Notes under the pieces: generated by a model
Database searches by the model: none
Seen by the model: the letters and a program-made list of their open reading frames with translations, nothing else
Told to the model about the DNA's origin: nothing
DNA from: an uncultured Phycisphaerales bacterium
GTDB lineage: Bacteria > Planctomycetota > Phycisphaerae > Tepidisphaerales > Tepidisphaeraceae
Length of the DNA stretch: 64,000 nucleotides
Direction: 5' to 3'
Assembly (NCBI GenBank): GCA_963758525.1
Contig: CAVWVQ010000003.1
Coordinates: forward strand, 3,648,001-3,712,000
Shown here: piece after piece, positions 1 through 64,000 of the stretch
Numbering within the stretch: the first letter of the stretch is position 1
How the letters are laid out: each line of letters starts with the position of its first letter
Position numbers and translations under genes: made by a program

Positions 1-478
1 GGCAGACTGTCATCAATATCAACCTGACGGGCCAGTTCCTCTGCGCCGCGAGGCGGTGCGCGAGTTCAAGCGCCGAGGCGTGGTGAAGGAAGTCTCCTGC
101 GCGGCGGGAAAAATCCTGCACATGAGCAGCGTGCATGAAGTGATTCCCTGGGGCGGCCACGTCAACTACGCCGCCAGCAAGGGCGGCATCATGCAGCTGA
201 TGAAGAGCACCGCGCAAGAAGTTGCGCCGTTCCGTATTCGCGTCAACAGCATCGGGCCCGGCGCCATCCGCACCCCAATCAACACCTCCGCCTGGAACAC
301 TCCGGAAGCGTATAAATCTTTGATGACGCTGATTCCCTACGGACGTATCGGCGAACCCGAAGACATCGGTCGCGTCGCCGCGTGGCTCGTCTCCGACCAG
401 GCGGACTACATCACCGGGCAAACACTCTTCGTCGACGGCGGCATGACGCTCTACCCCGGCTTCGCGACGGGCGGATGA
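1..478 (+). CDS. SDR family oxidoreductase (glucose 1-dehydrogenase-like), 5'-truncated by the window edge
   Basis: YAASK catalytic motif, SSVHEVIPW, IRVNSIGPGAIRTPIN, GQTLFVDGG. Upstream INLTGQFLCA is in another frame (1-nt frameshift near 48). Confidence 0.9.
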   Translation, partial: ADCHQYQPDGPVPLRREAVREFKRRGVVKEVSCAAGKILHMSSVHEVIPWGGHVNYAASKGGIMQLMKSTAQEVAPFRIRVNSIGPGAIRTPINTSAWNTPEAYKSLMTLIPYGRIGEPEDIGRVAAWLVSDQADYITGQTLFVDGGMTLYPGFATGG

Positions 479-542
479 CTGGATCAACCGCAGAGATCAA
501 CCATGATTCCAGGCGGCGGCCGCACAGTCTGTGACTCATTTT

Positions 543-650
543 CCCCTCCCCTGGTACTCCGGGGGACGGTCAGGGTGGGGGCCTCTTCGGCAATCGGGAA
601 TGGCACTGCCCCCGCCCCAGCCCGCCCCCGGAGTACCAGGGGAGGGGGGA
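543..650. repeat. REP-like inverted repeat pair, CCCTCCCC/CCCTCTCCC family
   Basis: cccctcccctggtactccggggg ... cccccggagtaccaggggagggg. Related copies near 3697, 52789, 56950, 59530/59700 and 60511. Confidence 0.85.
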
Positions 651-660
651 CGCCGCCTAA

Positions 661-3626
661 GTGTCGCATGCTGCATTACCACTTCCGGTGATCCAGGGAA
701 CGGACGTCCAATCGCAGCGCGTTGCCGCGGACTTGTCGGCACTCTCTGTTGGCGAAGTGCGCTTCGACCGGCACAACCGCCGGCTGTATGCGACCGATGC
801 ATCCCTCTATGAAGTCGAGCCGATTGGCGTGGTATTGCCGGGCAGCACGAGCAAGTGCGGCGCGTTCTCACCTATTGCAATGATCATCACATCGCGCTGC
901 TGCCGCGGGTCGCCGGCACGAGCCTGGCGGGACAGTGTACGAACCGGGCGATCGTTCTCGACCTGTCCGCGTTTTGCCGCAAGCTGATCAGCGTCGACCT
1001 CGAGGCGCGCACGTGCGAAGTCGAGCCCGGTATGACGGTGGACGAATTGAATCGCGCGCTGGCTGCCAGGAAATCCGGCTTTTTCTTCGCCGCCGATCCC
1101 GCGACCAGCGCCCAGGCCTGCATCGGCGGGTGCATTGGAAACAACGCCGCCGGCGCCCGCTCCATTCGCTACGGGCGCACCAGCGAGAATCTCGCGGGGG
1201 TTGATGGGATTCTTCCCAGCGGCGACCGCTGCCGGCTCGCCCCGCTCGCGGGCCGGCAGAGCCCGATCGCATTACGCCTCGCGCAGGAGATCGCGGGAAT
1301 CGTCCGCTCCAACGCGGAAGAAATCCGCAACCGCTTTCCCCGTCTTGTCCGGCGCAACGCCGGCTATGGTCTCGATCTGATTCTTGCGCAACTCGACGTC
1401 GGCATCGCCGTCGAAGACGTCGATCTTTCCGGCCTGATCTGCGGCAGCGAGGGAACGCTCGCCGTCGTGGTCGGCGCGACGCTGCGCCTTCATCCCGTTC
1501 CCGCCGCGCGGGGACTGGCGATCGCCTCGTTTGATGACATCGACGCCGCGATTGCCGCCGTTTGTCCGATTCTTCGAACCGCTCCCAGCGCGGTCGAACT
1601 ACTCGATAAAGCCGTCCTGACCGCCGCTCGCGGCAACGAGCAATGCCGGCATTACGTCGATCTGCTTCCCCGCGTAGACGGTCGCGATCCGGCCGCCGCG
1701 CTCTATATCGAATATGAATCGCCCAATTCGTCGGCCGATCTCGACGGCGCATTCGAATCGCTTCGTCAGACGCTGCCCGGCATTGCCCTGAGCGTGTATC
1801 GGGATCCCGCTCCGATGGCACAGTTGTGGACCCTGCGTAAATCCAGCGAAGCGCTCCTCCACGCCCTCTCGGCCAAGCGCAAGCCGATTACCTTTGTCGA
1901 AGACAACGCCGTTCCCGTCGAAAATCTCTCGCGCTTTGTCCGCGAGTTCAGGAAGATCGTCGAATCCCATGGCACAGATGCCGCATACTACGCCCATGCA
2001 TCGGTCGGTGTGCTTCACGTTCGCCCCATGCTCGATCCGCACGATCCGAAAGACCTCAGGATCATGGAGAGCATCGCCGTCGAAGCGGCCGACCTGGCGC
2101 GCGAATGCGGCGGCGTCATGTCCGGCGAGCATGGGGACGGACGTGTTCGCGGACCGCTTCTCGAACGCTTCTACGGCCCGCAACTGATGCGCGCCTTCAC
2201 GCAAGTCAAGAAAGTCTTCGACCCCAACGGAATCCTCAACCCCGGCATGATCGTCGGCGCGGGACCCGTCGATTCGATTACGCAAAACCTCCGCACGCAA
2301 TCCGCCGGCAGCTTCGATCCCGACAGCGTGCCGACGTACTTCGATTACGCCGATCAGGAAGGGTTCCGCGGCGCGCTCGAGATGTGTAATGGCGCCGGTT
2401 TCTGCAGAAAGACCGCCGGTGGGACGATGTGCCCGTCTTATCGCGCCACGCTTGACGAGCGTCACTCGACTCGCGGCCGTGCAAACGCGCTGCGCGAACT
2501 GATCACCCGCTCCAGCCCATCACCCGATTGGAACGATCCCGACGTCATTGCGACGCTCGATCTATGCCTCAGCTGCAAGGCATGCAAAACCGAATGCCCC
2601 AGCAACGTGGATATGTCACGACTCAAGGCCGAATACACCGCCCAGCGCTATCGCGCCGGCAGCGCGCCCCTCTCGGCGAAGCTCTTCGGCCATATCCGCA
2701 CGCTCAATCGGTTGGGTTCGCTCGCCCCCGGCGTCGCGAACGCCGTTGCTCGCGCCCGATGGATGCGCGCGCTGACGAACCGCGTTCTGGGAATCGCACC
2801 GAAGCGCAGCGTGCCTCCTTTCGCCACATCGCTCTACAGGTGGCTTGCCCTTCGCGGACCACAGCCCGAGCGCGACCGAACCTGCGTCGCGCTATTCGCC
2901 GATTGCTTCACAACCTACAACGACACTCACGTCGGCCGTGCCGCGGTCAGCGTCCTCGAGTCGCTCGGATACCAGGTGACTCTCCCGCGCGTCGGCTGCT
3001 GCGGCCGCGCCATGCTCTCCACCGGCCTGCTCGACGACGCCTGCCACGCCATCACCGAAACATTCGACGCCCTGCGTCCGTCAATCGAAGATGAGCGCGT
3101 TCGTGCGATCGTCGTCTGCGAGCCATCCTGCCTCAGCGCGATCAAAGATGACTGGCTCCAGCTCAAGCTCGACGTGCCGATCGCACTGCGGCAAAAACTT
3201 GCCGCCAAGGCCATGCTGGTCGAAGAATTTGTCGAGCACTTCTGGGACACTCATCCCGTTTGCCCAGCGCCGAACCGAGACGCAGTCGCTCGCTGTCCGT
3301 CGGTCATTCTCCATGGGCATTGCCATCAGAAGGCCCTCTGGGGCGATCGCACCAGTTCCGACGCTCTCAAGCGTCTGCTCGGCGATCGCGTTCGCACCCT
3401 CGATTCCGGTTGCTGCGGCATGGCCGGCGCATTTGGATACACGGCCGATCATTACGATATCTCGATGAAAATCGGCGAGCTGTCGGTCTTCCCCCCGATT
3501 CGCCAAGCCGCTCCCGACGCGCTGATCGTCGCTCCCGGAACGTCGTGCCGCCATCAGATTCACGACGGTACCGGCCGCCGGGCGTTTCATCCCATCGAAG
3601 TCCTGGCGCGGTTCCTCATGCACTGA
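661..3626 (+). CDS. FAD-binding / (Fe-S)-binding oxidoreductase (GlcD-GlcF / YdiJ-like fusion), frameshift near 850
   Basis: YATDASLY N-terminus (ORF 661) joins ORF 855; GEHGDG, CxxCxxC ferredoxin motifs, two CCG domains. Confidence 0.9.
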
Positions 3627-3696
3627 ATGACCGCGCGCGATCACGCGCCACTTTACTTCTCTTGGTGCGGCGAATGCGGGTCCTGCTCTGCTCTGG

Positions 3697-3811
3697 TCCC
3701 TACTCCCGGTACACCGGGAGAAGGTTAGGATGAGGGTGATTTCGAGCACCAAATGCTCTCGAATTCCAGATCACCCTCCCCCCGACCCTCTCCCGAAGCA
3801 CCGGGAGAGGG
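3697..3811. repeat. REP-like inverted repeat pair, CCCTCTCCC family
   Basis: ccctactcccggtacaccgggagaaggttaggatgaggg ... ccctcccccgaccctctcccgaagcaccgggagaggg. Confidence 0.8.
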
Positions 3812-4012
3812 AGCAATTTCGAAGCTATGGGTGAGGCGATCACGTAGCACAGCCGTATCCACGGAATTCTTTCCCGAAATGGGCATAAATGCCCATTTAC
3901 TTGTTGACTTGAGATTGTCGAATAGTTGTCGTGCGGTTGCTGGTTGTCGTGCGATATCTCGCGCCCGGGAACCGCCGTTGTGTTTTCTGCCAGGTGGAAA
4001 CGGAGTTCCTCC

Positions 4013-4546
4013 ATGTCGGCGACTTTGATCGATGCGCGGCGCTGCAGTATTCCATGGACGCCGCAGACATCGCAAAAGGGCTCCCCCAGGCTGCACGGAC
4101 GCATCCTGGTCGCCGACGACAGCGGCGACCGCCGGGAGCTCATCTTTAGCGTGCTCGGGTGCATGGGCCTCAATGTTGCACTGGTCGAAAACGGGCAAGC
4201 TGCGTTCCAGCGTGCACTGTCTGCCTGGGAAAGCGGGCGTCCGTTTGATCTGGTCCTCATGGACGCACAGATGCCGGAAATCGATGGATATGAAGCGACC
4301 GCGCTGCTTCGCTCCGTCGGGTATGGCGGGCGGATCGTGGCGATGGTCGCATGCACGTTTGAAGGCGCGCATGACAAGTGCGCCGCCGCCGGCTGCGATG
4401 GCTACGCCACCAAGCCGATCTCGTATCGCATGCTGCGAAACGCCGTGGAGCGGTACCTGCCTTCTGAAGAAGGCCCATCACGCACCTGTGACAGCTCGAT
4501 CGGTTTTGAGCAAAGCCTGCTCGTGCCGCGGCCCAACGTGAGTTGA
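4013..4546 (+). CDS. Stand-alone response regulator receiver protein
   Basis: ILVADD, FDLVLMDAQMPEIDG (phosphoacceptor Asp), KP motif; ggag upstream of ATG 4013. Confidence 0.85.
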   Translation: MSATLIDARRCSIPWTPQTSQKGSPRLHGRILVADDSGDRRELIFSVLGCMGLNVALVENGQAAFQRALSAWESGRPFDLVLMDAQMPEIDGYEATALLRSVGYGGRIVAMVACTFEGAHDKCAAAGCDGYATKPISYRMLRNAVERYLPSEEGPSRTCDSSIGFEQSLLVPRPNVS

Positions 4547-4567
4547 CACGAGCCCCCGCGGATTCGA

Positions 4568-4677
4568 GGGTTAGCCGCGACGCGGAGCGGAGCGAGTATT
4601 CGAACGAGAAACGGCGCATTTTCATCGCTCGCGCAATCCCCGCGAATACGCGCTCCGCTGCGCGTCGCGGCTAACCC
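4568..4677. repeat. Long inverted repeat between convergent genes (REP-like)
   Basis: gggttagccgcgacgcggagcggagcgagtattcg ... cgaatacgcgctccgctgcgcgtcgcggctaaccc. Confidence 0.8.
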
Positions 4678-4719
4678 GGGGAAGCCGTTTCAGCATTCCC
4701 CCGGACCACAATAGGGGAC

Positions 4720-6278
4720 TCACAACCCATATTCCTTCCACCGCTTCGTCACAAGCTCCTTCGTCGTTGGATCCATCTCCAGTTCCTTCGGCCACGCGCG
4801 CACCTTTCCCTCCGCTGGCCATTTCACTGTCGCGTCGAAACCCATCTTGCTTCCAGCGCCAAGATCCGGGCTGGCGTGGTCGAGAATGTCGACCGGTCCG
4901 CGAACGATTTCGGTGTCGCGGGCCGGGTCACAGTTGCTGAACAGGTGAAAGAGCACGTCTTGTTCGTCGTGTACGTTGACCTGCTCGTCAACGACGACGA
5001 TGAATTTCGTGAACGACATCTGGCCGGCGCCCAGATCGCGTGCATCACGCGCCGGGCCTGATAGGGGTATTCCTTGCGGATCTTGATGAACGCGCAGTTG
5101 TGGAAGACGCCGGAGATCGGCAGACAATAGTCGACAATGTCGGGAACGATCATTCTCAGCAGCGGCAGGAAGACGCGCTCGGTGGCTTTGCCGAGAAAAT
5201 AGTCTTCCATGGGCGGCTTGCCGACGATGGTTGTCGGATAGATCGGATTCTTGCGGTGTGTGATCGCGGTGACGTGAAAAGCCGGGTAGCGATCGGCAAG
5301 CGAATAGAAGCCAGTGTGATCGCCGAAGGGCCCTTCCATCAGTGTTTCAGTGGGATCGACGTATCCCTCGATAACGATCTCCGCATTGGCGGGCACTTCA
5401 AGATCGATGGTTTTGCAACGCACGAGGGGAATGCCGCCGTCGTTGAGGAAGCCGGCGAAGAGAAGCTCTTCGATCCCCGGCGGCAGGGGGGCTGTGGCGG
5501 CGTAGGGCAGAACCGATTCTCCGCCCAGGGCGATGGCGAGCGGCATCTTCTCGCCGCGCGATTGATACATTCGGAAGTGCCGTGCCCCGTCGTGATGCAT
5601 GTGCCAGTGCATGGCGCACTTGCGGGGGCCGAAGAGTTGCACGCGATACATCCCGATGTTGCGGTCGCCGGTCACCGGGTTGCGCGTGTGAATTCCACCC
5701 AGGGTAATGTATCGCCCGGTGCCGCGCTCGGTGACTTTGGCGCAGGCTTCCTTGTCGAACACCTGGCCGCTGTCGAGATTGCCGTCCAGCGGCCAGCATT
5801 GAATGATCGGGAGCCTGGTCAGATCGGCATCGGCTCCCTCGTGAACGACCTGCTGGCAGATTCCAGAGCGAACGCTTTTAGGCGGGAAGCTGCCCAGCTT
5901 GATGAGGTCTGGGAGCTTCTTCATTTTTTCCAGCAGCGTCGTGGGCATCTCCGGCTTGACGAGCTGCTGCACACGATCTGCCAGCGCTTCGAGGTTGGCC
6001 GTTCCCAGCGCCTGGTTGACGCGCCAGTAGCTCCCGAACGTGTTGATGGCCACGGGGATGTCGGAGCCCTGCACGTTTTCAAAGAGCAGCGCGCGTCCGC
6101 CGAGCTTGCCCGGGGCGGTCCGATCGAGTTCGTTGTGGCCATGAGGCGCTGGCGATTTGCTGACGCGATCGGCAATTTCCGCGATTTCGAGAACCGGATT
6201 GACGCGCGCGCCGACGCGCTGAAGCTCGTTATTCTTTTCAAGCACGGAAAGGAAATCGGAAAGCGTTTCGGTGGCCAT
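4720..6278 (-). CDS. ubiD: UbiD family prFMN-dependent decarboxylase (menaquinone-type), frameshift near 5030
   Basis: RNIGMYRVQ, EGPFGDHTGFY, GKPPMED. The C-terminus KFIVVVD...KMGFDAT is in a second frame after a GGG run. Confidence 0.9.
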
Positions 6279-6399
6279 GGTGTGCATGGATGGTACGGAC
6301 GGGATGGTCCATGCGGCAAATTTCGGTCGGACGATGATACGCTAAGGAAAGCGCGAACGGGAGATTTGGCAAGTACGACCGACCTCGATGCGCCGCGTG

Positions 6400-6552
6400 C
6401 CTTCATTTTTACTTTTGCAGTTTTCATTTAACATTTTTCATTCCGATCCCCTCCCTCCAGACCGAACCCTTGCAAACGGAGAATGACAAATGAAAAATGA
6501 AAAGTGAAAAAGGTAAAGTGATATGATTTCCTGAGCCCTGAACCCTGAACCC
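6400..6552. repeat. Inverted short tandem repeats (TTCATTT/AAATGAA) plus CCCTGAA repeats
   Basis: ttttcatttaacatttttcatt ... aatgacaaatgaaaaatgaaaagtgaaaa; ccctgaaccctgaaccc. Confidence 0.65.
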
Positions 6553-6672
6553 GTGTTGACGCGGCGTGCATCGATTGGCATAGTGTCGCGCGTGTAGTTC
6601 CGGCCATGGATGGCCGGGTGGGAATGCAGTTGTCGGCGAAGCAGATCAGCGTTGTATCCCCGCGATTTTTTC

Positions 6673-6700
6673 GGAACTCTTCCATCCTTCCCGCGTCAAA
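6673..6700 (+). promoter_or_regulatory. ECF (sigmaE-type) promoter GGAACT-N16-GTCAAA
   Basis: Close match to the sigmaE/ECF consensus, ending 4 nt before the sigma factor ATG (6705). Confidence 0.75.
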
Positions 6701-6704
6701 AACA

Positions 6705-7367
6705 ATGTCCAGCCTGAGCGGAGCACATCACGAGGCAGTGCCACGGACCGAAGCGCCGTCGCGCGGGGTTCGCCCCGATATTGCACTGCTCCGCAAGGCG
6801 CAGGCCGGAGATCGCGCTGCTTACGGGCAGTTGGTGCTGCTGTATCAGGACAGGCTGTTCAATGCGATGCTGCGAATGGTCGGCGACCGCGACGAGGCGA
6901 TGGATCTGACGCAGGAGGCGTTCACCCGCGGGCTTGCCAAGCTCGACAGTTTTCGCGGCGACTCGGCGCCGTATACGTGGCTGTTCCGCATCGCGGTCAA
7001 TCTGGCGATCAGCCAGTTGCGGAAAGTGCAGAAGCAGCGCGTGTTCTCACTGGACCGTCCGGGCCCTGGAGGCGCGACCCGGGAGCATGGCGAAGATCAG
7101 GCGCAGAGCCTGGTCGATCGTCTCGCGGGCGGCGGGCCGCTTCCTTCAGAGCGGGCCGAGCAGCGCGAGCGCGACGAGGCGATCCTCGCGGCGATGGGCC
7201 GGCTCGACGCGGAATATCGCGCGGTGCTGGTGATGCGGGATATCGAAAGTTTCGATTACCAGCAGATGGCCGATTTGCTGGGCCTTCCGCTGGGAACGCT
7301 CAAGAGCAGATTGTTTCGCGCCCGCCTCGCACTGCGGGATGAATTGCGGGCGTATCTGGGAGGCTAG
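6705..7367 (+). CDS. ECF RNA polymerase sigma-70 factor (RpoE-like)
   Basis: AMDLTQEAF, YTWLFRIAVN (region 2); region 4 GTLKSRLFRAR. Confidence 0.93.
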   Translation: MSSLSGAHHEAVPRTEAPSRGVRPDIALLRKAQAGDRAAYGQLVLLYQDRLFNAMLRMVGDRDEAMDLTQEAFTRGLAKLDSFRGDSAPYTWLFRIAVNLAISQLRKVQKQRVFSLDRPGPGGATREHGEDQAQSLVDRLAGGGPLPSERAEQRERDEAILAAMGRLDAEYRAVLVMRDIESFDYQQMADLLGLPLGTLKSRLFRARLALRDELRAYLGG

Positions 7368-7448
7368 CTGAGGTCGGCGCAATCGCGTTTTCCCGCAAGG
7401 GACTTTACCCGCGCCCTGTGCAGCGATTGTTGTAAGAGTTGATGCGAC

Positions 7449-9101
7449 ATGTCCCAGAATCAGGAAATCATCGAAGCCCGGCTATGTGCTTACATCGACG
7501 ACGAGCTGGACGCGGCCGGTCGCGCCGAGCTTGAGAAGCACCTGGCTGCCAATCCGCAGCATCAGCGTTTGATCGAAGAGTTGCGTCGAACCAGCGCGCT
7601 GGTGCGGAATCTTCCCCACGAGTCGGCGCCGCCGGAATTGGCCGAAGCGTTTGGCGCGCAACTGGAGCGGTCGGTTCTGCTGGAGGGCGTGTCAGAGGAC
7701 GTCGCAGCCGCCGATTTGAAGGCTCCGCGCTGGCCGCAGCTCGTGGCCATGGCCGCGATCACGCTATTGACGGTCGGACTTGCGGTTGTCGTCTATTTTG
7801 CGCTTCCAGGAACGGGTGGCCGTCCTCAGATCGTCCAGACGGTGCCTCATGCCATGACATCTGGAATAAGTCCGCCTGACGACGATCGGCTTGCCGACGC
7901 CAGAACGCGCGACTTCGACAAGACGCCAAACGCAGATCCGGAAAAGCTCAGCATCAAGAAGGACGACAACGCCGCGGCGGCAACGCCAGACGCTGCGGCG
8001 GCCGCCGGTTCCCCGTTGGCGTTCGCAGGGAAAGCGGCTGCCCCGGATCGACTGAAGGCGCGCGGCGCGGCGACTGAGCCAACCGAAATTCCCGCCGCGC
8101 CCGCTTCGAGTGCTGACGGGTCAGAGCGTCAAACAGCCGCTGCATCCGGGGCCTTGCCGGGCAATTCGACGCCAATCGTTTTGGTGATGCACGCCGACGA
8201 TCCGGCCCAGGCGCGCCGGTCGCTGGTGGTCTATCTCGTGCAGCAGAACATCGCATGGGAGCCCGCGCAGCCTGAGGCCGCCAGCGTTGCGCTGGCACGG
8301 CGCGGCGCGGACGACGCGGCGCGTGACGTTGCTGGAGCGATTGAGCCGCAACCAGCTGCGCCGACAACCGAGCCCGCGCCGAAGCAGTTGCAATCGGAAG
8401 AAAAGCGAGATCAGCTCCCGGCCCACGCCGCCGCAGCGACGGCGGCGCCGACCACCGCGCCGTCGGGCGAGGTCGTCAAGGATGCGCTTGAGCAGGCGAA
8501 GAGCGCCGCCCCCGAAGCCGCGCCGGCATCGCAGCCGCTCTTGGATGAGGCCAAGCTGACAGGGGCGTTGCGGCGCGATGTGTCAGTTGACGGGGGCGAG
8601 AGCGCGGCTTCTGCCAAGCCGGACTTCGCGATCAGCTGCAGGCTGACGGCGGCGCAGGCCGAGGAGTTGCGCGCGAACCTCGCGCAGCCGGGCACGTCGA
8701 TTGACGCGCTGCCGCCTGACGCGAAGCAGAGGGCGATCGCGGACGGGAATGCTCCTCGCGCGGCTCTTCCTGAGCCAGCAGCAGTTACTGCTCCGCCAAC
8801 CACGACCCCGTCTGATGCTGATCTGGCGCGACCGATTCCATCTGCCGCACCGGATTCCAATCGGACCGCAAGTTCAGGTGGGCCTTCGACCCAGCCGAAT
8901 GCAGCCTTGGGCGCGGGTCACATTGAGCCGACGACCCAGCCATGGGCCGGCGAAGATGCAACACTTGATCTGATGATCGTCGTTCGCCCCGCAGATCACC
9001 CGGCGACGAATCCTTCCATTCCGGTGGCTGCCGGGGCTTCCGCCACGCAACCTGCAGTGCCGGATGTGCCTCCCGCCGCGCCGGCTACGCAACCGCAGTG
9101 A
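7449..9101 (+). CDS. Membrane-bound anti-sigma factor with Pro/Ala/Thr-rich extracytoplasmic part
   Basis: LCAYIDDEL...EKHL ASD-like N-terminus (HxxxCxxC replaced by HxxxNxxH), one TM, ATQP repeats; directly follows the ECF gene. Confidence 0.8.
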   Translation: MSQNQEIIEARLCAYIDDELDAAGRAELEKHLAANPQHQRLIEELRRTSALVRNLPHESAPPELAEAFGAQLERSVLLEGVSEDVAAADLKAPRWPQLVAMAAITLLTVGLAVVVYFALPGTGGRPQIVQTVPHAMTSGISPPDDDRLADARTRDFDKTPNADPEKLSIKKDDNAAAATPDAAAAAGSPLAFAGKAAAPDRLKARGAATEPTEIPAAPASSADGSERQTAAASGALPGNSTPIVLVMHADDPAQARRSLVVYLVQQNIAWEPAQPEAASVALARRGADDAARDVAGAIEPQPAAPTTEPAPKQLQSEEKRDQLPAHAAAATAAPTTAPSGEVVKDALEQAKSAAPEAAPASQPLLDEAKLTGALRRDVSVDGGESAASAKPDFAISCRLTAAQAEELRANLAQPGTSIDALPPDAKQRAIADGNAPRAALPEPAAVTAPPTTTPSDADLARPIPSAAPDSNRTASSGGPSTQPNAALGAGHIEPTTQPWAGEDATLDLMIVVRPADHPATNPSIPVAAGASATQPAVPDVPPAAPATQPQ

Positions 9102-9241
9102 TAATCCGGGGAGGGACCGACGGAGAATCCGTCGGCTTTCAATTGCGCCCATCAGCGGATCGGGGGTCCCCTAACCTTTTCATTCGCCTTGCATCTAATT
9201 ATTCGACGGGCGAAACGCACAACGAAAGGTGTGGAAGACCC

Positions 9242-9334
9242 ATGCGAAACTCAAGGACATCCGGCAGCATGATCGGCACGATCACGATATTCGGCTATCT
9301 GACGGTGTGCGGGATCGTTTACTTTCTGCGATGA
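9242..9334 (+). CDS. Possible small hydrophobic membrane peptide (30 aa)
   Basis: MRNSRTSGSMIGTITIFGYLTVCGIVYFLR, followed by a strong hairpin and a terminator. Confidence 0.3.
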   Translation: MRNSRTSGSMIGTITIFGYLTVCGIVYFLR

Positions 9335-9410
9335 AACAACCGACGCCGGCCGGGCGGGTTCGCCCTGGTCGGCGTTTACGAATCCTTCCCTCCCTGTGCC
9401 CCGAACGTCT

Positions 9411-9432
9411 TCCCCGCGTTCGGGGCTTTTTA
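9411..9432 (+). terminator. Intrinsic terminator-like hairpin
   Basis: ccccgcgttcggggcttttt. Confidence 0.5.
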
Positions 9433-9440
9433 ATGCGCGT

Positions 9441-10019
9441 TCAACTGAGGCGCAGCGTCTGAAGCAGACGCCAGTCGTACAGCGCGATGTATCCGCCGAA
9501 GGCGACGGCTAATGCGTTGGAAAGTTGGAACCCGCCGATGTCGTATGCCTTGACGATCGCAAAGACATTGAGCAGAACGCTAAGCACCGTGAGCACCAGG
9601 GTAAACCAGACCAGCGCGGCAAAGCGCGGCCGCAGCAGCACCAGCGCATCGAGGATCATGACGACGCCAAAGAAGGTCATGCCCATCTGAGGGAAGAAGA
9701 AAACCGATTGCTCGTAGCGGATCGAACCATTCGCATCGGTGATAGTGTAGAGCGAATAAAAGCTCTCGGGGTCGCCGTGCGCTTTGGCCATCAGGTATTG
9801 GCGAAACTGGGGAAACGTGAAAAGCACGATGATGCCGATGACAAGGCTCAGCCACGCCTCGGCGGGGACAAATCCGCCCGGCAGCGGCGACGCGTAATGC
9901 GGCACATCGCTGTGCGGCGGTGTGGCAAGCTCCTGCTGCGTTGGGTGATGCGGCACGTGCGGATGCCCTCCAGACGCCTGCTGCACCGGGGGATTCTGCG
10001 GCAACTTTGACTCATCCAT
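9441..10019 (-). CDS. Hypothetical multi-pass membrane protein
   Basis: About four hydrophobic segments; ggaggaa SD upstream. Confidence 0.75.
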   Translation of the reverse strand: MDESKLPQNPPVQQASGGHPHVPHHPTQQELATPPHSDVPHYASPLPGGFVPAEAWLSLVIGIIVLFTFPQFRQYLMAKAHGDPESFYSLYTITDANGSIRYEQSVFFFPQMGMTFFGVVMILDALVLLRPRFAALVWFTLVLTVLSVLLNVFAIVKAYDIGGFQLSNALAVAFGGYIALYDWRLLQTLRLS

Positions 10020-10091
10020 CTCGTTCCTCCGTTCCCTGACGACTCGGCCGGCCGCTTGACCAACCTCCGACTGGGAACAAAATGATAACAG

Positions 10092-11168
<1,077 letters not shown>

Positions 11169-11195
11169 GATCGAACGCGGGTGATTGGTGATTGG

Positions 11196-11270
11196 AACGT
11201 GACGAAGCGGGAAGCGTGGAAACGTGAAGACGTGAAGACGTGAAAACGTGAAAACGTGAAACGTGACGAC
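11196..11270. repeat. Octamer tandem repeat (ACGTGAAR)n
   Basis: acgtgaagacgtgaagacgtgaaaacgtgaaaacgtgaaacgtga. Confidence 0.85.
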
Positions 11271-11507
11271 GTTATGTGAAGCGCCAAGCTCGAGCGTCGC
11301 GGGTTCGCCGGTAGGGCACAGCGTTGCTTGCCCTTCGCGGGAAGAAGGAAAAATCTGACACCTCGCCCGCCGATCGGACGCGGAAATCACTATGCTCCAT
11401 AAGTCCATGTTAAATAGATTGTTATGTCGAGTGCCCTTTTGTCGCGATCGAGTCACCAATCACCCCGCGCCCCGCGAGCATTCGTAATGTATACTGCTGA
11501 AGCGAAT

Positions 11508-11530
11508 GCATTGAAACTGAGTCTCAACGC
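11508..11530. promoter_or_regulatory. Fur-like palindromic operator upstream of feoA
   Basis: gcattgaaact-g-agtctcaacgc (9 of 11 arm positions complementary), downstream of TATACT at 11490. Confidence 0.6.
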
Positions 11531-11605
11531 CGATAAGATTCGCAGATACAGAATAGTATGATGCCGACGGATCGGCAATGAAGGGCGAAACCAGGAGTCC
11601 TGGCC

Positions 11606-11884
11606 ATGCAGAAAAGTTGCGAATTTGCCGCGTGTAATCATTGCCAGACGCCGGAAACCTGCGCCCTGAACAAGCTCGGCATCGGGTGTCAGGGAACGGT
11701 GTTCGCCGTTGGAGGCGATTCGGAAATCCGCCGCCGGCTCCTGGAGATGGGGTTCTGCAACGGGGCCAACGTTCAGGTTATTCGCCGGGCGCCGCTGGGA
11801 GATCCAATTGAATTCCGCCTCCGCGGCTACCATCTGTCCCTTCGCGCCGATCAGGCGATGCACGTGAAGATTGTCCCGGCATAA
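11606..11884 (+). CDS. feoA: Ferrous iron transport protein A
   Basis: RRLLEMG, RRAPLGDPIEFRLRGYHLSLR; caggag SD. Confidence 0.93.
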   Translation: MQKSCEFAACNHCQTPETCALNKLGIGCQGTVFAVGGDSEIRRRLLEMGFCNGANVQVIRRAPLGDPIEFRLRGYHLSLRADQAMHVKIVPA

Positions 11885-11899
11885 GTTCGTTTCCCTCTC

Positions 11900-14161
11900 A
11901 TGCCATCCTGCTGCGAAACTGGGAACCAGAAACCGTCAAGCGCGGCAGCATTTACCGTTGCGCTTGCCGGCAATCCGAACAGCGGCAAGACCACCATCTT
12001 TAACGCCCTGACCGGGCTGCGCCAGAAAGTCGCCAACTATCCCGGCGTGACCGTCGAAAAGAAGACCGGCCGGTGCAAGCTTGCCGACGGCGCGCGGATC
12101 GACATTGTCGATCTGCCGGGAACCTACAGTCTGATCAGCCGATCACCCGACGAACAGGTCGCCAATCAGGTCTTGCGCGGGCTGCGCGCCGACGTACCGG
12201 CGCCGAATGTGGTGATCGTGGTGGTCGATGCGAGCAATCTGCAGCGCAATCTTTATCTTGTCAGCCAGTTGATCGAACTGGGCCGGCCCCTCGTCGTCGC
12301 CCTGAACATGATGGACATTGCCGAGCGCCGCGGGTTGCAGGTTTCGCCCGAAAAGCTTCAGCAGGAGCTGGGCGTGCCGGTGGTGCCGGTCGTCGGCTAC
12401 AAGAAGAAGGGGATCGACTCGCTCAAGAACGCCATTGCCAAAGCGGTCGTGGCGCCGCTTCCCGATTGGCCGGTGCCCGCGGCAATGCGGGAGGAAATCA
12501 CCCTCGTCGGCGGGGCGCTGGCAATTCTCGACAATGCCGAATACGTCACGCCGGCCGATCGTCTGCCTCCCGATCACTACCGCAATTGTGCCGAACGGCT
12601 GTTGATCGGTGATCGCGCCGAGGACATGAGCATCCTGGCCGGTCGCGAGCCGGTGGCGGCGCTGCTTTCCGCCGCAACCGATCGTCTGAAAGTGCTGGGC
12701 ATCGATCCGATGCAGTCGGATGTCGAAGCCCACTATCGCTGGATCGAAGGCGTTGCACACCGCGTTGTGACATCCGGGGACCCTCAAGCATCAACCGACA
12801 AAACGCTCCACTACGCAACGCCGCAGGATCGGACCCTCACGGAAAAAATTGACGCGATTCTGATTCACCGCGTCTGGGGGCTTCTTGTCTTCGCGCTGGT
12901 GATGACCGCGCTGTTTGTCTCAATCTTCTGGCTCGCGACCCCGCTGATGAACGGCATTCAGTCAGCCGTCAATTGGCTCGCCGACAAAGTCACCGCGCCC
13001 ATCGGCGCCGGCCCGCTGCACGACCTGATCAAAGACGGCATCTTCGGTGGGGTCGGCACCGTCATCGTCTTTGTCCCCCAAATCGCGCTGCTCTTCTTCT
13101 TCCTGGCGATCCTCGAAGATTCCGGCTACCTCGCCCGGGCCGCGTTCCTCATGGACCGCCTGCTCGCAAAAGTCGGACTGCACGGCAAAAGTTTCATCCC
13201 GCTGCTGAGCAGCTTCGCCTGCGCCATTCCCGGCATCATGGCCGCCCGCACCATCGAGAGCCGCAAGGATCGGCTGGCGACGATTTTCGTCGCGCCGTTC
13301 ATGAGCTGCAGCGCCAGGCTCCCCGTCTACACGCTCCTCATCGGCACGGTATTCGCGAGCTTCGGGCCGTTTCGTCAGGCCGGCGTGATGCTGGCGTGTT
13401 ATGCGCTTGGCATTCTCGCCGCGGTCGCAACGGCGTACGTTTTTCGTCGTTCGTTGCTCAAGGGCGGAACGACTAGCTTCATCCTCGAACTGCCAAGCTA
13501 CAAGGTGCCGCAAGCGATGGAGGTTGCCCGGCAGGTGTGGAAGAATTCGGCGCAGTTTCTCACCAAAGCGGGCACGACGATTCTGGCGATCAGCATTTTG
13601 CTGTGGGCAGTAGGCTACTATCCGAGGCTGCCAGCACAGCGGGCCGAGGCAGTTCGGCAGGCAGTGATCTCGCCCAGAGGTGAAGGCGCTGACTCCAATA
13701 TCGACGAAGTTGCAACCGACGCCGTCGCCGCCGCGCAGTCTGAATACAGCATCGCCGGCCGGCTCGGCCATGCGATGGAGCCGCTGATCAAACCGCTCGG
13801 CTTTGATTGGAAGATGGGCGTCGGCCTCGTCAGCGCCTTCGCGGCTCGCGAAACTTTCGTCAGTTCGATGGGCATCACCTACGCCGCCGGCGACACCGAA
13901 GACGGCAAAACCGCCGATCTCTCCGCCGCCATGCAGAGGGATCATTACGCCAACGGCAAACCGGTCTGGACCCCGCTGGTTGCCGTCAGTCTGCTCGCCT
14001 GGTTTGTGCTGGCGATGCAGTGCATGAGCACGATCGCGATCGTCCGCCGCGAAACCAATGGCTGGAAATGGCCGATCTTCATGCTGGTCTACATGAACGC
14101 GCTGGCGTATGTCGTGAGCCTTGGGATTTACCAGCTCGGCTCGTTGATTTTTCGAGCCTGA
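11900..14161 (+). CDS. feoB: Ferrous iron transport protein B
   Basis: GNPNSGKT, NYPGVTVE, DLPG, NMMD, LEDSGY and gate domains. Confidence 0.97.
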   Translation: MPSCCETGNQKPSSAAAFTVALAGNPNSGKTTIFNALTGLRQKVANYPGVTVEKKTGRCKLADGARIDIVDLPGTYSLISRSPDEQVANQVLRGLRADVPAPNVVIVVVDASNLQRNLYLVSQLIELGRPLVVALNMMDIAERRGLQVSPEKLQQELGVPVVPVVGYKKKGIDSLKNAIAKAVVAPLPDWPVPAAMREEITLVGGALAILDNAEYVTPADRLPPDHYRNCAERLLIGDRAEDMSILAGREPVAALLSAATDRLKVLGIDPMQSDVEAHYRWIEGVAHRVVTSGDPQASTDKTLHYATPQDRTLTEKIDAILIHRVWGLLVFALVMTALFVSIFWLATPLMNGIQSAVNWLADKVTAPIGAGPLHDLIKDGIFGGVGTVIVFVPQIALLFFFLAILEDSGYLARAAFLMDRLLAKVGLHGKSFIPLLSSFACAIPGIMAARTIESRKDRLATIFVAPFMSCSARLPVYTLLIGTVFASFGPFRQAGVMLACYALGILAAVATAYVFRRSLLKGGTTSFILELPSYKVPQAMEVARQVWKNSAQFLTKAGTTILAISILLWAVGYYPRLPAQRAEAVRQAVISPRGEGADSNIDEVATDAVAAAQSEYSIAGRLGHAMEPLIKPLGFDWKMGVGLVSAFAARETFVSSMGITYAAGDTEDGKTADLSAAMQRDHYANGKPVWTPLVAVSLLAWFVLAMQCMSTIAIVRRETNGWKWPIFMLVYMNALAYVVSLGIYQLGSLIFRA

Positions 14162-14184
14162 CGTCGTTTTCGGCGGTATTATCT

Positions 14185-14253
14185 GTAGGGCGGGATTCAT
14201 CCCGCCGTGGTTTCTGAATAGGTAGAGATGCGGCGGGATGAATCCCGCCCTAC
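14185..14253. repeat. GTAG-type REP doublet (REPIN-like), family A
   Basis: gtagggcgggattcatcccgccg ... cggcgggatgaatcccgccctac. Confidence 0.9.
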
Positions 14254-14275
14254 AGACCGTTGACGTGGATTTGGT

Positions 14276-14875
14276 ATGACGCTGATACTCAACAACCCGG
14301 ACAAGCCGCATCTGAAGCGATGGACGAAGCGGGAGTATTTCGAGGCGGTCGACCGGGGTGCGTTTCACCAGCAGCGAATTTTCCTTTATCGAGGGGAGCT
14401 GATCGAAATGCCGCCAATGGGGGCGCTTCACGCATTTGGAATCGCAAATCTGACGGAGTGGCTGTCGCGAACCTTTGCTCCTGAGTACCGCATCAGAATT
14501 CAATTACCGTTTGAGACACCGGGAGAATCCGTCCCCGAGCCGGATGGCGCTATCGTGACGCGTGAGCAGATGCGCCGCCGTCCGCATCCTGACAAGGCGC
14601 TGTTCCTCATCGAAGTTGCCGACAGCTCGCTGGAACTCGAGAGAGAACAAGCCCTTGAGTACGCAGCCGCCCGGGTTCCGGAATATTGGATTGTGAACAT
14701 GCGGGATCGGAGCGTGGAGGTTTACCGCGAGCCGGTCGATGATGCGACGGCGGCGCTGGGAGCTCGTTACGCTTCACACCAGTTCTTTGCAGACGGCCAA
14801 GTGATTTCGCCGCTGCAAAAACCCGAAGCAATTGTCACCGTCGCATCGTTGGTTGCGGTCGATGAACCGGCTTGA
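14276..14875 (+). CDS. Uma2 family (DUF820) restriction-endonuclease-like protein
   Basis: GELIEMPPMG..H, PEPD, IEVADSS, YAAARVPEYWIVN. Confidence 0.9.
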   Translation: MTLILNNPDKPHLKRWTKREYFEAVDRGAFHQQRIFLYRGELIEMPPMGALHAFGIANLTEWLSRTFAPEYRIRIQLPFETPGESVPEPDGAIVTREQMRRRPHPDKALFLIEVADSSLELEREQALEYAAARVPEYWIVNMRDRSVEVYREPVDDATAALGARYASHQFFADGQVISPLQKPEAIVTVASLVAVDEPA

Positions 14876-14876
14876 A

Positions 14877-14937
14877 GTACCACGGGTTTCCAACCCGTGT
14901 CTTGAATTGGGAAACACGGGTTGGAAACCCGTGATAC
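14877..14937. repeat. REP doublet, family D
   Basis: gtaccacgggtttccaacccgtgt ... acacgggttggaaacccgtgatac. Confidence 0.85.
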
Positions 14938-14939
14938 GA

Positions 14940-15149
14940 ATGCCGCCGCTCCTGCAACATCTTCTGGTACTTCTGCTCGTCGGCTTGAGTGCCGTATTCG
15001 TCCTTCGCCAGGGCTTTCTTTCGCTGCGTGGCCGCAAGAGCAAGCTCGGTTCCTGCGGAAGCTGCGGCGGCTGCGCCACGCCTTCGACGGTTCCAAAGAA
15101 AGTTCCGCTCCAATTCTTGCCGGTGGAAGCGCTGTTGAAAAAGAAATAA
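14940..15149 (+). CDS. FeoB-associated Cys-rich membrane protein
   Basis: TM helix followed by SCGSCGGC; downstream of feoB. Confidence 0.8.
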   Translation: MPPLLQHLLVLLLVGLSAVFVLRQGFLSLRGRKSKLGSCGSCGGCATPSTVPKKVPLQFLPVEALLKKK

Positions 15150-15189
15150 GGATCGCGCAGATTGTAAATCGCGAATCTCAATCGCGCAG

Positions 15190-15330
15190 GCGGAGCTCCC
15201 AAGTCAAGTTGGATCAGACTCGCCGAACCGTGCCCGCCCTGGCTTGCCCTTCGCGGAGCGCCACCACGTCCCGATTACCTGAGCTGGTAGAAGTCACATC
15301 GCCGCGCCCGGTCTTACTCCCACACTCCCT
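15190..15330 (-). ncRNA. Candidate structured non-coding RNA / orphan IS110-like non-coding end
   Basis: Minus strand folds by eye with G-U pairs: GGAGU/GCUCC closing stem, AGAC/GUCU, CCGGGC/GUUCGG and two inner hairpins. No credible ORF. Confidence 0.4.
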
Positions 15331-15396
15331 TCGCGTTTGCCCTCCCGAGCCAACCTCGAACCATCTCCGCTGCATCCCTCTTCGCCGCTCTTCTCT

Positions 15397-17499
15397 TCAT
15401 CTCCTGATCTCATAAACCACCGCGGTGTCGTCGCTGTATCGCGGCACGAAATGAGCCGGATCGGTAGCGGCAAAACGCAGTTCCACCGGATTCTCGACCA
15501 TCTCGTGACGAAACACGACGAGGTATTGAGCCTGCATCGCGGCAAGATTGTCCAGCCAGGTTTGCCGGTCGGGGTCTTCGGTCATGATGCGGGTCATCGT
15601 CTGCACAATCAGATCGCCCGGCACGTCGTCCCCCATGCGGGGGAAATGCAGGAATGAATGCAGGCCCCGGCGAGTGGGAGCATAGGCGACGTCGCGCGCG
15701 TAATTGAAGCCATACAGCGGGTAGTCGAACTGCGTATTGGCAAAGGCGATATTCGCGTCGGCGGGAACCTGCGTTTCATCGCGAACAAAGCCCCACACCG
15801 ACGCGCCGTCATATCCCATCGACCACAACTCGGCGGCGGCGGCGCGATAGTTTTTCAGGTAGCCCAGCCAGAACAGGTAGATCATGGTTGCGCCCAGCAA
15901 CAATGCGCAAAGGAACGCCGGCAAAACAAGGCGCGGCCGATAGTGCAGCAGAAACAGCAGCCCCAGGCCCGTCGCGCTGATAAGGGCGGCGGTGCCCGCC
16001 AGGACCACGATCTCCTGCAGGAGGGCGTGATTGAAACTGGTGGCGATGGAGATTCCCGCCAGCAGCAATCCGGCGGCGAGGCGCGCCGCTGCGCCGGGGA
16101 GCCAGCGCGTGATCGCAAGAGTCGCGCTGTCGAACCACAGGGCGATCAGCGGAAACAGATATCGGACTTCATGATGCGGCGAAGCGAGAAAGAAGAGCAG
16201 CAATACCGCCATCGATCCGGGCAGCGCGGCGCGGCGCATTGGATTGACCAGGACCGAGCGGCCGGCGGCGGCGCAGGCTGCGATCCATGCCAGCGCAAGC
16301 GGCGCGAGCAGGACGGCTGGCAGGCTGTGATACGTTGTGGCGAGCATGCGCCATGCGCCGCCGGCGCTGCGGAGTTGTTGATCGCGCTCGGTTCCGAACA
16401 GGCCGGTGAACAGGCGCATCCCGAACAGTTTGACATCGGCTGGAAAGAGCGGATCGCCCGTTAGCAGAAGATTGCGGAGGTACCACGGCCCTGCCAGCGC
16501 CAGGGCGGTCAGGGACGCGATGATGAAGTCCCGCCGCTTCCATCCGGCTCGGAAGGGGGCGTCGATCAGGAACAGGAACAGCGGGCAGACCAGCAGCACC
16601 GTGTATTTGCTGGCCAGCATCAAGCCGACCGCGATTCCCACCCGCCACGGGCCCAGGCGATCCCGCAGACTCCTGCGATCAAATGCGGCAACAGCGGTGA
16701 GAAACAGTGCAGTGACGATCAGATCGTCCTTGGCGATCAACGCCTCGCTGAAGAGCGGCCGGGAAAGAACCGCCGCGCACGCGACCAGCGCAGCCACCGC
16801 CTGCGTTCGCGGGAGACGCTCAACCGTCCCCTCAGTCTGTTGATCGAGCATTCGAGATTCGCCCAGATTCTGCCCCTCGCGCGCCGTCGTTCCCGAAAAG
16901 CCCCTGTACACCAGGACAAAGATCCAGAGCAACGCCGGCGCCTGTGCGAATCGAGCCAGCATGTCGTTGCGCAGAGGCTCCATCAACCAGAAGAACCAGG
17001 TGGCGGGGGCCTGCGGCGCATAGCTGTTGGCAGGGTTCCAGTACCAGGTTGGGAAGATGGCCATCGTGTGCCGGCGCATCCAGAACACCGGGGTGGAGAG
17101 CTGATACACCAGGGCATCGGTTGCCATGGGAGGAAGCCAGCGCTGCTCCCAGAGATATGCCAGCAGATATCCCCCCGTGAACAGTGCCGCCGCCAGCGCG
17201 ATCCAATGATCGGCCGTCCATCGCGCCGCAATCAGCCGAGGATTCCCGCGGCGCAAGGTGAGAAGACCTCCGCACAGTGCCATTGCCGTAATGGACATGG
17301 TCGCAAGATTCAGACAATGCAGAATCGCCGGACCGGCGACGGCGAGATAAATAATCAGCGCGAAGAGGAGAATCGCGTCACAGATCGCCTGACCGGGCGA
17401 TCCGTCACAAACGCTCCGCGCGAATCGATACGCAGAAGCGAAAACGAAGGCGCTGAGCAGCAGGCAAAGCAGGAGTCGCGCTTCTTCGGGGAAGGGCAT
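15397..17499 (-). CDS. Multi-pass membrane glycosyltransferase-like protein (GT-C / ArnT-PMT-like)
   Basis: Many TM helices; TDALVYQL, LASKYT, PWYLRNLLLTGDPLFP, RYLFP motifs. Confidence 0.75.
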   Translation of the reverse strand: MPFPEEARLLLCLLLSAFVFASAYRFARSVCDGSPGQAICDAILLFALIIYLAVAGPAILHCLNLATMSITAMALCGGLLTLRRGNPRLIAARWTADHWIALAAALFTGGYLLAYLWEQRWLPPMATDALVYQLSTPVFWMRRHTMAIFPTWYWNPANSYAPQAPATWFFWLMEPLRNDMLARFAQAPALLWIFVLVYRGFSGTTAREGQNLGESRMLDQQTEGTVERLPRTQAVAALVACAAVLSRPLFSEALIAKDDLIVTALFLTAVAAFDRRSLRDRLGPWRVGIAVGLMLASKYTVLLVCPLFLFLIDAPFRAGWKRRDFIIASLTALALAGPWYLRNLLLTGDPLFPADVKLFGMRLFTGLFGTERDQQLRSAGGAWRMLATTYHSLPAVLLAPLALAWIAACAAAGRSVLVNPMRRAALPGSMAVLLLFFLASPHHEVRYLFPLIALWFDSATLAITRWLPGAAARLAAGLLLAGISIATSFNHALLQEIVVLAGTAALISATGLGLLFLLHYRPRLVLPAFLCALLLGATMIYLFWLGYLKNYRAAAAELWSMGYDGASVWGFVRDETQVPADANIAFANTQFDYPLYGFNYARDVAYAPTRRGLHSFLHFPRMGDDVPGDLIVQTMTRIMTEDPDRQTWLDNLAAMQAQYLVVFRHEMVENPVELRFAATDPAHFVPRYSDDTAVVYEIRR

Positions 17500-17799
17500 A
17501 TGGAGACGGTCCGAGCGGCCTGGAGACGCGCAATTTCGATCGGCACTTTCCGAACGCGTAACGTTGTACCGCAAAGGGTTTAGCAACGCGCGGTTGAGCC
17601 CGGGCAAAGTCGTTCGCGAAGCGGATGGGCGCTTCCGCGCTGGGCTGCGGCGCGCAGCGCGTGCAAATCCTGCCCGTCCGATAGGCCGCGCCGGGGCAAC
17701 TCGGACGTGTGAATTAACTAATAATGGCGAGATTATGCTTGCCTGAGGCCGAACCGATTTCCACAATAGATGCCGTTCACCCCACCCACGGAGGTCGTG

Positions 17800-18258
17800 A
17801 TGAGATTTCAAGCGTTTCTTGATGAAGCCGGAGTGCCGTATCGGCTTTCGCATCACGCGACGGCCTACACCGCCCAGGATCTTGCCGCCATGGAGCATGT
17901 GCCGGGCAGGAGAGTGATCAAAGCGGTTGTCGTGTGCGCAGACGGAGAATTTGTTTTGTGCGCGCTCCCCGCATCGTTTCGGATTGATCTGAAGGAGCTG
18001 CGCGATCAATTGCAGGCGCACGATGTGCGTCTGGTCGACGAATCGAAGCTGGCTGATTTATTCCCTGATTGCGAGCTGGGCGCGGAGCCGCCGGTGGGAA
18101 ATCTCTACGGCCTGACGACGCTGATGGACGAATCCCTGATCGCTGACGATCGAGTCACCTTCGCCGCCGGCTCGCACGATGCCGCCGTAACGATGCGGCT
18201 CTCCGACTATCGCCGGCTCGCACAGCCCGAAGTTGCGCATTTCGGAAGACATTTGTAA
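17800..18258 (+). CDS. YbaK/EbsC (aminoacyl-tRNA deacylase) family protein
   Basis: HATAYTAQ, IKAVVV, FPDCELGAEPP, FAAGSH; ggagg SD. Confidence 0.9.
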   Translation: MRFQAFLDEAGVPYRLSHHATAYTAQDLAAMEHVPGRRVIKAVVVCADGEFVLCALPASFRIDLKELRDQLQAHDVRLVDESKLADLFPDCELGAEPPVGNLYGLTTLMDESLIADDRVTFAAGSHDAAVTMRLSDYRRLAQPEVAHFGRHL

Positions 18259-18405
18259 GCCGCGACATCGGCCGAAGCGATCGCAGCAGGGATCTTTCGC
18301 GCCAATCCCGGCTCTTCCTCTTGCGGCTTGCCGCGCTGGAAATCCGCAGTTCTCTTTGACTCGTCTGGGTAGCCGCGCCGCGAAGCGCGTCCGGTGAACG
18401 CATCC

Positions 18406-19275
18406 TTACAGTGGTGCCGCTCGCGCCAACTCAATCTCCACCACCTCCGACGGGCAGAAGAGGCGCAGGCCGAGCCTGGAGAATCCCATCCCGCGGTTGG
18501 CGACCAGCCACGTGTTCCCCACGCGATGAATTCCCTTTGCCAGCCGGCGCGGAAGCGACGTGTGTTTTAAAACGGGGATCATCCCCGGCAGGCAGATCTG
18601 CCCGCCATGGGTATGGCCCGCCAGAAACAAATCCGGCTCGGCTTTAGGGGTTCGGTAGAGGTAGTCGGAGTAGTGAGAAAGAATGACACGCGGGACGCCC
18701 GGAGTCTTTGGAGGCAGGGCGTCGATGAAAGGCTGATCAGGCCCGATATTTCTCCCCAGCCGGGGAAGTCCGATCAACTCGATCTGCCCTCTATCCACCT
18801 CCAGCAGGAGACGCTGACGATCGATCAGCTTGATGTTGTGCCCGTCGATTTGCGGCCCGACCGCTCCGTCGTGGTTGCCCAGCACCCCAAAACAGCCGTC
18901 GCGGTAGGTGAAACCGCGCAGTAGCCGGCGGACATGCTCGAGGCTCGGCGTGTAATCGTGTTTGTTCTCAACATAGTCCCCGCCGACCAGAAGCAGCCCA
19001 GGCGGGTTCTTGGCGATGCGCTCGTGCAGTTGTTCATAGACCCGCGACCATTTGCCGCGGAAGTGAAAGTCGCTCACGTGAAGGATCCGGTATCCGACCA
19101 AGCCCTCCGCCAAACCGGTAATCGGGAGCGTGACTCGATGCCATTCAAAGCCGAATGGCTGGTTGAATTGAATCCAAGGGCCGCTGCCTGGCGCGGAGAT
19201 AGGGGGGAGCTCGCCAAGCGAAGCACTGTCCGATAAAGGCGCGGGGTGGTCAGTGGAGTTGCGAACATCAACCAT
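18406..19275 (-). CDS. Metallophosphoesterase (YkuE-like)
   Basis: SDFH, GGD, GNHD, LSH, GHTHGGQ motifs. Confidence 0.9.
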   Translation of the reverse strand: MVDVRNSTDHPAPLSDSASLGELPPISAPGSGPWIQFNQPFGFEWHRVTLPITGLAEGLVGYRILHVSDFHFRGKWSRVYEQLHERIAKNPPGLLLVGGDYVENKHDYTPSLEHVRRLLRGFTYRDGCFGVLGNHDGAVGPQIDGHNIKLIDRQRLLLEVDRGQIELIGLPRLGRNIGPDQPFIDALPPKTPGVPRVILSHYSDYLYRTPKAEPDLFLAGHTHGGQICLPGMIPVLKHTSLPRRLAKGIHRVGNTWLVANRGMGFSRLGLRLFCPSEVVEIELARAAPL

Positions 19276-19511
19276 TGTTGCAGCGCCCGGCGGCCGTCGT
19301 ATAATAACGAGTGCGTTGTTCCTAGCTAGCGACCCGGCGCGAGTTGTAGCGTTCTTAATGAAGGCGCACGGGCGTGCGGATTTGCGGAAGTGATCGTGCC
19401 CTCCGGTCAGCACCCACAAGCAGTGTCGTGAATCGCGTATTCGCTTGAGGGCATTTAGGAACGGCGTGTTTGTGGCCGCAGCAATTGCCCGCCACCAAGG
19501 CCTTTTCACCA

Positions 19512-19955
19512 ATGAATCTTCCCAAGCGTGATCGAACGCTGGTCTTCGGGTTGTACATCAACGCCGCGGTGATGTCGGCGATCCTGGTGGTTCTGCTGGG
19601 TCGCGGCAACAGCACCAGCATGCTTCCCGCGGCTTTTGCCGCCGGTCCCACGCAGCCTATCGCGGGCGGTGGCTCAATTTACCTCATGCCCGGACAACTT
19701 TCCGTGAATTCATGGGGTTGTTACATCATGGATATCGATGCCCAAACGCTGTGCGCCTACCAGTTTTATCCCGGTGAAAAACAGTTACGGCTGGTGGCTG
19801 CCCGGAATTTTCACTGGGATCGCAAGCTGGGCAATTACAATACGACCCCGCCCTGGCCCGACGTGAAAGCGCTGACGGAGAAGGAGCAGCAGGGAATCCG
19901 GGCGAACGAAGACAAGCCCCCGCAAGGCTCGCCGGAAGCGCCCAAGGATCAGTGA
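19512..19955 (+). CDS. Hypothetical exported protein
   Basis: N-terminal hydrophobic segment; LRLVAARNFHWD; coding-like composition. Confidence 0.7.
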   Translation: MNLPKRDRTLVFGLYINAAVMSAILVVLLGRGNSTSMLPAAFAAGPTQPIAGGGSIYLMPGQLSVNSWGCYIMDIDAQTLCAYQFYPGEKQLRLVAARNFHWDRKLGNYNTTPPWPDVKALTEKEQQGIRANEDKPPQGSPEAPKDQ

Positions 19956-20024
19956 GGGAGCAATACACGCTCGAACTCGATCAGCGACAGTGCGAACGCC
20001 CGACATTCTTCAGGAGAGACACCC

Positions 20025-21002
20025 ATGATGGCCAAAATGTTCTACACGCTGGAAGAAGCCCAGACGGCCCTCAGCCGCAGCGAAGAAGAGATCAAACAGT
20101 TCGCCCGCGAAGGACGGCTGCGCGAGTTCCGTGACGGGCCGCGCCTGATGTTCAAGGCCGACCAGGTGGAGCAACTCAAGAGCGAACTCGAGGGCGGCGC
20201 TGCGGACCACGTCGATCTGGGAACCTCTGACTCGGGCGGACTGATCGGGCTGGTCGACTCCGGCGGGGGACCCAGCGGAACCGGCATCACGATGACCGAA
20301 GACGACACCGGTCAGTCATCGTCCGCCGGCGGCATGCGAATGAAGGACGACACGGCACTTGCCGCCGATCTGGGTCTTTCCGGCTCCATGGGAGGAGTGC
20401 CCTCTCCCGGCCGGCCGGCGTCCAGCGGCACGGGCCTTAGCGGCACGGCTACCGGGCGTCAGTCGGGCATCAATGTTTTTGGAGCGGAAGATGTGGAACG
20501 CGTCGATCCATCGGCGCAAACCGCCATCACCGGCGCCGTCCGCGAGCAGGTGAACCTCGAAGGCGTCGGCTCCGGCTCCGGGCTGCTCGACTTGACCCGC
20601 GAGAGCGATGACACCAGTCTCGGCGCGGTGCTCGATGAAATCGCGCCGTCGGCCCGGCTCAGCCCTTCGGATGTGAGCGATGTCGGCAGCGGCAGCGGAA
20701 CCGGACTCGAAAACGCCATGGCGACCTCTCCCTCGCGGGGCGGCGGGGCGGCGGGAGTCGGTCCGGTCTACATCCAGGCCATGGATCCCACGGCTGCCGC
20801 CTTCGGCGCCGCGGCGCTGTGCGCGGCGCTCACCATGCTGTTTGGGGCCTATGTCCTGATTTCCGCGATGGTCGGCACCTACCCACAGGCGACCCAGTGG
20901 TTTGCCACGCGGAATCCGTTGATCCCCGCCGCGATCGGCGCCGGAGCTTCGCTGGTCTTCTTCATCTTCGGCCTGCTGATCGGCAAGACGCTCGCCAAGT
21001 GA
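20025..21002 (+). CDS. HTH (excisionase/HTH_17-like) protein with acidic Gly/Ser linker and C-terminal TMs
   Basis: FYTLEEA...GRLREFRDGPRLMFK; GSGSGLLDLTRESDDTSLGA; aggaga SD. Confidence 0.8.
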   Translation: MMAKMFYTLEEAQTALSRSEEEIKQFAREGRLREFRDGPRLMFKADQVEQLKSELEGGAADHVDLGTSDSGGLIGLVDSGGGPSGTGITMTEDDTGQSSSAGGMRMKDDTALAADLGLSGSMGGVPSPGRPASSGTGLSGTATGRQSGINVFGAEDVERVDPSAQTAITGAVREQVNLEGVGSGSGLLDLTRESDDTSLGAVLDEIAPSARLSPSDVSDVGSGSGTGLENAMATSPSRGGGAAGVGPVYIQAMDPTAAAFGAAALCAALTMLFGAYVLISAMVGTYPQATQWFATRNPLIPAAIGAGASLVFFIFGLLIGKTLAK

Positions 21003-21211
21003 GGAGACGCTCGAATTTGCGGGCGGAGACATTGTGGTGCGGGCTTCCAGCCTGCAATTGCACGCCCGGAAAATTTCGCGTACGGCCCAGGCAATAATTG
21101 ATGATTTTCTTGCGCCGGGCTCTTGCATTTTTGCGGGCAACGTCCGATATTGTGGTGCCGCGCCGGGCTGGGCTGCTGTTCCGACGCGACTGAATTTTAC
21201 ATCTCAATTGC

Positions 21212-22117
21212 ATGGAGGCTCTTATGGCACGGATGTTCCAGTGGGTTGGCATTTCCTTCATCGGCGTCGCCTCTCTCGGCTGCGTCTCCCAGGAAAAATA
21301 CAACGCTCTTAAGCTCGACCGAGACCAATACGCAGAACGACTCGGCACCGCCGAACGCGATGCCCTTTCCGCTTCTGCCGAAGCCGACGCTTACAAGCGC
21401 CAGCTTGAATTGATCGCGCACGGCAGCACCGATCAGCAGGGGCTGATCACCAATCTCACAACGCAGGTCTCCGATCTGCAACGCGAGAATGATGAACTGA
21501 ATCGCAAGTACGCCGATGCGATGAATCGTCCGGTTGGGATGGCCGCTCTTCCGGCTCCGCTCAATGACGCGCTGACCCAGTTTGCTCAACAGAACCCCGA
21601 TCTGGTCGACTTCGATAGCGCTCGCGGCGTTGTGAAGTTCAAGAGCGACGTCACCTTCGCCACGGGAAGCGCCGAAGTCACGCCAAAGGCGCAGGCCGTA
21701 ATCACGCGCTTTGCGCAGATTCTCAATTCCGCCGCCGCGGCGAACTACGAATTGATGGTCGTCGGGCACACCGACAATCAGCACGTAGTCAATGCCCGCA
21801 CCATTGCTCAGGGACACAAGGACAACTGGTATCTGTCGGCACACCGCGCGATTTCCGTCAGCGAGTCGCTGCAGCGTGAGCGGGTGAGCCCGACCCGGCT
21901 TGAAGTCGCCGGGTGCGCCGATGAGCGTCCGATTGCCAGTAACTCAACCGATGGCGGCCGCTCGCAGAACCGACGAGTTGAGGTGCTGATCCTCCCGACG
22001 ACCGTTCATGCTCCGACGGTCGCCGCCACCGACGTTGTCGCTCCCAGGCACGTCAGCCAGGCGAAGCTGAACAAAGACTCGGCGGAGGTCGACGTGCGGC
22101 CGCACCTGAACAAGTAG
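21212..22117 (+). CDS. OmpA/MotB family lipoprotein
   Basis: Lipobox SLGC, coiled coil, VGHTD, NWYLSAHRA, NRRVEV. Confidence 0.9.
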   Translation: MEALMARMFQWVGISFIGVASLGCVSQEKYNALKLDRDQYAERLGTAERDALSASAEADAYKRQLELIAHGSTDQQGLITNLTTQVSDLQRENDELNRKYADAMNRPVGMAALPAPLNDALTQFAQQNPDLVDFDSARGVVKFKSDVTFATGSAEVTPKAQAVITRFAQILNSAAAANYELMVVGHTDNQHVVNARTIAQGHKDNWYLSAHRAISVSESLQRERVSPTRLEVAGCADERPIASNSTDGGRSQNRRVEVLILPTTVHAPTVAATDVVAPRHVSQAKLNKDSAEVDVRPHLNK

Positions 22118-22143
22118 GCTGCACACCTGCCATGACGAGCCTC

Positions 22144-22176
22144 AACGCCCCGGCGGCATTCGCCGGGGCGTTTTTG
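22144..22176 (+). terminator. Rho-independent terminator
   Basis: aacgccccggcg-gcatt-cgccggggcgtttttg. Confidence 0.85.
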
Positions 22177-22296
22177 TTGTTGTGCAATCCAGTGGCGCGA
22201 TAGAATTCAAAAGAGTTTGAGAAGCGTTAAACGCTTGAATTACAGTGGTTTGATCGCGCGGCTTTGCGGATTGCACACAATTTCTTCGCCGGCCCC

Positions 22297-22421
22297 TTGC
22301 ATCCGGAAAATCAGGCGATACAGTTCGCAACCCGCGTGCGGGAGCGTCCGACAAAGACGGCTGCGAAAAACTGGAAAGTTGAAGTCACAGCCCTTGACGC
22401 GACGAAGAAAAGGCGTATGAT
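22297..22421 (+). promoter_or_regulatory. Tandem rRNA promoters P1/P2
   Basis: TTGCAT-N16-TACAGT (22297-22324) and TTGACG-N16-TATGAT (22394-22421); 16-nt spacers as in rrn promoters. Confidence 0.7.
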
Positions 22422-22690
22422 CTAAACCTCCACTTGACGGAGTGGAAACGTAAGCAGAATACGAGGAATACGAGGCCACCTTCACGAGGCGAATAAGTTT
22501 GGCGAATCATTCAAGCGATCACCTGCCCGAGTAACGCCAGTCCCTGTCTGAAGGGTTGCTGGCGACGTGCCGGCGACGTTCCCTGAAAATTTGCGAAGCG
22601 CAGTCGAATCCGAATCAGTCCGCCGCCGCTCTGTCGGCTGACTGACCCGTGTTCGACGGGAATTTTTGTCGGTCTGTTGTGACGACAAAA

Positions 22691-22702
22691 GGCTCTTTGA
22701 AA
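22691..22702 (+). promoter_or_regulatory. boxA-like antitermination element
   Basis: ggctctttgaaa in the rRNA leader, just before the processing-stem arm. Confidence 0.65.
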
Positions 22703-23038
22703 AGTGAATATGAGGTTCAAGGTTTATTTGCAAAATAAACCTCCGCGATGCCTGCCCAAATTTCTGTTAGTCGTACTGTTGGTCTTTTCGTCTGGGTTGG
22801 AGCATTCGGAAGTCTATTCGAGACTTCCGATCCTCTGGGTTTCAGATTTGAGATTTCAAATTTGAGACCTCAGAGATCTGGCTCCAATCGGGCAGGTATC
22901 GTCGAGCACCTTTTTGGCGAATGTTGATCCGTTATCGCTCAGGCAATGTCCTTTGTGAATTGCACCGTGCCCGCGCCCCGGGCATCCTGATGGGAGTTAG
23001 TTCCTCCCTGTCGGGACTCAACGGTGATCGATAAATGT

Positions 23039-26328
<3,290 letters not shown>

Positions 26329-26542
26329 ACTTTTATCGATCATCGTTCGCAGACCGGTTTCGTTATCTGAGATTTGAGATTTCAAATTTGAGATGCGAAG
26401 CCGGAACCAAACTGCGTGCTCGGCGATCGCGGAGTGGTCGGCAAAGTGTGATCGGTTTGCAATCGATCACATCGTTTCCGACCATTGAACCTCATAATCA
26501 CGAAATTCAGCCCACCGGGCTCTAACCGGCCCGGTGGGTTTT

Positions 26543-26651
26543 CGTTGGTGGCTATATTGGTGGGGTCACACCCGTTCCCATTCCGAACACGGTCGTTAAG
26601 CCTGCCAAGCCGATGATACTGCTTCAGCGGGAAAGTAGGTCACTGCCAGCG
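26543..26651 (+). rRNA. rrf: 5S rRNA (~109 nt)
   Basis: cacccgttcccattccgaacacgg, gaaagtaggtc, terminal stem cgttggtgg/ctgccagcg. Confidence 0.95.
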
Positions 26652-26653
26652 TT

Positions 26654-26694
26654 AAAAAGGCCCCCGGTCCCAAAAGGATCGGGGGTTCTTTTTT
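26654..26694 (+). terminator. rRNA operon terminator
   Basis: ggcccccggtcc-caaaa-ggatcgggggtt-cttttttg. Confidence 0.85.
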
Positions 26695-26926
26695 GCGCGG
26701 ACCGCTCCACCCCGATCTGCTCGTTCATGAGCAAACGCAGAGGGATGTCCAGACGGACGGGTTAACCCACGTTACGAACTGCGTAACTTGGGTTTGATTA
26801 TTCAAACGTCGATTCGGAAGGAACAGCGCTTCGCCGAATGCTATTGCCGTCGCTTGCGTCGTCGCGGATGCCGCGAGCGGAGCATGGCGCGTCGTGCGGA
26901 GCGAATGCTCGCCGATCCTGTCCGCG

Positions 26927-27827
26927 TCAACGTCCGCCTGGCTGTGAAGTTGGCGGCGGGATTCCCGCCAGATCGATCGCATTCAAGACCCGCGGATCCC
27001 CCGGAGCGATCTGGTTCAGGGCCCGCACCACAGCTTCCCGAATCGTCCCCGATGCCGATAGCAACTTCAGCAGTGCCGGCACCGCCGTCGCCGCATCCGG
27101 GCCAATCCGCCCCAGGGCCTCGATCGCCGCCACGCGAGCACTGTCTTGCGGTCGCTGCGCCACCGACGTTAGCGCGCCCACCGCTCCCCGCGCCGCGGGA
27201 CCCGCATCCCCAAGCAGTGTGGCCGCGTGCTTGCGAATTTCCGGGTCGGGAAACTGCAATGCCAGGATCAAATCTGCTTGGGGCGTGCGGGGGGTAACCG
27301 CCGGCCGATGACTGGCAAGAAAATCCGGATCGATCGCCTCCACCACGGAGTTGATGAAGGTTTCCTTGAGCGCGTACCCGCCGGCAAATTTGCGAAAATG
27401 CAGCGCCCAGACGACGGGCGCCGCCGATCGTGCCGGCGGCCCGATCTTCTCCAGGGACTCACAGCATCGCAGTGCGGTTCCCGCGTCTGTGGTCGTCTCA
27501 ATTTCGTGAATCGCCCATCGCAGGACAAGCGCCCTGCGAACCGCGGGAACCGCGAGCGTCCCGAAAATTCCCAGCACCGCGCACAGCGCGATGGGCAGCT
27601 TGTACGACCGCACGCGCGCGATCGGCGGTGCCAGCAGCACCGCGCCCTCCGGATCATCGATCACCAGCAGTCTCGTCGAGCCATGCGCCTCCCAGGGCGC
27701 CAGGCTCGGATCAGCGGGGATGACATTCACAAACCCGCAGGCGCACTGCGCAGCGAACGCGCAACGTCTCGCCGGCCTGCACGGCCGGCAGCGGAGTTCC
27801 GCATTTGCGACAACCGAATCGCTGCAT
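26927..27827 (-). CDS. Zn-ribbon + TM + HEAT (PBS lyase-like) repeat protein, probable frameshift near 27750
   Basis: CRKC...CACG split over two frames; repeats such as RVAAIEALGRIGPDAATAVPAL. Confidence 0.7.
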
Positions 27828-27852
27828 GCCTTTTAAGTGTAGCGGGCGCGGC

Positions 27853-29004
27853 TCAACGCGGAAGAGAAAGCGCATGCCGGGCCGCGATTGCCGTGGCGGC
27901 GGCTTCGGTGGGATGATCCGCAAGCGCCGTCAGATGCCCCATTTTTCTCCGCGGCCGGGGTTCGAGCTTGCCATACAGATGCAGCTTCACTTCCGACGCT
28001 GCAAGAGCGGCCGTCCACCTCGGCTCGCCGGATTCCCACAGATCGCCCAGAAGATTCGCCATCGCCGCCGGCCGAAGCTGCCTCGTGCTGCCCAATGGCA
28101 GTCCGCACACCGTCCGCAGTTGCTGCTCGAACTGGCTGGTGACGTGCGCGTCGATCGTCAGATGCCCGGAATTGTGCGGCCTTGGCGCCAGCTCGTTGAC
28201 CAGCAACCCTCCGAACTTCGTCAGGAAAAACTCGACGCACAGGACGCCGACGACATCGAGTTTCTCCAGGATTCCGCGCGCCAACTCCGCCGCCTCATCG
28301 GCGGTCTTATCTGGAACATCCGCGGGGCAGACGGACAGATCGAGGATATGGTCCCGGTGTGAATTGTGTATCACGCCCCAGTGCGAGAATTCGCCGTCCG
28401 CTCCACGGGCGGCAACGACCGAGACTTCCCGATCAAAATCGACGAACGCTTCATAGACGCGTTCGATGCTCGGATCGACCCGCATCGCGGCGCTGATCTC
28501 CGCCGTGGTATGTACGGTTGCCTGCCCCTTGCCGTCGTACCCGAAAGCGGCCGTCTTCAGAACGCCGGGAAGTCCCAGCAATTCCGCCGCTGCCAGTGCT
28601 TCCTCGAGCGATCGCACTACGCGAAAGGGCGTAACTGGAAAACCGTGATCGGCCAGAAATGTTTTTTCGCGCGCTCGATGCTGCGTGACATGCAGCACCG
28701 ATCCATTCGGGCGCACGCTGGTGTGGTGCGCTACGACATTCGCTGTCGCGGCCGGCACATTTTCAAACTCGAACGTGACCACATCCACGCCGCGGGCAAA
28801 CTCCGCGACGGAGTCAAGATCGTCGTACGCGCACGTGAATTCTTTGTCGGCAACCTGCCCCGTAGGCGTGTCGCTGTCGGGAGAGAGCGTGTGGACGCGA
28901 TACCCCATCTGCCGCGCCGCAATGGCAAACATGCGCCCGAGCTGCCCGCTGCCGAGCACTCCGACAGTGGAACCGGGAAGGATGATGGAGTTTGTTTCAG
29001 CCAA
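27853..29004 (-). CDS. purK: N5-carboxyaminoimidazole ribonucleotide synthase
   Basis: GSGQLGRM, TFEFEN, GYDGKGQ, NELAPRPHNSGH, RKMGH. Confidence 0.97.
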   Translation of the reverse strand: MAETNSIILPGSTVGVLGSGQLGRMFAIAARQMGYRVHTLSPDSDTPTGQVADKEFTCAYDDLDSVAEFARGVDVVTFEFENVPAATANVVAHHTSVRPNGSVLHVTQHRAREKTFLADHGFPVTPFRVVRSLEEALAAAELLGLPGVLKTAAFGYDGKGQATVHTTAEISAAMRVDPSIERVYEAFVDFDREVSVVAARGADGEFSHWGVIHNSHRDHILDLSVCPADVPDKTADEAAELARGILEKLDVVGVLCVEFFLTKFGGLLVNELAPRPHNSGHLTIDAHVTSQFEQQLRTVCGLPLGSTRQLRPAAMANLLGDLWESGEPRWTAALAASEVKLHLYGKLEPRPRRKMGHLTALADHPTEAAATAIAARHALSLPR

Positions 29005-29023
29005 CGAATGGCACCGCAGTAGC

Positions 29024-29536
29024 TCAAGACTTCACGGGACCGGGGGGAAGACTCTGCTCGAGCACGCCTTGCGTCTGCGTCGCGCGAAATATCCTGAGTG
29101 TTTCACGAAGCTGCGGCCGGGAATTGGCAAGAATCGCAACGGCCAGCAATGCCGCGTTGGTCGCGCCGGCTTTTCCAATGGCCAGCGTTCCAACCGGCAC
29201 ACCCGCCGGCATCTGCACGATCGACAGCAGCGAGTCCATCCCGCTCAACGACTGGCTTTGCACGGGAACTCCCAGCACGGGAACGATCGTGTACGCTGAG
29301 GCCATGCCCGGCAGATGCGCCGCGCCTCCCGCCCCCGCGATGATCACTTCAATCCCGCGCTCTTCGGCGCTGCCGGCAAACTCCGCGAGCCATTGCGGAG
29401 TTCGGTGCGCCGAAACGACCTGACACACGCGCGGGACCGCGAAGCGTTCGAGCATTGCGTCCGCATGGGACATCGTCTCCCAATCCGATGCGCTCCCCAT
29501 GATGATCGCCACCAACGGCTTTGGTTCGTCCGTCAT
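29024..29536 (-). CDS. purE: N5-carboxyaminoimidazole ribonucleotide mutase
   Basis: [34 protein letters not shown]. Confidence 0.97.
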
Positions 29537-29543
29537 ACTGCAT

Positions 29544-29610
29544 GCAGGGCGGGATTCATCCCGCCGGTCCCTCGAAGATCAAACTCGCGGCGGGATGAAT
29601 CCCGCCCTGC
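29544..29610. repeat. REP doublet, family A
   Basis: gcagggcgggattcatcccgccg ... cggcgggatgaatcccgccctgc. Confidence 0.88.
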
Positions 29611-29701
29611 GGGAGATCGATCGCGCCCGATTCCTCACGGACGGCCGGTTGCAAAGCGTCCGCTTTCCCCACCGGCGCTGCGATCCTACCATAACTCCGC
29701 A

Positions 29702-30871
29702 ATGCCGGAAGTCGCCGCACTCCTCGACCAACACACGCACTTCGATCCGGACGCGGACTTCGAGGCCTTTCTCGCGTCCATTCCCCGCAAATGGGCCGTC
29801 TATCTTTTCGCCGACGAGTCCGGCCGGCCCGTTCAACTGCTGTCTGTGAAGAATTTGCGTTACAGCCTGAAGCGCCGCCTCGGTGGCGGCGAGACCATCG
29901 GTCTCAGCAAGCGCGTCAACTACCGACAGCTGGTCCGCATCATCCGCTGGCGACGCGTCGACAGCACATTCGAAGCCGATTGGCTCTATTACGAAGCCGC
30001 CCGCATCGTGTTTCCCCAGACCTACCGCGGAATGGTCGGCTTTCGCCCGGCCTGGTTTGTTCACGTCAATCCCGAAACCAGTTTTCCCCGATACATCAAG
30101 ACGACTGACCTCACTCGTTCTGGAGTTCTCGCCGGGCCGGTCGCGGACAAGCACGCCGCGGCTCGACTGATCGCGTTGCTTGAAGATGCCTTCGATCTCT
30201 GCCGCTACTACCAGATCCTGGTCGAGGCGCCGAACGGCAAAGCCTGCGCTTACAAGGAAATGGGCAAGTGTCCCGCGCCCTGCGACGGTTCGATCTCGAT
30301 GCAGCAGTATCACCGCATGATTCAACGCAGCGTCGATGCGCTCCTCGATCCTGCGCCGGCGGTTCGCGAACAGGAACAGCGCATGCGCACGGCCGCCACG
30401 GACCTGCGCTTCGAGTTGGCCGCGAAGATCAAGTCGTACGCCGATCAGCTTTCGCAGCTCGGCAAAGGCGCGTTTCGTCACGTGCGCCGCTTGCGCGATT
30501 TTCAGTTCCTCTCCGTGCAGGCAGGGCCGCGCGTCGGGACCGCAAAGGTGTTCCTGATCTCCGCCGGCCAGATCGAAGAAATCCTCGGCTTGACCACTGC
30601 CCAGCTCCCACGCCCGGCGCAGATTCTCGCCTGCGCGCTGGAGACGCTGACCCGACGCCACTCCGAAACCGTCGACGTCGAAGGAGCCGAGCGCATCGGC
30701 ATCGTCGCCCATCATCTGTTCTCCACGAAGCAGAACACCGGCGTCCTGCTCGCGCTGGCGTCGATCGACGAAAAAGCGATCGCCCGCGCCTGCCGTGAAG
30801 TGCAGCAGCGGGAAGAGATCCCGGAAGTAGAAGAAGAAGGCGTCGTCCGCGAGCTGCAATCAATGGGGTAG
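29702..30871 (+). CDS. UvrC/Cho-like protein (degenerate GIY-YIG, Cys cluster, UVR motif)
   Basis: AVYLFADESG...KNLR; LCRY...CAYKEMGKCPAPCDG; MRTAATDLRFELAAKIK. Confidence 0.75.
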   Translation: MPEVAALLDQHTHFDPDADFEAFLASIPRKWAVYLFADESGRPVQLLSVKNLRYSLKRRLGGGETIGLSKRVNYRQLVRIIRWRRVDSTFEADWLYYEAARIVFPQTYRGMVGFRPAWFVHVNPETSFPRYIKTTDLTRSGVLAGPVADKHAAARLIALLEDAFDLCRYYQILVEAPNGKACAYKEMGKCPAPCDGSISMQQYHRMIQRSVDALLDPAPAVREQEQRMRTAATDLRFELAAKIKSYADQLSQLGKGAFRHVRRLRDFQFLSVQAGPRVGTAKVFLISAGQIEEILGLTTAQLPRPAQILACALETLTRRHSETVDVEGAERIGIVAHHLFSTKQNTGVLLALASIDEKAIARACREVQQREEIPEVEEEGVVRELQSMG

Positions 30872-30882
30872 AAGAGAAGAAA

Positions 30883-31026
30883 GGCACGAAGGGAAGAAGG
30901 GACGAAGGGGCGAAGGGACGAAGGGACGAAGGGACGAAGGGACGAAGGGACGAAGGGACGAAGGGACGAAGGGACGAAGGGACGAAGGGACGAAGGGACG
31001 AAGGCGCGAAGGCACGGAGGCACGAA
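30883..31026. repeat. Octamer tandem array (GGGACGAA), 18 units with 11 consecutive perfect copies; inverse partner near 31127-31165
   Basis: Read directly from the sequence; partner (TCCGTGCC)n lies downstream. Confidence 0.95.
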
Positions 31027-31286
31027 GGGAGGACGGAGAGGCGCGGAACACGGCGGCCACGAAGGCACGCAGTGTGGGACAAGAGGTAACGGTCGCCAAA
31101 CAAACCTGCCGCGTCAGCGTCCTCCCCTTCGTGCCTCCGTGCCTCCGTGCCTCCGTGCCTTCGCGCCTCTCCCCGGTGCCTCTCCCCGGTGCCTCTCCCC
31201 CGTGACTTTCCCATCACCACCCGCTCACGTCCCCGACTCACAACAGCCGATAGAACCTGTGGCAGGGGAAGTAAAGGGCGTCGGTT

Positions 31287-31613
31287 ATGTCTGCGCCAGG
31301 ACAGCATTGTCCGTTTCTCAATCGTTCGGACGACCGTTGCTCGGATCACTTCAGCATCGGGCGGCTCGGACAGGCTTTCGACCACTGTTTCGGGTCGTAC
31401 AATGCCTGCCCGGTCTACCTGGAGCTGCTGGTCGAGCGACGATTGCGCCGGCTGTCGGGTTCCATTCACCGGGCGGATGTGGACGATACTTCAATGAGCT
31501 CGCCGGATGCACCACGACTCATCCAGGTTACGATCTCCCACCGACACGCGCTGCCCGCTGCCCGAACTGCGGCGGTTCCTGCTGCACCTCGCCTCCGAGC
31601 GCGGGCTGGCTGA
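31287..31613 (+). CDS. Small Cys-rich hypothetical protein overlapping the xerD start
   Basis: CPF-x7-C-x15-C-x6-CPVY four-Cys pattern. Confidence 0.55.
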   Translation: MSAPGQHCPFLNRSDDRCSDHFSIGRLGQAFDHCFGSYNACPVYLELLVERRLRRLSGSIHRADVDDTSMSSPDAPRLIQVTISHRHALPAARTAAVPAAPRLRARAG

Positions 31614-32436
31614 AAATTCGCTGCACGCCTACCGCCGCGATCTGGAAGATACGGAAGATTTTCTCAACGCCGCCGGCAAGTCCCTCCCAACCGCGTCGGC
31701 GACCGATCTGCGGCTCTATCTCCAGGACCAGACACGCCAGGGCCAGTCGACGCGCACCGTCGCGCGGCGTCTGGCAGCGCTGCGCCTCTTCCTGCGATTT
31801 CTCGTCACCGAAGGGCACGACACGCTCGCGATCCTGCAGGAACTGGAGCGTCCCAAACCCGAGAGCGCGCTGCCCAAAATTCTCAGCCGCGCGCAGGTGA
31901 ATCAACTGATCGCCACGCCGGATCCCGAGTCGCCTCTGTATCTGCGCGACGTGGCAATTCTCGAACTGCTGTACGCAAGCGGACTGCGAGCCACGGAGTT
32001 GTGCGAGGTGAAGCTTCGCGATGCGAATCTGCAGGTCGGCTGCGTTCGCGTTCTCGGAAAAGGGATGAAGGAGCGTATCGTCCCCCTGGGCCAAATGGCG
32101 GCCGAAGCGATCGCGCGGTATCTCGAAGGTTGCCGCCCAAACCTGCAGCGCCGCCCGTCCGACCTGCTGTTTCTCTCCCGCAGCGGCAAGCCCTTGGAGC
32201 GGATCGGCCTCTGGATGCTCGTCGAAAAATACGGCCGCCGCAGCGGCCTGCTGAAAAGCATTTCTCCCCACACGCTGAGGCATTGCTTCGCCACCCACCT
32301 CCTCGGCGGCGGCGCCGACCTGCGCGTCGTCCAGGAACTGCTGGGCCACAGTGACATCGCCACCACGCAAATCTACACGCACGTCGATCAGGACCGGCTC
32401 AAGAGCGTCCACAAGCGCTTTCATCCCCGGGCGTGA
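31507..32436 (+). CDS. xerD: Site-specific tyrosine recombinase XerD/XerC
   Basis: ERGLAENS..AYRRDL, LYASGLR, GKGMKER, HTLRH, LLGH, TQIYTHV, HPRA. Confidence 0.92.
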   Translation: MHHDSSRLRSPTDTRCPLPELRRFLLHLASERGLAENSLHAYRRDLEDTEDFLNAAGKSLPTASATDLRLYLQDQTRQGQSTRTVARRLAALRLFLRFLVTEGHDTLAILQELERPKPESALPKILSRAQVNQLIATPDPESPLYLRDVAILELLYASGLRATELCEVKLRDANLQVGCVRVLGKGMKERIVPLGQMAAEAIARYLEGCRPNLQRRPSDLLFLSRSGKPLERIGLWMLVEKYGRRSGLLKSISPHTLRHCFATHLLGGGADLRVVQELLGHSDIATTQIYTHVDQDRLKSVHKRFHPRA

Positions 32437-32543
32437 GCGCCGTCGCGGTGTTGTATGACCACTTTACACCGCGCCGGTCGGCGGGGCGAGCAGGGTCGGA
32501 ATGCCGCTTTTCGGGGCAGTAATCAGGTCCCGATTTTCCCGAT

Positions 32544-33197
32544 TTACAAAATTTTACGTTGGTGGACGACTCCGCGCAGATGAACCGGCAGCCAGCCGAT
32601 CGCGGCTCCGACCAGATGCGCCAAGGGCACCGTGACAATACCAGCGCGCAGATCGCCGACGAACATTGCACGGTTCGTGCGGCAGTCCACCAGCGCCTTT
32701 GCAACGAACAAAAGGATCAATGCTCTGTTCATCCACGGCATCAAGGTGGTGCGGCTCGACTTTACTTTTCGCGGCAACGGGACGGCTTTCTGGTGTTCGA
32801 GGCGGACACTTCCGGCCGCCAGCATAAACAACGTGCAATCGATGCCGGACAGTCCCCGGTAGACGTGCAGACCCGGCAGCAGACACCACAAAGCCGCTGG
32901 GATCAGCAGTGCGGCTGCGCCGACAGCCATCAGCATGGACGTTCGGCTCTGCAGCTCGCAGGTTGCCCCGAGAACGACCAACATCAGCACATCCCAACGC
33001 AGGTGCGATGCTGAATAGTGCGCCAAGTGGCAGGTAAGGATCCGCCAAAACTGCCCGTCGGCGATTCTGGCGCGATGGTATTCCAACAGCCGGGCGCAGC
33101 CTGGATTGAGGAAGATGACGACCGCCAGGCAGGCGAAGATGAACGTGATCCACGGCAGCCGTCGGCAGTCGAAGGCATCACGTTTTGGGATTCGCAT
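32544..33197 (-). CDS. Rhombosortase-type rhomboid intramembrane serine protease
   Basis: GQFWRILTCHLAH, YRGLSG (catalytic Ser), AHLVG (catalytic His). Confidence 0.85.
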   Translation of the reverse strand: MRIPKRDAFDCRRLPWITFIFACLAVVIFLNPGCARLLEYHRARIADGQFWRILTCHLAHYSASHLRWDVLMLVVLGATCELQSRTSMLMAVGAAALLIPAALWCLLPGLHVYRGLSGIDCTLFMLAAGSVRLEHQKAVPLPRKVKSSRTTLMPWMNRALILLFVAKALVDCRTNRAMFVGDLRAGIVTVPLAHLVGAAIGWLPVHLRGVVHQRKIL

Positions 33198-33391
33198 GAA
33201 GCACTCGCTTGCGGCGCTCACTTGCTGATCCGAGGGGCGGAGGCAGAAACCTCCGCGTCCGGCCTCCCCGCGCGGGGAAGGCCGGACGCTCTGAACTGAT
33301 GCCTTTGGGCGAAATGCGCCCTCGAGCAACGCTCATCTGTCCCACGCGCGGTCATGGATTTCGGCGGGGGACGGCTTGTGCTGGTGCCGGC

Positions 33392-35536
33392 TCAAGCCGC
33401 GCGCTTCCTCCTGATGGATGCACCCCATGCCAATGCGGCGACGGCCAGTGCCATCGCAGCGGTAAGAGGGTCGATCGCGCCGGCGCCCGTTGAGCTGCTG
33501 CCGCCGCTGGAACTGGGTAAGTCGGCGTTATGCCCGGCCGATTGCGGCGCGGCGAATGGTGCGCTCACGCCCGGCAGGCTGGCATCCGGGGAGTCTGTAG
33601 CGGAATCAGGGAGCATTGCGAGTTGCTTGGGCTCAACCGCCGCAGGCCCAAGGGCGTCGATGGCCTGGTTTCGCATCTTTTCAAGCTGATCGCGCAGGAC
33701 CGCTTCGCTCTGCCGATCGTGATCGAGCCGCAGCGCGTTGCGACGCTCGATGTGCCACCGCTGAAACTCCGCGTCGTTTTCCAGGACGATGAACGAGGTG
33801 TACTCGGTGGCGATGGAGTACCCTTCGCCAAGTTTGACGATCTTATCCACCACCGCGGAGCGCGAGCCGCTCGCGTCAGCCTCTTTCAGCAGGCCCTGTA
33901 CCTGGTGCCATGCCCACATCCGCTCGATCTCGGGGTTCGTCGTGTCCTGCTTGGGGAAGTCGAGCGAGACAGCGGTTTTCATCGGTTCATCGCCGATCTT
34001 GCCGGCGAGGGTGATGCAGCAAGCTCCGCCGATTTTGTATCGCCCATAGACGCGAACGGGAGCGCCGTAGTAAAGGTTGGGCAATTCGGCGGGAACCACG
34101 TCGTACACCTGAATGCCGCCGAAATCGACCTTAAGATCGCTCGCCACCGGTCGCAGAAGTTTGCGGCGGAAAGCTTCAGCGGCGCGGGCGAAGTTGTCGC
34201 CGTGGCTGAGAAACGCAGCCAGCCCTCCCGACTCGTCGGCAACGTTCTGCAGCAGCGGCTTGTTGACATCGTTGCCAACGCCGATGCTGAAAACGCGGCT
34301 GTTCGCCGGCCGCCCCTTGATCAACTGCAACAACGTTTGCGCATCGCCGGCGTCGGTCAGCCCGTCGCTAAGGATCACGACGTTGAGGGTGCGCTTGGGG
34401 TCATCGTACTTGTATGCGGTGTTCAGTGCCGGATTCAGCACCGTCCCGCCGCGCGCTTCCTGCGAGGCAAGAAACGCCTGCGCCGCCGCCTTTTGCTCGG
34501 CGGACGCCGGCATGATCTGATTGAACAACGGGTGAGCCGTGACATTGAAGGTCATGACTTCGAAACGGTCATCCTTGCCCAGGTTGTTGATAAACGCGTC
34601 CAGCGAGTTGCGCGACAGGTCGAGCTTCCCGTCGTCGCTCATGCTGCCGGAAATGTCGAGGATGAACACGTAGTCCATTCCCGCCTCCCGCTGCTTCAGT
34701 TCTTCGCCTGCCGTCATCGTCATGCAGAAATAACCGTCTTCTGCGCCCTGCCGGCTGGCGATCAGATCGATGCCCGTGTGCGGGCGCGACAAGTGGTACG
34801 CCAGCACCACGTCACGATTCAAATCTCCCTCACTGGTCTCCAGGCTGGCCTGGAAGTATTTGGCATTGTGCTGTGCGATGGCAAAATCCTTGGGATGGCT
34901 CGGGCTCTCCATCGCGACGACCGGCACTTCGCTTTTCACATCCACCGTCATGGAGAATTTGCCTCTCGCGTGGCTGTCGATCCGTCCTCGCGTGGTCGTG
35001 GCCAGCGGGTAGACCAGCGTGGCCCAATCATGGTCCACGTCCAATTCCTGGTAGTAGACGACCTGCACCTTCTGCTGGGCCCGCGCGGCGATGGGGAAGA
35101 CGCGCATCTCGAAGGTCTTGTAGTCCACTTGTTCCAGCAGCCCCGGGTCACGCTTCTGCTGCTTGTAGCTGTTATAGATTTGGCGGGCCTTGTCCTTTTC
35201 CAGTACCTCTCCGACCATCTCCTTCCCGTCGATCCACATGGAGAAGCTCGCGACCGAGGCATTGTTGGGAACCGGGAAGGTATACAGCGCCTCGACCTGC
35301 TTGTTTTCCAGGTTCTGGAACACCTGCGTCACTTGCGTGACTGCAATTCCGTTGTTGATCGTAACCTTCACGGAGTGCTCCTTGATCTCCAGTTGCCCGC
35401 CAAGCCCGCCATCGGCGATGAGCATCCCGGCAGCGCGAGCGCGTGCCGCCGTGAGGGAGATCATCAGCAGCAGCGCGATCACGCCCGGCGGCGCCGAGCG
35501 GCGGTTGAACGACGTTGACCATATAGATCGAACCAT
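33392..35536 (-). CDS. Exported VIT + vWA domain protein with GlyGly-CTERM-like sorting tail
   Basis: Signal peptide; VIT (EALYTFPVP...GLLEQ); MIDAS DISGS and LSDG; C-terminal SSSGGSSSTGAGAIDP-TM-RRKR. Confidence 0.88.
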   Translation of the reverse strand: MVRSIWSTSFNRRSAPPGVIALLLMISLTAARARAAGMLIADGGLGGQLEIKEHSVKVTINNGIAVTQVTQVFQNLENKQVEALYTFPVPNNASVASFSMWIDGKEMVGEVLEKDKARQIYNSYKQQKRDPGLLEQVDYKTFEMRVFPIAARAQQKVQVVYYQELDVDHDWATLVYPLATTTRGRIDSHARGKFSMTVDVKSEVPVVAMESPSHPKDFAIAQHNAKYFQASLETSEGDLNRDVVLAYHLSRPHTGIDLIASRQGAEDGYFCMTMTAGEELKQREAGMDYVFILDISGSMSDDGKLDLSRNSLDAFINNLGKDDRFEVMTFNVTAHPLFNQIMPASAEQKAAAQAFLASQEARGGTVLNPALNTAYKYDDPKRTLNVVILSDGLTDAGDAQTLLQLIKGRPANSRVFSIGVGNDVNKPLLQNVADESGGLAAFLSHGDNFARAAEAFRRKLLRPVASDLKVDFGGIQVYDVVPAELPNLYYGAPVRVYGRYKIGGACCITLAGKIGDEPMKTAVSLDFPKQDTTNPEIERMWAWHQVQGLLKEADASGSRSAVVDKIVKLGEGYSIATEYTSFIVLENDAEFQRWHIERRNALRLDHDRQSEAVLRDQLEKMRNQAIDALGPAAVEPKQLAMLPDSATDSPDASLPGVSAPFAAPQSAGHNADLPSSSGGSSSTGAGAIDPLTAAMALAVAALAWGASIRRKRAA

Positions 35537-35662
35537 GATTCAGCTCCTTTCCAAGAGCATTAGAAAGGGGACGTGTTTTCGTGCCGCCCTGGCAGCCGAC
35601 GGGTGATCGAGTCGCGCCGTCCCTTTAGACGCGTTCGAGTTGGCTGAGGCCCTGGTGCTCAA

Positions 35663-35678
35663 AGCGAAGGCGGTGCCG
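35663..35678 (-). promoter_or_regulatory. Sigma-54 -24/-12 promoter for the VIT-vWA operon
   Basis: Minus strand cGGCACcgcctTCGCt with GG-N10-GC spacing. Confidence 0.6.
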
Positions 35679-35762
35679 TCGCGGGTTCCGCGTTTTCGCG
35701 GCCCTGAGTGGCGTTCTGTGCCTCGCGTCCTTACAACTCAATACATTCTTTGCGCAATGGCA

Positions 35763-35777
35763 GTACATTGGATGTAC
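35763..35777. promoter_or_regulatory. Candidate enhancer (UAS) palindrome
   Basis: gtacat-tgg-atgtac, about 90 nt upstream of the sigma54 promoter and just before the activator start. Confidence 0.5.
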
Positions 35778-35786
35778 ACTGCCGGC

Positions 35787-37343
35787 ATGCTCTTTACGTC
35801 GGCCCAAAGACGCGTCGCTGAGGCATTTCGCACGCTCGTTTACTGCAACCCCTTCCTTCCGGAGCGAGCGACCTGCGAGCAGGACATCCTGGGCGCCGAT
35901 GCTGATGTGCTCGACTCACCCTGGAACGTCATTCACGACGTTGCCGGCGGGCGGCGAAATCTTGCGCGGTTGAGGGATCGGGCCGAGGACCTGGCCTCCA
36001 GCGCCCGCGAGCGTGTCGTTGCCGGCGTCACGCCGGTCCCCGGGGAGACCGAACTGTACGAAAATCTGGTCGTCTACGTGCTCTACTACCGCTGCTACGA
36101 TCAGCTCAATCTGCCGATCCAGCAGGCCGGGAATGCCGCGGCGGCTAAAGGCAAAGTCGCCCAAGGCGCGGTGAAGCGAGCTCCCCAGCGCGTTGCCGGG
36201 TACGGTGAGCTGGTCCGCGGCGCCCGCCACTTCCTGCAGCCGCTGGAAACCTCGCTGACGGTGGCGCACGATCCGGCGCACCTGATGGCGCTATTTTTCC
36301 AGATCCGGCGTGCGTTTCACCACATTTTCAGCTTCCTCGCCGGTCGCACGATGGCGGCGGCGCGGCTTCGGGCGGCGGTCTGGGAGTCGATTTTCACTCA
36401 CGACATGGCCCGATATCGTCGCACCCTCTACTGCCGCATGGCGGATTTCACCACGCTGATTACCGGTCCGTCCGGAACCGGCAAGGAACTGGTCGCCCGC
36501 GCAATTGCGCTCTCGCGCTACATCCCCTTTGATGAGAAGCGCCAATGCTTCGTTGAAGACTTCGCCGGATCGTTCGCCGCACTGAGTCTCTCTGCGCTCT
36601 CGCCAACATTGATCGAGTCGGAGTTGTTTGGCCATCGCCGCGGGGCATTCACCGGCGCGCTCGACGACCGCGCTGGATGGCTGGAAACCTGCCCGGCGCA
36701 CGGCACCGTCTTCCTCGACGAGATCGGTGAGCTGGACGGGCCGATACAGGTGAAGCTGCTGCGGGTGCTCCAGGACCGCGTCTTTCAGCGCCTCGGCGAT
36801 ACCGCTTCCCGCACCTTCCGCGGCAAGATCGTGGCTGCCACCCACCGCGATCTCGCCGCCGAGATGGCCGCCGGACGTTTTCGCACCGACTTTTATTATC
36901 GCCTCTGTTCCGACCTGGTCCGCACGCCATCATTGCGGGAACAGTTACTCGAACGCCCAGAGGAGCTGCGCGACCTGGTTCTCTTCATCGCGCGTCGCGA
37001 GGCCGCCGGGGAGGCCGATACCGTTGCCGACGAAGTCGTTGCCTGGATCGACAAGTCCCTCGGCCGCGATTATCCCTGGCCCGGTAATTTTCGGGAGTTG
37101 GAACAGTGCGTTCGGAACGTTCTGGTGAGAAGCAGGTATACGCCCCCCGCGATGTCGTCGACCGACGCATTGGATGATTTGTTCCGAAACATCAGAACTG
37201 CGAGCCTCACGGCCGAAGAGTTGCTTCGTGCATACTGCGCGCTGGTCTACGCCCAGACCGGCAGCTATGAAGAGACTGCGCGGCGAGTGAAGCTGGACCG
37301 CCGGACTGTTAAGAGCAAAGTTCAGCCGTCGTCCGCAAGGTAG
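35787..37343 (+). CDS. Sigma-54-dependent transcriptional activator (bEBP)
   Basis: GPSGTGKE, ESELFGH, GAFTGA, FLDEIG, WPGNFREL, C-terminal HTH. Confidence 0.93.
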   Translation: MLFTSAQRRVAEAFRTLVYCNPFLPERATCEQDILGADADVLDSPWNVIHDVAGGRRNLARLRDRAEDLASSARERVVAGVTPVPGETELYENLVVYVLYYRCYDQLNLPIQQAGNAAAAKGKVAQGAVKRAPQRVAGYGELVRGARHFLQPLETSLTVAHDPAHLMALFFQIRRAFHHIFSFLAGRTMAAARLRAAVWESIFTHDMARYRRTLYCRMADFTTLITGPSGTGKELVARAIALSRYIPFDEKRQCFVEDFAGSFAALSLSALSPTLIESELFGHRRGAFTGALDDRAGWLETCPAHGTVFLDEIGELDGPIQVKLLRVLQDRVFQRLGDTASRTFRGKIVAATHRDLAAEMAAGRFRTDFYYRLCSDLVRTPSLREQLLERPEELRDLVLFIARREAAGEADTVADEVVAWIDKSLGRDYPWPGNFRELEQCVRNVLVRSRYTPPAMSSTDALDDLFRNIRTASLTAEELLRAYCALVYAQTGSYEETARRVKLDRRTVKSKVQPSSAR

Positions 37344-37558
37344 CGAAGGACGCATCGTTCCCCTCGCCCAGCCCGCGGCGAAGCGATCGCCCGCTCTCTC
37401 GACAGCACCCTGGTACCGCGTTTCCCGTCAGACGGCTGTTAAGTACGTCTGGTCCACCTCATACGCCCAATAGCGGGCATGGAAGTACGGTGCTCACGGT
37501 CCAGCGCCAATGCCGAGCACCGGAACGAAACGGCTGCGATTGTTGAAAAATTCGCCGC

Positions 37559-37801
37559 TCAGTCGGGCTTGCGGTCAGTTTCCACCGGTTCATGGTCAGG
37601 GACGGCAGCCAGGAACCGGTCAAAGTCGGCGCGGCGGCCGCTGGCCGCTTCGTGACGCAGATATTCGAGTGTGCGAAGTGCGGCCATCTTCTCGGCCGCG
37701 GCGCTGGCCAAAAATTGGTCCACGGAGTATCCCTCTTCGGCGGCCAGCGCTTGGATGCTCCGCTGAAGCGACTCGGGAAGTTCGACAGTCAGTTTGCTCA
37801 C
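37559..37801 (-). CDS. Antitoxin, RHH/HicB-like
   Basis: LTVELPESL...AAAEK...VPD; GTGA-coupled to the PIN gene. Confidence 0.82.
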   Translation of the reverse strand: MSKLTVELPESLQRSIQALAAEEGYSVDQFLASAAAEKMAALRTLEYLRHEAASGRRADFDRFLAAVPDHEPVETDRKPD

Positions 37802-38217
37802 GGTCTGCTACCTTCTGCGATCATTTTCAGGAAATGCCGCGGCGTAACGGCCTGAACGCCCAACTGCTCACAGCCACGGAAATCCCGGATGTTGGGGGTC
37901 ACGATATATGGACAGTTCGCGGCAAACGCTAACTCCAGAACCATATCGTCGTTCGGATCAGGAAGAAACGGCCGCCAAAAAAAGAAAATATCCTGCAGCC
38001 ATGCCTGGGCGGCAAGGTATCGCAGGAAACCCAGTGCATTATCGGAACTCTGCCCCGGAGGCAGGTGCTCGGGCCGGGTCAGTACGTCCTGCCATTCCGC
38101 GTAGAGTCCGATCGACAGACAGATTTCAAAACGAGGCGATGGAATCTCACTGACGAGCGCGAAGCTTGCTCCGCGCCGCGAGCGAACCGCGGCAACAAGA
38201 ACCGACGTATCTTTCAT
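37798..38217 (-). CDS. PIN-family toxin (PIN_3-like)
   Basis: DTSVLVAA, EW, LPDPNDDMVLELA, IVTPNIRDF; ATGA-coupled to the pnkp stop. Confidence 0.85.
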   Translation of the reverse strand: MKDTSVLVAAVRSRRGASFALVSEIPSPRFEICLSIGLYAEWQDVLTRPEHLPPGQSSDNALGFLRYLAAQAWLQDIFFFWRPFLPDPNDDMVLELAFAANCPYIVTPNIRDFRGCEQLGVQAVTPRHFLKMIAEGSRP

Positions 38218-40790
38218 AACCTCGGATCCACCGGCTCGCTCTCCAGCGCCAAAACTGCAAAGACACATTCATGCACCCGCCGCAGCGGCTCACGGCGGGC
38301 GAATCGCTCAAGTCCTTCAATGCCCAGGGCGAACTCCCGCAGCGCGAGCGATCGCTTGGCCGCCAGCCCGCGCGAACGAAGGCGCTCCAGATTACCTGGC
38401 GCGTCGTACTCCGGGCCGTAGATGATGCGCAGATATTCCAGCCCGCGGCACTTGACCGCCGGCTGCACCAGACCTTTCTTTCCGCGCACGACAAATTCCA
38501 GCGGCTTGACGACCATTCCCTCGCCGCCGGCGGCGGTGAGCTGCTCCCACCAGGCGATTCCAGCCGCGACCTCGGCCGGGTCGGTCACGTTGACGACGCG
38601 ATGTGCGGTCGTCATCAACGGGCCTGGCAATGCATCGTTGGTCAGTCTTGCCAGCATTTGCATGTGCCAATGGTGGTCGCGATCAACGTGAACTTTTCCC
38701 TCGCTGGCAAGAAGATGGAACGGCGCCAGGCGCAGATCGGAAACGCCGTTCACCGGCCAGCAATATCGGCGGTATGACTCGACGTATTGATGCACCCGCG
38801 TGAGCCGGCTGCGCTGCTTTTCCAGCATCGCATCGATCTGGGCTGCCGATGCAGTGCCCGCGAAATGGTCAGCTGTCTGCTGCAAGAGATCGATCGATTC
38901 GGCGACGGCGGCGCTCGATGCCGATCCGACCGCCGCGTATTGGTTCTTCAGCAGTTCCTGCGCCTTGGCCGACCAGGGCATCAACTCGCAGTCGAGGCAG
39001 AACCAGTCGGTCGAAAGTTCGTGCCACAGGTTCGCCCGCGTCAGCCCGTCGCGAACAGTGTTGAGCAACTCGGCCTCGACAGAGCGATCCTCGAAGAACC
39101 GTCGGCCGGTACGCGTGTAAATGATTCCAGCCGTCGCTTCCCGAACTGCAAAGCGACTGCGGGCCGTCGCCTCATCCCGGCAGACGATGACCACCGCCCG
39201 CGACCCCATGTGCTTCTCCTGGCACATGACGGTTTCCGCGCCGGCGGTTCGGAAATAATCGAACGCCTCCTGCGGATGCTCGAGCAAACCCGGCAGTTGC
39301 GTCGTGCCGGTCGGCGACATTGTGGGCGGCAGATAGATCAGCCATTTCGGATCGACCGCGAACCGGCTCATCACTTCCAGCGCGGCCGTGGCGTTTTCCT
39401 CGCGGACGGTGACGCTGTGATGCAGCCGCGTTGTGATGAGGCGCTTGCCGGTCACGTCCGCCAGGTCCAGCACATCGTCATGCTGCTGTTGCGCGCTGAG
39501 TTCCGGCTGCACGTGCGGCGCGAGAAACGGCCGAGCCGGTTCTGCGTACGTCCTGCGGGCAGGCACTGAGATGATCTCTTTCTCAGGCCAGCGCAGCGCG
39601 GAGAGCTTTCCGCCAAAGACGCAGCCGGTGTCGATATTGATCGTGCGGTTCAGCCAGTCGGCTTCGAGAACGGGCGTGTGACCGTACACAACATGTGACG
39701 GTCCGCGATATTCCGCGGCCCAGTGGTAACGAATCGGCAGGCCGAATTCGTCGGTTTCACCCGTCGTCTCTCCGTAGAGCGCAAATTCGCGAACGCGCCG
39801 CGAAGCCCGGCCGATGTATCGCTGCTTCATTCCGGCGTGAGAGACGACAAGCCGACCGCCGTCGAGCACGTAGTGACCGACCAGCGAATCAATGAAGTTT
39901 GCGACTTCATCGCAAAATTGCGGAGACTGCCCTTCAAGTTGTTCCAGCGTTTCTGCCAGGCCATGCGTGATCTGAACGTTTTTGCCCCGCAGTTTTCGCA
40001 GCAGCTTCGCGTCATGATTGCCGGGCAGGCACAGGGCCGTGCCGGCTCGCACCATCGACATCACGAGCTTGAAGACCTCGACGACTTTGGGGCCGCGGTC
40101 GTTCAGGTCGCCGAGAAAAATTGCCTTGCGCCCGCTCGGTGGAGTCACCGCGATATTTTCGCTGGTCGTTTCGATCTGGTAGCCAAGGGATGTGAGCAAT
40201 TCGGCCAGCTCGTCATAGCAGCCGTGTACGTCGCCGATGATGTCAAATGGGCCGGTGTCAGATTTGCGATCATTCCACAGCGGTTGCCGTTCGATGCTGA
40301 CGCTCTCCACTTCCTCTGGCGTCTGGAGGATATGCACGTAGCGGAATCCCTCCCGTTCCAGTCCGCGCAAGCTTCGCCGAAGCTGCATCAGTTGATTGCG
40401 AATCACATGCGGCCCGAACGCGCGATCCGCCCGGCCCCGATTGCGCTCCTGACAAACGTCCTCCGGCATCTTCAGCACGATCGCCACCGGCAGAACGTCA
40501 TGCTCGCGCGCGAGCTCGACCAGCGGTTTGCGTGCTTCGCTCTGCACATTGGTCGCATCAATCACCGTGAGAAGTCCGCGGCCGAGGCGCTTTCCCGCGA
40601 CAAACTTCAGCACGTCAAACGCGTCCGCGGTCGCTTCCTGGCTGTTCTCGTCATCGCTGACCAGTCCGCGACAGAAGTCTGACGAAATCACCTCCGTTGG
40701 CTTGAAGTGCTTCCGCGCGAATGTGGACTTGCCGCAACCGGATGGGCCGATGAGGACGACAAGAGATAGTTCGGGGACGGTTAGTTTCAT
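38214..40790 (-). CDS. pnkp: Polynucleotide kinase-phosphatase-ligase Pnkp (RNA repair)
   Basis: P-loop GPSGCGKST, DATN; GDVHG, GDLNDRG, GNHD phosphatase motifs; ligase EKHMGSR; ends VDPRL. Confidence 0.96.
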   Translation of the reverse strand: MKLTVPELSLVVLIGPSGCGKSTFARKHFKPTEVISSDFCRGLVSDDENSQEATADAFDVLKFVAGKRLGRGLLTVIDATNVQSEARKPLVELAREHDVLPVAIVLKMPEDVCQERNRGRADRAFGPHVIRNQLMQLRRSLRGLEREGFRYVHILQTPEEVESVSIERQPLWNDRKSDTGPFDIIGDVHGCYDELAELLTSLGYQIETTSENIAVTPPSGRKAIFLGDLNDRGPKVVEVFKLVMSMVRAGTALCLPGNHDAKLLRKLRGKNVQITHGLAETLEQLEGQSPQFCDEVANFIDSLVGHYVLDGGRLVVSHAGMKQRYIGRASRRVREFALYGETTGETDEFGLPIRYHWAAEYRGPSHVVYGHTPVLEADWLNRTINIDTGCVFGGKLSALRWPEKEIISVPARRTYAEPARPFLAPHVQPELSAQQQHDDVLDLADVTGKRLITTRLHHSVTVREENATAALEVMSRFAVDPKWLIYLPPTMSPTGTTQLPGLLEHPQEAFDYFRTAGAETVMCQEKHMGSRAVVIVCRDEATARSRFAVREATAGIIYTRTGRRFFEDRSVEAELLNTVRDGLTRANLWHELSTDWFCLDCELMPWSAKAQELLKNQYAAVGSASSAAVAESIDLLQQTADHFAGTASAAQIDAMLEKQRSRLTRVHQYVESYRRYCWPVNGVSDLRLAPFHLLASEGKVHVDRDHHWHMQMLARLTNDALPGPLMTTAHRVVNVTDPAEVAAGIAWWEQLTAAGGEGMVVKPLEFVVRGKKGLVQPAVKCRGLEYLRIIYGPEYDAPGNLERLRSRGLAAKRSLALREFALGIEGLERFARREPLRRVHECVFAVLALESEPVDPRL

Positions 40791-40847
40791 AGAGGCCCGT
40801 TTGTCTTGATACGCGGCGATTCCGCGTGGTGGTCAAGCGACAGTGTT

Positions 40848-40915
40848 GTACTGCGGGATTCATTCCGCCGTGATTTCTCGCGCCCGACACCATGGCGGGA
40901 TGAATCCCGCCCTAC
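40848..40915. repeat. REP doublet, family A
   Basis: gcgggattcattccgccg ... ggcgggatgaatcccgccctac. Confidence 0.85.
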
Positions 40916-41000
40916 ACGAGACGTGCATGCGACTGCTGGCGACTCGACCCCTCGATTCAACCGGCATCGACCCGCTCTTGGCGATCAACATCCTTCCTCC

Positions 41001-41765
41001 TTACGTTTGCGACAGCCTGATTTGAAGCAACAGCTCGTGCAGATCCGCCTTGCCCGAGGGGTTATCCGGCAACGCGCTGCCCTCGTGAGCGTGCTGCAAC
41101 TTGTCGCGCAGACGATGGTATTCGAGTTGGTGAAACTCGATCTCCCCGTCCGCGAGGGTCGTTTGCTCGGCGCTGGCGATCTTGCGCGAGATCAGATCAC
41201 GGACATGGGCCAGCCTCTGCTCGTCGTTGAGCGTGCCGAGGTTCGCTTCGACCTGGCCGGTTTGCATCAGATGAATCCCGGTGAGGAGCACGCGGTAAAC
41301 GTAGAGCAACGGCTTGACCCGCCGAGGTCTCTCCTTCTCAAAAAGCTTCCATTGCGTCTCGGCAAAGCCGAAATAGTGGTGCGCGTGGTGACGCGTGATG
41401 CACCTTGTGGCAATCTGCTCGAGAAGATCGTGCTGCGGCGTTGTCATCACGATGAGCGGCGAATAAAGCTGTTCGAGCACGTATCCGTTCTTTTTCAGAA
41501 GCAGTGAGAAGAATTTGTGCGCGTCGTGAGTGACCAGATCGAGTTCGACGCCATCGCGATCATCTGCCACTTCAATCGTCTCCGGCCCGGTTTGCAGGCC
41601 GGCGACTCGATCGAGCGGCAGGATATGGACGCCGCGCAAATCGTAATCGCTGTCCGGCGACGCAAAGCCGTACAGGTGCGCTCCGCTGATCGTGACGAAC
41701 AGAAGCGGATAAGGCTGCGATTCGGCGACCTTTTTGAGAACCGGCAACATCACTGGCGGTGACAC
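41001..41765 (-). CDS. Pol-beta superfamily nucleotidyltransferase, RlaP/YcgL-like, copy 2 (true start may be 41750-41753)
   Basis: SGAHLYGFASPDSDYDLRG, KKNGYVLEQLYSP, KPLLYVYR. Confidence 0.88.
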   Translation of the reverse strand: MSPPVMLPVLKKVAESQPYPLLFVTISGAHLYGFASPDSDYDLRGVHILPLDRVAGLQTGPETIEVADDRDGVELDLVTHDAHKFFSLLLKKNGYVLEQLYSPLIVMTTPQHDLLEQIATRCITRHHAHHYFGFAETQWKLFEKERPRRVKPLLYVYRVLLTGIHLMQTGQVEANLGTLNDEQRLAHVRDLISRKIASAEQTTLADGEIEFHQLEYHRLRDKLQHAHEGSALPDNPSGKADLHELLLQIRLSQT

Positions 41766-41792
41766 TCCTGTCGAAGCTACGGGTGAATCGAT

Positions 41793-41863
41793 GTAGGGCG
41801 GGATTCATTCCGCCGTGATTTCGCGAGAGATCGGAACAGACGGCGGGATGAATCCCGCCCTAC
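41793..41863. repeat. REP doublet, family A
   Basis: gtagggcgggattcattccgccg ... cggcgggatgaatcccgccctac. Confidence 0.9.
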
Positions 41864-41885
41864 GGGGAGAACGATATCGCCGAGC

Positions 41886-42824
41886 TCAGTCATCTTGGAC
41901 CATGCTCCGGCGCACCTCGAGCAGCCAATCATTGGCTGCCACGTAGTCGGGCCGCTCGGGAAGAGTCGTTTTTGCGTAGGCATTTTCAAAGTCCTGCTGG
42001 AGGGAAATCCGCCAGGCATCGGCGGCTTCGAACGGCATCTCGCCGCGTCGCACCGCCAGCAGCTTGTCCCGCGCTCCCTGCGGAACCGCAACGGGGACGC
42101 GATGTTCTTCGAGCACTGTAATGCCCGCCATCAGCAGCCGGAGCAAATGCATCACGTGTTTCCATTTGATCGCGCCTTTGTTGCGCAGGTCGGCCTGGAG
42201 CTTCTTGAACTGGCTCATCACATAGCCGTTGTACGTCTGATAGATGAGTTTGGAGAGCAGTCGCTCTCGAATCCCCAGGAGTTCCTGAGCCAGCGGCGTC
42301 GCGTGCTCGACCATCGGCGTGTAGAGGCACTCCAGCACATTGGGATTGGCCTTGAGCGCCAGCATGAGAAACTTCTGCGCTTCCCAATAGACTTCCTCGG
42401 TCTGCGGATTTTCCAGTTGCTCCGGCACGCCATAAAGCGACCAGTGGAGCGACGCCGGAGGAAGATACACGCCACGGCGGTCGACATCGCTCGCTTCGTT
42501 GGACAAGCCGTAGGCCTGTGAGCCGACGACGCACCGGTAGATCACGTGGCGGTACAAATCGTACTCGGCAAGCGGATCGAGCATTGGTCCGTCGCCGGCC
42601 GCGTCCTGAAACTGAGAGAGAATCGCCAGTTCGCGTCGATGCAGGCTTGCCAGTGAACCATCGTTGAACCGCACCCGGTAACTGTTCCAGTAGTCTGAAG
42701 GCGCTTCCTGCACGACGCCGACCGCGCCGCGCGGATGCAGGGGCCGACCGTCTTCTCCGCGAATGTCCGCAAGCGCAACGACCTTGGTGCCGACCGAGAG
42801 AATGAAATGCGCCTGGTGGTTCAA
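41886..42824 (-). CDS. Pol-beta superfamily nucleotidyltransferase, RlaP-like, copy 1, with SH3-like N-terminal domain
   Basis: GSQAYGL...SDVDRRG, KANPNVLECL, WKHVMHLLRLL; N-terminus GTKVV...GAVGVV...YRVRF. Confidence 0.88.
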   Translation of the reverse strand: MNHQAHFILSVGTKVVALADIRGEDGRPLHPRGAVGVVQEAPSDYWNSYRVRFNDGSLASLHRRELAILSQFQDAAGDGPMLDPLAEYDLYRHVIYRCVVGSQAYGLSNEASDVDRRGVYLPPASLHWSLYGVPEQLENPQTEEVYWEAQKFLMLALKANPNVLECLYTPMVEHATPLAQELLGIRERLLSKLIYQTYNGYVMSQFKKLQADLRNKGAIKWKHVMHLLRLLMAGITVLEEHRVPVAVPQGARDKLLAVRRGEMPFEAADAWRISLQQDFENAYAKTTLPERPDYVAANDWLLEVRRSMVQDD

Positions 42825-42843
42825 TTGTCGCTCAAGCTGAAAG

Positions 42844-44247
42844 TCATGGCAGCTCAAAAACCGCCATCTGCGTGGGCGGTCCAACTTCCGGATCCTCCGG
42901 GCCGACGGGCAGGAAGCGAGCCGCGTAGGAAAACCGGGCCGCGACCGCGCCCGCCCATTCCTGGAACTGTCGGCGCGTCCATTCAAAGCGATGGTCGCGA
43001 TGACGAAACGTGCCGGCCGCAAGCGTCTCGAATCGCACGTTGTATTCCACGTTGGGCGTGGTGACGATCACCGTCTTCGGCCGGGCAAACTCAAAGAGCA
43101 CTCGCTCAAACGCCACCAGCCTCGGTTCGTCGAGATGTTCGATGACTTCCACGACGGCGGCTGCGTCAAACCCGCTCAGACGCGCATCGCGATAGATGAG
43201 CGAGCCGTGCAGCAACTCGATCCGGGCCCGCTGCCGCTCCGGCATGCGTTCCAGATGCAGCCGTTCGGCGGCAATTTCCAGAGCGCGATGCGAGACATCC
43301 ATTCCAACGACACGGTCAAACTGCTTGTCTTCCAGAAGCCGGCGCAGGAGATTGCCGTAACTGCATCCCAGATCGAGCACGCGCTGCGCCCCGCATGATT
43401 TCAGGCCCGCCAGCACGGCATTCTGCCGCTGCTCGTTGAGGCTGAGCTTCTCCTCCACTTTCTGCTCTTCGGTCGCGCGCAATTCTTCGGCTTCATCCGC
43501 TTGCGCAGGATCCGCGTCAATGAGCCGGGCCAGCGCCTGATCCGCGAGGTGCCGACGGTGCTTGAGATAGCGGCGGACGATCTGTTCTTTCTCCGGATGC
43601 GCCGCCAGCCACGGCTCGCCGTGCCGCAGCAGTTTTTCGACCTCTTCCTCGCCGATCCAGTAGTGCTTGTCGTTGTCGAGCACTGGAATCAGCACGTACA
43701 GATGCGTGAGCAGATCGTGCAGCGTGATCGTCTGCGAAAGCTCGACCGTGAAGTACGGTCCTTCGCCCCATTCGGGAAACCGCTGATCGAGCGGATGATG
43801 CGTCGCGGAGACACGATACCCCAACGGCTCGAAAAGTTTGTGCAGCAACATCTCACCGCCCCGGCAGGGGAGCACACTCAGCCGCGCCACCAGCGGAATC
43901 GGCCTCTCGATCAGGTCCGGCCGTTCGCGGCTTGTTCCCGAGAGCGCCGAGCCAAAAACCTGTGCGATGGCGACCGACAGCAGCGAACTGGCGACATAGG
44001 GCCGATCGTTCACGTACTGCTCCAGCGAAAACCCTTCGCCCGCCGGTCCGCGGCGATTGCGCACCAGGCCGATCGGATCGATCTCCAGCAACAAAGCGGC
44101 GGTGCAGCGTTCTGCCGAAGCCTGTGGATAGAACACGTGTGCGGTTCCGAACGCCAATTCAAACGCCTGCGGCCGCGCAGGGTTTTTGTGCAGCAGATAC
44201 CCGAGGTCGGTGGCGGGGGAGTGGGTGGTTGTGAGCGTGAGGAGCAT
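42844..44247 (-). CDS. hen1: 3'-terminal RNA ribose 2'-O-methyltransferase Hen1
   Basis: MLLTLTTTHSPATDLGYLLHKNP, YVNDRPY, VLDLGC, EVIEH, FRHRDHRFEW. Confidence 0.96.
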   Translation of the reverse strand: MLLTLTTTHSPATDLGYLLHKNPARPQAFELAFGTAHVFYPQASAERCTAALLLEIDPIGLVRNRRGPAGEGFSLEQYVNDRPYVASSLLSVAIAQVFGSALSGTSRERPDLIERPIPLVARLSVLPCRGGEMLLHKLFEPLGYRVSATHHPLDQRFPEWGEGPYFTVELSQTITLHDLLTHLYVLIPVLDNDKHYWIGEEEVEKLLRHGEPWLAAHPEKEQIVRRYLKHRRHLADQALARLIDADPAQADEAEELRATEEQKVEEKLSLNEQRQNAVLAGLKSCGAQRVLDLGCSYGNLLRRLLEDKQFDRVVGMDVSHRALEIAAERLHLERMPERQRARIELLHGSLIYRDARLSGFDAAAVVEVIEHLDEPRLVAFERVLFEFARPKTVIVTTPNVEYNVRFETLAAGTFRHRDHRFEWTRRQFQEWAGAVAARFSYAARFLPVGPEDPEVGPPTQMAVFELP

Positions 44248-44338
44248 GGCGTGCAAAATCGTCGCTGTCGCCGATCTAATTGCAACGCGTGCTGTGAGAC
44301 GAAGGCGCGGTCGGACGTCAACGCGCCGGCTAGTAGCA

Positions 44339-44632
44339 TCAGCGTCCGCGTACACTGGTGGATTCCGCAAGTGCCCCAGGTATGGGTTTGCCGGTCACAC
44401 GGCTATACAGCACCTCGGGATCTACGTCTGCGCCGTTGGGCCACACCACTGTGCCCAATTCGTTGTTCACGCTTACCTTTGCAAAATACTCCTTGTCTTC
44501 CAGCGGCGCGAAAACACCACCCTGGCCAACGACCCACGATTCAAAATCCACCACCCCCTTGATCCCGTCAGCGAACGTCAGCTCCAACTGATAATCACGG
44601 AGGTACTGAACGGATGTCACATCGGGATGCAT
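44339..44632 (-). CDS. DUF2442 family protein (putative antitoxin)
   Basis: YQLELTFADG, GVFAPL, TVVWPNGADVDPEVLY. Confidence 0.85.
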   Translation of the reverse strand: MHPDVTSVQYLRDYQLELTFADGIKGVVDFESWVVGQGGVFAPLEDKEYFAKVSVNNELGTVVWPNGADVDPEVLYSRVTGKPIPGALAESTSVRGR

Positions 44633-44646
44633 AGCGGTCTCCATGC

Positions 44647-44906
44647 TCAGCGTAAGGGCTCTATGCTCTGCAGCGGTTGATGCTCCATGGCGGATCGGAA
44701 GTTTGTCAGTAGCTCGTCTTGGTGCAGCGCTGCCCATTCGATCACCATCCCAGCGCACGCGGTGGAAGGTAGCCGGATATCAGCATTGGGGGATTGATCA
44801 GTATTTTTGCTTTATCCGCTCCGTATCGAGCATGGAAGTGCGCCGGTTCATGGTCGTTGTAATAAATGGCAACGATGATCCCAAAAAATCGAGAGATCTC
44901 CGGCAT
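44647..44906 (-). CDS. DUF4160 family protein (putative toxin); two homopolymer frameshifts, absent from the ORF track
   Basis: MPEISRFFGIIVAIYYNDHEPAHFHARY ... LPPRAL ... VIEWAALHQDELL ... IEPLR, restored by +1 C near 44790 and +1 G near 44750. Confidence 0.82.
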
Positions 44907-44969
44907 CAACCCACGCTAACGATTGTAGTATGGCAATTCAACGTCGGACGTCGAAGATATCGAAGATCC

Positions 44970-45090
44970 CAAGGCAATTGCATGTGACAGTTTTGTGGTG
45001 CAGGCTTCCAGCCTGCTTCCCAAGCAGCAGGCTGGAAGCCTGCACCACAATGGGAAATCGTCCTTCCGGCAGTCACATGCAATTGCCCTG
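44970..45090. mobile_element. MITE (121 bp) with 19-bp TIRs, 9-bp target-site duplication and an internal REP doublet
   Basis: caaggcaattgcatgtgac / gtcacatgcaattgccctg (18 of 19 match), flanked by cgaagatcc on both sides. Confidence 0.8.
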
Positions 45091-45161
45091 CGAAGATCCC
45101 CACCAGGGCCGATCGATCGCGTACGGCATTCAGAATTGCAACGCCCCCGAAGTTTGGCAAA

Positions 45162-46535
45162 ATGGCGAGCGTGAGTGACGAAAAACAACCTGAGGTGTGG
45201 GACGCAATCATCATCGGCGGCGGCCCGACTGGAGCGATCGCCGGCCTGGAGCTCGCGCGGCGCGGACGCCGCGCCCTCATCTTGGAAAAGGCGGAATTCC
45301 CGCGATTTCACGTCGGCGAATCGCTGCTGCCGGCGACGCTCGATCTGCTTAAAGAGCTGGGGCTGGAGGCAGAACTGCGGAAGCTGCCGCATGTGAAGAA
45401 GTTCGGTGCGGATTTTGCGATGGGGGGCAAGGGACTGCCGACGGAGATCGATTTTGCGCACGGGTATTGCCGGTCATTCGAGACGTTTAACATCGAGCGG
45501 TCGCTCTTTGACGCAATGCTTCTGCGCGAGGCGGAGAAGCGAGGCGCCCAAGTCCGGCAAGGGACGGCTGTCAGACGGATCGTGTCACTTGCCGATGGCG
45601 ACGTGTGCGTGGAGACGGATGCGGGGGAGGTTCGCGGGCGGTATTTGCTCGACGCGAGCGGGCAGGGCTCCGTGGTCGGCCGGCATCTGGGAACACGTCG
45701 CCCGGCTGAAGAGTCGTACCTCCACAAGGTCGCATACTTCAACCATTTCGAGAATGTATCGCGTGCCGACGGCATCAAGGGAGGCAATCCGCTCATCGCG
45801 ATGATGGACGAGGGTTGGTTCTGGCTCATTCCGATCACCGAACGTCGCACCAGCATCGGCATGGTGATCGATGCCGACACGGCCCGGCGCATCTCTCGCG
45901 AGGAAGGCGTCGCGCCGGATCGCATGCTCGCGTGGGGGCTGGATCGCTGCCCCGCGATGCTCAAGCGATTGCGTGATGCAATTCGGCCGCAGACGAACAA
46001 TGTTGCCGCGGATTTCAGCTATCGCTGCCGGCCCTACGCGGGGGAGGGTTATTTCCTGGTGGGCGACGCGGCGGCGTTTATGGACCCGATCTTTTCAACC
46101 GGAATCTTTGTCGGCACCCAGGGAGCGATGGCGACGGCCCGCCTGGTGGACGACATCCTTGCCGGTCGCATCAGCGCTTCGCGGGCGCGCAAACAGTATT
46201 GCCGCCAGTTCGAGCAGTGCACCGACACGCTCTTCAAGCTCATCGGCCAGTATTACGATCACTCGTTCCGCGAATTGTTCCTGCAGGGGTCCGGTCCGCT
46301 GGCGGTGCATCGCGCGGTGATCGGGGTCCTGGCGGGGAATGTTTTTCCGCGTCCGCCATTGAAGCTGCGATGGCGATTGTGGGTGTTCGATCAGTTCGTG
46401 AAGATCAATCGCAGCCGCCGGTTGGTGTCACCGCGACGAAGGTTTTCGCTGCTCAAGCAGACCGTGCCGTCCGCGGGTGCTGCGCCAATGATCGCAGTGG
46501 GCACTGGAACCCCGGGCGATCTCCCGCCGGTCTAG
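45162..46535 (+). CDS. Flavin-dependent halogenase-like oxidoreductase
   Basis: IIIGGGPTG, FPRFHVGESLLP, KKFGA, WFWLIP, GDAAAFMDPIFSTG. Confidence 0.82.
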   Translation: MASVSDEKQPEVWDAIIIGGGPTGAIAGLELARRGRRALILEKAEFPRFHVGESLLPATLDLLKELGLEAELRKLPHVKKFGADFAMGGKGLPTEIDFAHGYCRSFETFNIERSLFDAMLLREAEKRGAQVRQGTAVRRIVSLADGDVCVETDAGEVRGRYLLDASGQGSVVGRHLGTRRPAEESYLHKVAYFNHFENVSRADGIKGGNPLIAMMDEGWFWLIPITERRTSIGMVIDADTARRISREEGVAPDRMLAWGLDRCPAMLKRLRDAIRPQTNNVAADFSYRCRPYAGEGYFLVGDAAAFMDPIFSTGIFVGTQGAMATARLVDDILAGRISASRARKQYCRQFEQCTDTLFKLIGQYYDHSFRELFLQGSGPLAVHRAVIGVLAGNVFPRPPLKLRWRLWVFDQFVKINRSRRLVSPRRRFSLLKQTVPSAGAAPMIAVGTGTPGDLPPV

Positions 46536-46682
46536 AGCGAAGCGCAGCGGAGCGTTCGAGAGCGCTCCCGAGGCGCTCCTGCGGCTTAGCCTGGCGCATC
46601 CTGATCTTCTCCCCATTCCCCTTGCAAACGATTTCACGGTCTTCTAAGCTGCAATGTTCCTAAGGAAAGGGTTATCAAGATC

Positions 46683-46967
46683 TTGGATGCAGTGCGGAAT
46701 CAATCTCTCGACGAAATTAAGATCGAATTGAAACGGCTTCTGGTGGAAAATCTCTCGCTGGAAGACGTAAAGGCTGAAGATATTTCCGACGATGCAAACC
46801 TCTTTGGCGAAGACGGGATCGGGCTCGATTCGCTCGACGGGGTTGAGGTGGTCGTGCTGCTCCATCGCCAGTACGGGCTGGACGTGAAGGCAATGCAGAA
46901 GGGGCGCGACGTGTTCCGCTCGATCAATACCCTGGCGCCCTACGTGCTGGCCAACGCGACCAAGTAA
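46683..46967 (+). CDS. Acyl carrier protein
   Basis: LFGEDGIGLDSLD phosphopantetheine motif. Confidence 0.92.
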   Translation: MDAVRNQSLDEIKIELKRLLVENLSLEDVKAEDISDDANLFGEDGIGLDSLDGVEVVVLLHRQYGLDVKAMQKGRDVFRSINTLAPYVLANATK

Positions 46968-46985
46968 CAATTCGCGCGATTCATC

Positions 46986-48290
46986 ATGACACGCTCACCG
47001 ATCTGGATTGCGGGCGTCGGGGCAGTATGCGGAGCTGGTGACGATATCCCCTCGATTCTCAGCGCGTTCTCGACCGGCCGACGCAGGCCCGTGAACACGC
47101 TTCCCTTTAAAAGCTCCGTGGTGTGCCCGACATTCCAGGTTTCGGCGGATTTGCCGGTGCTTCCTGAACGATACAACAGCAGTCGCAGCCTCCGGATGAC
47201 GATCCGGGCTGTGCGGGAAGCGCTGGAAAACGCGGGGATCCGGCGATTGGGCGCTAACAGTCCGTTGCACAACCCCGCTCCGAATCTGAGCTACTCCGAA
47301 GGCTCGGATCAGGCGCCGGGAAATCCGAGCGTTCGGAGTACCTCAGACTCGGCGTGGAGGGGCTCCGAGTCGGGTTCTAACGTCCGCGTCGGCGTCTGCA
47401 TCGGAACGACGGTGGCGTGTCAGTTGAACAGCGTTTCGTTTTACGGCGCCTATCGCGGCGGGCAGGAACCGCCGCTCGACGCGGTCTGGAACTATCTGCA
47501 TTCGAATCTGGCGCAGGCGGTCGCGAGGTTGCTAAAGCTCAGCGGCCCGCGGATGACGGTCGTCAACGCATGCTCATCGGGCACCGACGCGATCGGCGTT
47601 GCCGCGAGCTGGATTCGCGCCGGTCTGTGTGACATCGCCATTGCCGGCGGCGCGGATGAATTGCACCCGGTGCCGATGTCGGGGTTCTGGTCGCTGGGGG
47701 TGATGAGCACCGAGCCGTGCCTGCCATTCGATCGCAACCGCAGCGGCTTGAATCTGGGAGAAGGCGCCGGGATCGTCGTGCTGGAGTCCGATGCGCACGC
47801 CAAGGCGCGCGATCGTCGCAATCAGTTTGAGGTTGCGGGTTTCGGCTCCGCTTGCGACGGACATCACCTGACCGCGCCGCATCCCGAAGGACGCGGGCTC
47901 GACGCCGCGATTCGCGCCGCCCTCCAACAGGCGGGCATTGCGCCCAATCAGATCGCGTTCGTCAATGCGCACGGCACCGCGACGCACGACAATGACCGTG
48001 CCGAAGGGAAAGTGCTGGCACGTCTCTTCGGCTCTGATGTGATGCTTCTCTCCACCAAAGGATACACCGGCCACGCCCTGGGGGCGGCGGGGGCGCTGGA
48101 AGCGGTGTTCACGCTGCTGGGCCTGCGGGAAAAATGGATTCCGCCCAGCGCGGGATTCGAGCAGCGCGACGACGATATTGGCGTTGCCCCTGCCGCGCGT
48201 CGCAGGTCGATTGACGGCAACTACGCGCTTTCCACGTCGCTCGCATTTGGCGGCAACAACGCGGCGCTGGTCATCAGGAGGCGCGCTTGA
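46986..48290 (+). CDS. Beta-ketoacyl-ACP synthase (FabF/B-like) with a 41-aa in-frame insertion
   Basis: NACSSG, HGTAT, KGYTGH catalytic C/H/H; SLAFGGNN. Confidence 0.92.
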   Translation: MTRSPIWIAGVGAVCGAGDDIPSILSAFSTGRRRPVNTLPFKSSVVCPTFQVSADLPVLPERYNSSRSLRMTIRAVREALENAGIRRLGANSPLHNPAPNLSYSEGSDQAPGNPSVRSTSDSAWRGSESGSNVRVGVCIGTTVACQLNSVSFYGAYRGGQEPPLDAVWNYLHSNLAQAVARLLKLSGPRMTVVNACSSGTDAIGVAASWIRAGLCDIAIAGGADELHPVPMSGFWSLGVMSTEPCLPFDRNRSGLNLGEGAGIVVLESDAHAKARDRRNQFEVAGFGSACDGHHLTAPHPEGRGLDAAIRAALQQAGIAPNQIAFVNAHGTATHDNDRAEGKVLARLFGSDVMLLSTKGYTGHALGAAGALEAVFTLLGLREKWIPPSAGFEQRDDDIGVAPAARRRSIDGNYALSTSLAFGGNNAALVIRRRA

Positions 48291-49150
48291 TTCAGCCAAT
48301 GGGAATCCTCGGCATCGGCGCGATCACCCCCTTCGGCAGAGATCTCGCGCAGGTTGCCCGGCACGTGCAGGAATCGGGCCGCAATCCGCCCAGCGGGCGG
48401 CGCGTCAACGATGAACTTTTGGTGGACCCGGCCATCAGCAAGCGAATGCGACGAGCCGATCGCTTTTCCCGGATGGCTGCCGTCGCCGCGATTGACGCAT
48501 GGAAACAGTCGAGCGGCGCCTGCGAGGATGTGCCCAGGGAACGCATCGGGCTGATCGTGACCTCCGGCTTCGGTCCGCATTGCCGCGGATTCCGATTCCT
48601 CGATGGAATGCTCGATTGCGGCGACAGTGCCGCCTCCCCCACGGATTTCTCTCACTCCGTTCATGGCGCCGCCGCCGCGTACATCACCGAACTGCTGGAA
48701 CTGCGCGGACCGTCCCTGAGCACGACGGACTTTGAAGTCGGATTCGAGGAAGCCGTCCTGCTCGCGCAATGCTGGCTCAATGACGGCACGTGCCAGCGCG
48801 TCCTGGTGGGGGCCGTCGAGGAACTGGGCGACGTGCTGCTGCATTGCGTGGCGCGCATGATCGCGCCGGAACAGTCAATGATTCTGGGCGAGGGCGCTCT
48901 CTTTTTCATGCTCGGGCCGGAGGCCGCCGGCGCGTTTGCGAGTCTCGACGCAGTTGCCGGGCCCCGGGCCGACGAGCTACGAATTATCGATGAATCTGAA
49001 AATCACTTCTGTCGCTCGGCGACGGATTCTGCCTTCCGGTTGCTCGCGACGGTGCTTTTGCCGCAGGTTGAAAATGCCCGGGTGGTTGGCGCATCGTGCG
49101 GCTTACGGGAAACTTCATTGGGCGTCACCCGTCGAAGCCCGATGATCTGA
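48287..49150 (+). CDS. Ketosynthase-like chain-length factor (N-terminal KS domain only)
   Basis: MRRADRFSRMA, SPTDFSHSVH; no catalytic Cys. Confidence 0.82.
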   Translation: MIQPMGILGIGAITPFGRDLAQVARHVQESGRNPPSGRRVNDELLVDPAISKRMRRADRFSRMAAVAAIDAWKQSSGACEDVPRERIGLIVTSGFGPHCRGFRFLDGMLDCGDSAASPTDFSHSVHGAAAAYITELLELRGPSLSTTDFEVGFEEAVLLAQCWLNDGTCQRVLVGAVEELGDVLLHCVARMIAPEQSMILGEGALFFMLGPEAAGAFASLDAVAGPRADELRIIDESENHFCRSATDSAFRLLATVLLPQVENARVVGASCGLRETSLGVTRRSPMI

Positions 49151-49170
49151 TTGCGGAGGAAGAATTTCAG

Positions 49171-49479
49171 ATGCTCCAAGCCAGCGATATTGAAGATGTT
49201 CAGAAGCAACTCTGCGAGGAAATTCGCGTGTTGATGTCGTTGAAGCCCGGCGCGGTTCTTCCCGACACCAGCCTGGCGGGCTTGGGCATCGATTCGCTGC
49301 GATTCGTTTCGCTGCTGATCGTCATCGAGCAGAAGTTCGGCGTGAGCCTGATGAAGGTGGGACTGAAAAAAGAGGACATGCAGTCTGTTCGCACGCTCTC
49401 CTCGGCGATTTGCGCGGGCGCAGCGCTTGAGGCTTTCGCTTCCCTATTTCCGCTCGCGCCGCTACCTGAGCGGCGTTGA
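49171..49479 (+). CDS. Acyl/peptidyl carrier protein (true stop probably ~49430, masked by a 1-nt deletion)
   Basis: LGIDSL motif, IEQKFGV; ggagg SD. Confidence 0.85.
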   Translation: MLQASDIEDVQKQLCEEIRVLMSLKPGAVLPDTSLAGLGIDSLRFVSLLIVIEQKFGVSLMKVGLKKEDMQSVRTLSSAICAGAALEAFASLFPLAPLPERR

Positions 49480-50761
49480 CTGGATGATGGGCGCGATGGA
49501 CTACCTGGCCATTCGCACCACCGGCATCGGCGCGCTCTCGCAGGCGATTCTCGACGTTGCGGGAAAGATCCCTGAGCCGGCGCTGCGCTCGGCCCTCGAT
49601 CAGATCTCGGATTGCTTTCCGCTCGTGCATGGCCGGGTGGCACGCGATTGTTTCAACCTCGCGCCATTCTGGAAAGTTTCGCGAAACGCCCGCGCGAAGC
49701 GGCTTGTGTTAAAGGTAGTGGACCTTTCCCAGGGCTCGGATACCGAAGCCGAGCGACTGCTCGCCGAGCACGTCAACACGCGCATGCAGCCGCGCTTTCA
49801 GCACCTGCGGTTTTTGCTGATTCATGTGGGCGAAACCCGGTCGCTTCTGGGGATGGTCTTCGACCATAAATTGCTGGACGCCTTCGGAGCCGAGTCATTC
49901 CTCCGGCTCATCGATCAGACTTCGCAGGGGAAGCTGGGGGAAATCGCGCCGCTGGTGAAGACCGCGGAACCCGCCCAACTCGATCACTGGATGCGCCGCT
50001 TTCAGTCCGGCAAGACCGTGAACGAGAGGCTCTTCAAACTGGGCCAGCGCGACCTTTCCGCGCTGCAAATGCCCGCTCCGGGCGGGTCGCACCGAGTCTG
50101 CTTTCTGCACGAAAAGCTGACCGTGCAGGAAACCGAGCACGTCCGCCAGCGATCCGGCGAAGAATGCGGCATGCCGATCCTGCTTCCCTCGACCGCCGCG
50201 CGCGCGGTCCTTGCCATGAAGCAGGCGATTCCGAATCCCCCGCTGGCGGGAACGCAGCATCTGGTTTTCACCTCCGCCAGCACGCGATCGCCGGGCCAGG
50301 AATGGGATGGACTGTTCTTCAACCAATTGTCGTTTCTGCTTTTCTCGGTGCCGGGGGAAGCGCCAACGTCGCCTGCGCCGCTGGCGGTGCTGCTCCGCGA
50401 CGAATTCTTCGACCAGATGAGAAGCGGCATGCCCGCCGCGCTGCAGGACGCGACGATATTGATGCGCATTTGCCCCCACTGGCTTGGAAGCCGGCTGATG
50501 AAACGCTTTTTCAAAGGCCGCGTTTGCTCGCTCTACTTCGCCTGCCTGCGCGAAACCGGCTTTTCCCAGAAGAGCTTCATGGGATTGCCGGCCGTCGATC
50601 TGATTCACACACCCACCGCTTTCGCGCCCCCCGGATTGAATTTGTGCATGACGTTTTTTGATGACCATTTCAATCTGGTGCTCTCGTATCTCGATGGGGC
50701 GATGCAGGAGAGCGAAGCCCGCGAGATGATGAGCCGATTTAAGTCGATGCTGATTGCCTGA
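49427..50761 (+). CDS. Stand-alone condensation-like / CAT-fold acyltransferase
   Basis: FPLVHGRV; FDHKLLDAFG (HxxxD motif); about 440 aa. Confidence 0.65.
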   Translation: MRLSLPYFRSRRYLSGVDWMMGAMDYLAIRTTGIGALSQAILDVAGKIPEPALRSALDQISDCFPLVHGRVARDCFNLAPFWKVSRNARAKRLVLKVVDLSQGSDTEAERLLAEHVNTRMQPRFQHLRFLLIHVGETRSLLGMVFDHKLLDAFGAESFLRLIDQTSQGKLGEIAPLVKTAEPAQLDHWMRRFQSGKTVNERLFKLGQRDLSALQMPAPGGSHRVCFLHEKLTVQETEHVRQRSGEECGMPILLPSTAARAVLAMKQAIPNPPLAGTQHLVFTSASTRSPGQEWDGLFFNQLSFLLFSVPGEAPTSPAPLAVLLRDEFFDQMRSGMPAALQDATILMRICPHWLGSRLMKRFFKGRVCSLYFACLRETGFSQKSFMGLPAVDLIHTPTAFAPPGLNLCMTFFDDHFNLVLSYLDGAMQESEAREMMSRFKSMLIA

Positions 50762-50818
50762 GTGCCGGGCCGGTATGTCAGGGAAATAAGCGAATCGCAG
50801 TTGTGACGCCCAAATCCT

Positions 50819-50937
50819 CCCCCGTGGCACGGGCATCTTGCCCGTGTTGGCGACTTGAGCAGAAAAAAACCGTTGTTACCAAAGCCTCCCGTCAGCACCA
50901 CGCTCCCAACACGGGCAGGATGCCCGTGCCACGGGGA
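50819..50937. repeat. GTGG-type REP doublet between convergent operons
   Basis: gtggcacgggcatcttgcccgtgttgg ... ccaacacgggcaggatgcccgtgccac. Confidence 0.88.
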
Positions 50938-50949
50938 ACGGCCCTGAAA

Positions 50950-52389
50950 TCACGCTGGCGATTGTCGATTCCTTGCGAGTTTGCCGCTGACTGTTTTGGG
51001 AAGGGCGGAAACGATCTCGAACTCAGCCGGCACTTTGTAGGAAGAGAGCCGCTCGAGGCAACGTGCGCGAAGTGACTCGACGGTGGCAGCATCGCCCGCA
51101 TCGGCTCGAACCACGACTTGGGCCGCCACCGTCTGCCCAAACTGCGCGTGTTCGCGTCCCCAAACGAGCGATTCGGTGACGCCGGGCAGCGCATTGATCG
51201 TCTCTTCGACCTCCTCGGGGAAGACTTTCATCCCAGCGCACACGATCACGGTCTTGCCGCGGCCCAGCAGCGTCAAACGTTCTTCCGCGTCCAGCCGTCC
51301 GAGGTCGCCGGTATGAAACCAGCCGTCGTCGAGACATTCCTCCCGCAGTCTCCAGGGAGAAACGTAGGCATCGAACATTCCCTTTCCCTTGAGCAGCACC
51401 TCACCGATGCCATCGCGATCGGGGCTGGCAATGCGAAGCTGATAGTCGGGCAGGATTCGGCCGACGGAGTTTTCTTCCGCGTCATGCGGATCGGTGTTGA
51501 TGAACGGCAGGCCGACTTCGATGATCCCATATGCTTCGGCGGGAATGACGCCAAACTTGTCCGCGAATCGTTTCGAAATGTCGCGGGGCATCTTCATCGC
51601 AGTGCTGATCGCGAGCCGTACCTTCGAGAGAGATGCAGGTGCTACCAGGTCCGAAGCGCCCAGCAGGTAATAGTGGACGGGCGACGCGTAGATCAGCGTG
51701 ATCGGGAAACGCCCGGCCGCATCGAGAACCGAAAACGGAAAATTGCGATTTGCGACGATGATCGTCGCGCCTTTTCGCAGGAACAGCAGAATCGACACGA
51801 CGAAATGATGGCTCATTCCCAGCACCCAGAGAATCACGTCCCGATCCGTCACACGCAGTCCCTGATTGGCCGCATCCGTGCGCTCGATGATCGAGCGATG
51901 GCAAAGCACAACGCCCTTGCTCTCGCCGGTGGTGCCGGAAGAGAATCGAATGAACGCAGGTTGCAGCTCGCGGCATCGCTGATCCAAAGCCGAACCGGCG
52001 CGGCGCGGTTGCCAGATGAACATGTCGTCGAGCGTCTCGAACGCCGGTTCATCTGCCGGACGCGGCAGGTCACGATGGGACAGTATTCCGTGCACATCGA
52101 TGCGGTCGACCGTTTCCTCAATCTCGTCTCGCGTCAACGTATCCGCAATCGGAACGACGGCGGCGCCGCTTTGCAGGATCGCCAATGCTGCGACGACATA
52201 ATCAATGCCGTCGCTGCACCGCAGTGCGATGCGACGACCGATGCCGATGTCGCGGCCTGCGAGCGTCCGGCTCAGGTTCGTGATGTGCGCCAGCAGTTGT
52301 TCGTAGGTAATCGACTGCTCGCCCTCGACGATGGCCGCGCGCTCGCCCAACGATCGAGTCTCCTCCCGGATGGTGTCGACGATGTTCAT
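50950..52389 (-). CDS. AMP-binding (class I adenylate-forming) ligase
   Basis: FSSGTTGESKG, AYGIIE, WFHTGDLG, LPKTVSGKL. Confidence 0.92.
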   Translation of the reverse strand: MNIVDTIREETRSLGERAAIVEGEQSITYEQLLAHITNLSRTLAGRDIGIGRRIALRCSDGIDYVVAALAILQSGAAVVPIADTLTRDEIEETVDRIDVHGILSHRDLPRPADEPAFETLDDMFIWQPRRAGSALDQRCRELQPAFIRFSSGTTGESKGVVLCHRSIIERTDAANQGLRVTDRDVILWVLGMSHHFVVSILLFLRKGATIIVANRNFPFSVLDAAGRFPITLIYASPVHYYLLGASDLVAPASLSKVRLAISTAMKMPRDISKRFADKFGVIPAEAYGIIEVGLPFINTDPHDAEENSVGRILPDYQLRIASPDRDGIGEVLLKGKGMFDAYVSPWRLREECLDDGWFHTGDLGRLDAEERLTLLGRGKTVIVCAGMKVFPEEVEETINALPGVTESLVWGREHAQFGQTVAAQVVVRADAGDAATVESLRARCLERLSSYKVPAEFEIVSALPKTVSGKLARNRQSPA

Positions 52390-53574
52390 GCAGTCTTCGC
52401 TCGCGATGCTGCCAGTGTGTAGACGAGGATGGTCAGAGTCGGAGCGATGGTGAAGGCCACGATGTGCGATCCCACAAACCACCGCAAGTGCGGCCCAGCC
52501 GACGGTGGCAGAACGCGGTCCGCGACGCGCAGCGAGAATCGCGGCACTGCGGGAAACATCGTCATCGCGACAACGAGCAGCGCGATCGCCTTGTTCAGAT
52601 GCAGTCGGCCGGCAATATAAACTACGGCGATTGGTCCCCATGGCCAGAAAACGATTCCCAGCAATGCCGACAATCCAGCGGCGGCGGCGACGCCCATCGG
52701 GGAGCAGAGTCCGCGCAGCCAGGTGACGGCTGTGTCCACGTGTTCGGGGGCAATATTGTGGTGCGGGCTTCCAGCCTGCAGCTTCTTTCCCCTCCCCTGG
52801 TACTCCGGGGGGCGAAGAAGGCGTCCGGCCGCGGTACTTTTCAGCAGGGGATGCGGAATCGGCAACAGCTCGCGGGCCACGAGCTTCGCATGCACCAGCG
52901 AAATGCGGGCGTTATCGCGAATGGGATGGAAGCTCGAGACACGTTCTGCCGCGTCGGGATACCAGACGCGGATGGGCAGACTTTTGACGTTCAACCCGGC
53001 CCACAAAGCGCGGGTGATGATTTCCATCTCAAAGTTGTAATGCCGCGACTGGATCGCCAGTCCGCTGATGTGCCGCACCGGATAAGCGCGAAAGCCACTT
53101 TGGGTGTCGCGGACGACTACACCGGTTTCGACGCCGATCCAGAAATCCGAGAAATCGCGCCGAAAAGGCTCGATCGCGGCATCGGGCCGCTGATCTGTTC
53201 CCGCCGTCCAATTAGAATCGTGTCGGGGGAAAGTTCTGGCAGGAAGCGCGGAATATCCTCGGGAAAGTGCTGCCCGTCTCCGTCGAGCGTGATCAAATAC
53301 CTGGCTTGCCCCTTCGCGGCAGCCTCAAAGGCCGTAGCGAGCGCCGCGCCTTTTCCGAGGTTCACCGGATGACGAATCACGGTGACCTCAACATCTTTCA
53401 ACAGTGTCCGCAGATCCGCGTCGGTGCTGCCATCATCGATAACGAGCACATTGAAAAGTTGCGCCGCGCTCGTTTGACGACATCGACGATCGTCGCGGCA
53501 TTGTTGTAAACCGGGATAGCGCACCACGTCTGCGTCTCCGGAGCCGCGGACGTGATCGAAAGCTTTGGCATCAT
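52386..53574 (-). CDS. GT2 glycosyltransferase with C-terminal membrane (DUF2062-like) region; frameshifts near 53465 and 53165
   Basis: IPVYNN, VIDDGSTD, NLGKGAAL, LDGDGQH, DTQSGFRAYP, SSFHPIRDN across three frames. Confidence 0.82.
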
Positions 53575-53668
53575 ATCGAGCGGCTGCGCGTCGCGCAGCG
53601 ACAACTTCGCAATGCCATGGCAGGGGGCCATCGGAGGCGCAGCGTGTTGAGCGTCAACTTGGGCACTT

Positions 53669-54291
53669 TCACGCTCGCGCCCTCGACGCTAAACGTCGGG
53701 CCAGGCTCGTCGGATCGGCCTCGGCCGGGAGAACCATGCCGCTTTCCTTGCCGCGGTCGATCGCCACGCAAACGGCGGATGTCGAGTCGCTCCAGAGCGC
53801 GAGCATCGCCTCGGCTTCACCATCGGCGACAAATTCTGTCGCTTCGCGCACGAGCGTGCCCAGGGGGTCGCGATCGGCGTGAATGTGCAGGCCAGGACCG
53901 GTCAGCGCCAACGCGATCGCCACTTCCCCCAGGGTGCTGGACGGCAGCGTGTAGATGAACAAATTTCCCCGCCCCATCGATCGGCCGCTGCGAACGTAAT
54001 CTCGAAAATAGTTCTCGTCGGCGGTCAGACATCCCTCGTAACCCGCGCCGACCAGTCCAATCTCCGGCGGCGGGTCCTTCGACCAGTCGCATGCGTTGAG
54101 CATCAGCGCCGCGGCGCAGAGGCACGCGCGACACTCGCTGGTCATGCGCGACAAATATCGGATCGGCCGGCCGATGAGCACGGTCAGCTCGTCGTTGAAG
54201 AGCGGCGCCGTGCGCGGAAGAGATGATGGCGATCGTCAGCAGCGACGACGCCGCAATTGTCGGCCGAGCACCAGGAGCAGCCGCGGATCAA
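53669..54291 (-). CDS. Ketosynthase N-terminal-like protein (second CLF), frameshift near 54216
   Basis: YLSRM, YFRDYV, GNLFIYTLPS; TTGA-coupled to the upstream KS. Confidence 0.72.
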
Positions 54292-55411
54292 GCAATCCCT
54301 CGACCCAGAACGACGGCGGTGTTCACGCCGCCAAAGCCGGAGTTGGTCGACAACGCCCGCGTGGGCGCGGCGATGCGAATGGAGTCGGAATTTGCCCATC
54401 CAATGGCAGAAGCATCGGGGTTTTCCAGCCCGATCGTCGGCGGGACGATCCCTTGCGACAGCGCGCGTCCGGCCACCAATATCTGCACCAGCCCCGCAGC
54501 AGCGAGCGTATGGCCGACGGCGCCTTTGACGGAGAAAATCGGCTTGGGAGATTCCAGCGCACGGCGAAAAGCCACAAGCTCCATCGCATCGCTGTACAGG
54601 GTCGCGGTGCCGTGCGCGGCGATAAATGCGAGCTCGCCGGGACCGCAGTCGGCCATCGCGCACGTGCGCAGGATCGCGCGGGAGAGCCCGGCCGCGTCGC
54701 GGTGGGGTGCCGTCATGTGCATGGCATCTGTCGTATTTCCCCAGCCGAGGATGGAAACCGCCGACGAGCCGGCGGCGGATGGATCGGACGTCACCAGCGC
54801 CCAGGCGGCGGCCTCACCCAGCGTCAGGCCGCAGCGTTGCGCGTCAAACGGCCGCGCGGGCGCCTCGCACAGGGAGAGCAGCGCCGAGAATCCGGAGTAG
54901 ACAAATTCAGAGATGCTGTCGCAGGTCACCACCAGCACGCTTTGGGCCCGCCCATGGCGGATCATGGCTGCCGCCCGCGTCAGCGCCGCGGCGGACGAGG
55001 CGCATGCCGAGGAGACCACCATCGCGTCTCCCTCCAGAGCCAGCATCTCCTTGACCGCGCGAAGCAATTGCTGGGGGCCCGCCCGCTGCGCCAGGGGCGG
55101 GTCGGCGTTCAGAACGGCTTCCTCGACGTACTCAATTTCGCCGACCGTCGTCGCCAGGATGAGAGGAGTGAGCGGATCGATCGTTCCCCGAAGCCGGCCG
55201 AGCAGGGGCGCAGCAGCGCCATTACGCGCGATTCGCCGGATTCGACGTCCAGGTCGGGCACCACCGCCATCTGATTGCTTACAAAGCCCCGCGGGGCGAA
55301 CCGCTGGGAGCCGCGAATCGGACATTTCCGGCTCAGCAGCCCGTCCCACAGCGCGTCGAGGCCCCATCCGTATGCGGTGACGACGTCGGATCTGGCGATC
55401 ATGGCGTTCAC
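54288..55411 (-). CDS. Beta-ketoacyl-ACP synthase, frameshift near 55205
   Basis: SACASS, HGTAT, KGAVGH, NSGFGGVN; N-terminus VVTAYGWG in another frame. Confidence 0.88.
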
Positions 55412-55899
55412 CGGCCACCTCCCAGTTCTCCAGCGAGCCAGCGCCGGCGGCATGCTTCCTGCATCGCGGGCGGAGCGAGCAGCGGGACGCCCTTTTCATC
55501 GACGAACATCTGCACAGTGTAACCGGCCGCGGCAAGTTTGCCGGCCTGGTTGTGAATCTCATACTCGATGTCCATCCGCGCGCCTTCGTTCCAGATCATC
55601 CTTCCCGTGATTTGCGCTTCCTCTCCCAGCGGCACGGGCGCGAAATAGTCGACGTGAAGCTGCACCACCGGAGCCCGCAACCGATCGCGATGGAAGTCGG
55701 CGTAGGTCATGCCGCACAATCTGCCCAGCGCTTCGTTGGCCTTTTCAAAGAGATTGGCAAATCGCCCGTGCCAGAGGACGCCCATCGGATCGACATCGCT
55801 GAAACTGACGCGCTGCGTCAGTCGCACGACCAGCGGCGCCGGCGCATTTGGATCGGCCGGGAAATATCCGCCCTTCTGGCGGCGCGGGGCGTGGATCAT
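55408..55899 (-). CDS. Acyl-CoA/ACP thioesterase (hotdog, YbgC/4HBT-like)
   Basis: VSFSDVDPMGVLWHGRF, GYTVQMF. Confidence 0.88.
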   Translation of the reverse strand: MIHAPRRQKGGYFPADPNAPAPLVVRLTQRVSFSDVDPMGVLWHGRFANLFEKANEALGRLCGMTYADFHRDRLRAPVVQLHVDYFAPVPLGEEAQITGRMIWNEGARMDIEYEIHNQAGKLAAAGYTVQMFVDEKGVPLLAPPAMQEACRRRWLAGELGGGR

Positions 55900-56285
55900 G
55901 CCGCGGCTCCCGCCGGCGCGGATCGGGCGATCAACGCAAACTCGGCGCGTTTCTGATCGGCGACGAAGAGGCGCGCCTTGATGGCGAGTTCGCCGTCGCT
56001 GTTGCAGCTCATGTCGGCATCGATGAGCACTTCCTCCCCCGGACGCACAGGCTGAAGCAGCTTGGAATTCTTCAGCCGGCACAACTGCAGATCGCCGATG
56101 CCATGCGCGGCCGCCCCGGCCAGCAGCACCGCCTGCAGCATGCAGATTCCGGGGAAAATGGGTTGAGCCGGAAAATGATCGGCCAGCAGCACGAAATTCG
56201 GATCGAGCATCAGCCGGGCGCGAAAACCGCCTTCGCGCGGTTCGGTGGTCAGCATCGATCGCAACTGCTCGCGTACCGCGTTCAT
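55896..56285 (-). CDS. 3-hydroxyacyl-ACP dehydratase-like (FabZ/ApeI hotdog)
   Basis: HFPAQPIFPG, KLLQPVRPG. Confidence 0.85.
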   Translation of the reverse strand: MNAVREQLRSMLTTEPREGGFRARLMLDPNFVLLADHFPAQPIFPGICMLQAVLLAGAAAHGIGDLQLCRLKNSKLLQPVRPGEEVLIDADMSCNSDGELAIKARLFVADQKRAEFALIARSAPAGAAA

Positions 56286-56288
56286 GCG

Positions 56289-57122
56289 TTATTGCTTTTG
56301 CCAATCACGGTTCTTCACGACGATTCGGTAGAAGTACCGGCTATTGTCCATCACGATCCCACGCGGGTAAAGCCCGCCGCCGGCGGCGACGTAATCGAAG
56401 TATTGCACGCGCCAGATGGTGCCGAAGAACCCGGCCTGCCGTTTTTCCAGCAGGACCGGCGGATTTGCGCCCAGCTCGAAGATCAGCGTTCCCTGCTGGT
56501 CGCGCTGGTTATAACGCACAAAAGTGCGGCGCGGTTCCGCCACGGCGGAGGCGGGGGGGGCCAGATCGAAATACATTCGCCGAACGTCGTTTGCGACCGA
56601 GAGCAGCAGATCCTGATGCTGATCGAGCGGCGGAATCGCAAAGCGCACCACGCTGTTCCGCCGATCGCCGCCCACTGCAAAGAGCTGGACCCCCAGTTGA
56701 TTGAGACCAACAAGGTCGAACGTTCCCGCGATTCGATCGACGCGGACGACGCCGAGCACGGCCAGATCGTGAAACGGCGCGTGGATGATCACGGTGTCGT
56801 CAGAAATGAACTGCGGCGGGATCGAACGGGCGACGCTTTCGCGCATCGCCTGGGGATCGGGGTTGACGAGCACGGGCAGAGTGCCGCGCGAGAACGGTTC
56901 GTGCGCGCAGCCAGTGAGTATCGAGAACAATACCAGCGTCAGCGCGATTCCCCCTCCGACGGCCGGCCCGCACCCTGGCCCTCCCCCGGAATACCAGGGC
57001 AGGGAAAGGAGGGAGTCGTATCTTGCGATGCGCCGCTGGCTCTTCGCCGCCGGCGGCATGGAGCACCGGAGGAGGGGAAAACCAGATTCGCAGCCGATCC
57101 GCTCGCTCGCAGCTCTACTCAC
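56289..57122 (-). CDS. DUF3261-like lipoprotein of aryl-polyene-type clusters
   Basis: Lipobox ILTGC, LVGLNQLGVQLF; position between MMPL and the dehydratase. Start uncertain. Confidence 0.65.
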   Translation of the reverse strand: MSRAASERIGCESGFPLLRCSMPPAAKSQRRIARYDSLLSLPWYSGGGPGCGPAVGGGIALTLVLFSILTGCAHEPFSRGTLPVLVNPDPQAMRESVARSIPPQFISDDTVIIHAPFHDLAVLGVVRVDRIAGTFDLVGLNQLGVQLFAVGGDRRNSVVRFAIPPLDQHQDLLLSVANDVRRMYFDLAPPASAVAEPRRTFVRYNQRDQQGTLIFELGANPPVLLEKRQAGFFGTIWRVQYFDYVAAGGGLYPRGIVMDNSRYFYRIVVKNRDWQKQ

Positions 57123-59490
57123 GCTCTCCTCCAAAGCCGCCACTTTTCCAGCAGGTAGCACGCGCCGGGAATGCCGATGAACGCGGTGAGATAGCCGGTG
57201 AGCACGCCGGAGGTCATGCTGACGCCGACGAGGTGCAACGCCGGATGATGCGCGAAGATGAGCGACGCGGTGCCGGCGAGCGTGGTGAGCGACGACAGAT
57301 GCATCGACGCCATTCCCTGACCTAGCATGCGCTCGTTTCCATCCCACGCATACGCCGCGAACACGCCGTAGTCGCTGGCGAGTGCCATGATCAGAATCGC
57401 GACCACGACGCTGACGACGCTGATGGACAATGAGAGCGTCGTGAGCGTCGCCAGCATGAAAATGACGCCGCAGATGGCCGGCAGCATGATGATCGTCGAC
57501 TTCAGCACGCTTCGCGTGAGCAGCAGCAGCGACACGACGATGAACGCGGCGCTGACGCTGACGAGCAGGCGATTCTCCGCCACCGCCGACTCGGCAAACG
57601 CCTGGCTGAGCGCGCGCCGGGAGACCACTTGCGCTTCGGGATGGCCGGCGATCAATCCGCGGACGGATGCGACGTTTTGCTCAGTGTCCTCAAAGTAGCT
57701 GAGAACCTGATGATCGCCGTTGGCGGTGGCGAGGAATTGCTGCTCGATCGTCGCGAGAATCGGATTGGAGGAGTCATCCGGCGGCGGCTGGGTCAGGCTG
57801 TCGAAGAACGGATCAAACGCATTGGGAGCAAAGCCGAACGGGGCGGCTGCGGCGGCGACGTCGCGTCGAACGTCGGCAATCCGCCGGGGCGTCCAGAACG
57901 CGCGCCAGCGCGTCTGGTTCTCCTGCCGGGTTTGCGACGAAGGCCAGAAGCTCGCCAGCGACGTGAACGAACCCTGCGGGACATGTCCCGCTATGACCTT
58001 GTACAGGCGATCGTTGGCCTCCTCGGCGTCTTCGAGCGATTTGCCGGAGACCGCCAGCAGCGCCATCTCCGCGTCGGTGCGTCCCCATGTCTTCTGAAAA
58101 TTCGCCTCGTTTTCCTTCACGGCAGCGCTGACGCCGTCGAGGGTGCTGATGTCGGAGTTGAAACTGATCTTTCGCCCGACGACGCACGCCACCAGCAGCG
58201 CGGCTGCGCCGAGGATTGTCAGCGGCACCATTCTCCGGCCCCACTGCCGCAGGGGCGGCCCCTGGCCCAGCGCCATGATCTTGCCGCCGGGCTTGACGAT
58301 TACGGGAAGAACAAACAGCGCGCCCAGCAGCGAAAGCACCAGGGAGACGCTGGTGAGATAGCCGAGCTGGCGGTAGGCGGGAATGTGCGAGAAGAGCAGG
58401 GCGATGAAGACGCCCAGCGTGGTGAGATGGCAGATGATCAGCGGGCGCTGGATGCGGCGGACGTCGGCCTGAGGATCGTTGCCGAGCCAGACCGCGGTGT
58501 ACACGAAAATGCCGTAATCGACGGCGCTGCCCGCCATCGTCGCGGCCAGGCCGATGACGATGGTGGAGAGATGCGGGAAGACCAGCGCGCACATGCCGAT
58601 GGTCGCCGCGATGGTGATGACCGGAAGCAGAAAGACCGCCGCCACCCGCCAGTCGCGGCAGATGACCAGAAAAAGCAGCACGAACGCGATGCTGTTGATG
58701 AGGGCGGCGCGGTTGATGTCGCTCTGCATCAGTTGATTGTTCTGCTCTGTGTGAATCTGCGCAGATCGGCGTGATCTGAATGCCGGGCGGCGCCGCGGCG
58801 CAGATGGCATTGAGATGTTTCACCAGTGCCGAGGAACCCGCCAGGCTCGTCGCGGTGGTGGAAGTTTCCATCGGCAGCATCAATTGCCGGCCGTCGGGGT
58901 GAAGCAGATGGCCGTCCTTGACCTCAACGCGAAAGTTAATGCCGTTGGTGAGATCGAGCAGGCGCTTGAGAATGCGCGATTCCACGCCCAGCGGATCGCG
59001 GCGGATCACCGGCTGAAAAAACGAACCCTCCGGCTTGAGAAGCTGCAGATAGCATTCGCGCATTCGCTTGCGCAGCGCATCGGGCGCGGTCGCTTTTTCC
59101 ACCTCGGCCAGGTCGCTGGCATTGAGCAATTCGCCGGCATGGTCCATCAGGGCGATTGCCTGGGCGAGCGCATTCGCCTCGCCGGGCGGATGCAGCACGC
59201 GGCTGATCAACGTCGGATCGAGCTTCTTCTCCGTTTCGTCAGCCGCCGCGATCAGATCCTGCGTCGATCCGCCGTCGGTCAGCCGAAACCAGAGAACCGC
59301 CTTGGCGGCGAAGCTGGAATCGCGCAGAAACAAAATGGTGCGCCGCGCCTCGCTGTTCTCCGGCAGCAGCGGCTCCAGTGAACTGTCGATGTGCAGCCGA
59401 AACCAGCCGCAGACGGACAGCAAACCGATCACCAGCGCGCACAGCGAAATCCAGCGCGTCAGCGGCCGGCTTGCGCGGTGCGTCGCTCAT
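57119..59490 (-). CDS. MMPL/RND family exporter, frameshifts near 58760 and 59470
   Basis: RRDPLG, GSAVDYGIF, ALASDYGVF; two TM bundles. Confidence 0.85.
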
Positions 59491-59808
59491 GGGATCGATC
59501 TGGGCCGATGACGATTCAGCCGATGCTTTCCCCCTCCCCTTGCACTCCGGGGGAGGGCTGGGGTGGGGGCGGGCTGTATTTTCAAATGGCAAACATTGCT
59601 CCGATCACCAACGCTGAGTCCATGAAACTGCATGATCCCAAGTCGCGCCTAACCTTCGACTGATTTCATCGAGCGTGAACAACCTTCCGGCCGGCGCTGC
59701 CCCCGCCCTGGCCTTCCCCCGGAGTACCAGGGGAGGAGAAAACAGTTCCTCCCACCCTGACCGTTCCTCCCGGAGTTGCAGCAAGGAGAAAGCGACTCTC
59801 CTAACATG

Positions 59809-60672
59809 TCACTGAGCCGGCGGAATCGCCCATGTCTCTTTCGGAATCGGCTGATTGATTTTGGTGTCCTTGAATTGCAGCGTGGTCACGTCGCCGCTCG
59901 CTTCCGTCACGACCATTTTATCAATGTATTGCTCGCTCTTGCCGAACGTGAGATCGATCTGCTTGATTACCTTCGCAACCATCGACTGGCCCTTGGGAAC
60001 GAAGAGGAGCCGCAGAGGATGCTCGCCTTCGAGTTCGGCGTCGTACCCGTCACCGAGTGTCTTCAGGTCGCCCATGAACCACGCCTGCAACTGCTGATTG
60101 ACCGCGGCGAACGTGGGATCGCCGCCGAGGTGAATCACCTGCACCTGATTCGTGTCTTCGTCCCATTGGCGGATTTCCTCGCCCTCAATGCGGATGGCGT
60201 ATTTCACCGGATCGCGGACGATCCAGACCAGCTTGTCGGGCTTCTGCAGCGCAAATCGGCCGGAGATCGTCACCTTGTGATTCAGCACGGAGAGCTGCTT
60301 TTCCTGCGTAAAGTCCGCCTGCACGGTGTCGACCGTTTTGAGCTGTTGCTGAAGATGTTCGAGCACCTCCAGCGAGACGCGCGTGGTCGGGCCGGGATCG
60401 GCGGCGGGTTGGGTCGCGGGAATCTCCGCGTGGAGAGCGCTGACCGACGCAAAAACAAAAAAGGAAGTCACGAAAAGGCAGGTTGGATGTTTCCATCGCG
60501 ATAACGTTCTTCCCCCTCTCCCGGTACTCCGGGAGAGGGTCGGGGTGAGGGTGCCTTGGAATGGCGAAAGGCTCGCGACACTCCGAATCACCCTCACCCT
60601 CTCCCGGAGTACCGGGAGAGGGGACCAGAAAGTCGTTCGACCGAGGTCAGCGATTAATGCAGTCAAGTTCAT
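59809..60672 (-). CDS. LolA-like outer-membrane lipoprotein/lipid carrier
   Basis: VQADFTQEK, GRFALQKPDKLVW, EASGDVTTLQF; ATGA-coupled start. Confidence 0.82.
   Translation of the reverse strand: MNLTALIADLGRTTFWSPLPVLRERVRVIRSVASLSPFQGTLTPTLSRSTGRGGRTLSRWKHPTCLFVTSFFVFASVSALHAEIPATQPAADPGPTTRVSLEVLEHLQQQLKTVDTVQADFTQEKQLSVLNHKVTISGRFALQKPDKLVWIVRDPVKYAIRIEGEEIRQWDEDTNQVQVIHLGGDPTFAAVNQQLQAWFMGDLKTLGDGYDAELEGEHPLRLLFVPKGQSMVAKVIKQIDLTFGKSEQYIDKMVVTEASGDVTTLQFKDTKINQPIPKETWAIPPAQ
60511..60625. repeat. CCCTCTCCC-family REP doublet inside the 5' end of the LolA-like gene
   Basis: cccctctcccggtactccgggagagggtcggggtgaggg ... ccctcaccctctcccggagtaccgggagagggg. Confidence 0.9.
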
Positions 60673-62177
60673 ACAAGCATCGCCTTCTCCGCTTCCACGC
60701 TGGGACGCCAGACTTTCAGTTCGCCGCTGGCCAGGAATCTGCCATCCTCGTGAGAGACGGTTCCTTCGACAACCCCGAAATCGCCGAAACGCGCGACCTT
60801 TTTCACGTCGACGAACAGGCGGTCTCCCGCGTGAGCCGTTCCCTCGATCCTGAGGTCCTTGACGCCCAGCAGCATTCCGCGATGCAGCGACTGTTCGTCG
60901 GCAGAAAGATGAAATCCATGCGACGCGGCAAACGACTGGGCGATCATCTCGATGTAAGCGGCTTCGTCCAGCCGGCCGGATTCGTCGACGAAAAGCGAAT
61001 CGGATCGGACGACGAATTCGGTGCGCGCAGAGCGCTCCCCGACGGCGATGATGCGATCGACCATCCGGATGCGCGGACCATGCGGAATCATGCCGCCGAT
61101 CGGCGCCGGCAGCGCGGGGATCGCCGTTCCCTCCGCTTTCCAGCAAAGCTGATCGCCGGCGAGATAGTCGCCGGTGAGCTGATATGCCGAGCCCCGGCAG
61201 CCGTAGCAGTCGGTCGTTTTGGAGCACGTTCGGCACGGCTCTTTCACCTTCTGTCCGAATGCGCGGAGATTTTCCAGCACTTCGCTCTCATCGAGGATTG
61301 TTCGCAGCGATTCGGTGCGAATATTTCCCAGCGGAATCGTGACGCCGACACAGGCAAAGATCGTTCCGCAGGGAGTGACATGACAGGCGAAGAGGTGCCG
61401 CTTGCACGAACGCCCGGTCAACTCCGGCGGATGCTCCCAAGTTTTGCCGAACTCGTCGCGGTCGATGCGACCCAGCTCGTTGAACAGTTGCCGGGCGCGC
61501 TGCGGCGCGACGACCCGGCCGGACGCATCGGCAGACGAACGGGGGCTGATCATTTGAAGGTAAGGTTCGACGCCGAGCGATCGCGTGCGCCGCCACCAAT
61601 CGGGCAAGGCTTCAATGTTGTCGTTGCGAACGGCCACGCGCGCTGCAAGAGGTGGTGCATCCGCTGAACAATAGCCGGCCTTCCGAAGCACATCGATCGC
61701 GACAGATGAGCCGAGAAGCGGATCGACTTTCAGCACGACAGCGACGTGTCGATTGCGCATGAACTCCGCCAGCTCCGAGTTGAGGCAGTCGCCGTCGGCA
61801 AATAGCTCGATTTCAACATTGCGCACGCGCAGGTGTTCGATCAGCTCCCGCAATCGGGGGGAAAGAATTGGATCGCCCGTTTTTCCGTGTTCGAGGATTG
61901 CCCCGCGCGTCCCACCGGGAGGGGATTCGACCAGGATGAACCGTCGGGCTCCCAGTGCGATCGCCTGATCGGACAAACCCAGAATTTCTTCAATCGACAG
62001 AACCGCTCGCGGCATCAAAGCGCAGGCCTCGCAGTGGCAAGCGATGTCCTCTGAAAGATCCAATTCGATGGAAAGCAGGCCTTTCGCGGCCACGGCCGCG
62101 GCGATTTGCCCGGCGGTAAAGCCGATGCCGCTGACGCGAATGGTGCAGTCGCCGCGCACGCTAATTGGCCTCTCCAC
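60669..62177 (-). CDS. Radical SAM/SPASM-like protein fused to a C-terminal hotdog (FabA/ApeP-like) domain
   Basis: Atypical CHCEAC; SPASM CKRH..C...C...CRTC...CYGCRG...C; C-terminal IPHGPRIRMVD, EMIAQS. Confidence 0.8.
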   Translation of the reverse strand: MERPISVRGDCTIRVSGIGFTAGQIAAAVAAKGLLSIELDLSEDIACHCEACALMPRAVLSIEEILGLSDQAIALGARRFILVESPPGGTRGAILEHGKTGDPILSPRLRELIEHLRVRNVEIELFADGDCLNSELAEFMRNRHVAVVLKVDPLLGSSVAIDVLRKAGYCSADAPPLAARVAVRNDNIEALPDWWRRTRSLGVEPYLQMISPRSSADASGRVVAPQRARQLFNELGRIDRDEFGKTWEHPPELTGRSCKRHLFACHVTPCGTIFACVGVTIPLGNIRTESLRTILDESEVLENLRAFGQKVKEPCRTCSKTTDCYGCRGSAYQLTGDYLAGDQLCWKAEGTAIPALPAPIGGMIPHGPRIRMVDRIIAVGERSARTEFVVRSDSLFVDESGRLDEAAYIEMIAQSFAASHGFHLSADEQSLHRGMLLGVKDLRIEGTAHAGDRLFVDVKKVARFGDFGVVEGTVSHEDGRFLASGELKVWRPSVEAEKAMLV

Positions 62178-62952
62178 CGGCTTCGATCGTATCCAGATGC
62201 GCGCGAATCCGGTCTCGCGCCAGATTCTTCAGTTGGTAGGGGCTCATGCCACCATGCTCCTCGGGCTTGATTGCCGGCAGTTTTGTGAACGTGATCCGGC
62301 CGGGGTGCAGGAGCAATGAGCCTTTGTGCGGGATGTCCTCGTTTCCTGCGATCGCAATAGGCACGACGCTCACGCCCGCCCGCTGTGCAAGCCGGAACGA
62401 AGAGCCGTGGAACGGACCGAGCTTCCGGGAGCCCGAGCGCGTGCCCTCGGGGAACGCGATGATGGAGCAGCCGACGGAAAGCAGTTTCGCGCCGGCTTCC
62501 ATGAATTCCTCGAAAGGCATCTCCCGCACTTTGAGGTATTCACCTTTTGTCGCAAGCGTCCCCATGACGGGCATGTGAGCGGGCCAGATGTTCAACACCT
62601 GCACGGTTTCAATCGGCAGATAGGCCATCAGGAAACCATCGGAGAGAGAGCGATGATTGGCGACAAATACGCAGGGCATTTTCTGGTCTGGCTCGAGATC
62701 GATAAATCGCACCCGGACAAACGGCCAGCCGCAGCGGACGATCATCGCTCCATAATAACTGATGCCGCGGCGGGTCAGTCGTTTGGTCAGCCGGCGGTTG
62801 CGCGATGCGTAGTGGACCAGTGTCACGAACGAGGCGACTGCAACGCCATAGATCACGGAGAGAATCGGCGCCATGATCCAGAAGATGAGATTCAGGGCGA
62901 CGAATTGGGCCCGCCACAGGATCGAGCGGCGATGCGCCACCTGCCGTGACAT
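62161..62952 (-). CDS. Lysophospholipid (PlsC-like) acyltransferase
   Basis: ANHRSLSD, FPEGTRS. Confidence 0.9.
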   Translation of the reverse strand: MSRQVAHRRSILWRAQFVALNLIFWIMAPILSVIYGVAVASFVTLVHYASRNRRLTKRLTRRGISYYGAMIVRCGWPFVRVRFIDLEPDQKMPCVFVANHRSLSDGFLMAYLPIETVQVLNIWPAHMPVMGTLATKGEYLKVREMPFEEFMEAGAKLLSVGCSIIAFPEGTRSGSRKLGPFHGSSFRLAQRAGVSVVPIAIAGNEDIPHKGSLLLHPGRITFTKLPAIKPEEHGGMSPYQLKNLARDRIRAHLDTIEAGGEAN

Positions 62953-62956
62953 CCAT

Positions 62957-63217
62957 TCACGCCTTCTGCTGCTCACCGCGAATGAGGATCAGGTAATTAT
63001 AGAGATCCTGCATGCTGCGAATGGATCGCACGCGTTCATCGTCGCGGACTTGCACGCCGAACCGCTTTTGAATTGCCGCCACCAGATCGACCACGTCGAG
63101 GCTGTCCAGTCCCAGGTCGCTGAAGATCTGTGCGTCAGGCGTGAGCTTTTCCCGCGGAATCTCGAAGGAATCCGCGAACACCTCGTTCACCGCATCGATC
63201 AGCTCGGGGTTGGTCAT
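62957..63217 (-). CDS. Acyl carrier protein
   Basis: DLGLDSLD motif. Confidence 0.93.
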   Translation of the reverse strand: MTNPELIDAVNEVFADSFEIPREKLTPDAQIFSDLGLDSLDVVDLVAAIQKRFGVQVRDDERVRSIRSMQDLYNYLILIRGEQQKA

Positions 63218-63364
63218 GCACTCTCTTGCCCGCCGATTCGGAATCTAACGGTGGCCGGGCGCGAATGCAACCAGAACCCGTTTCGCCAGCGGCTTTCTCT
63301 GTGGCTCGTGGGCGTCCGGCGCGTCCCGCGCGTGCTGGCGACGTGGAAGCAAGAGGACGTTGGA

Positions 63365-64000
63365 TTATGCGAATTCCATATCGCCGATCGGCAGCTCGGC
63401 GCTTCGGTACATCTCCAGCACGCGATGGATGTCGCCGTCCTGTCTTCGATCGGCATCATTGACGGGCACGTGCTTGCGAATCGCGTCATGCAGTGCTTTG
63501 GCTCTGGTGTGGCATCCCTCGCGGTTACGCAGATCGACGGCCTGGCAAAGGGCGAGTTGCACGACGGCCAGGACCGTCTCGGTCAGCTCCAGCACGCGCA
63601 GCGCGTCTCTGGCGGCGATGGTGCCCATGCTCACTTTGTCCTGATTGTGCGACTCGGTGCTGCGGCTGAAAACGCTGGCGGGCATCGTCAGCTTCAACGC
63701 CTCGGCGGCAAGAGCCGACGCGGTGATCTGCATCGCTTTGAATCCGTGATGGCTCACGTGATCCGGGCCGGCGCGGGCGACGAGATCGGCGGGCAGCCCG
63801 TTGCTGGTGGCGGGATTGCAGATCAGGGCCATCTGGCGATCGATCAGGTCCGCGATGTTGGCGACGGCGATCTTGAGCATGTCCATCGCCATGCAGGGAT
63901 GTCCGCCGTAGAAATTACCACCGTGAAGCACATCGCCGGTGGCGGCGTCGAGGAGGGGATTGTCGTTGGAGCTGTTGATTTCGGTTTCGAGCAGGCCGCG
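63365..64000 (-). CDS. Aromatic amino acid ammonia-lyase (HAL/PAL/TAL family), 5'-truncated by the window edge
   Basis: EINSSNDNPL, HGGNFYG, NGLP, ESHNQDKVSMG. Confidence 0.92.
   Translation of the reverse strand, partial: RGLLETEINSSNDNPLLDAATGDVLHGGNFYGGHPCMAMDMLKIAVANIADLIDRQMALICNPATSNGLPADLVARAGPDHVSHHGFKAMQITASALAAEALKLTMPASVFSRSTESHNQDKVSMGTIAARDALRVLELTETVLAVVQLALCQAVDLRNREGCHTRAKALHDAIRKHVPVNDADRRQDGDIHRVLEMYRSAELPIGDMEFA

Follow-up and report, generated by a model that had tools for sequence, protein, structure and literature searches.

The locus lies on the minus strand of the window, the 64,000-nucleotide stretch of DNA from an uncultured Phycisphaerales bacterium that was analysed, where gene calls placed eight genes at 37559..44906, all of them co-oriented and all of them real. 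In gene order, the features are as follows.

44647..44906, minus strand: DhiT-like toxin gene (DUF4160), frameshifted near 44750 into two parts; likely passenger
44339..44632, minus strand: DUF2442 (DhiA-like) antitoxin gene, 97 aa; likely passenger
42844..44247, minus strand: hen1, 467 aa; ligase-activating N-terminal domain and RNA 2'-O-methyltransferase
41886..42824, minus strand: RlaP-1, 312 aa, TTG start (uncertain); barrel and RlaP nucleotidyltransferase
42600..42809, minus strand: RlaP-1 barrel, SH3-like (Tudor/KOW/PWWP-type) beta-barrel, about residues 6-75 (some 70 residues)
41793..41863, no strand assigned: REP-like palindromic repeat, copy 1, between RlaP-1 and RlaP-2
41001..41765, minus strand: RlaP-2, 250-254 aa, starting from a GTG (41765 or 41753), with one RlaP domain
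40847..40916, no strand assigned: REP-like palindromic repeat, copy 2, between RlaP-2 and pnkp
38214..40790, minus strand: pnkp, 858 aa; 5'-kinase, 2',3'-phosphatase and ligase
37798..38217, minus strand: VapC-like toxin gene (PIN_3) of 139 aa, with three residues missing from its first strand; likely passenger
37559..37801, minus strand: small antitoxin-like partner of PIN, 80 aa, with a weak ParD match (E 0.004); likely passenger

The gene order given in a preliminary description of this DNA (DUF4160, DUF2442, hen1, two nucleotidyltransferases (NTases), pnkp, PIN, antitoxin, all on the minus strand) was confirmed. Both of the overlaps claimed there are present, with ATGA joining the PIN start to the pnkp stop at 38217/38214 and GTGA joining the antitoxin to PIN at 37801/37798. 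A scan for promoters and terminators returned chance levels (1 vs 1.8; 6 vs 7.3), and no Rfam match was obtained at E 0.1 across 36000-46500.

The identities proposed for hen1 and pnkp were borne out, both products passing their TIGR cut-offs with catalytic motifs present. Hen1 matches TIGR04074 at 726 bits (cut-off 340) and consists in Pfam of PF12623 (Hen1_L) at residues 1-242 and a methyltransferase, with DLGC at 292 and EVIEHL at 367. Pnkp matches TIGR04075 at 1427.8 bits (cut-off 750), its Pfam domains being AAA_33, metallophosphoesterase, and PNKP_ligase and its motifs a P-loop at 15, DVHG at 187, GDLNDRG at 227, GNHD at 257, and QEKHMGSR at 524. PMC4411300 describes a heterotetramer of Pnkp and Hen1 by which cut RNA is healed, methylated, and ligated; the likeness to that system extends to the full-length three-domain Pnkp, the two-domain Hen1, the motifs, and the shared operon, here one co-oriented cluster. 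The repair operon itself is of a known kind, and it is the diverged RlaP pair between hen1 and pnkp that sets this locus apart, an arrangement found in a minority of the hen1 loci of the phylum sample (8/29, the other 21 being without a complete RlaP pair).

Both NTases belong to the RlaP family, as the Pfam profile search proposed in the preliminary description established (PF10127, cut-off 23; RlaP-1 146.7 bits, RlaP-2 173.2 bits), and they are strongly divergent (26% identity) yet both keep DxD, as had been noted. The phosphate-binding motif of Pol-beta NTases is G[GS]; at this point all 71 RlaP-1 members, every one of which also matches PF10127, have GS, versus GA in all 59 RlaP-2 members. 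The residues invariant in RlaP-1 (71/71) are G101-S102, D113, D115, and E144, and those invariant in RlaP-2 (59/59) are G24-A25-H26, D36, D38, and D72, numbered from 41753. The third-carboxylate slot of RlaP-1 is occupied by Q, E, or D in 54, 15, and 2 of the 71 members, with the invariant E144 falling one residue later in this provisional register. RlaP-2, for its part, carries SGAH at the place of SGSR, the motif of PfRlaP (PMC12776372). Because both window enzymes deviate from the PfRlaP motifs (GA-H for GS-R; shifted third carboxylate), the activity of PfRlaP is not simply transferable to them.

The AlphaFold2 model of RlaP-1 (pLDDT 91.5) begins with the barrel, which a profile search matched to the Tudor domain of the lamin-B receptor (2L8D, E 3.4e-5) and VIA-align, at Z 7-8.5, to structures that include 3FC3 (rmsd 1.2 over 54 residues) and NusG 1M1G (1.6 over 54); Pfam gave weak Tudor matches at best and the ESM Atlas no usable match. 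Among the best 150 of 656 relatives of the barrel, 55 run on into RlaP-1 and 62 stop within 35 residues, while the other 33 have tails resembling frameshift or deletion remnants, one being a spurious repeat protein; no second conserved barrel architecture was seen in these 150. The barrel may assist in binding to RNA or to a partner. Searches by sequence and by fold turned up no solved RlaP structure, and the best structural match of RlaP-1 was Hailong HalB (Z 10.5, with 169 residues at rmsd 3.8), solved in a complex with oligodeoxyadenylate.

What characterised members of the family do was reported in a 2025 preprint (PMC12776372), in which the single Pseudomonas enzymes PfRlaP and PaRlaP add one or two NMPs to an RNA 3'-OH, using any nucleotide and favouring the break end of nicked tRNA. 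The product fits 5'-phosphate ligases and, having a 3'-OH, mismatches the ligase of the RtcB operon (PMC12776372); Supplementary Fig. S2 of the preprint presents operons with 5'-phosphate ligases that may include hen1-RlaP-pnkp. The window proteins share with these enzymes the Pfam family, a Pol-beta NTase with a helical domain, DxD, and an RNA ligase next door. They differ in that the Pseudomonas genes are single and lie in rtcB-rtcA operons, whereas a pair of 26%-identical subfamilies with natural fusions is found here, RlaP-1 having the SH3/Tudor-like barrel and shifted third carboxylate and RlaP-2 the SGAH motif. By analogy, NMP addition to RNA 3'-OH by the window RlaPs is likely. Nucleotide addition before ligation, one of two roles that the preliminary description had offered for the NTases, fits this published activity, which makes the other, activation of RNA ends, the less likely of the two (PMC12776372).

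That the two NTases act as a pair, also proposed there, was upheld by co-occurrence and natural fusion. RlaP-2 lies close to RlaP-1 in 72 of 80 RlaP-1 loci, at no more than 500 nt in 63 of them. Tandem pairs were found in 15/29 Hen1-positive vs 16/271 Hen1-negative genomes of the phylum sample, in which kin are not independent, and the pair has been placed between hen1 and pnkp repeatedly, across phyla. Overall, hen1 or pnkp is present in 26/80 RlaP-1 loci, an RlaP gene adjoining pnkp in the window. Full RlaP-1 and RlaP-2 occur as a single chain in 48 of 100 long relatives, and a further 17 of the 100 join two RlaP domains in the opposite order; a clade of 19 (SH-aLRT 97) lies among the 48, and the tree forces at least three changes. 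The AlphaFold2 model of P0176, a natural fusion grouped with 47 others, has a pLDDT of 92.4, a disordered linker, and a pTM of 0.55; it suggests no confident packing between the RlaP halves, which is not evidence against binding. The pair is a real unit, optional in hen1-pnkp loci, and adjacency, co-occurrence, and fusion show genetically that both RlaPs serve one job. In the literature searched, neither the pairing of the RlaPs nor their fusions nor the barrel at the N-terminus was found described; the 2016 work of Burroughs and Aravind, said to have defined RlaP, may describe the pairing.

The two toxin-antitoxin (TA) pairs at the flanks are of a different standing. DUF4160 scores 45.7 bits with PF13711 over profile positions 1-46 of 65 and 52 bits with NF048015 (DhiT; cut-off 100), its frame breaking at a G run near 44750 after a first frame of 54 aa, and the remainder of the domain follows in a second frame that ends at 44647. 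Frame breaks occur in 6/64 tested genes of the assembly, so this one may be a sequencing or assembly error; one run of DNA reads contained 0.09 of the words, the DUF4160 break and the PIN start lying outside its coverage. DUF2442 scores 58 bits with PF10387 and 23.2 with NF048016 (cut-off 200). The Pfam order, DUF4160 then DUF2442, is that of dhiTA of Dickeya dadantii (PMC8198452), with the toxin first; in contrast, the window toxin is frameshifted, the antitoxin has 97 aa against the 160-position DhiA model, and both fall below the NCBIfam cut-offs. At the other end, PIN passes PF13470 (51.6 bits, cut-off 27) and falls below TIGR00305 (18.4, cut-off 29.15). Its start reads MKDT where its relatives, mostly of 142 aa, start MRVxFDT, at least five residues preceding DT in 110/120 of them; the first beta-strand is incomplete ahead of the first catalytic Asp and the native start region is missing, the ATG being built from the final Leu codon and stop of pnkp. 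In this it departs from VapC-like PIN_3 pairs (PF13470, TIGR00305); its relatives, at up to 89% identity, share the same partner and are unlinked to pnkp. As for the last gene, named an RHH antitoxin in the preliminary description, its ParD match is below threshold, but its role as partner was supported by relatives following a PIN relative in 40/44 loci.

It had been proposed that the eight genes form one evolved unit, a self-contained damage-and-repair module in which PIN and DUF4160 cut the RNA that the repair genes restore. Co-orientation with short gaps or 4-nt overlaps is consistent with such a unit, as are the presence here, 91 nt upstream of hen1, of the only DUF4160 and DUF2442 copies found in the genome and the late induction of both the hen1-pnkP operon and vapC genes of Anabaena in translational stress (PMC8421152). 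Conservation, however, was seen neither from the repair side nor from the toxin side. The four TA proteins had no match at any of 125 related loci; among 64 hen1/pnkp loci a PIN gene was found by Pfam at two and DUF4160/DUF2442 at none, and in 37 Hen1-bearing genomes the DUF2442 and PIN_3 matches never fell at the hen1 locus. Conversely, DUF2442 relatives adjoin DUF4160 in 22/29 cases and hen1 in 0/29, and pnkp, hen1, or RlaP occurs in 0/44 loci of PIN relatives. TA genes of unrelated families near related loci are sporadic, as with other insertions. The survey picked ORFs greedily from 55-60 aa upward and scanned 110/110 small ORFs at 35 hen1/pnkp loci, 70/70 co-oriented small ORFs at 29 phylum loci, 91/142 small ORFs at loci without hen1/pnkp, and 87/139 large ORFs, some loci sharing a genome and some ending at contig edges. 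The preliminary description had named, beforehand, TA genes not conserved beside hen1/pnkp among the outcomes that would speak against its module, and this is what the neighbourhood survey returned. Both toxin genes, moreover, look damaged. The eight-gene unit, already largely refuted by the missing conservation, is therefore very improbable; the TA pairs are likely damaged passengers of the repair operon, and may be transcribed by read-through in the window's strain.

The reading regarded as probable is that of a standard Pnkp/Hen1 operon with an optional RlaP pair that likely refills lost nucleotides before ligation, the TA pairs being likely independent, partly decayed insertions. A nuclease would cut tRNA or rRNA to leave a 5'-OH and a 2',3'-cyclic phosphate, as established for most ribotoxins (PMC4411300), and the Pnkp kinase and phosphatase would heal these to 5'-P and 3'-OH, as established for the family of which this Pnkp is a member. 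RlaP-1 and RlaP-2 would then extend the healed 3'-OH by one or two NMPs, a step shown for Pseudomonas RlaP, before Hen1 2'-O-methylates the end and activates the Pnkp ligase for sealing, as family members are established to do. The two RlaPs would most likely be loosely coupled enzymes with differing nucleotide or substrate preferences. An obligate heterodimer with one altered site, its partners completing or regulating each other, could instead be drawn from the fusions in both orders in several lineages, the complementary motif deviations fixed in each subfamily, and a gene spacing of 100 nt or less in 49/80 loci. The DxD invariant in both subfamilies (71/71 and 59/59) is, however, as for two active enzymes, PfRlaP is active alone (PMC12776372), fusion linkers differ in length, and RlaP-1 occurs without RlaP-2 within 8 kb on either side in 4/80 loci and on a separate contig from it in genome G024, all of which leaves the heterodimer unlikely.

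It is also quite unlikely that the pair is a stress module with a substrate of its own (for example tRNA 3' ends, another route to ligation, or an oligonucleotide or protein NMP product) sharing only a regulon with hen1/pnkp. Such a module would fit the 26/45 loci, all with flanks of 5 kb or more on each side, that hold the pair without hen1 or pnkp, the 16/31 pair-bearing genomes without a Hen1 match, HalB as best structural match of RlaP-1, and the motif deviations from PfRlaP. Against these stand the strong co-occurrence with Hen1 and the recurrent position of the pair between hen1 and pnkp; the likeness to HalB reflects the common NTase fold, and characterised RlaPs are restricted to RNA 3'-OH, acting on neither DNA nor protein (PMC12776372).

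Within the refilling reading, it is tentatively conceivable, though rather unlikely, that RlaP-1 and RlaP-2 form, as separate genes or as one fused chain, a two-part machine for rebuilding RNA ends, each responsible for a different nucleotide or step, with the barrel docking on tRNA or the ribosome. The split CC-adding and A-adding tRNA nucleotidyltransferases are likewise two paralogous NTases that work without a template and divide a single task of rebuilding ends between them, a likeness that is analogy only, these being of a different NTase class. If true, such a machine would refill nucleotide-excised RNA more accurately than the random NMP addition of a single Pseudomonas RlaP, and the conserved, sometimes fused, diverged pair suggests a way, open to test, in which the correct nucleotide could be selected, a gap left by the preprint. 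Given that the ends handled by Pnkp/Hen1 and RlaP are compatible, the locus would provide a natural system in which to reconstitute refilling, methylation, and ligation together.

The palindromic repeat at 41793..41863 has 24-nt arms that are 96% complementary (DNA hairpin z -9.2). Its core pattern has 293 matches genome-wide, and reading the palindromes as structured RNA or a regulatory element was therefore rejected, these being genome-wide repeats; for 16 of 23 Y1 transposase genes checked, none of three repeat patterns lay nearby. Further repair accessories recur at related loci, namely Thg1, PTH2, R2K ATP-grasp, and ADP-ribosylglycohydrolase.

The eight minus-strand genes of the preliminary description (DUF4160, DUF2442, hen1, RlaP-1, RlaP-2, pnkp, PIN and a small antitoxin-like partner) are present in the window in the order claimed. 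Pfam families were assigned to seven of them (DUF4160, DUF2442, Hen1, RlaP, RlaP, Pnkp and PIN_3), while the last, put forward as an RHH antitoxin, gave only a weak ParD match in the Pfam scan. The identities of Pnkp (TIGR04075, 1427.8 against a curated cut-off of 750) and Hen1 (TIGR04074, 726 against 340) were confirmed, with the kinase, phosphatase and ligase motifs of the former and the methyltransferase motif of the latter all being found. Both genes occur in one copy each in the 6.47 Mb genome, the GC content of the operon is that of the flanking DNA, and the nearest relatives of RlaP-1 come from Tepidisphaeraceae and Phycisphaerae records. The locus is a known repair system carrying a conserved, optional twin-RlaP module.

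Adjacency, co-occurrence and natural fusions all indicate that the two RlaP genes are a real unit. RlaP-2 was found at 72 of 80 RlaP-1 loci spanning Planctomycetota, Acidobacteriota, Cyanobacteriota and others, lying at most 100 nt away in 49 and at most 500 nt away in 63; two RlaP matches were present in 8 of 60 relatives' genomes and were adjacent in seven of the eight. In a 300-genome sample of the phylum, counted by reading a table of matches, tandem pairs occurred in 15 of 29 Hen1-positive versus 16 of 271 Hen1-negative genomes, the Fisher p of 1e-9 being overstated because kin genomes are not independent. The pair is nonetheless optional for the hen1-pnkp operon: it lies inside the hen1-pnkp locus in 8/29, and of 45 RlaP-1 loci extending at least 5 kb to both sides, 26 contain it but neither hen1 nor pnkp. 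In a genome of the same genus (G001), hen1 and pnkp are separated by a different gene and the pair sits on another contig. An unpublished genome (G004) adds to the tallies a hen1-pnkp locus that lacks the pair (L002/L012), one row among the relatives and one DUF2442 locus (L181); no conclusion rests on this genome.

Among 100 proteins obtained by searching for longer relatives of RlaP-2, 48 are full RlaP-1+RlaP-2 chains (37 carry the N-terminal barrel of RlaP-1 and 11 lack it, not counting five cases that were partial or weak) and 17 have two RlaP domains in reverse order. Six of the latter were checked, five starting with a CESGSRAWGFAS motif like that of the characterised Pseudomonas RlaP (PfRlaP) and one with the RlaP-2 motif. 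A quick IQ-TREE analysis of the RlaP-2 parts (115 rows) recovered fused clades of 19 (SH-aLRT 97) and 5 (99), and the fused forms need nine changes on this tree, at least three of them forced by strong branches; inheritance within clades argues that the fusions are not sequencing artefacts. In two phylum genomes (G208 and G076), both RlaP matches fall in a single open frame. A two-domain RlaP family of ~610 aa (P0203-P0216 and P0218, several named from Verrucomicrobiota) combines a PfRlaP-like domain with one that is RlaP-1-like and bears an insertion. The twin-RlaP module seems to decay often. Deletion remnants were seen in which the RlaP-1 barrel is joined to an RlaP-2 or Pnkp tail (P0272, P0319, P0330, P0352 and P0293), and at L100:4402-4611 the barrel stands by itself, a stub of 69 aa with hen1 and pnkp on either side.

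The predicted fold of RlaP-1 (pLDDT 91.5) comprises the barrel, the nucleotidyltransferase (NTase) part and a helical domain. The barrel, which seems to be restricted to the RlaP-1 subfamily, resembles SH3-like folds (Tudor, KOW, PWWP and SH3; Z 7-8.5), with a profile match to the lamin-B receptor Tudor (E 3.4e-5). The NTase part structurally matches HalB and aminoglycoside NTases, as expected from the shared NTase fold. As stated in the preliminary description, both NTases keep DxD, which is invariant in both subfamilies. Compared with PfRlaP, RlaP-2 keeps the third Asp and has GA-H in place of GS-R, whereas RlaP-1 keeps GS, and its third slot is usually Gln, next to an invariant Glu. From these motifs the two are read as probably active but specialised sites; one RlaP may instead be a partly degenerate partner.

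Pseudomonas RlaP adds 1-2 NMP to RNA 3'-OH ends from any NTP and favours the break end of nicked tRNA. It does not act on DNA or protein, it returns some aminoacylation to a tRNA that lacks one nucleotide, and its product is accepted by 5'-phosphate ligases (PMC12776372). Healing, methylation and Hen1-activated ligation by Pnkp/Hen1 are described in PMC4411300. In this operon the likely order is heal, refill, methylate and seal: going by family membership, Pnkp would heal the ends of a cut RNA and Hen1/Pnkp would methylate and then seal it, and the RlaP pair may refill nucleotides after healing and before methylation, presumably with a division of labour between RlaP-1 and RlaP-2. The link between RlaP and RNA ligases is already published, as stated in PMC7824862 and PMC6514570, which cite Burroughs and Aravind (2016); no paper on the two-RlaP pair, the fusions or the barrel appeared in the literature search listings.

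The preliminary description further proposed that the two toxin-antitoxin (TA) pairs and the repair genes form one damage-and-repair unit, and this is not supported from either side. By tblastn, the window's four TA proteins had no match at any of 89 loci (nine from Hen1-bearing relatives and 80 from RlaP-1 relatives), nor at any of another 36. When adjacent ORFs were scanned with Pfam, a PIN gene turned up at two of 35 hen1/pnkp loci, L013 (where it is on the opposite strand) and L048, and the 29 phylum loci showed no TA family. DUF2442 and PIN_3 matches are present in 11 and 17, respectively, of 37 Hen1-bearing genomes, in every case away from the hen1 locus. Conversely, none of 44 loci of PIN relatives (35 with at least 500 nt upstream) carried pnkp, hen1 or RlaP and 40 carried the small partner, while none of 29 DUF2442 loci carried hen1 and 22 carried DUF4160; each TA pair is thus a self-contained unit moving independently. 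In favour of coupling, the genome's sole DUF4160/DUF2442 pair (resembling the dhiTA system described in PMC8198452) and one of its nine PIN_3 matches flank the operon, and read-through transcription of the TA genes is possible in this strain. In Anabaena, hen1-pnkP and vapC genes are induced late, according to PMC8421152.

Both toxin genes look damaged, a further point against a toxin-coupled module. The DUF4160 frame breaks at a G run near 44750 and ends after 54 aa, the remainder of the domain continuing in another frame to 44647; since ~6 of 64 conserved genes in a rough test of the whole assembly show frame breaks, the break may reflect an assembly error just as well as decay, and single frameshifts in this genome need caution. 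The one DNA run checked had no coverage at the break. An ATG overlapping the hen1 stop (window 42824-42847) opens just an 8-codon frame, and RlaP-1 is read in a different one, its TTG lying at 42824; this codon may be its start, or else another single-base break occurs there. Most PIN relatives are of 142 aa and begin MRVxFDT, the five codons preceding the Asp being intact in the DNA of ten close relatives, whereas the window's PIN begins MKDT, this stretch being replaced by the end of pnkp. The reported ATGA overlap of pnkp and PIN exists; as evidence for evolved coupling it is weak, because its ATG is made of the last Leu codon of pnkp plus the stop, and a deletion junction would explain it equally well.

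Related loci carry varying accessory genes, a changing set that fits an operon readily gaining and losing genes. Those that recur next to the pair or hen1/pnkp are as follows:
ADP-ribosylglycohydrolase: L038, L058, L083, L091
HEAT-repeat protein: L030, L048, L080, L090, L099
Thg1: L030
PTH2: L053, L105
R2K ATP-grasp: L085

Proteins lacking a Pfam match also occur. One of ~435 aa recurs next to the pair (L015:5894-7198, L030:6594-7931, L071:10063-11361 and L077:6671-7975); at three loci it separates hen1 from RlaP-1, and a related stretch is fused to RlaP-2 in P0138. Another of ~255 aa follows hen1 at L024:3962-4726 and forms the N-terminal part of fusions with RlaP-2 in six proteins (P0180-P0183, P0185 and P0189). 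Two more unknown domains of ~300-350 aa form C-terminal fusions to RlaP-2, in groups of four and five proteins.

REP-like palindromes lie in the window as follows:
41793-41863 and 40847-40916: one family, whose pattern is matched 293 times in the genome
44967-45093: 36-match palindrome nested within a rarer one (4 matches)

Of the genome's 23 Y1 transposase genes, 16 were checked, and none of these lay close to any of the three patterns. Upstream, a divergent plus-strand cluster (window 45162-50761) opens with a gene like those of FAD-dependent halogenases (PF04820); the genes after it resemble, as judged by eye, acyl carrier proteins and ketosynthases. At window 33392-37343 a VIT-vWA protein (minus) faces a sigma-54 activator (plus), the latter converging on the operon end. 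In Anabaena, long arrays of tRNA genes are induced together with RNA repair genes, as reported in PMC8421152; the present assembly has arrays of 15 (G000:C3:3764011-3766477) and five (3600074-3600529) tRNA genes, at distances of ~71 and ~85 kb respectively from the operon.

Follow-up and report, generated by a model that had tools for sequence, protein, structure and literature searches.

What does the ca. 28-kb gene cluster of a soil planctomycete make, in which type II polyketide genes share a locus with a halogenase, a condensation-fold protein, and an ammonia-lyase? The window, i.e. the whole 64,000-nucleotide stretch of DNA analysed, holds the cluster as two convergent arms from position 45162 to its end, and the cluster extends ca. 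8.8 kb past 64000. Our answer, to which we assign a probability of ca. 0.6 on sequence evidence, is an aryl-polyene-type (APE) lipid cluster whose likely product is a halogenated aryl-polyene glycolipid exported to the outer membrane.

Extent and gene content of the two arms

An earlier note on this DNA had listed the genes of two convergent arms and assigned them to an APE/flexirubin-like type II PKS lipid cluster with an ammonia-lyase and an AMP-ligase in a planctomycete. Pfam and NCBIfam scans located the listed genes in their places and agree with the assignment by gene content; the closest named relatives of two cluster proteins come from Tepidisphaeraceae/Tepidisphaerales MAGs, which bears out the host. 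The note had also seen no ketoreductase (KR) inside the window and expected the cluster to run on. Indeed, the same scans found the KR beyond 64000, where the genes are, in order, the N-terminal half of the lyase, a PF12831 FAD oxidoreductase, a small BamE-like protein, a third ketosynthase (KS), a CrtD-like desaturase, the FabG/FlxB-like KR, a methyltransferase, an LpxL-type acyltransferase, and then AspRS. The minus arm and this extension match APE clusters in having a tyrosine/histidine-type ammonia-lyase, AMP-ligase, KS/CLF, acyl carrier protein (ACP), KR, two hotdog dehydratases, thioesterase, family 2 glycosyltransferase (GT2), PlsC-/LpxL-type acyltransferases, LolA, MMPL, and lipoprotein. 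Because the domain E-values go down to 1e-50 (Pfam/NCBIfam) and 16 of 21 related Phycisphaerae loci have the same two-arm gene order, chance origin of the gene set is not an issue. Gene set, folds, catalytic motifs, and conserved gene order are all direct observations.

The plus arm begins with a flavin-dependent halogenase of CndH/CmlS/PltA type (45162..46535, + strand), which matches Pfam Trp_halogenase (94 bits), FAD_binding_3, and, under the model's cut-off, NCBIfam CmlS (203.8 bits). Among solved structures it is closest to CndH (3e1t, E 3.9e-56), CmlS, Bmp2, and PltA. The WxWxIP motif noted earlier for a halogenase-like gene is present as GWFWLIP, and so are the GxGxxG motif (GGGPTG) and the lysine (K80, aligned to the Lys of CndH 'IKRGG'). 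This gene is the sole variable part of the plus arm, occurring in 9 of the 16 related loci with enough flank. ACPa (46683..46967, +; LDSL serine) matches PP-binding and NCBIfam PRK09184 (68.9 bits, cut-off 70). The ketosynthase KSa (46986..48290, +) has both N and C Ketoacyl-synt domains (PRK09185, 289 bits) and retains the Cys-His-His triad; it scores 169.6 bits against solved ApeO and 202 bits against ordinary FabF, and is hence no closer to ApeO. An in-frame insertion of ca. 41 residues in KSa derives from a genomic repeat (ca. 47259-47361; 65 HSPs genome-wide) and is missing in all four aligned homologues. Such an insertion could inactivate KSa. CLFa (48287..49150, +; 287 aa), a truncated KS-like partner of chain-length-factor type, matches the N-terminal ketoacyl-synt domain alone, and no active-site motif was recognised when its sequence was inspected by eye. 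Aside from the condensation gene, the arm is completed by ACPb (49096..49479, +; IDSL serine; PP-binding E 3e-07). A palindromic multi-copy repeat (50820..50936), matching itself in reverse and having 75 HSPs in the genome, lies between the arms; another palindromic repeat (60510..60629; 271 HSPs, both orientations) is intergenic, and relatives have copies too.

The minus arm, with all genes on the - strand, has, by rising coordinate, first the AMP-forming acyl/aryl ligase (50950..52389; AMP-binding E 8.5e-50 plus AMP-binding_C), a single frame when compared with a relative at 65% identity, followed by GT2 (52386..53541; Glycos_transf_2 E 1e-16). CLFb (53669..54235), the partner of KSb, has no Pfam match of its own and is 51% identical to residues 515-690 and 430-572 of relatives' KS-CLF frames. 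The ketosynthase KSb (54288..55453, start near 55402-55453; PRK09185 190 bits) has Ketoacyl-synt C and N domains and retains Cys and both His. The thioesterase is of the 4HBT/YbgC hotdog type (55408..55902; 4HBT_2 E 3.6e-15). A FabZ/ApeI-like dehydratase (55896..56288) bears the motif HFPAQPIFPG and matches fabZ TIGR01750 (E 1.6e-6), with FabA (E 4.5e-4) and ApeI-like (E 4.8e-3) both below cut-off. The export set consists of a lipoprotein (56289..57116) that has a lipobox (ILTGC) in its translation, is conserved in relatives, and has no Pfam match at E<=1; an MMPL/RND-type exporter (57119..59486; MMPL 24.5 bits; HpnN/HAE3 models); and a LolA-like carrier (59809..60480; LolA E 7e-18). A PlsC-type (lysophospholipid) acyltransferase (62161..62988; PF01553 E 1.3e-18) and ACPc (62957..63244; LDSL serine; PP-binding E 1.5e-12) adjoin the MIO aromatic amino acid ammonia-lyase, whose C-terminal part (63365..64000; Lyase_aromatic E 5e-54) closes the window and which extends to window-equivalent position 64901. 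In the lyase, the ASG triad is present and a histidine aligns with the substrate-contact His of SgTAM 'RSHSAG'. Its best solved relatives are tyrosine aminomutases and its N-terminal half gives top scores with HAL models; the motif may be compatible with a histidine ammonia-lyase as well.

The condensation-fold protein and the radical-SAM-fold fusion

The 444-residue protein encoded at 49427..50761 (+) has no match in Pfam, NCBIfam, or PDB sequences. Foldseek with its AF2 model (pLDDT 91) returned NRPS C domains, AzeD (8s6l, E 1.3e-22), PapA5, and SgcC5 (prob 1.0). The model shares the two-lobed fold of AzeD 8s6l, PapA5 1q9j, SgcC5 4znm, and NRPS C domains (TM 0.56-0.73), with the His-x3-Asp motif at the lobe junction. 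It differs from them in that identity is only 10-17%, PF00668 is not matched, the motif is DHxxxD (146-151, within FDHKLLD) instead of HHxxxDG, and the partners are type II PKS proteins. D146, H147, and D151 are invariant across 30 sequences, and just 4 of 120 homologues carry PF00668. Judged by its model, the protein is a free-standing NRPS condensation fold, in accordance with the HxxxD condensation-like protein proposed earlier. PapA5 and SgcC5 are carrier-to-alcohol acyltransferases.

The 502-residue product of 60669..62177 (-) had been taken for a radical SAM/SPASM protein. The SPASM domain is confirmed (30.3 bits), but the canonical radical SAM motifs are not there and the C-terminus is an ApeP-like hotdog dehydratase; the fusion is one frame in relatives too. 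Residues ca. 17-355 align with PqqE (VIA Z 18.1) and anSME (16.4), and residues 355-502 with ApeI:P chain B (VIA Z 19.3), tied with FabZ 1u1z (19.4). The top Foldseek match of the dehydratase half is the Xenorhabdus ApeI:P complex (6qsr_B, E 2.2e-10). The partial TIM barrel plus SPASM fold is shared with PqqE 6c8v, SuiB, SkfB, and anSME 4k36 (Z 16-18 over ca. 250-280 residues); different from these, it is here fused to a fatty-acid-type dehydratase with the canonical motifs replaced. Specifically, CxCxxC stands in place of CX3CX2C and GGE is gone, as in 79 of 101 near-full-length homologues. Thirteen homologues retain both motifs, and the remaining nine have neither in the first 110 residues (five full-length ones without the cysteine triad there, three without the N-terminal part, and one with an incomplete CxC). 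In an alignment of 22 sequences, the SPASM cysteines do not vary. The radical-SAM-fold/SPASM domain probably no longer cleaves SAM and may contribute to the dehydratase pair as an Fe-S or scaffolding component.

Proposed pathway and rival readings

In the proposed pathway, the MIO lyase would convert tyrosine to 4-coumarate, which the AMP-ligase would activate and load onto an ACP. Extension of the chain to a conjugated polyene would fall to the KS/CLF pairs, together with the FabG-like KR and the two hotdog dehydratases. By analogy with Xenorhabdus aryl-polyene lipids, the two KS/CLF pairs, the third KS, and the three ACPs suggest two separate chains. The CndH-like halogenase, encoded beside ACPa, is a candidate for halogenating the carrier-bound aryl head. 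The condensation-fold protein might pass the chain from ACPb to a GT2-built sugar or lipid acceptor, at a hydroxyl or amine group, acceptor and donor both being guesses from gene order. The PlsC-/LpxL-type acyltransferases would add further chains, the thioesterase would serve release or proofreading, and outward transport of the lipid would be the task of MMPL, LolA, and the lipoprotein.

The earlier note had regarded the plus arm as an unusual, separate addition. Gene order contradicts this on two grounds: the ACP-KS-CLF-ACP-condensation module is conserved beside AMP-ligase, GT2, and FAD oxidoreductase in many phyla, and the complete two-arm layout is common to related Phycisphaerae MAGs, with a convergent AMP-ligase in 18 of the 21 loci. 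Across 78 loci from many phyla, including Nitrospirota, Desulfobacterota, Verrucomicrobiota, and Brocadiia, the condensation gene is accompanied by ACPb (63), AMP-ligase (59), CLFa (57), KSa (56), ACPa (50), PF12831 oxidoreductase (47), and GT2 (43). At none of these 78 loci in other phyla does a lyase lie within 10 kb of it, which may mean that the conserved module can do without an aryl starter, although flanks of this length would not reach a lyase placed 13 kb away as here. The module (ACP-KS-CLF-ACP, condensation protein, AMP-ligase, GT2, FAD oxidoreductase, and LpxL-type acyltransferase) might accordingly make a non-aryl lipid, with a conjugated or modified fatty acyl chain on an amino-sugar or lipid anchor, the lyase and halogenase being a lineage-specific decoration or feeding just one of two chains. 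The module stands alongside B12-binding radical SAM genes in a Nitrospirota and a Brocadiia locus, and beside a polysaccharide deacetylase in the former; the Xenorhabdus lipid, in the part of its description drawn on here, also includes a conjugated C26:5 chain that is non-aryl and is built on a second ACP. We nevertheless consider a non-aryl product unlikely for this locus, where the lyase belongs to the same minus-strand gene run, adjoining ACPc and PlsC, and an aromatic substrate best fits the CndH-like halogenase.

The aryl-polyene reading also has to accommodate frame breaks. Compared with two relatives, GT2 (ca. 53160 and ca. 53460), KSb (ca. 55208), MMPL (ca. 58740; two frames), and the lyase (ca. 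64150) are frame-broken; the 27.6-kb cluster has five to six breaks, and five genes are broken as assembled. None of the break sites is spanned by a read. One GT2 ORF of the relative corresponds to three frames here, with A4 runs at both break sites. Four of the six sites are at A4-5 or G4 runs, and the MMPL site and a possible KSb-CLFb site have no homopolymer run. If the breaks and the KSa insertion were real lesions, the cluster would be a decaying remnant and silent, the latter a possibility that the earlier note had raised; the condensation gene was also not found in two same-genus genomes (94% and 81% complete). This is very unlikely in our view. Elsewhere in the genome 14 of 71 conserved genes are broken, with 19 shifts in 98.5 kb; because the cluster's rate equals this genome-wide ca. 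0.19 per kb, the breaks most likely stem from the assembly and not from decay. Comparison of the window with an independent low-depth contig gave a 1-base indel at 49415, a difference expected where indel errors occur. Moreover, the KSa insertion preserves the frame, and every catalytic motif checked is intact.

Equally improbable are two unrelated pathways adjacent by chance, a small halogenated polyketide/acyl-ester from the plus arm and an ordinary aryl polyene from the minus arm: the arms do converge on a palindromic repeat, and relative G003 has halogenase-ACP-KS and CLF-ACP-condensation gene on different contigs, but the arms are paired in 18/21 Phycisphaerae loci, other phyla hold the condensation gene, AMP-ligase, and GT2 in one same-strand run, and a separate KR, DH, or loading enzyme is missing from the plus arm.

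Comparison with known systems

Both halogenated aryl polyenes (the xanthomonadins) and APE glycolipids have been described before, aryl-polyene lipid clusters are very common, and antiSMASH arylpolyene labels already exist for clusters in the host family. Of the undescribed, possibly halogenated glyco/acyl-polyene lipid suggested earlier, the uncharacterised product stands; the novelty of the halogenase and of such a lipid does not, given the xanthomonadin and Xenorhabdus precedents. The locus resembles the ape cluster of E. coli CFT073 and Xenorhabdus doucetiae (product APEL) in its KS plus truncated CLF, several ACPs, AMP-ligase, KR, ApeI/ApeP-type hotdog dehydratases, thioesterase, GT2, PlsC-type acyltransferase, and LolA/MMPL/lipoprotein export set, following the gene roles in the sections of PMC8253772 and bioRxiv 10.1101/2020.12.19.423268 used here. 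The latter gives the roles of ApeD, ApeJ, ApeE, and ApeF in the known aryl-polyene lipid and describes a glyco/acyl polyene lipid as end product for Xenorhabdus. The condensation-fold gene, halogenase, ammonia-lyase, radical SAM/SPASM fusion, CrtD-like desaturase, and PF12831 oxidoreductase of our locus are not named among ApeA-R in those sections. Unlike ape, the planctomycete cluster has two KS/CLF pairs, and the COG4648 membrane protein (ApeG) and DUF3261 (ApeN; Pfam scan) were not detected in it.

Xanthomonadin clusters of Xanthomonas (brominated aryl polyenes) have type II PKS genes with an unusual KS/CLF, flanked by GT2-like and halogenase genes; by gene content as published in the relevant passages of PMC3691225, our locus shares KS/CLF, GT2, and halogenase. 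The starter acid of the xanthomonadin-type Azoarcus cluster comes via a XanB2-type chorismate-using enzyme, according to PMC3949708, in contrast to the MIO lyase here. Bacteroidota flexirubin clusters combine a tyrosine ammonia-lyase with an SDR reductase and a LolA-like gene, for all of which our aryl-polyene locus has counterparts, its lyase being of tyrosine/histidine type. Flexirubin NCBIfam models are among the best matches (FlxB top-scoring, LolA2_flexi the top LolA model, and FlxA also matched), all under their equivalog cut-offs (302.1 vs 340, 105.1 vs 125, and 128.1 and 181.3 vs 700). Unlike flexirubin clusters, the region gave no dialkylresorcinol genes in general scans.

The GC content and size of the host genome do not suggest anammox, judged against values typical of anammox bacteria. 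The proposed anammox ladderane cluster, as outlined in part of PMC10139942, has type II FAS-like, phytoene-desaturase-like, and radical SAM genes. Our locus likewise has type II FAS-like and desaturase-like genes, and its condensation gene has relatives in Brocadiia MAGs; different from the ladderane case, Pfam scans of the cluster matched no B12-binding radical SAM gene. AMP-ligase, condensation-fold gene, and export set are absent from the ladderane cluster as given there and all present here. Compared with described APE clusters, the condensation protein, which occurs in many phyla and is without family annotation, is one difference, and the dehydratase/radical-SAM-like fusion is a second.

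Gene content and extent of the cluster

The ORF listing and the Pfam and NCBIfam scans place two convergent gene arms in the window, which covers positions 3648001–3712000 of contig C3 in genome G000, and the genes that the earlier note had listed are confirmed as a whole. The plus arm consists of a flavin halogenase (45162–46535), ACPa (46683–46967), KSa (46986–48290), a truncated CLFa (48287–49150), ACPb (49096–49479), and a 444-aa ORF without family match (49427–50761), all on the plus strand. The minus arm, followed from the window end downwards, is composed of an aromatic ammonia-lyase, ACPc, a PlsC-type acyltransferase, a 502-aa SPASM-containing protein, LolA, MMPL, a lipoprotein with the lipobox ILTGC, a FabZ-like dehydratase, a 4HBT thioesterase, KSb and CLFb, a GT2, and an AMP-ligase. 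About 8.8 kb more of the cluster lie past the window end, in the next 20 kb of the contig (L001). There, after the N-terminal half of the lyase, come an FAD oxidoreductase of family PF12831, a small protein resembling BamE, the third KS of the cluster (422 bits with PRK09116), a CrtD-like desaturase, the FabG/FlxB-like ketoreductase, a plus-strand methyltransferase, and an LpxL-type acyltransferase. As the earlier note had said, the ketoreductase is outside the window, past position 64000. An aspartyl-tRNA synthetase is the end of the cluster, which spans from ~45162 to 72790 in window numbering continued past 64000. An ORF at 68988–69581 in the same numbering, overlapping the desaturase and the ketoreductase and having no matches, was discarded as spurious. 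Just upstream of the cluster and unrelated to it, an RNA repair set occupies 38214–44370 on the minus strand, with Pnkp (kinase-phosphatase-ligase, 858 aa), two RlaP-family nucleotidyltransferase-like genes, and the ligase-activating methyltransferase Hen1.

The biosynthetic core is of the ape type. KS proteins are paired with truncated, Cys-less CLF-type partners and accompanied by dedicated ACPs, giving two KS/CLF pairs and three ACPs; the Cys-His-His residues are kept in all three KS proteins and the DSL serine in all three ACPs. An ApeI/ApeP-type hotdog dehydratase pair is present together with the FabG-like ketoreductase beyond the window end, the FabZ-like dehydratase (55896–56288) scoring below the cut-off of the ApeI-like Pfam model. 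Also present are the PlsC-type acyltransferase, the GT2, and the LolA/MMPL/lipoprotein export set; the Pfam scan detected no DUF3261 or COG4648 homologue in the cluster. Comparison of KSa, CLFa, and KSc with PDB sequences did not separate Ape-type from FabF/FabB-type ketosynthases. The lyase is of the MIO type with an ASG triad, and the His of its RFHGCG motif is aligned with the His of RSHSAG in SgTAM. Its closest solved relatives are tyrosine aminomutases, and its N-terminal half scores highest with HAL models. Judged from these sequence matches, the lyase is likely tyrosine-specific, with HAL as the other possible assignment. The lyase and the AMP-ligase are both present as candidates for supplying and activating an aryl starter.

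Palindromic repeats occur at three places in the cluster. One of ~100–120 bp, with 65 HSPs in the genome, is inserted in frame in KSa at 47259–47361, where it adds ~41 Ser/Gly/Pro-rich residues absent from all four aligned homologues. Between the convergent arms, at 50820–50936, is a multi-copy repeat that gives 75 HSPs in the genome, in both orientations, and could act as a two-way terminator. Another multi-copy family is represented at 60510–60629 between LolA and the SPASM-containing gene (271 HSPs in the genome, both orientations), and is also found in several relatives.

Frame breaks in the assembly

We compared the reading frames with those of homologous clusters in G003 and G005, two genomes of the same family and other genera. 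Single ORFs of these relatives fall into two or three frames in the window cluster, the breaks being located at ~53160 and ~53460 in GT2, ~55208 in KSb, ~58740 in MMPL, and ~64150 (window-equivalent) in the lyase. KSb and CLFb, each in one stop-to-stop frame with the other in both relatives (13712–15823 in locus L010 and 833–2641 in locus L013), are divided by a stop and a frame change in the window; by their frames, they may form one fused protein in the relatives. In total, the cluster has 5–6 frame breaks in 27.6 kb.

The earlier note had raised the worry that the frameshifts are real and the cluster silent. As background, we took G003 ORFs no shorter than 250 aa, drawn from 20 stretches (274 query ORFs), and compared them with the whole genome of the window, G000. 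Only best matches that reached 50% identity and 60% coverage were kept, with a single match per place, which left 71 conserved genes. Fourteen of them contain frame changes, 19 in 98.5 kb or 0.19 per kb, and a smaller first sample had about three broken among ~14 genes outside the cluster. The genome-wide density equals that of the cluster, which argues against local decay. Four of the six cluster break sites are at runs of A4–5 or G4. Contigs from two low-share public soil runs were short and of low depth, covering none of the six sites; one has an extra G after position 49415, near the end of ACPb, and a difference between strains or a further assembly indel would account for it. Taking the G003 frames as correct, we read the breaks in the cluster as probable assembly indel errors. 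Apparent pseudogenes anywhere in the G000 assembly should hence be weighed against a background of ~1 frame break per 5 kb, affecting about one fifth of conserved genes.

A condensation-fold enzyme and an altered radical SAM domain

The 444-aa protein at the end of the plus arm has no match in Pfam, NCBIfam, or PDB sequences, and a fold search was therefore needed. Its AlphaFold model has a pLDDT of 91. Foldseek matched the model to NRPS condensation, cyclisation, and epimerisation domains, with a probability of 1.0 for many C domains, and to the free-standing relatives AzeD (E 1.3e-22, TM 0.73), PapA5, and SgcC5 at 10–17% identity; a language-model atlas agrees with this picture. The protein thus has the two-lobed CAT-like fold and the His-x3-Asp motif of the condensation-domain superfamily, and Asp146, His147, and Asp151 are invariant in an alignment of 30 sequences. 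The HxxxD condensation-like call made from the sequence was right at the level of fold. PF00668 does not recognise the protein at E ≤ 0.01, and matches only four of the 120 listed homologues out of 124 in the protein collection. Most carry no source name, and the source names listed are all "hypothetical protein".

Scanning one genome per species turned up 198 confirmed sites with a relative of this protein. We kept 78 loci, which are spread over Tepidisphaerales/Phycisphaerae, Brocadiia, Verrucomicrobiota, Desulfobacterota, Nitrospirota, Acidobacteriota, Omnitrophota, Kiritimatiellia, Nitrospinota, and further groups. When the proteins of the cluster were compared with these loci, the neighbours within 10 kb of the condensation gene were ACPb in 63, the AMP-ligase in 59, CLFa in 57, KSa in 56, ACPa in 50, the PF12831 oxidoreductase in 47, GT2 in 43, and the LpxL-type acyltransferase in 25 of the 78. 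The halogenase was a neighbour in ten, one of which is a 29% match to a different flavoprotein. In the 21 Phycisphaerae loci, those whose condensation protein is at least 40% identical to that of the window, the convergent AMP-ligase is present in 18, and 16 run on as in the window with GT2, CLFb, KSb, thioesterase, dehydratase, lipoprotein, and MMPL. Together, the neighbour counts and the Phycisphaerae gene order indicate that the plus arm is an old, conserved module. The earlier interpretation therefore stands in part: the cluster is of the aryl-polyene lipid type, but the plus arm is not an unusual addition.

Full annotation of two distant loci, L099 from a Nitrospirota MAG and L055 from a Brocadiia MAG, shows in both a KS-CLF pair, two B12-binding radical SAM genes, a second KS-CLF pair, the condensation protein, a PF12831 oxidoreductase, and an AMP-ligase. 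L099 (1374–15505) further has a GT2/DUF2062 gene, a gene of the LpxL type, a polysaccharide deacetylase, and one more B12-binding radical SAM gene, its third; L055 (2572–13958) begins with a thioesterase and has an ACP ahead of the second KS. These settings suggest a differently tailored lipid made from the same core. Within the family of the window, the cluster is patchy. The condensation gene was found in six of 81 sampled genomes, including the window's own, and was not found in the two genomes of the same genus, which are 94% and 81% complete. The 81-genome tally and the whole-cluster comparison include G004, a genome flagged unpublished on which no other claim rests; the condensation gene has no match there, and only part of the halogenase stretch does.

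The halogenase itself has the features of the flavin-dependent class, namely GGGPTG (GxGxxG), GWFWLIP (WxWxIP), and Lys80 aligned with the Lys of CndH, and it scores 94 bits with PF04820 against a cut-off of 21. It is nearest to CndH, CmlS, Bmp2, PltA, and Mpy16, several of which act on carrier-bound substrates, and its position adjoining ACPa fits such an action. Among the 16 Phycisphaerae loci that have ACPa and at least 1.4 kb of sequence upstream of it, nine have the halogenase directly upstream of ACPa. It is hence the sole variable gene of the plus arm, an optional halogenase of the carrier type.

The 502-aa SPASM-containing protein (60669–62177, minus strand) is one conserved frame in both G003 and G005, and many of its 381 homologues bear names of the form "radical SAM ... 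/ hotdog dehydratase". Its last 150 residues match the Xenorhabdus ApeI:P dehydratase complex (6qsr_B) with a sequence E of 2.5e-6, a Foldseek E of 2.2e-10, and a VIA Z of 19.3. In the predicted model, whose pLDDT is only 74, residues ~17–355 match PqqE, SuiB, SkfB, anSME, and MoaA with VIA Z of 14.7–18.1 (18.1 to PqqE, 17.9 to SuiB, and 16.4 to anSME). The Foldseek matches listed for the same model are all hotdog folds, the radical SAM fold being seen just with VIA-wide. The partial TIM barrel is followed by a SPASM domain (PF13186, 30.3 bits against 21.5). The Pfam scans gave no PF04055 match, and in place of CX3CX2C and GGE the protein has CxCxxC (Cys47, Cys49, and Cys52) and VESPP. In the alignment, distant homologues carry CNFRCPYC and GGEP; the protein and its near relatives carry CxCxxC without GGE. 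Motifs were counted in 101 of the 120 listed homologues (out of 381), sequences shorter than 440 aa being dropped: 79 have CxCxxC without GGEP, 13 have CX3CX2C with GGEP, and nine have neither. These nine comprise five full-length sequences without a cysteine triad there, three without the N-terminal part, and one with an incomplete CxC. The SPASM cysteines are invariant in 22 aligned sequences. From these motifs we infer that the radical SAM domain probably no longer cleaves SAM and would be retained as a partner of the dehydratase, with an Fe-S or structural function. The earlier description as a radical SAM/SPASM gene thus holds for the fold and the SPASM domain, but not for the canonical motifs, and the protein is fused to an ApeP-like dehydratase. 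All three cysteines of the radical SAM site are lost in the homologues P0188, P0192, P0193, P0195, and P0217.

Reading of the cluster and its known counterparts

Taken as a whole, this is a lipid cluster of the aryl-polyene type from a Tepidisphaerales-like planctomycete, and it belongs to a cluster family that is conserved in Tepidisphaerales. Distinctive are the unannotated free-standing condensation enzyme found across phyla, the radical-SAM-fold/SPASM-dehydratase fusion with changed motifs, and the optional carrier-type halogenase. We infer the product, as well as all substrate assignments. A joint reading, to which we give a probability of roughly 0.3, is that the module of ACP-KS-CLF-ACP, condensation-fold enzyme, AMP-ligase, GT2, PF12831 flavoprotein, and LpxL-type acyltransferase might be an uncharacterised envelope-lipid pathway in many phyla. 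The type II PKS chain would be joined to its sugar or lipid anchor by a condensation enzyme of the NRPS type instead of a lipid acyltransferase. In Tepidisphaerales, the module would have combined with the export genes of aryl-polyene clusters and with a carrier-dependent halogenase, and the radical SAM/SPASM enzyme would now serve the chain dehydratase as an Fe-S partner without radical chemistry. Aryl-polyene clusters have been described as the bacterial biosynthetic cluster family with the widest distribution, few of their products are known, and in the literature searched none is from Planctomycetota. The cluster raises two enzyme questions: the role of a free-standing condensation enzyme inside a type II PKS lipid pathway, and the use of a radical SAM/SPASM domain that lacks the SAM-cleaving motifs yet is still fused to a dehydratase.

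Among known systems, the celluxanthene pathway uses an iterative PKS and is not comparable. A ladderane cluster was rejected as well: a B12-binding radical SAM enzyme with amxACP/amxFabZ would mark it, the domain scans gave no B12-binding match in the cluster region, and the proposed ladderane cluster, in the part of its description available, is a different gene set (PMC10139942). The flexirubin equivalogs of NCBIfam are matched, but below their cut-offs, with FlxB at 302.1 against 340, LolA2 at 105.1 against 125, and the two halves of FlxA at 128.1 and 181.3 against 700. In the literature searched, which did not cover subscription journals, we found no paper that describes a condensation-fold gene or a SPASM gene as part of an aryl-polyene cluster. 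The available text on xanthomonadins, which are brominated, places a halogenase gene near a KS/CLF pair and a GT2-like gene (PMC3691225). The Xenorhabdus lipid is described as an ApeE-made aryl polyene esterified to GalNAc-phosphate-glycerol, which also bears an ApeF-made conjugated C26:5 chain, with ApeD and ApeJ as transferases and ApeL, ApeM, and ApeN as exporters; these descriptions, as far as available, name no condensation-fold gene, whereas the window cluster has one (PMC8253772; bioRxiv 10.1101/2020.12.19.423268). Closer to the present organism, two antiSMASH "arylpolyene" clusters are reported in a cultured Tepidisphaeraceae strain (PMC13514998).
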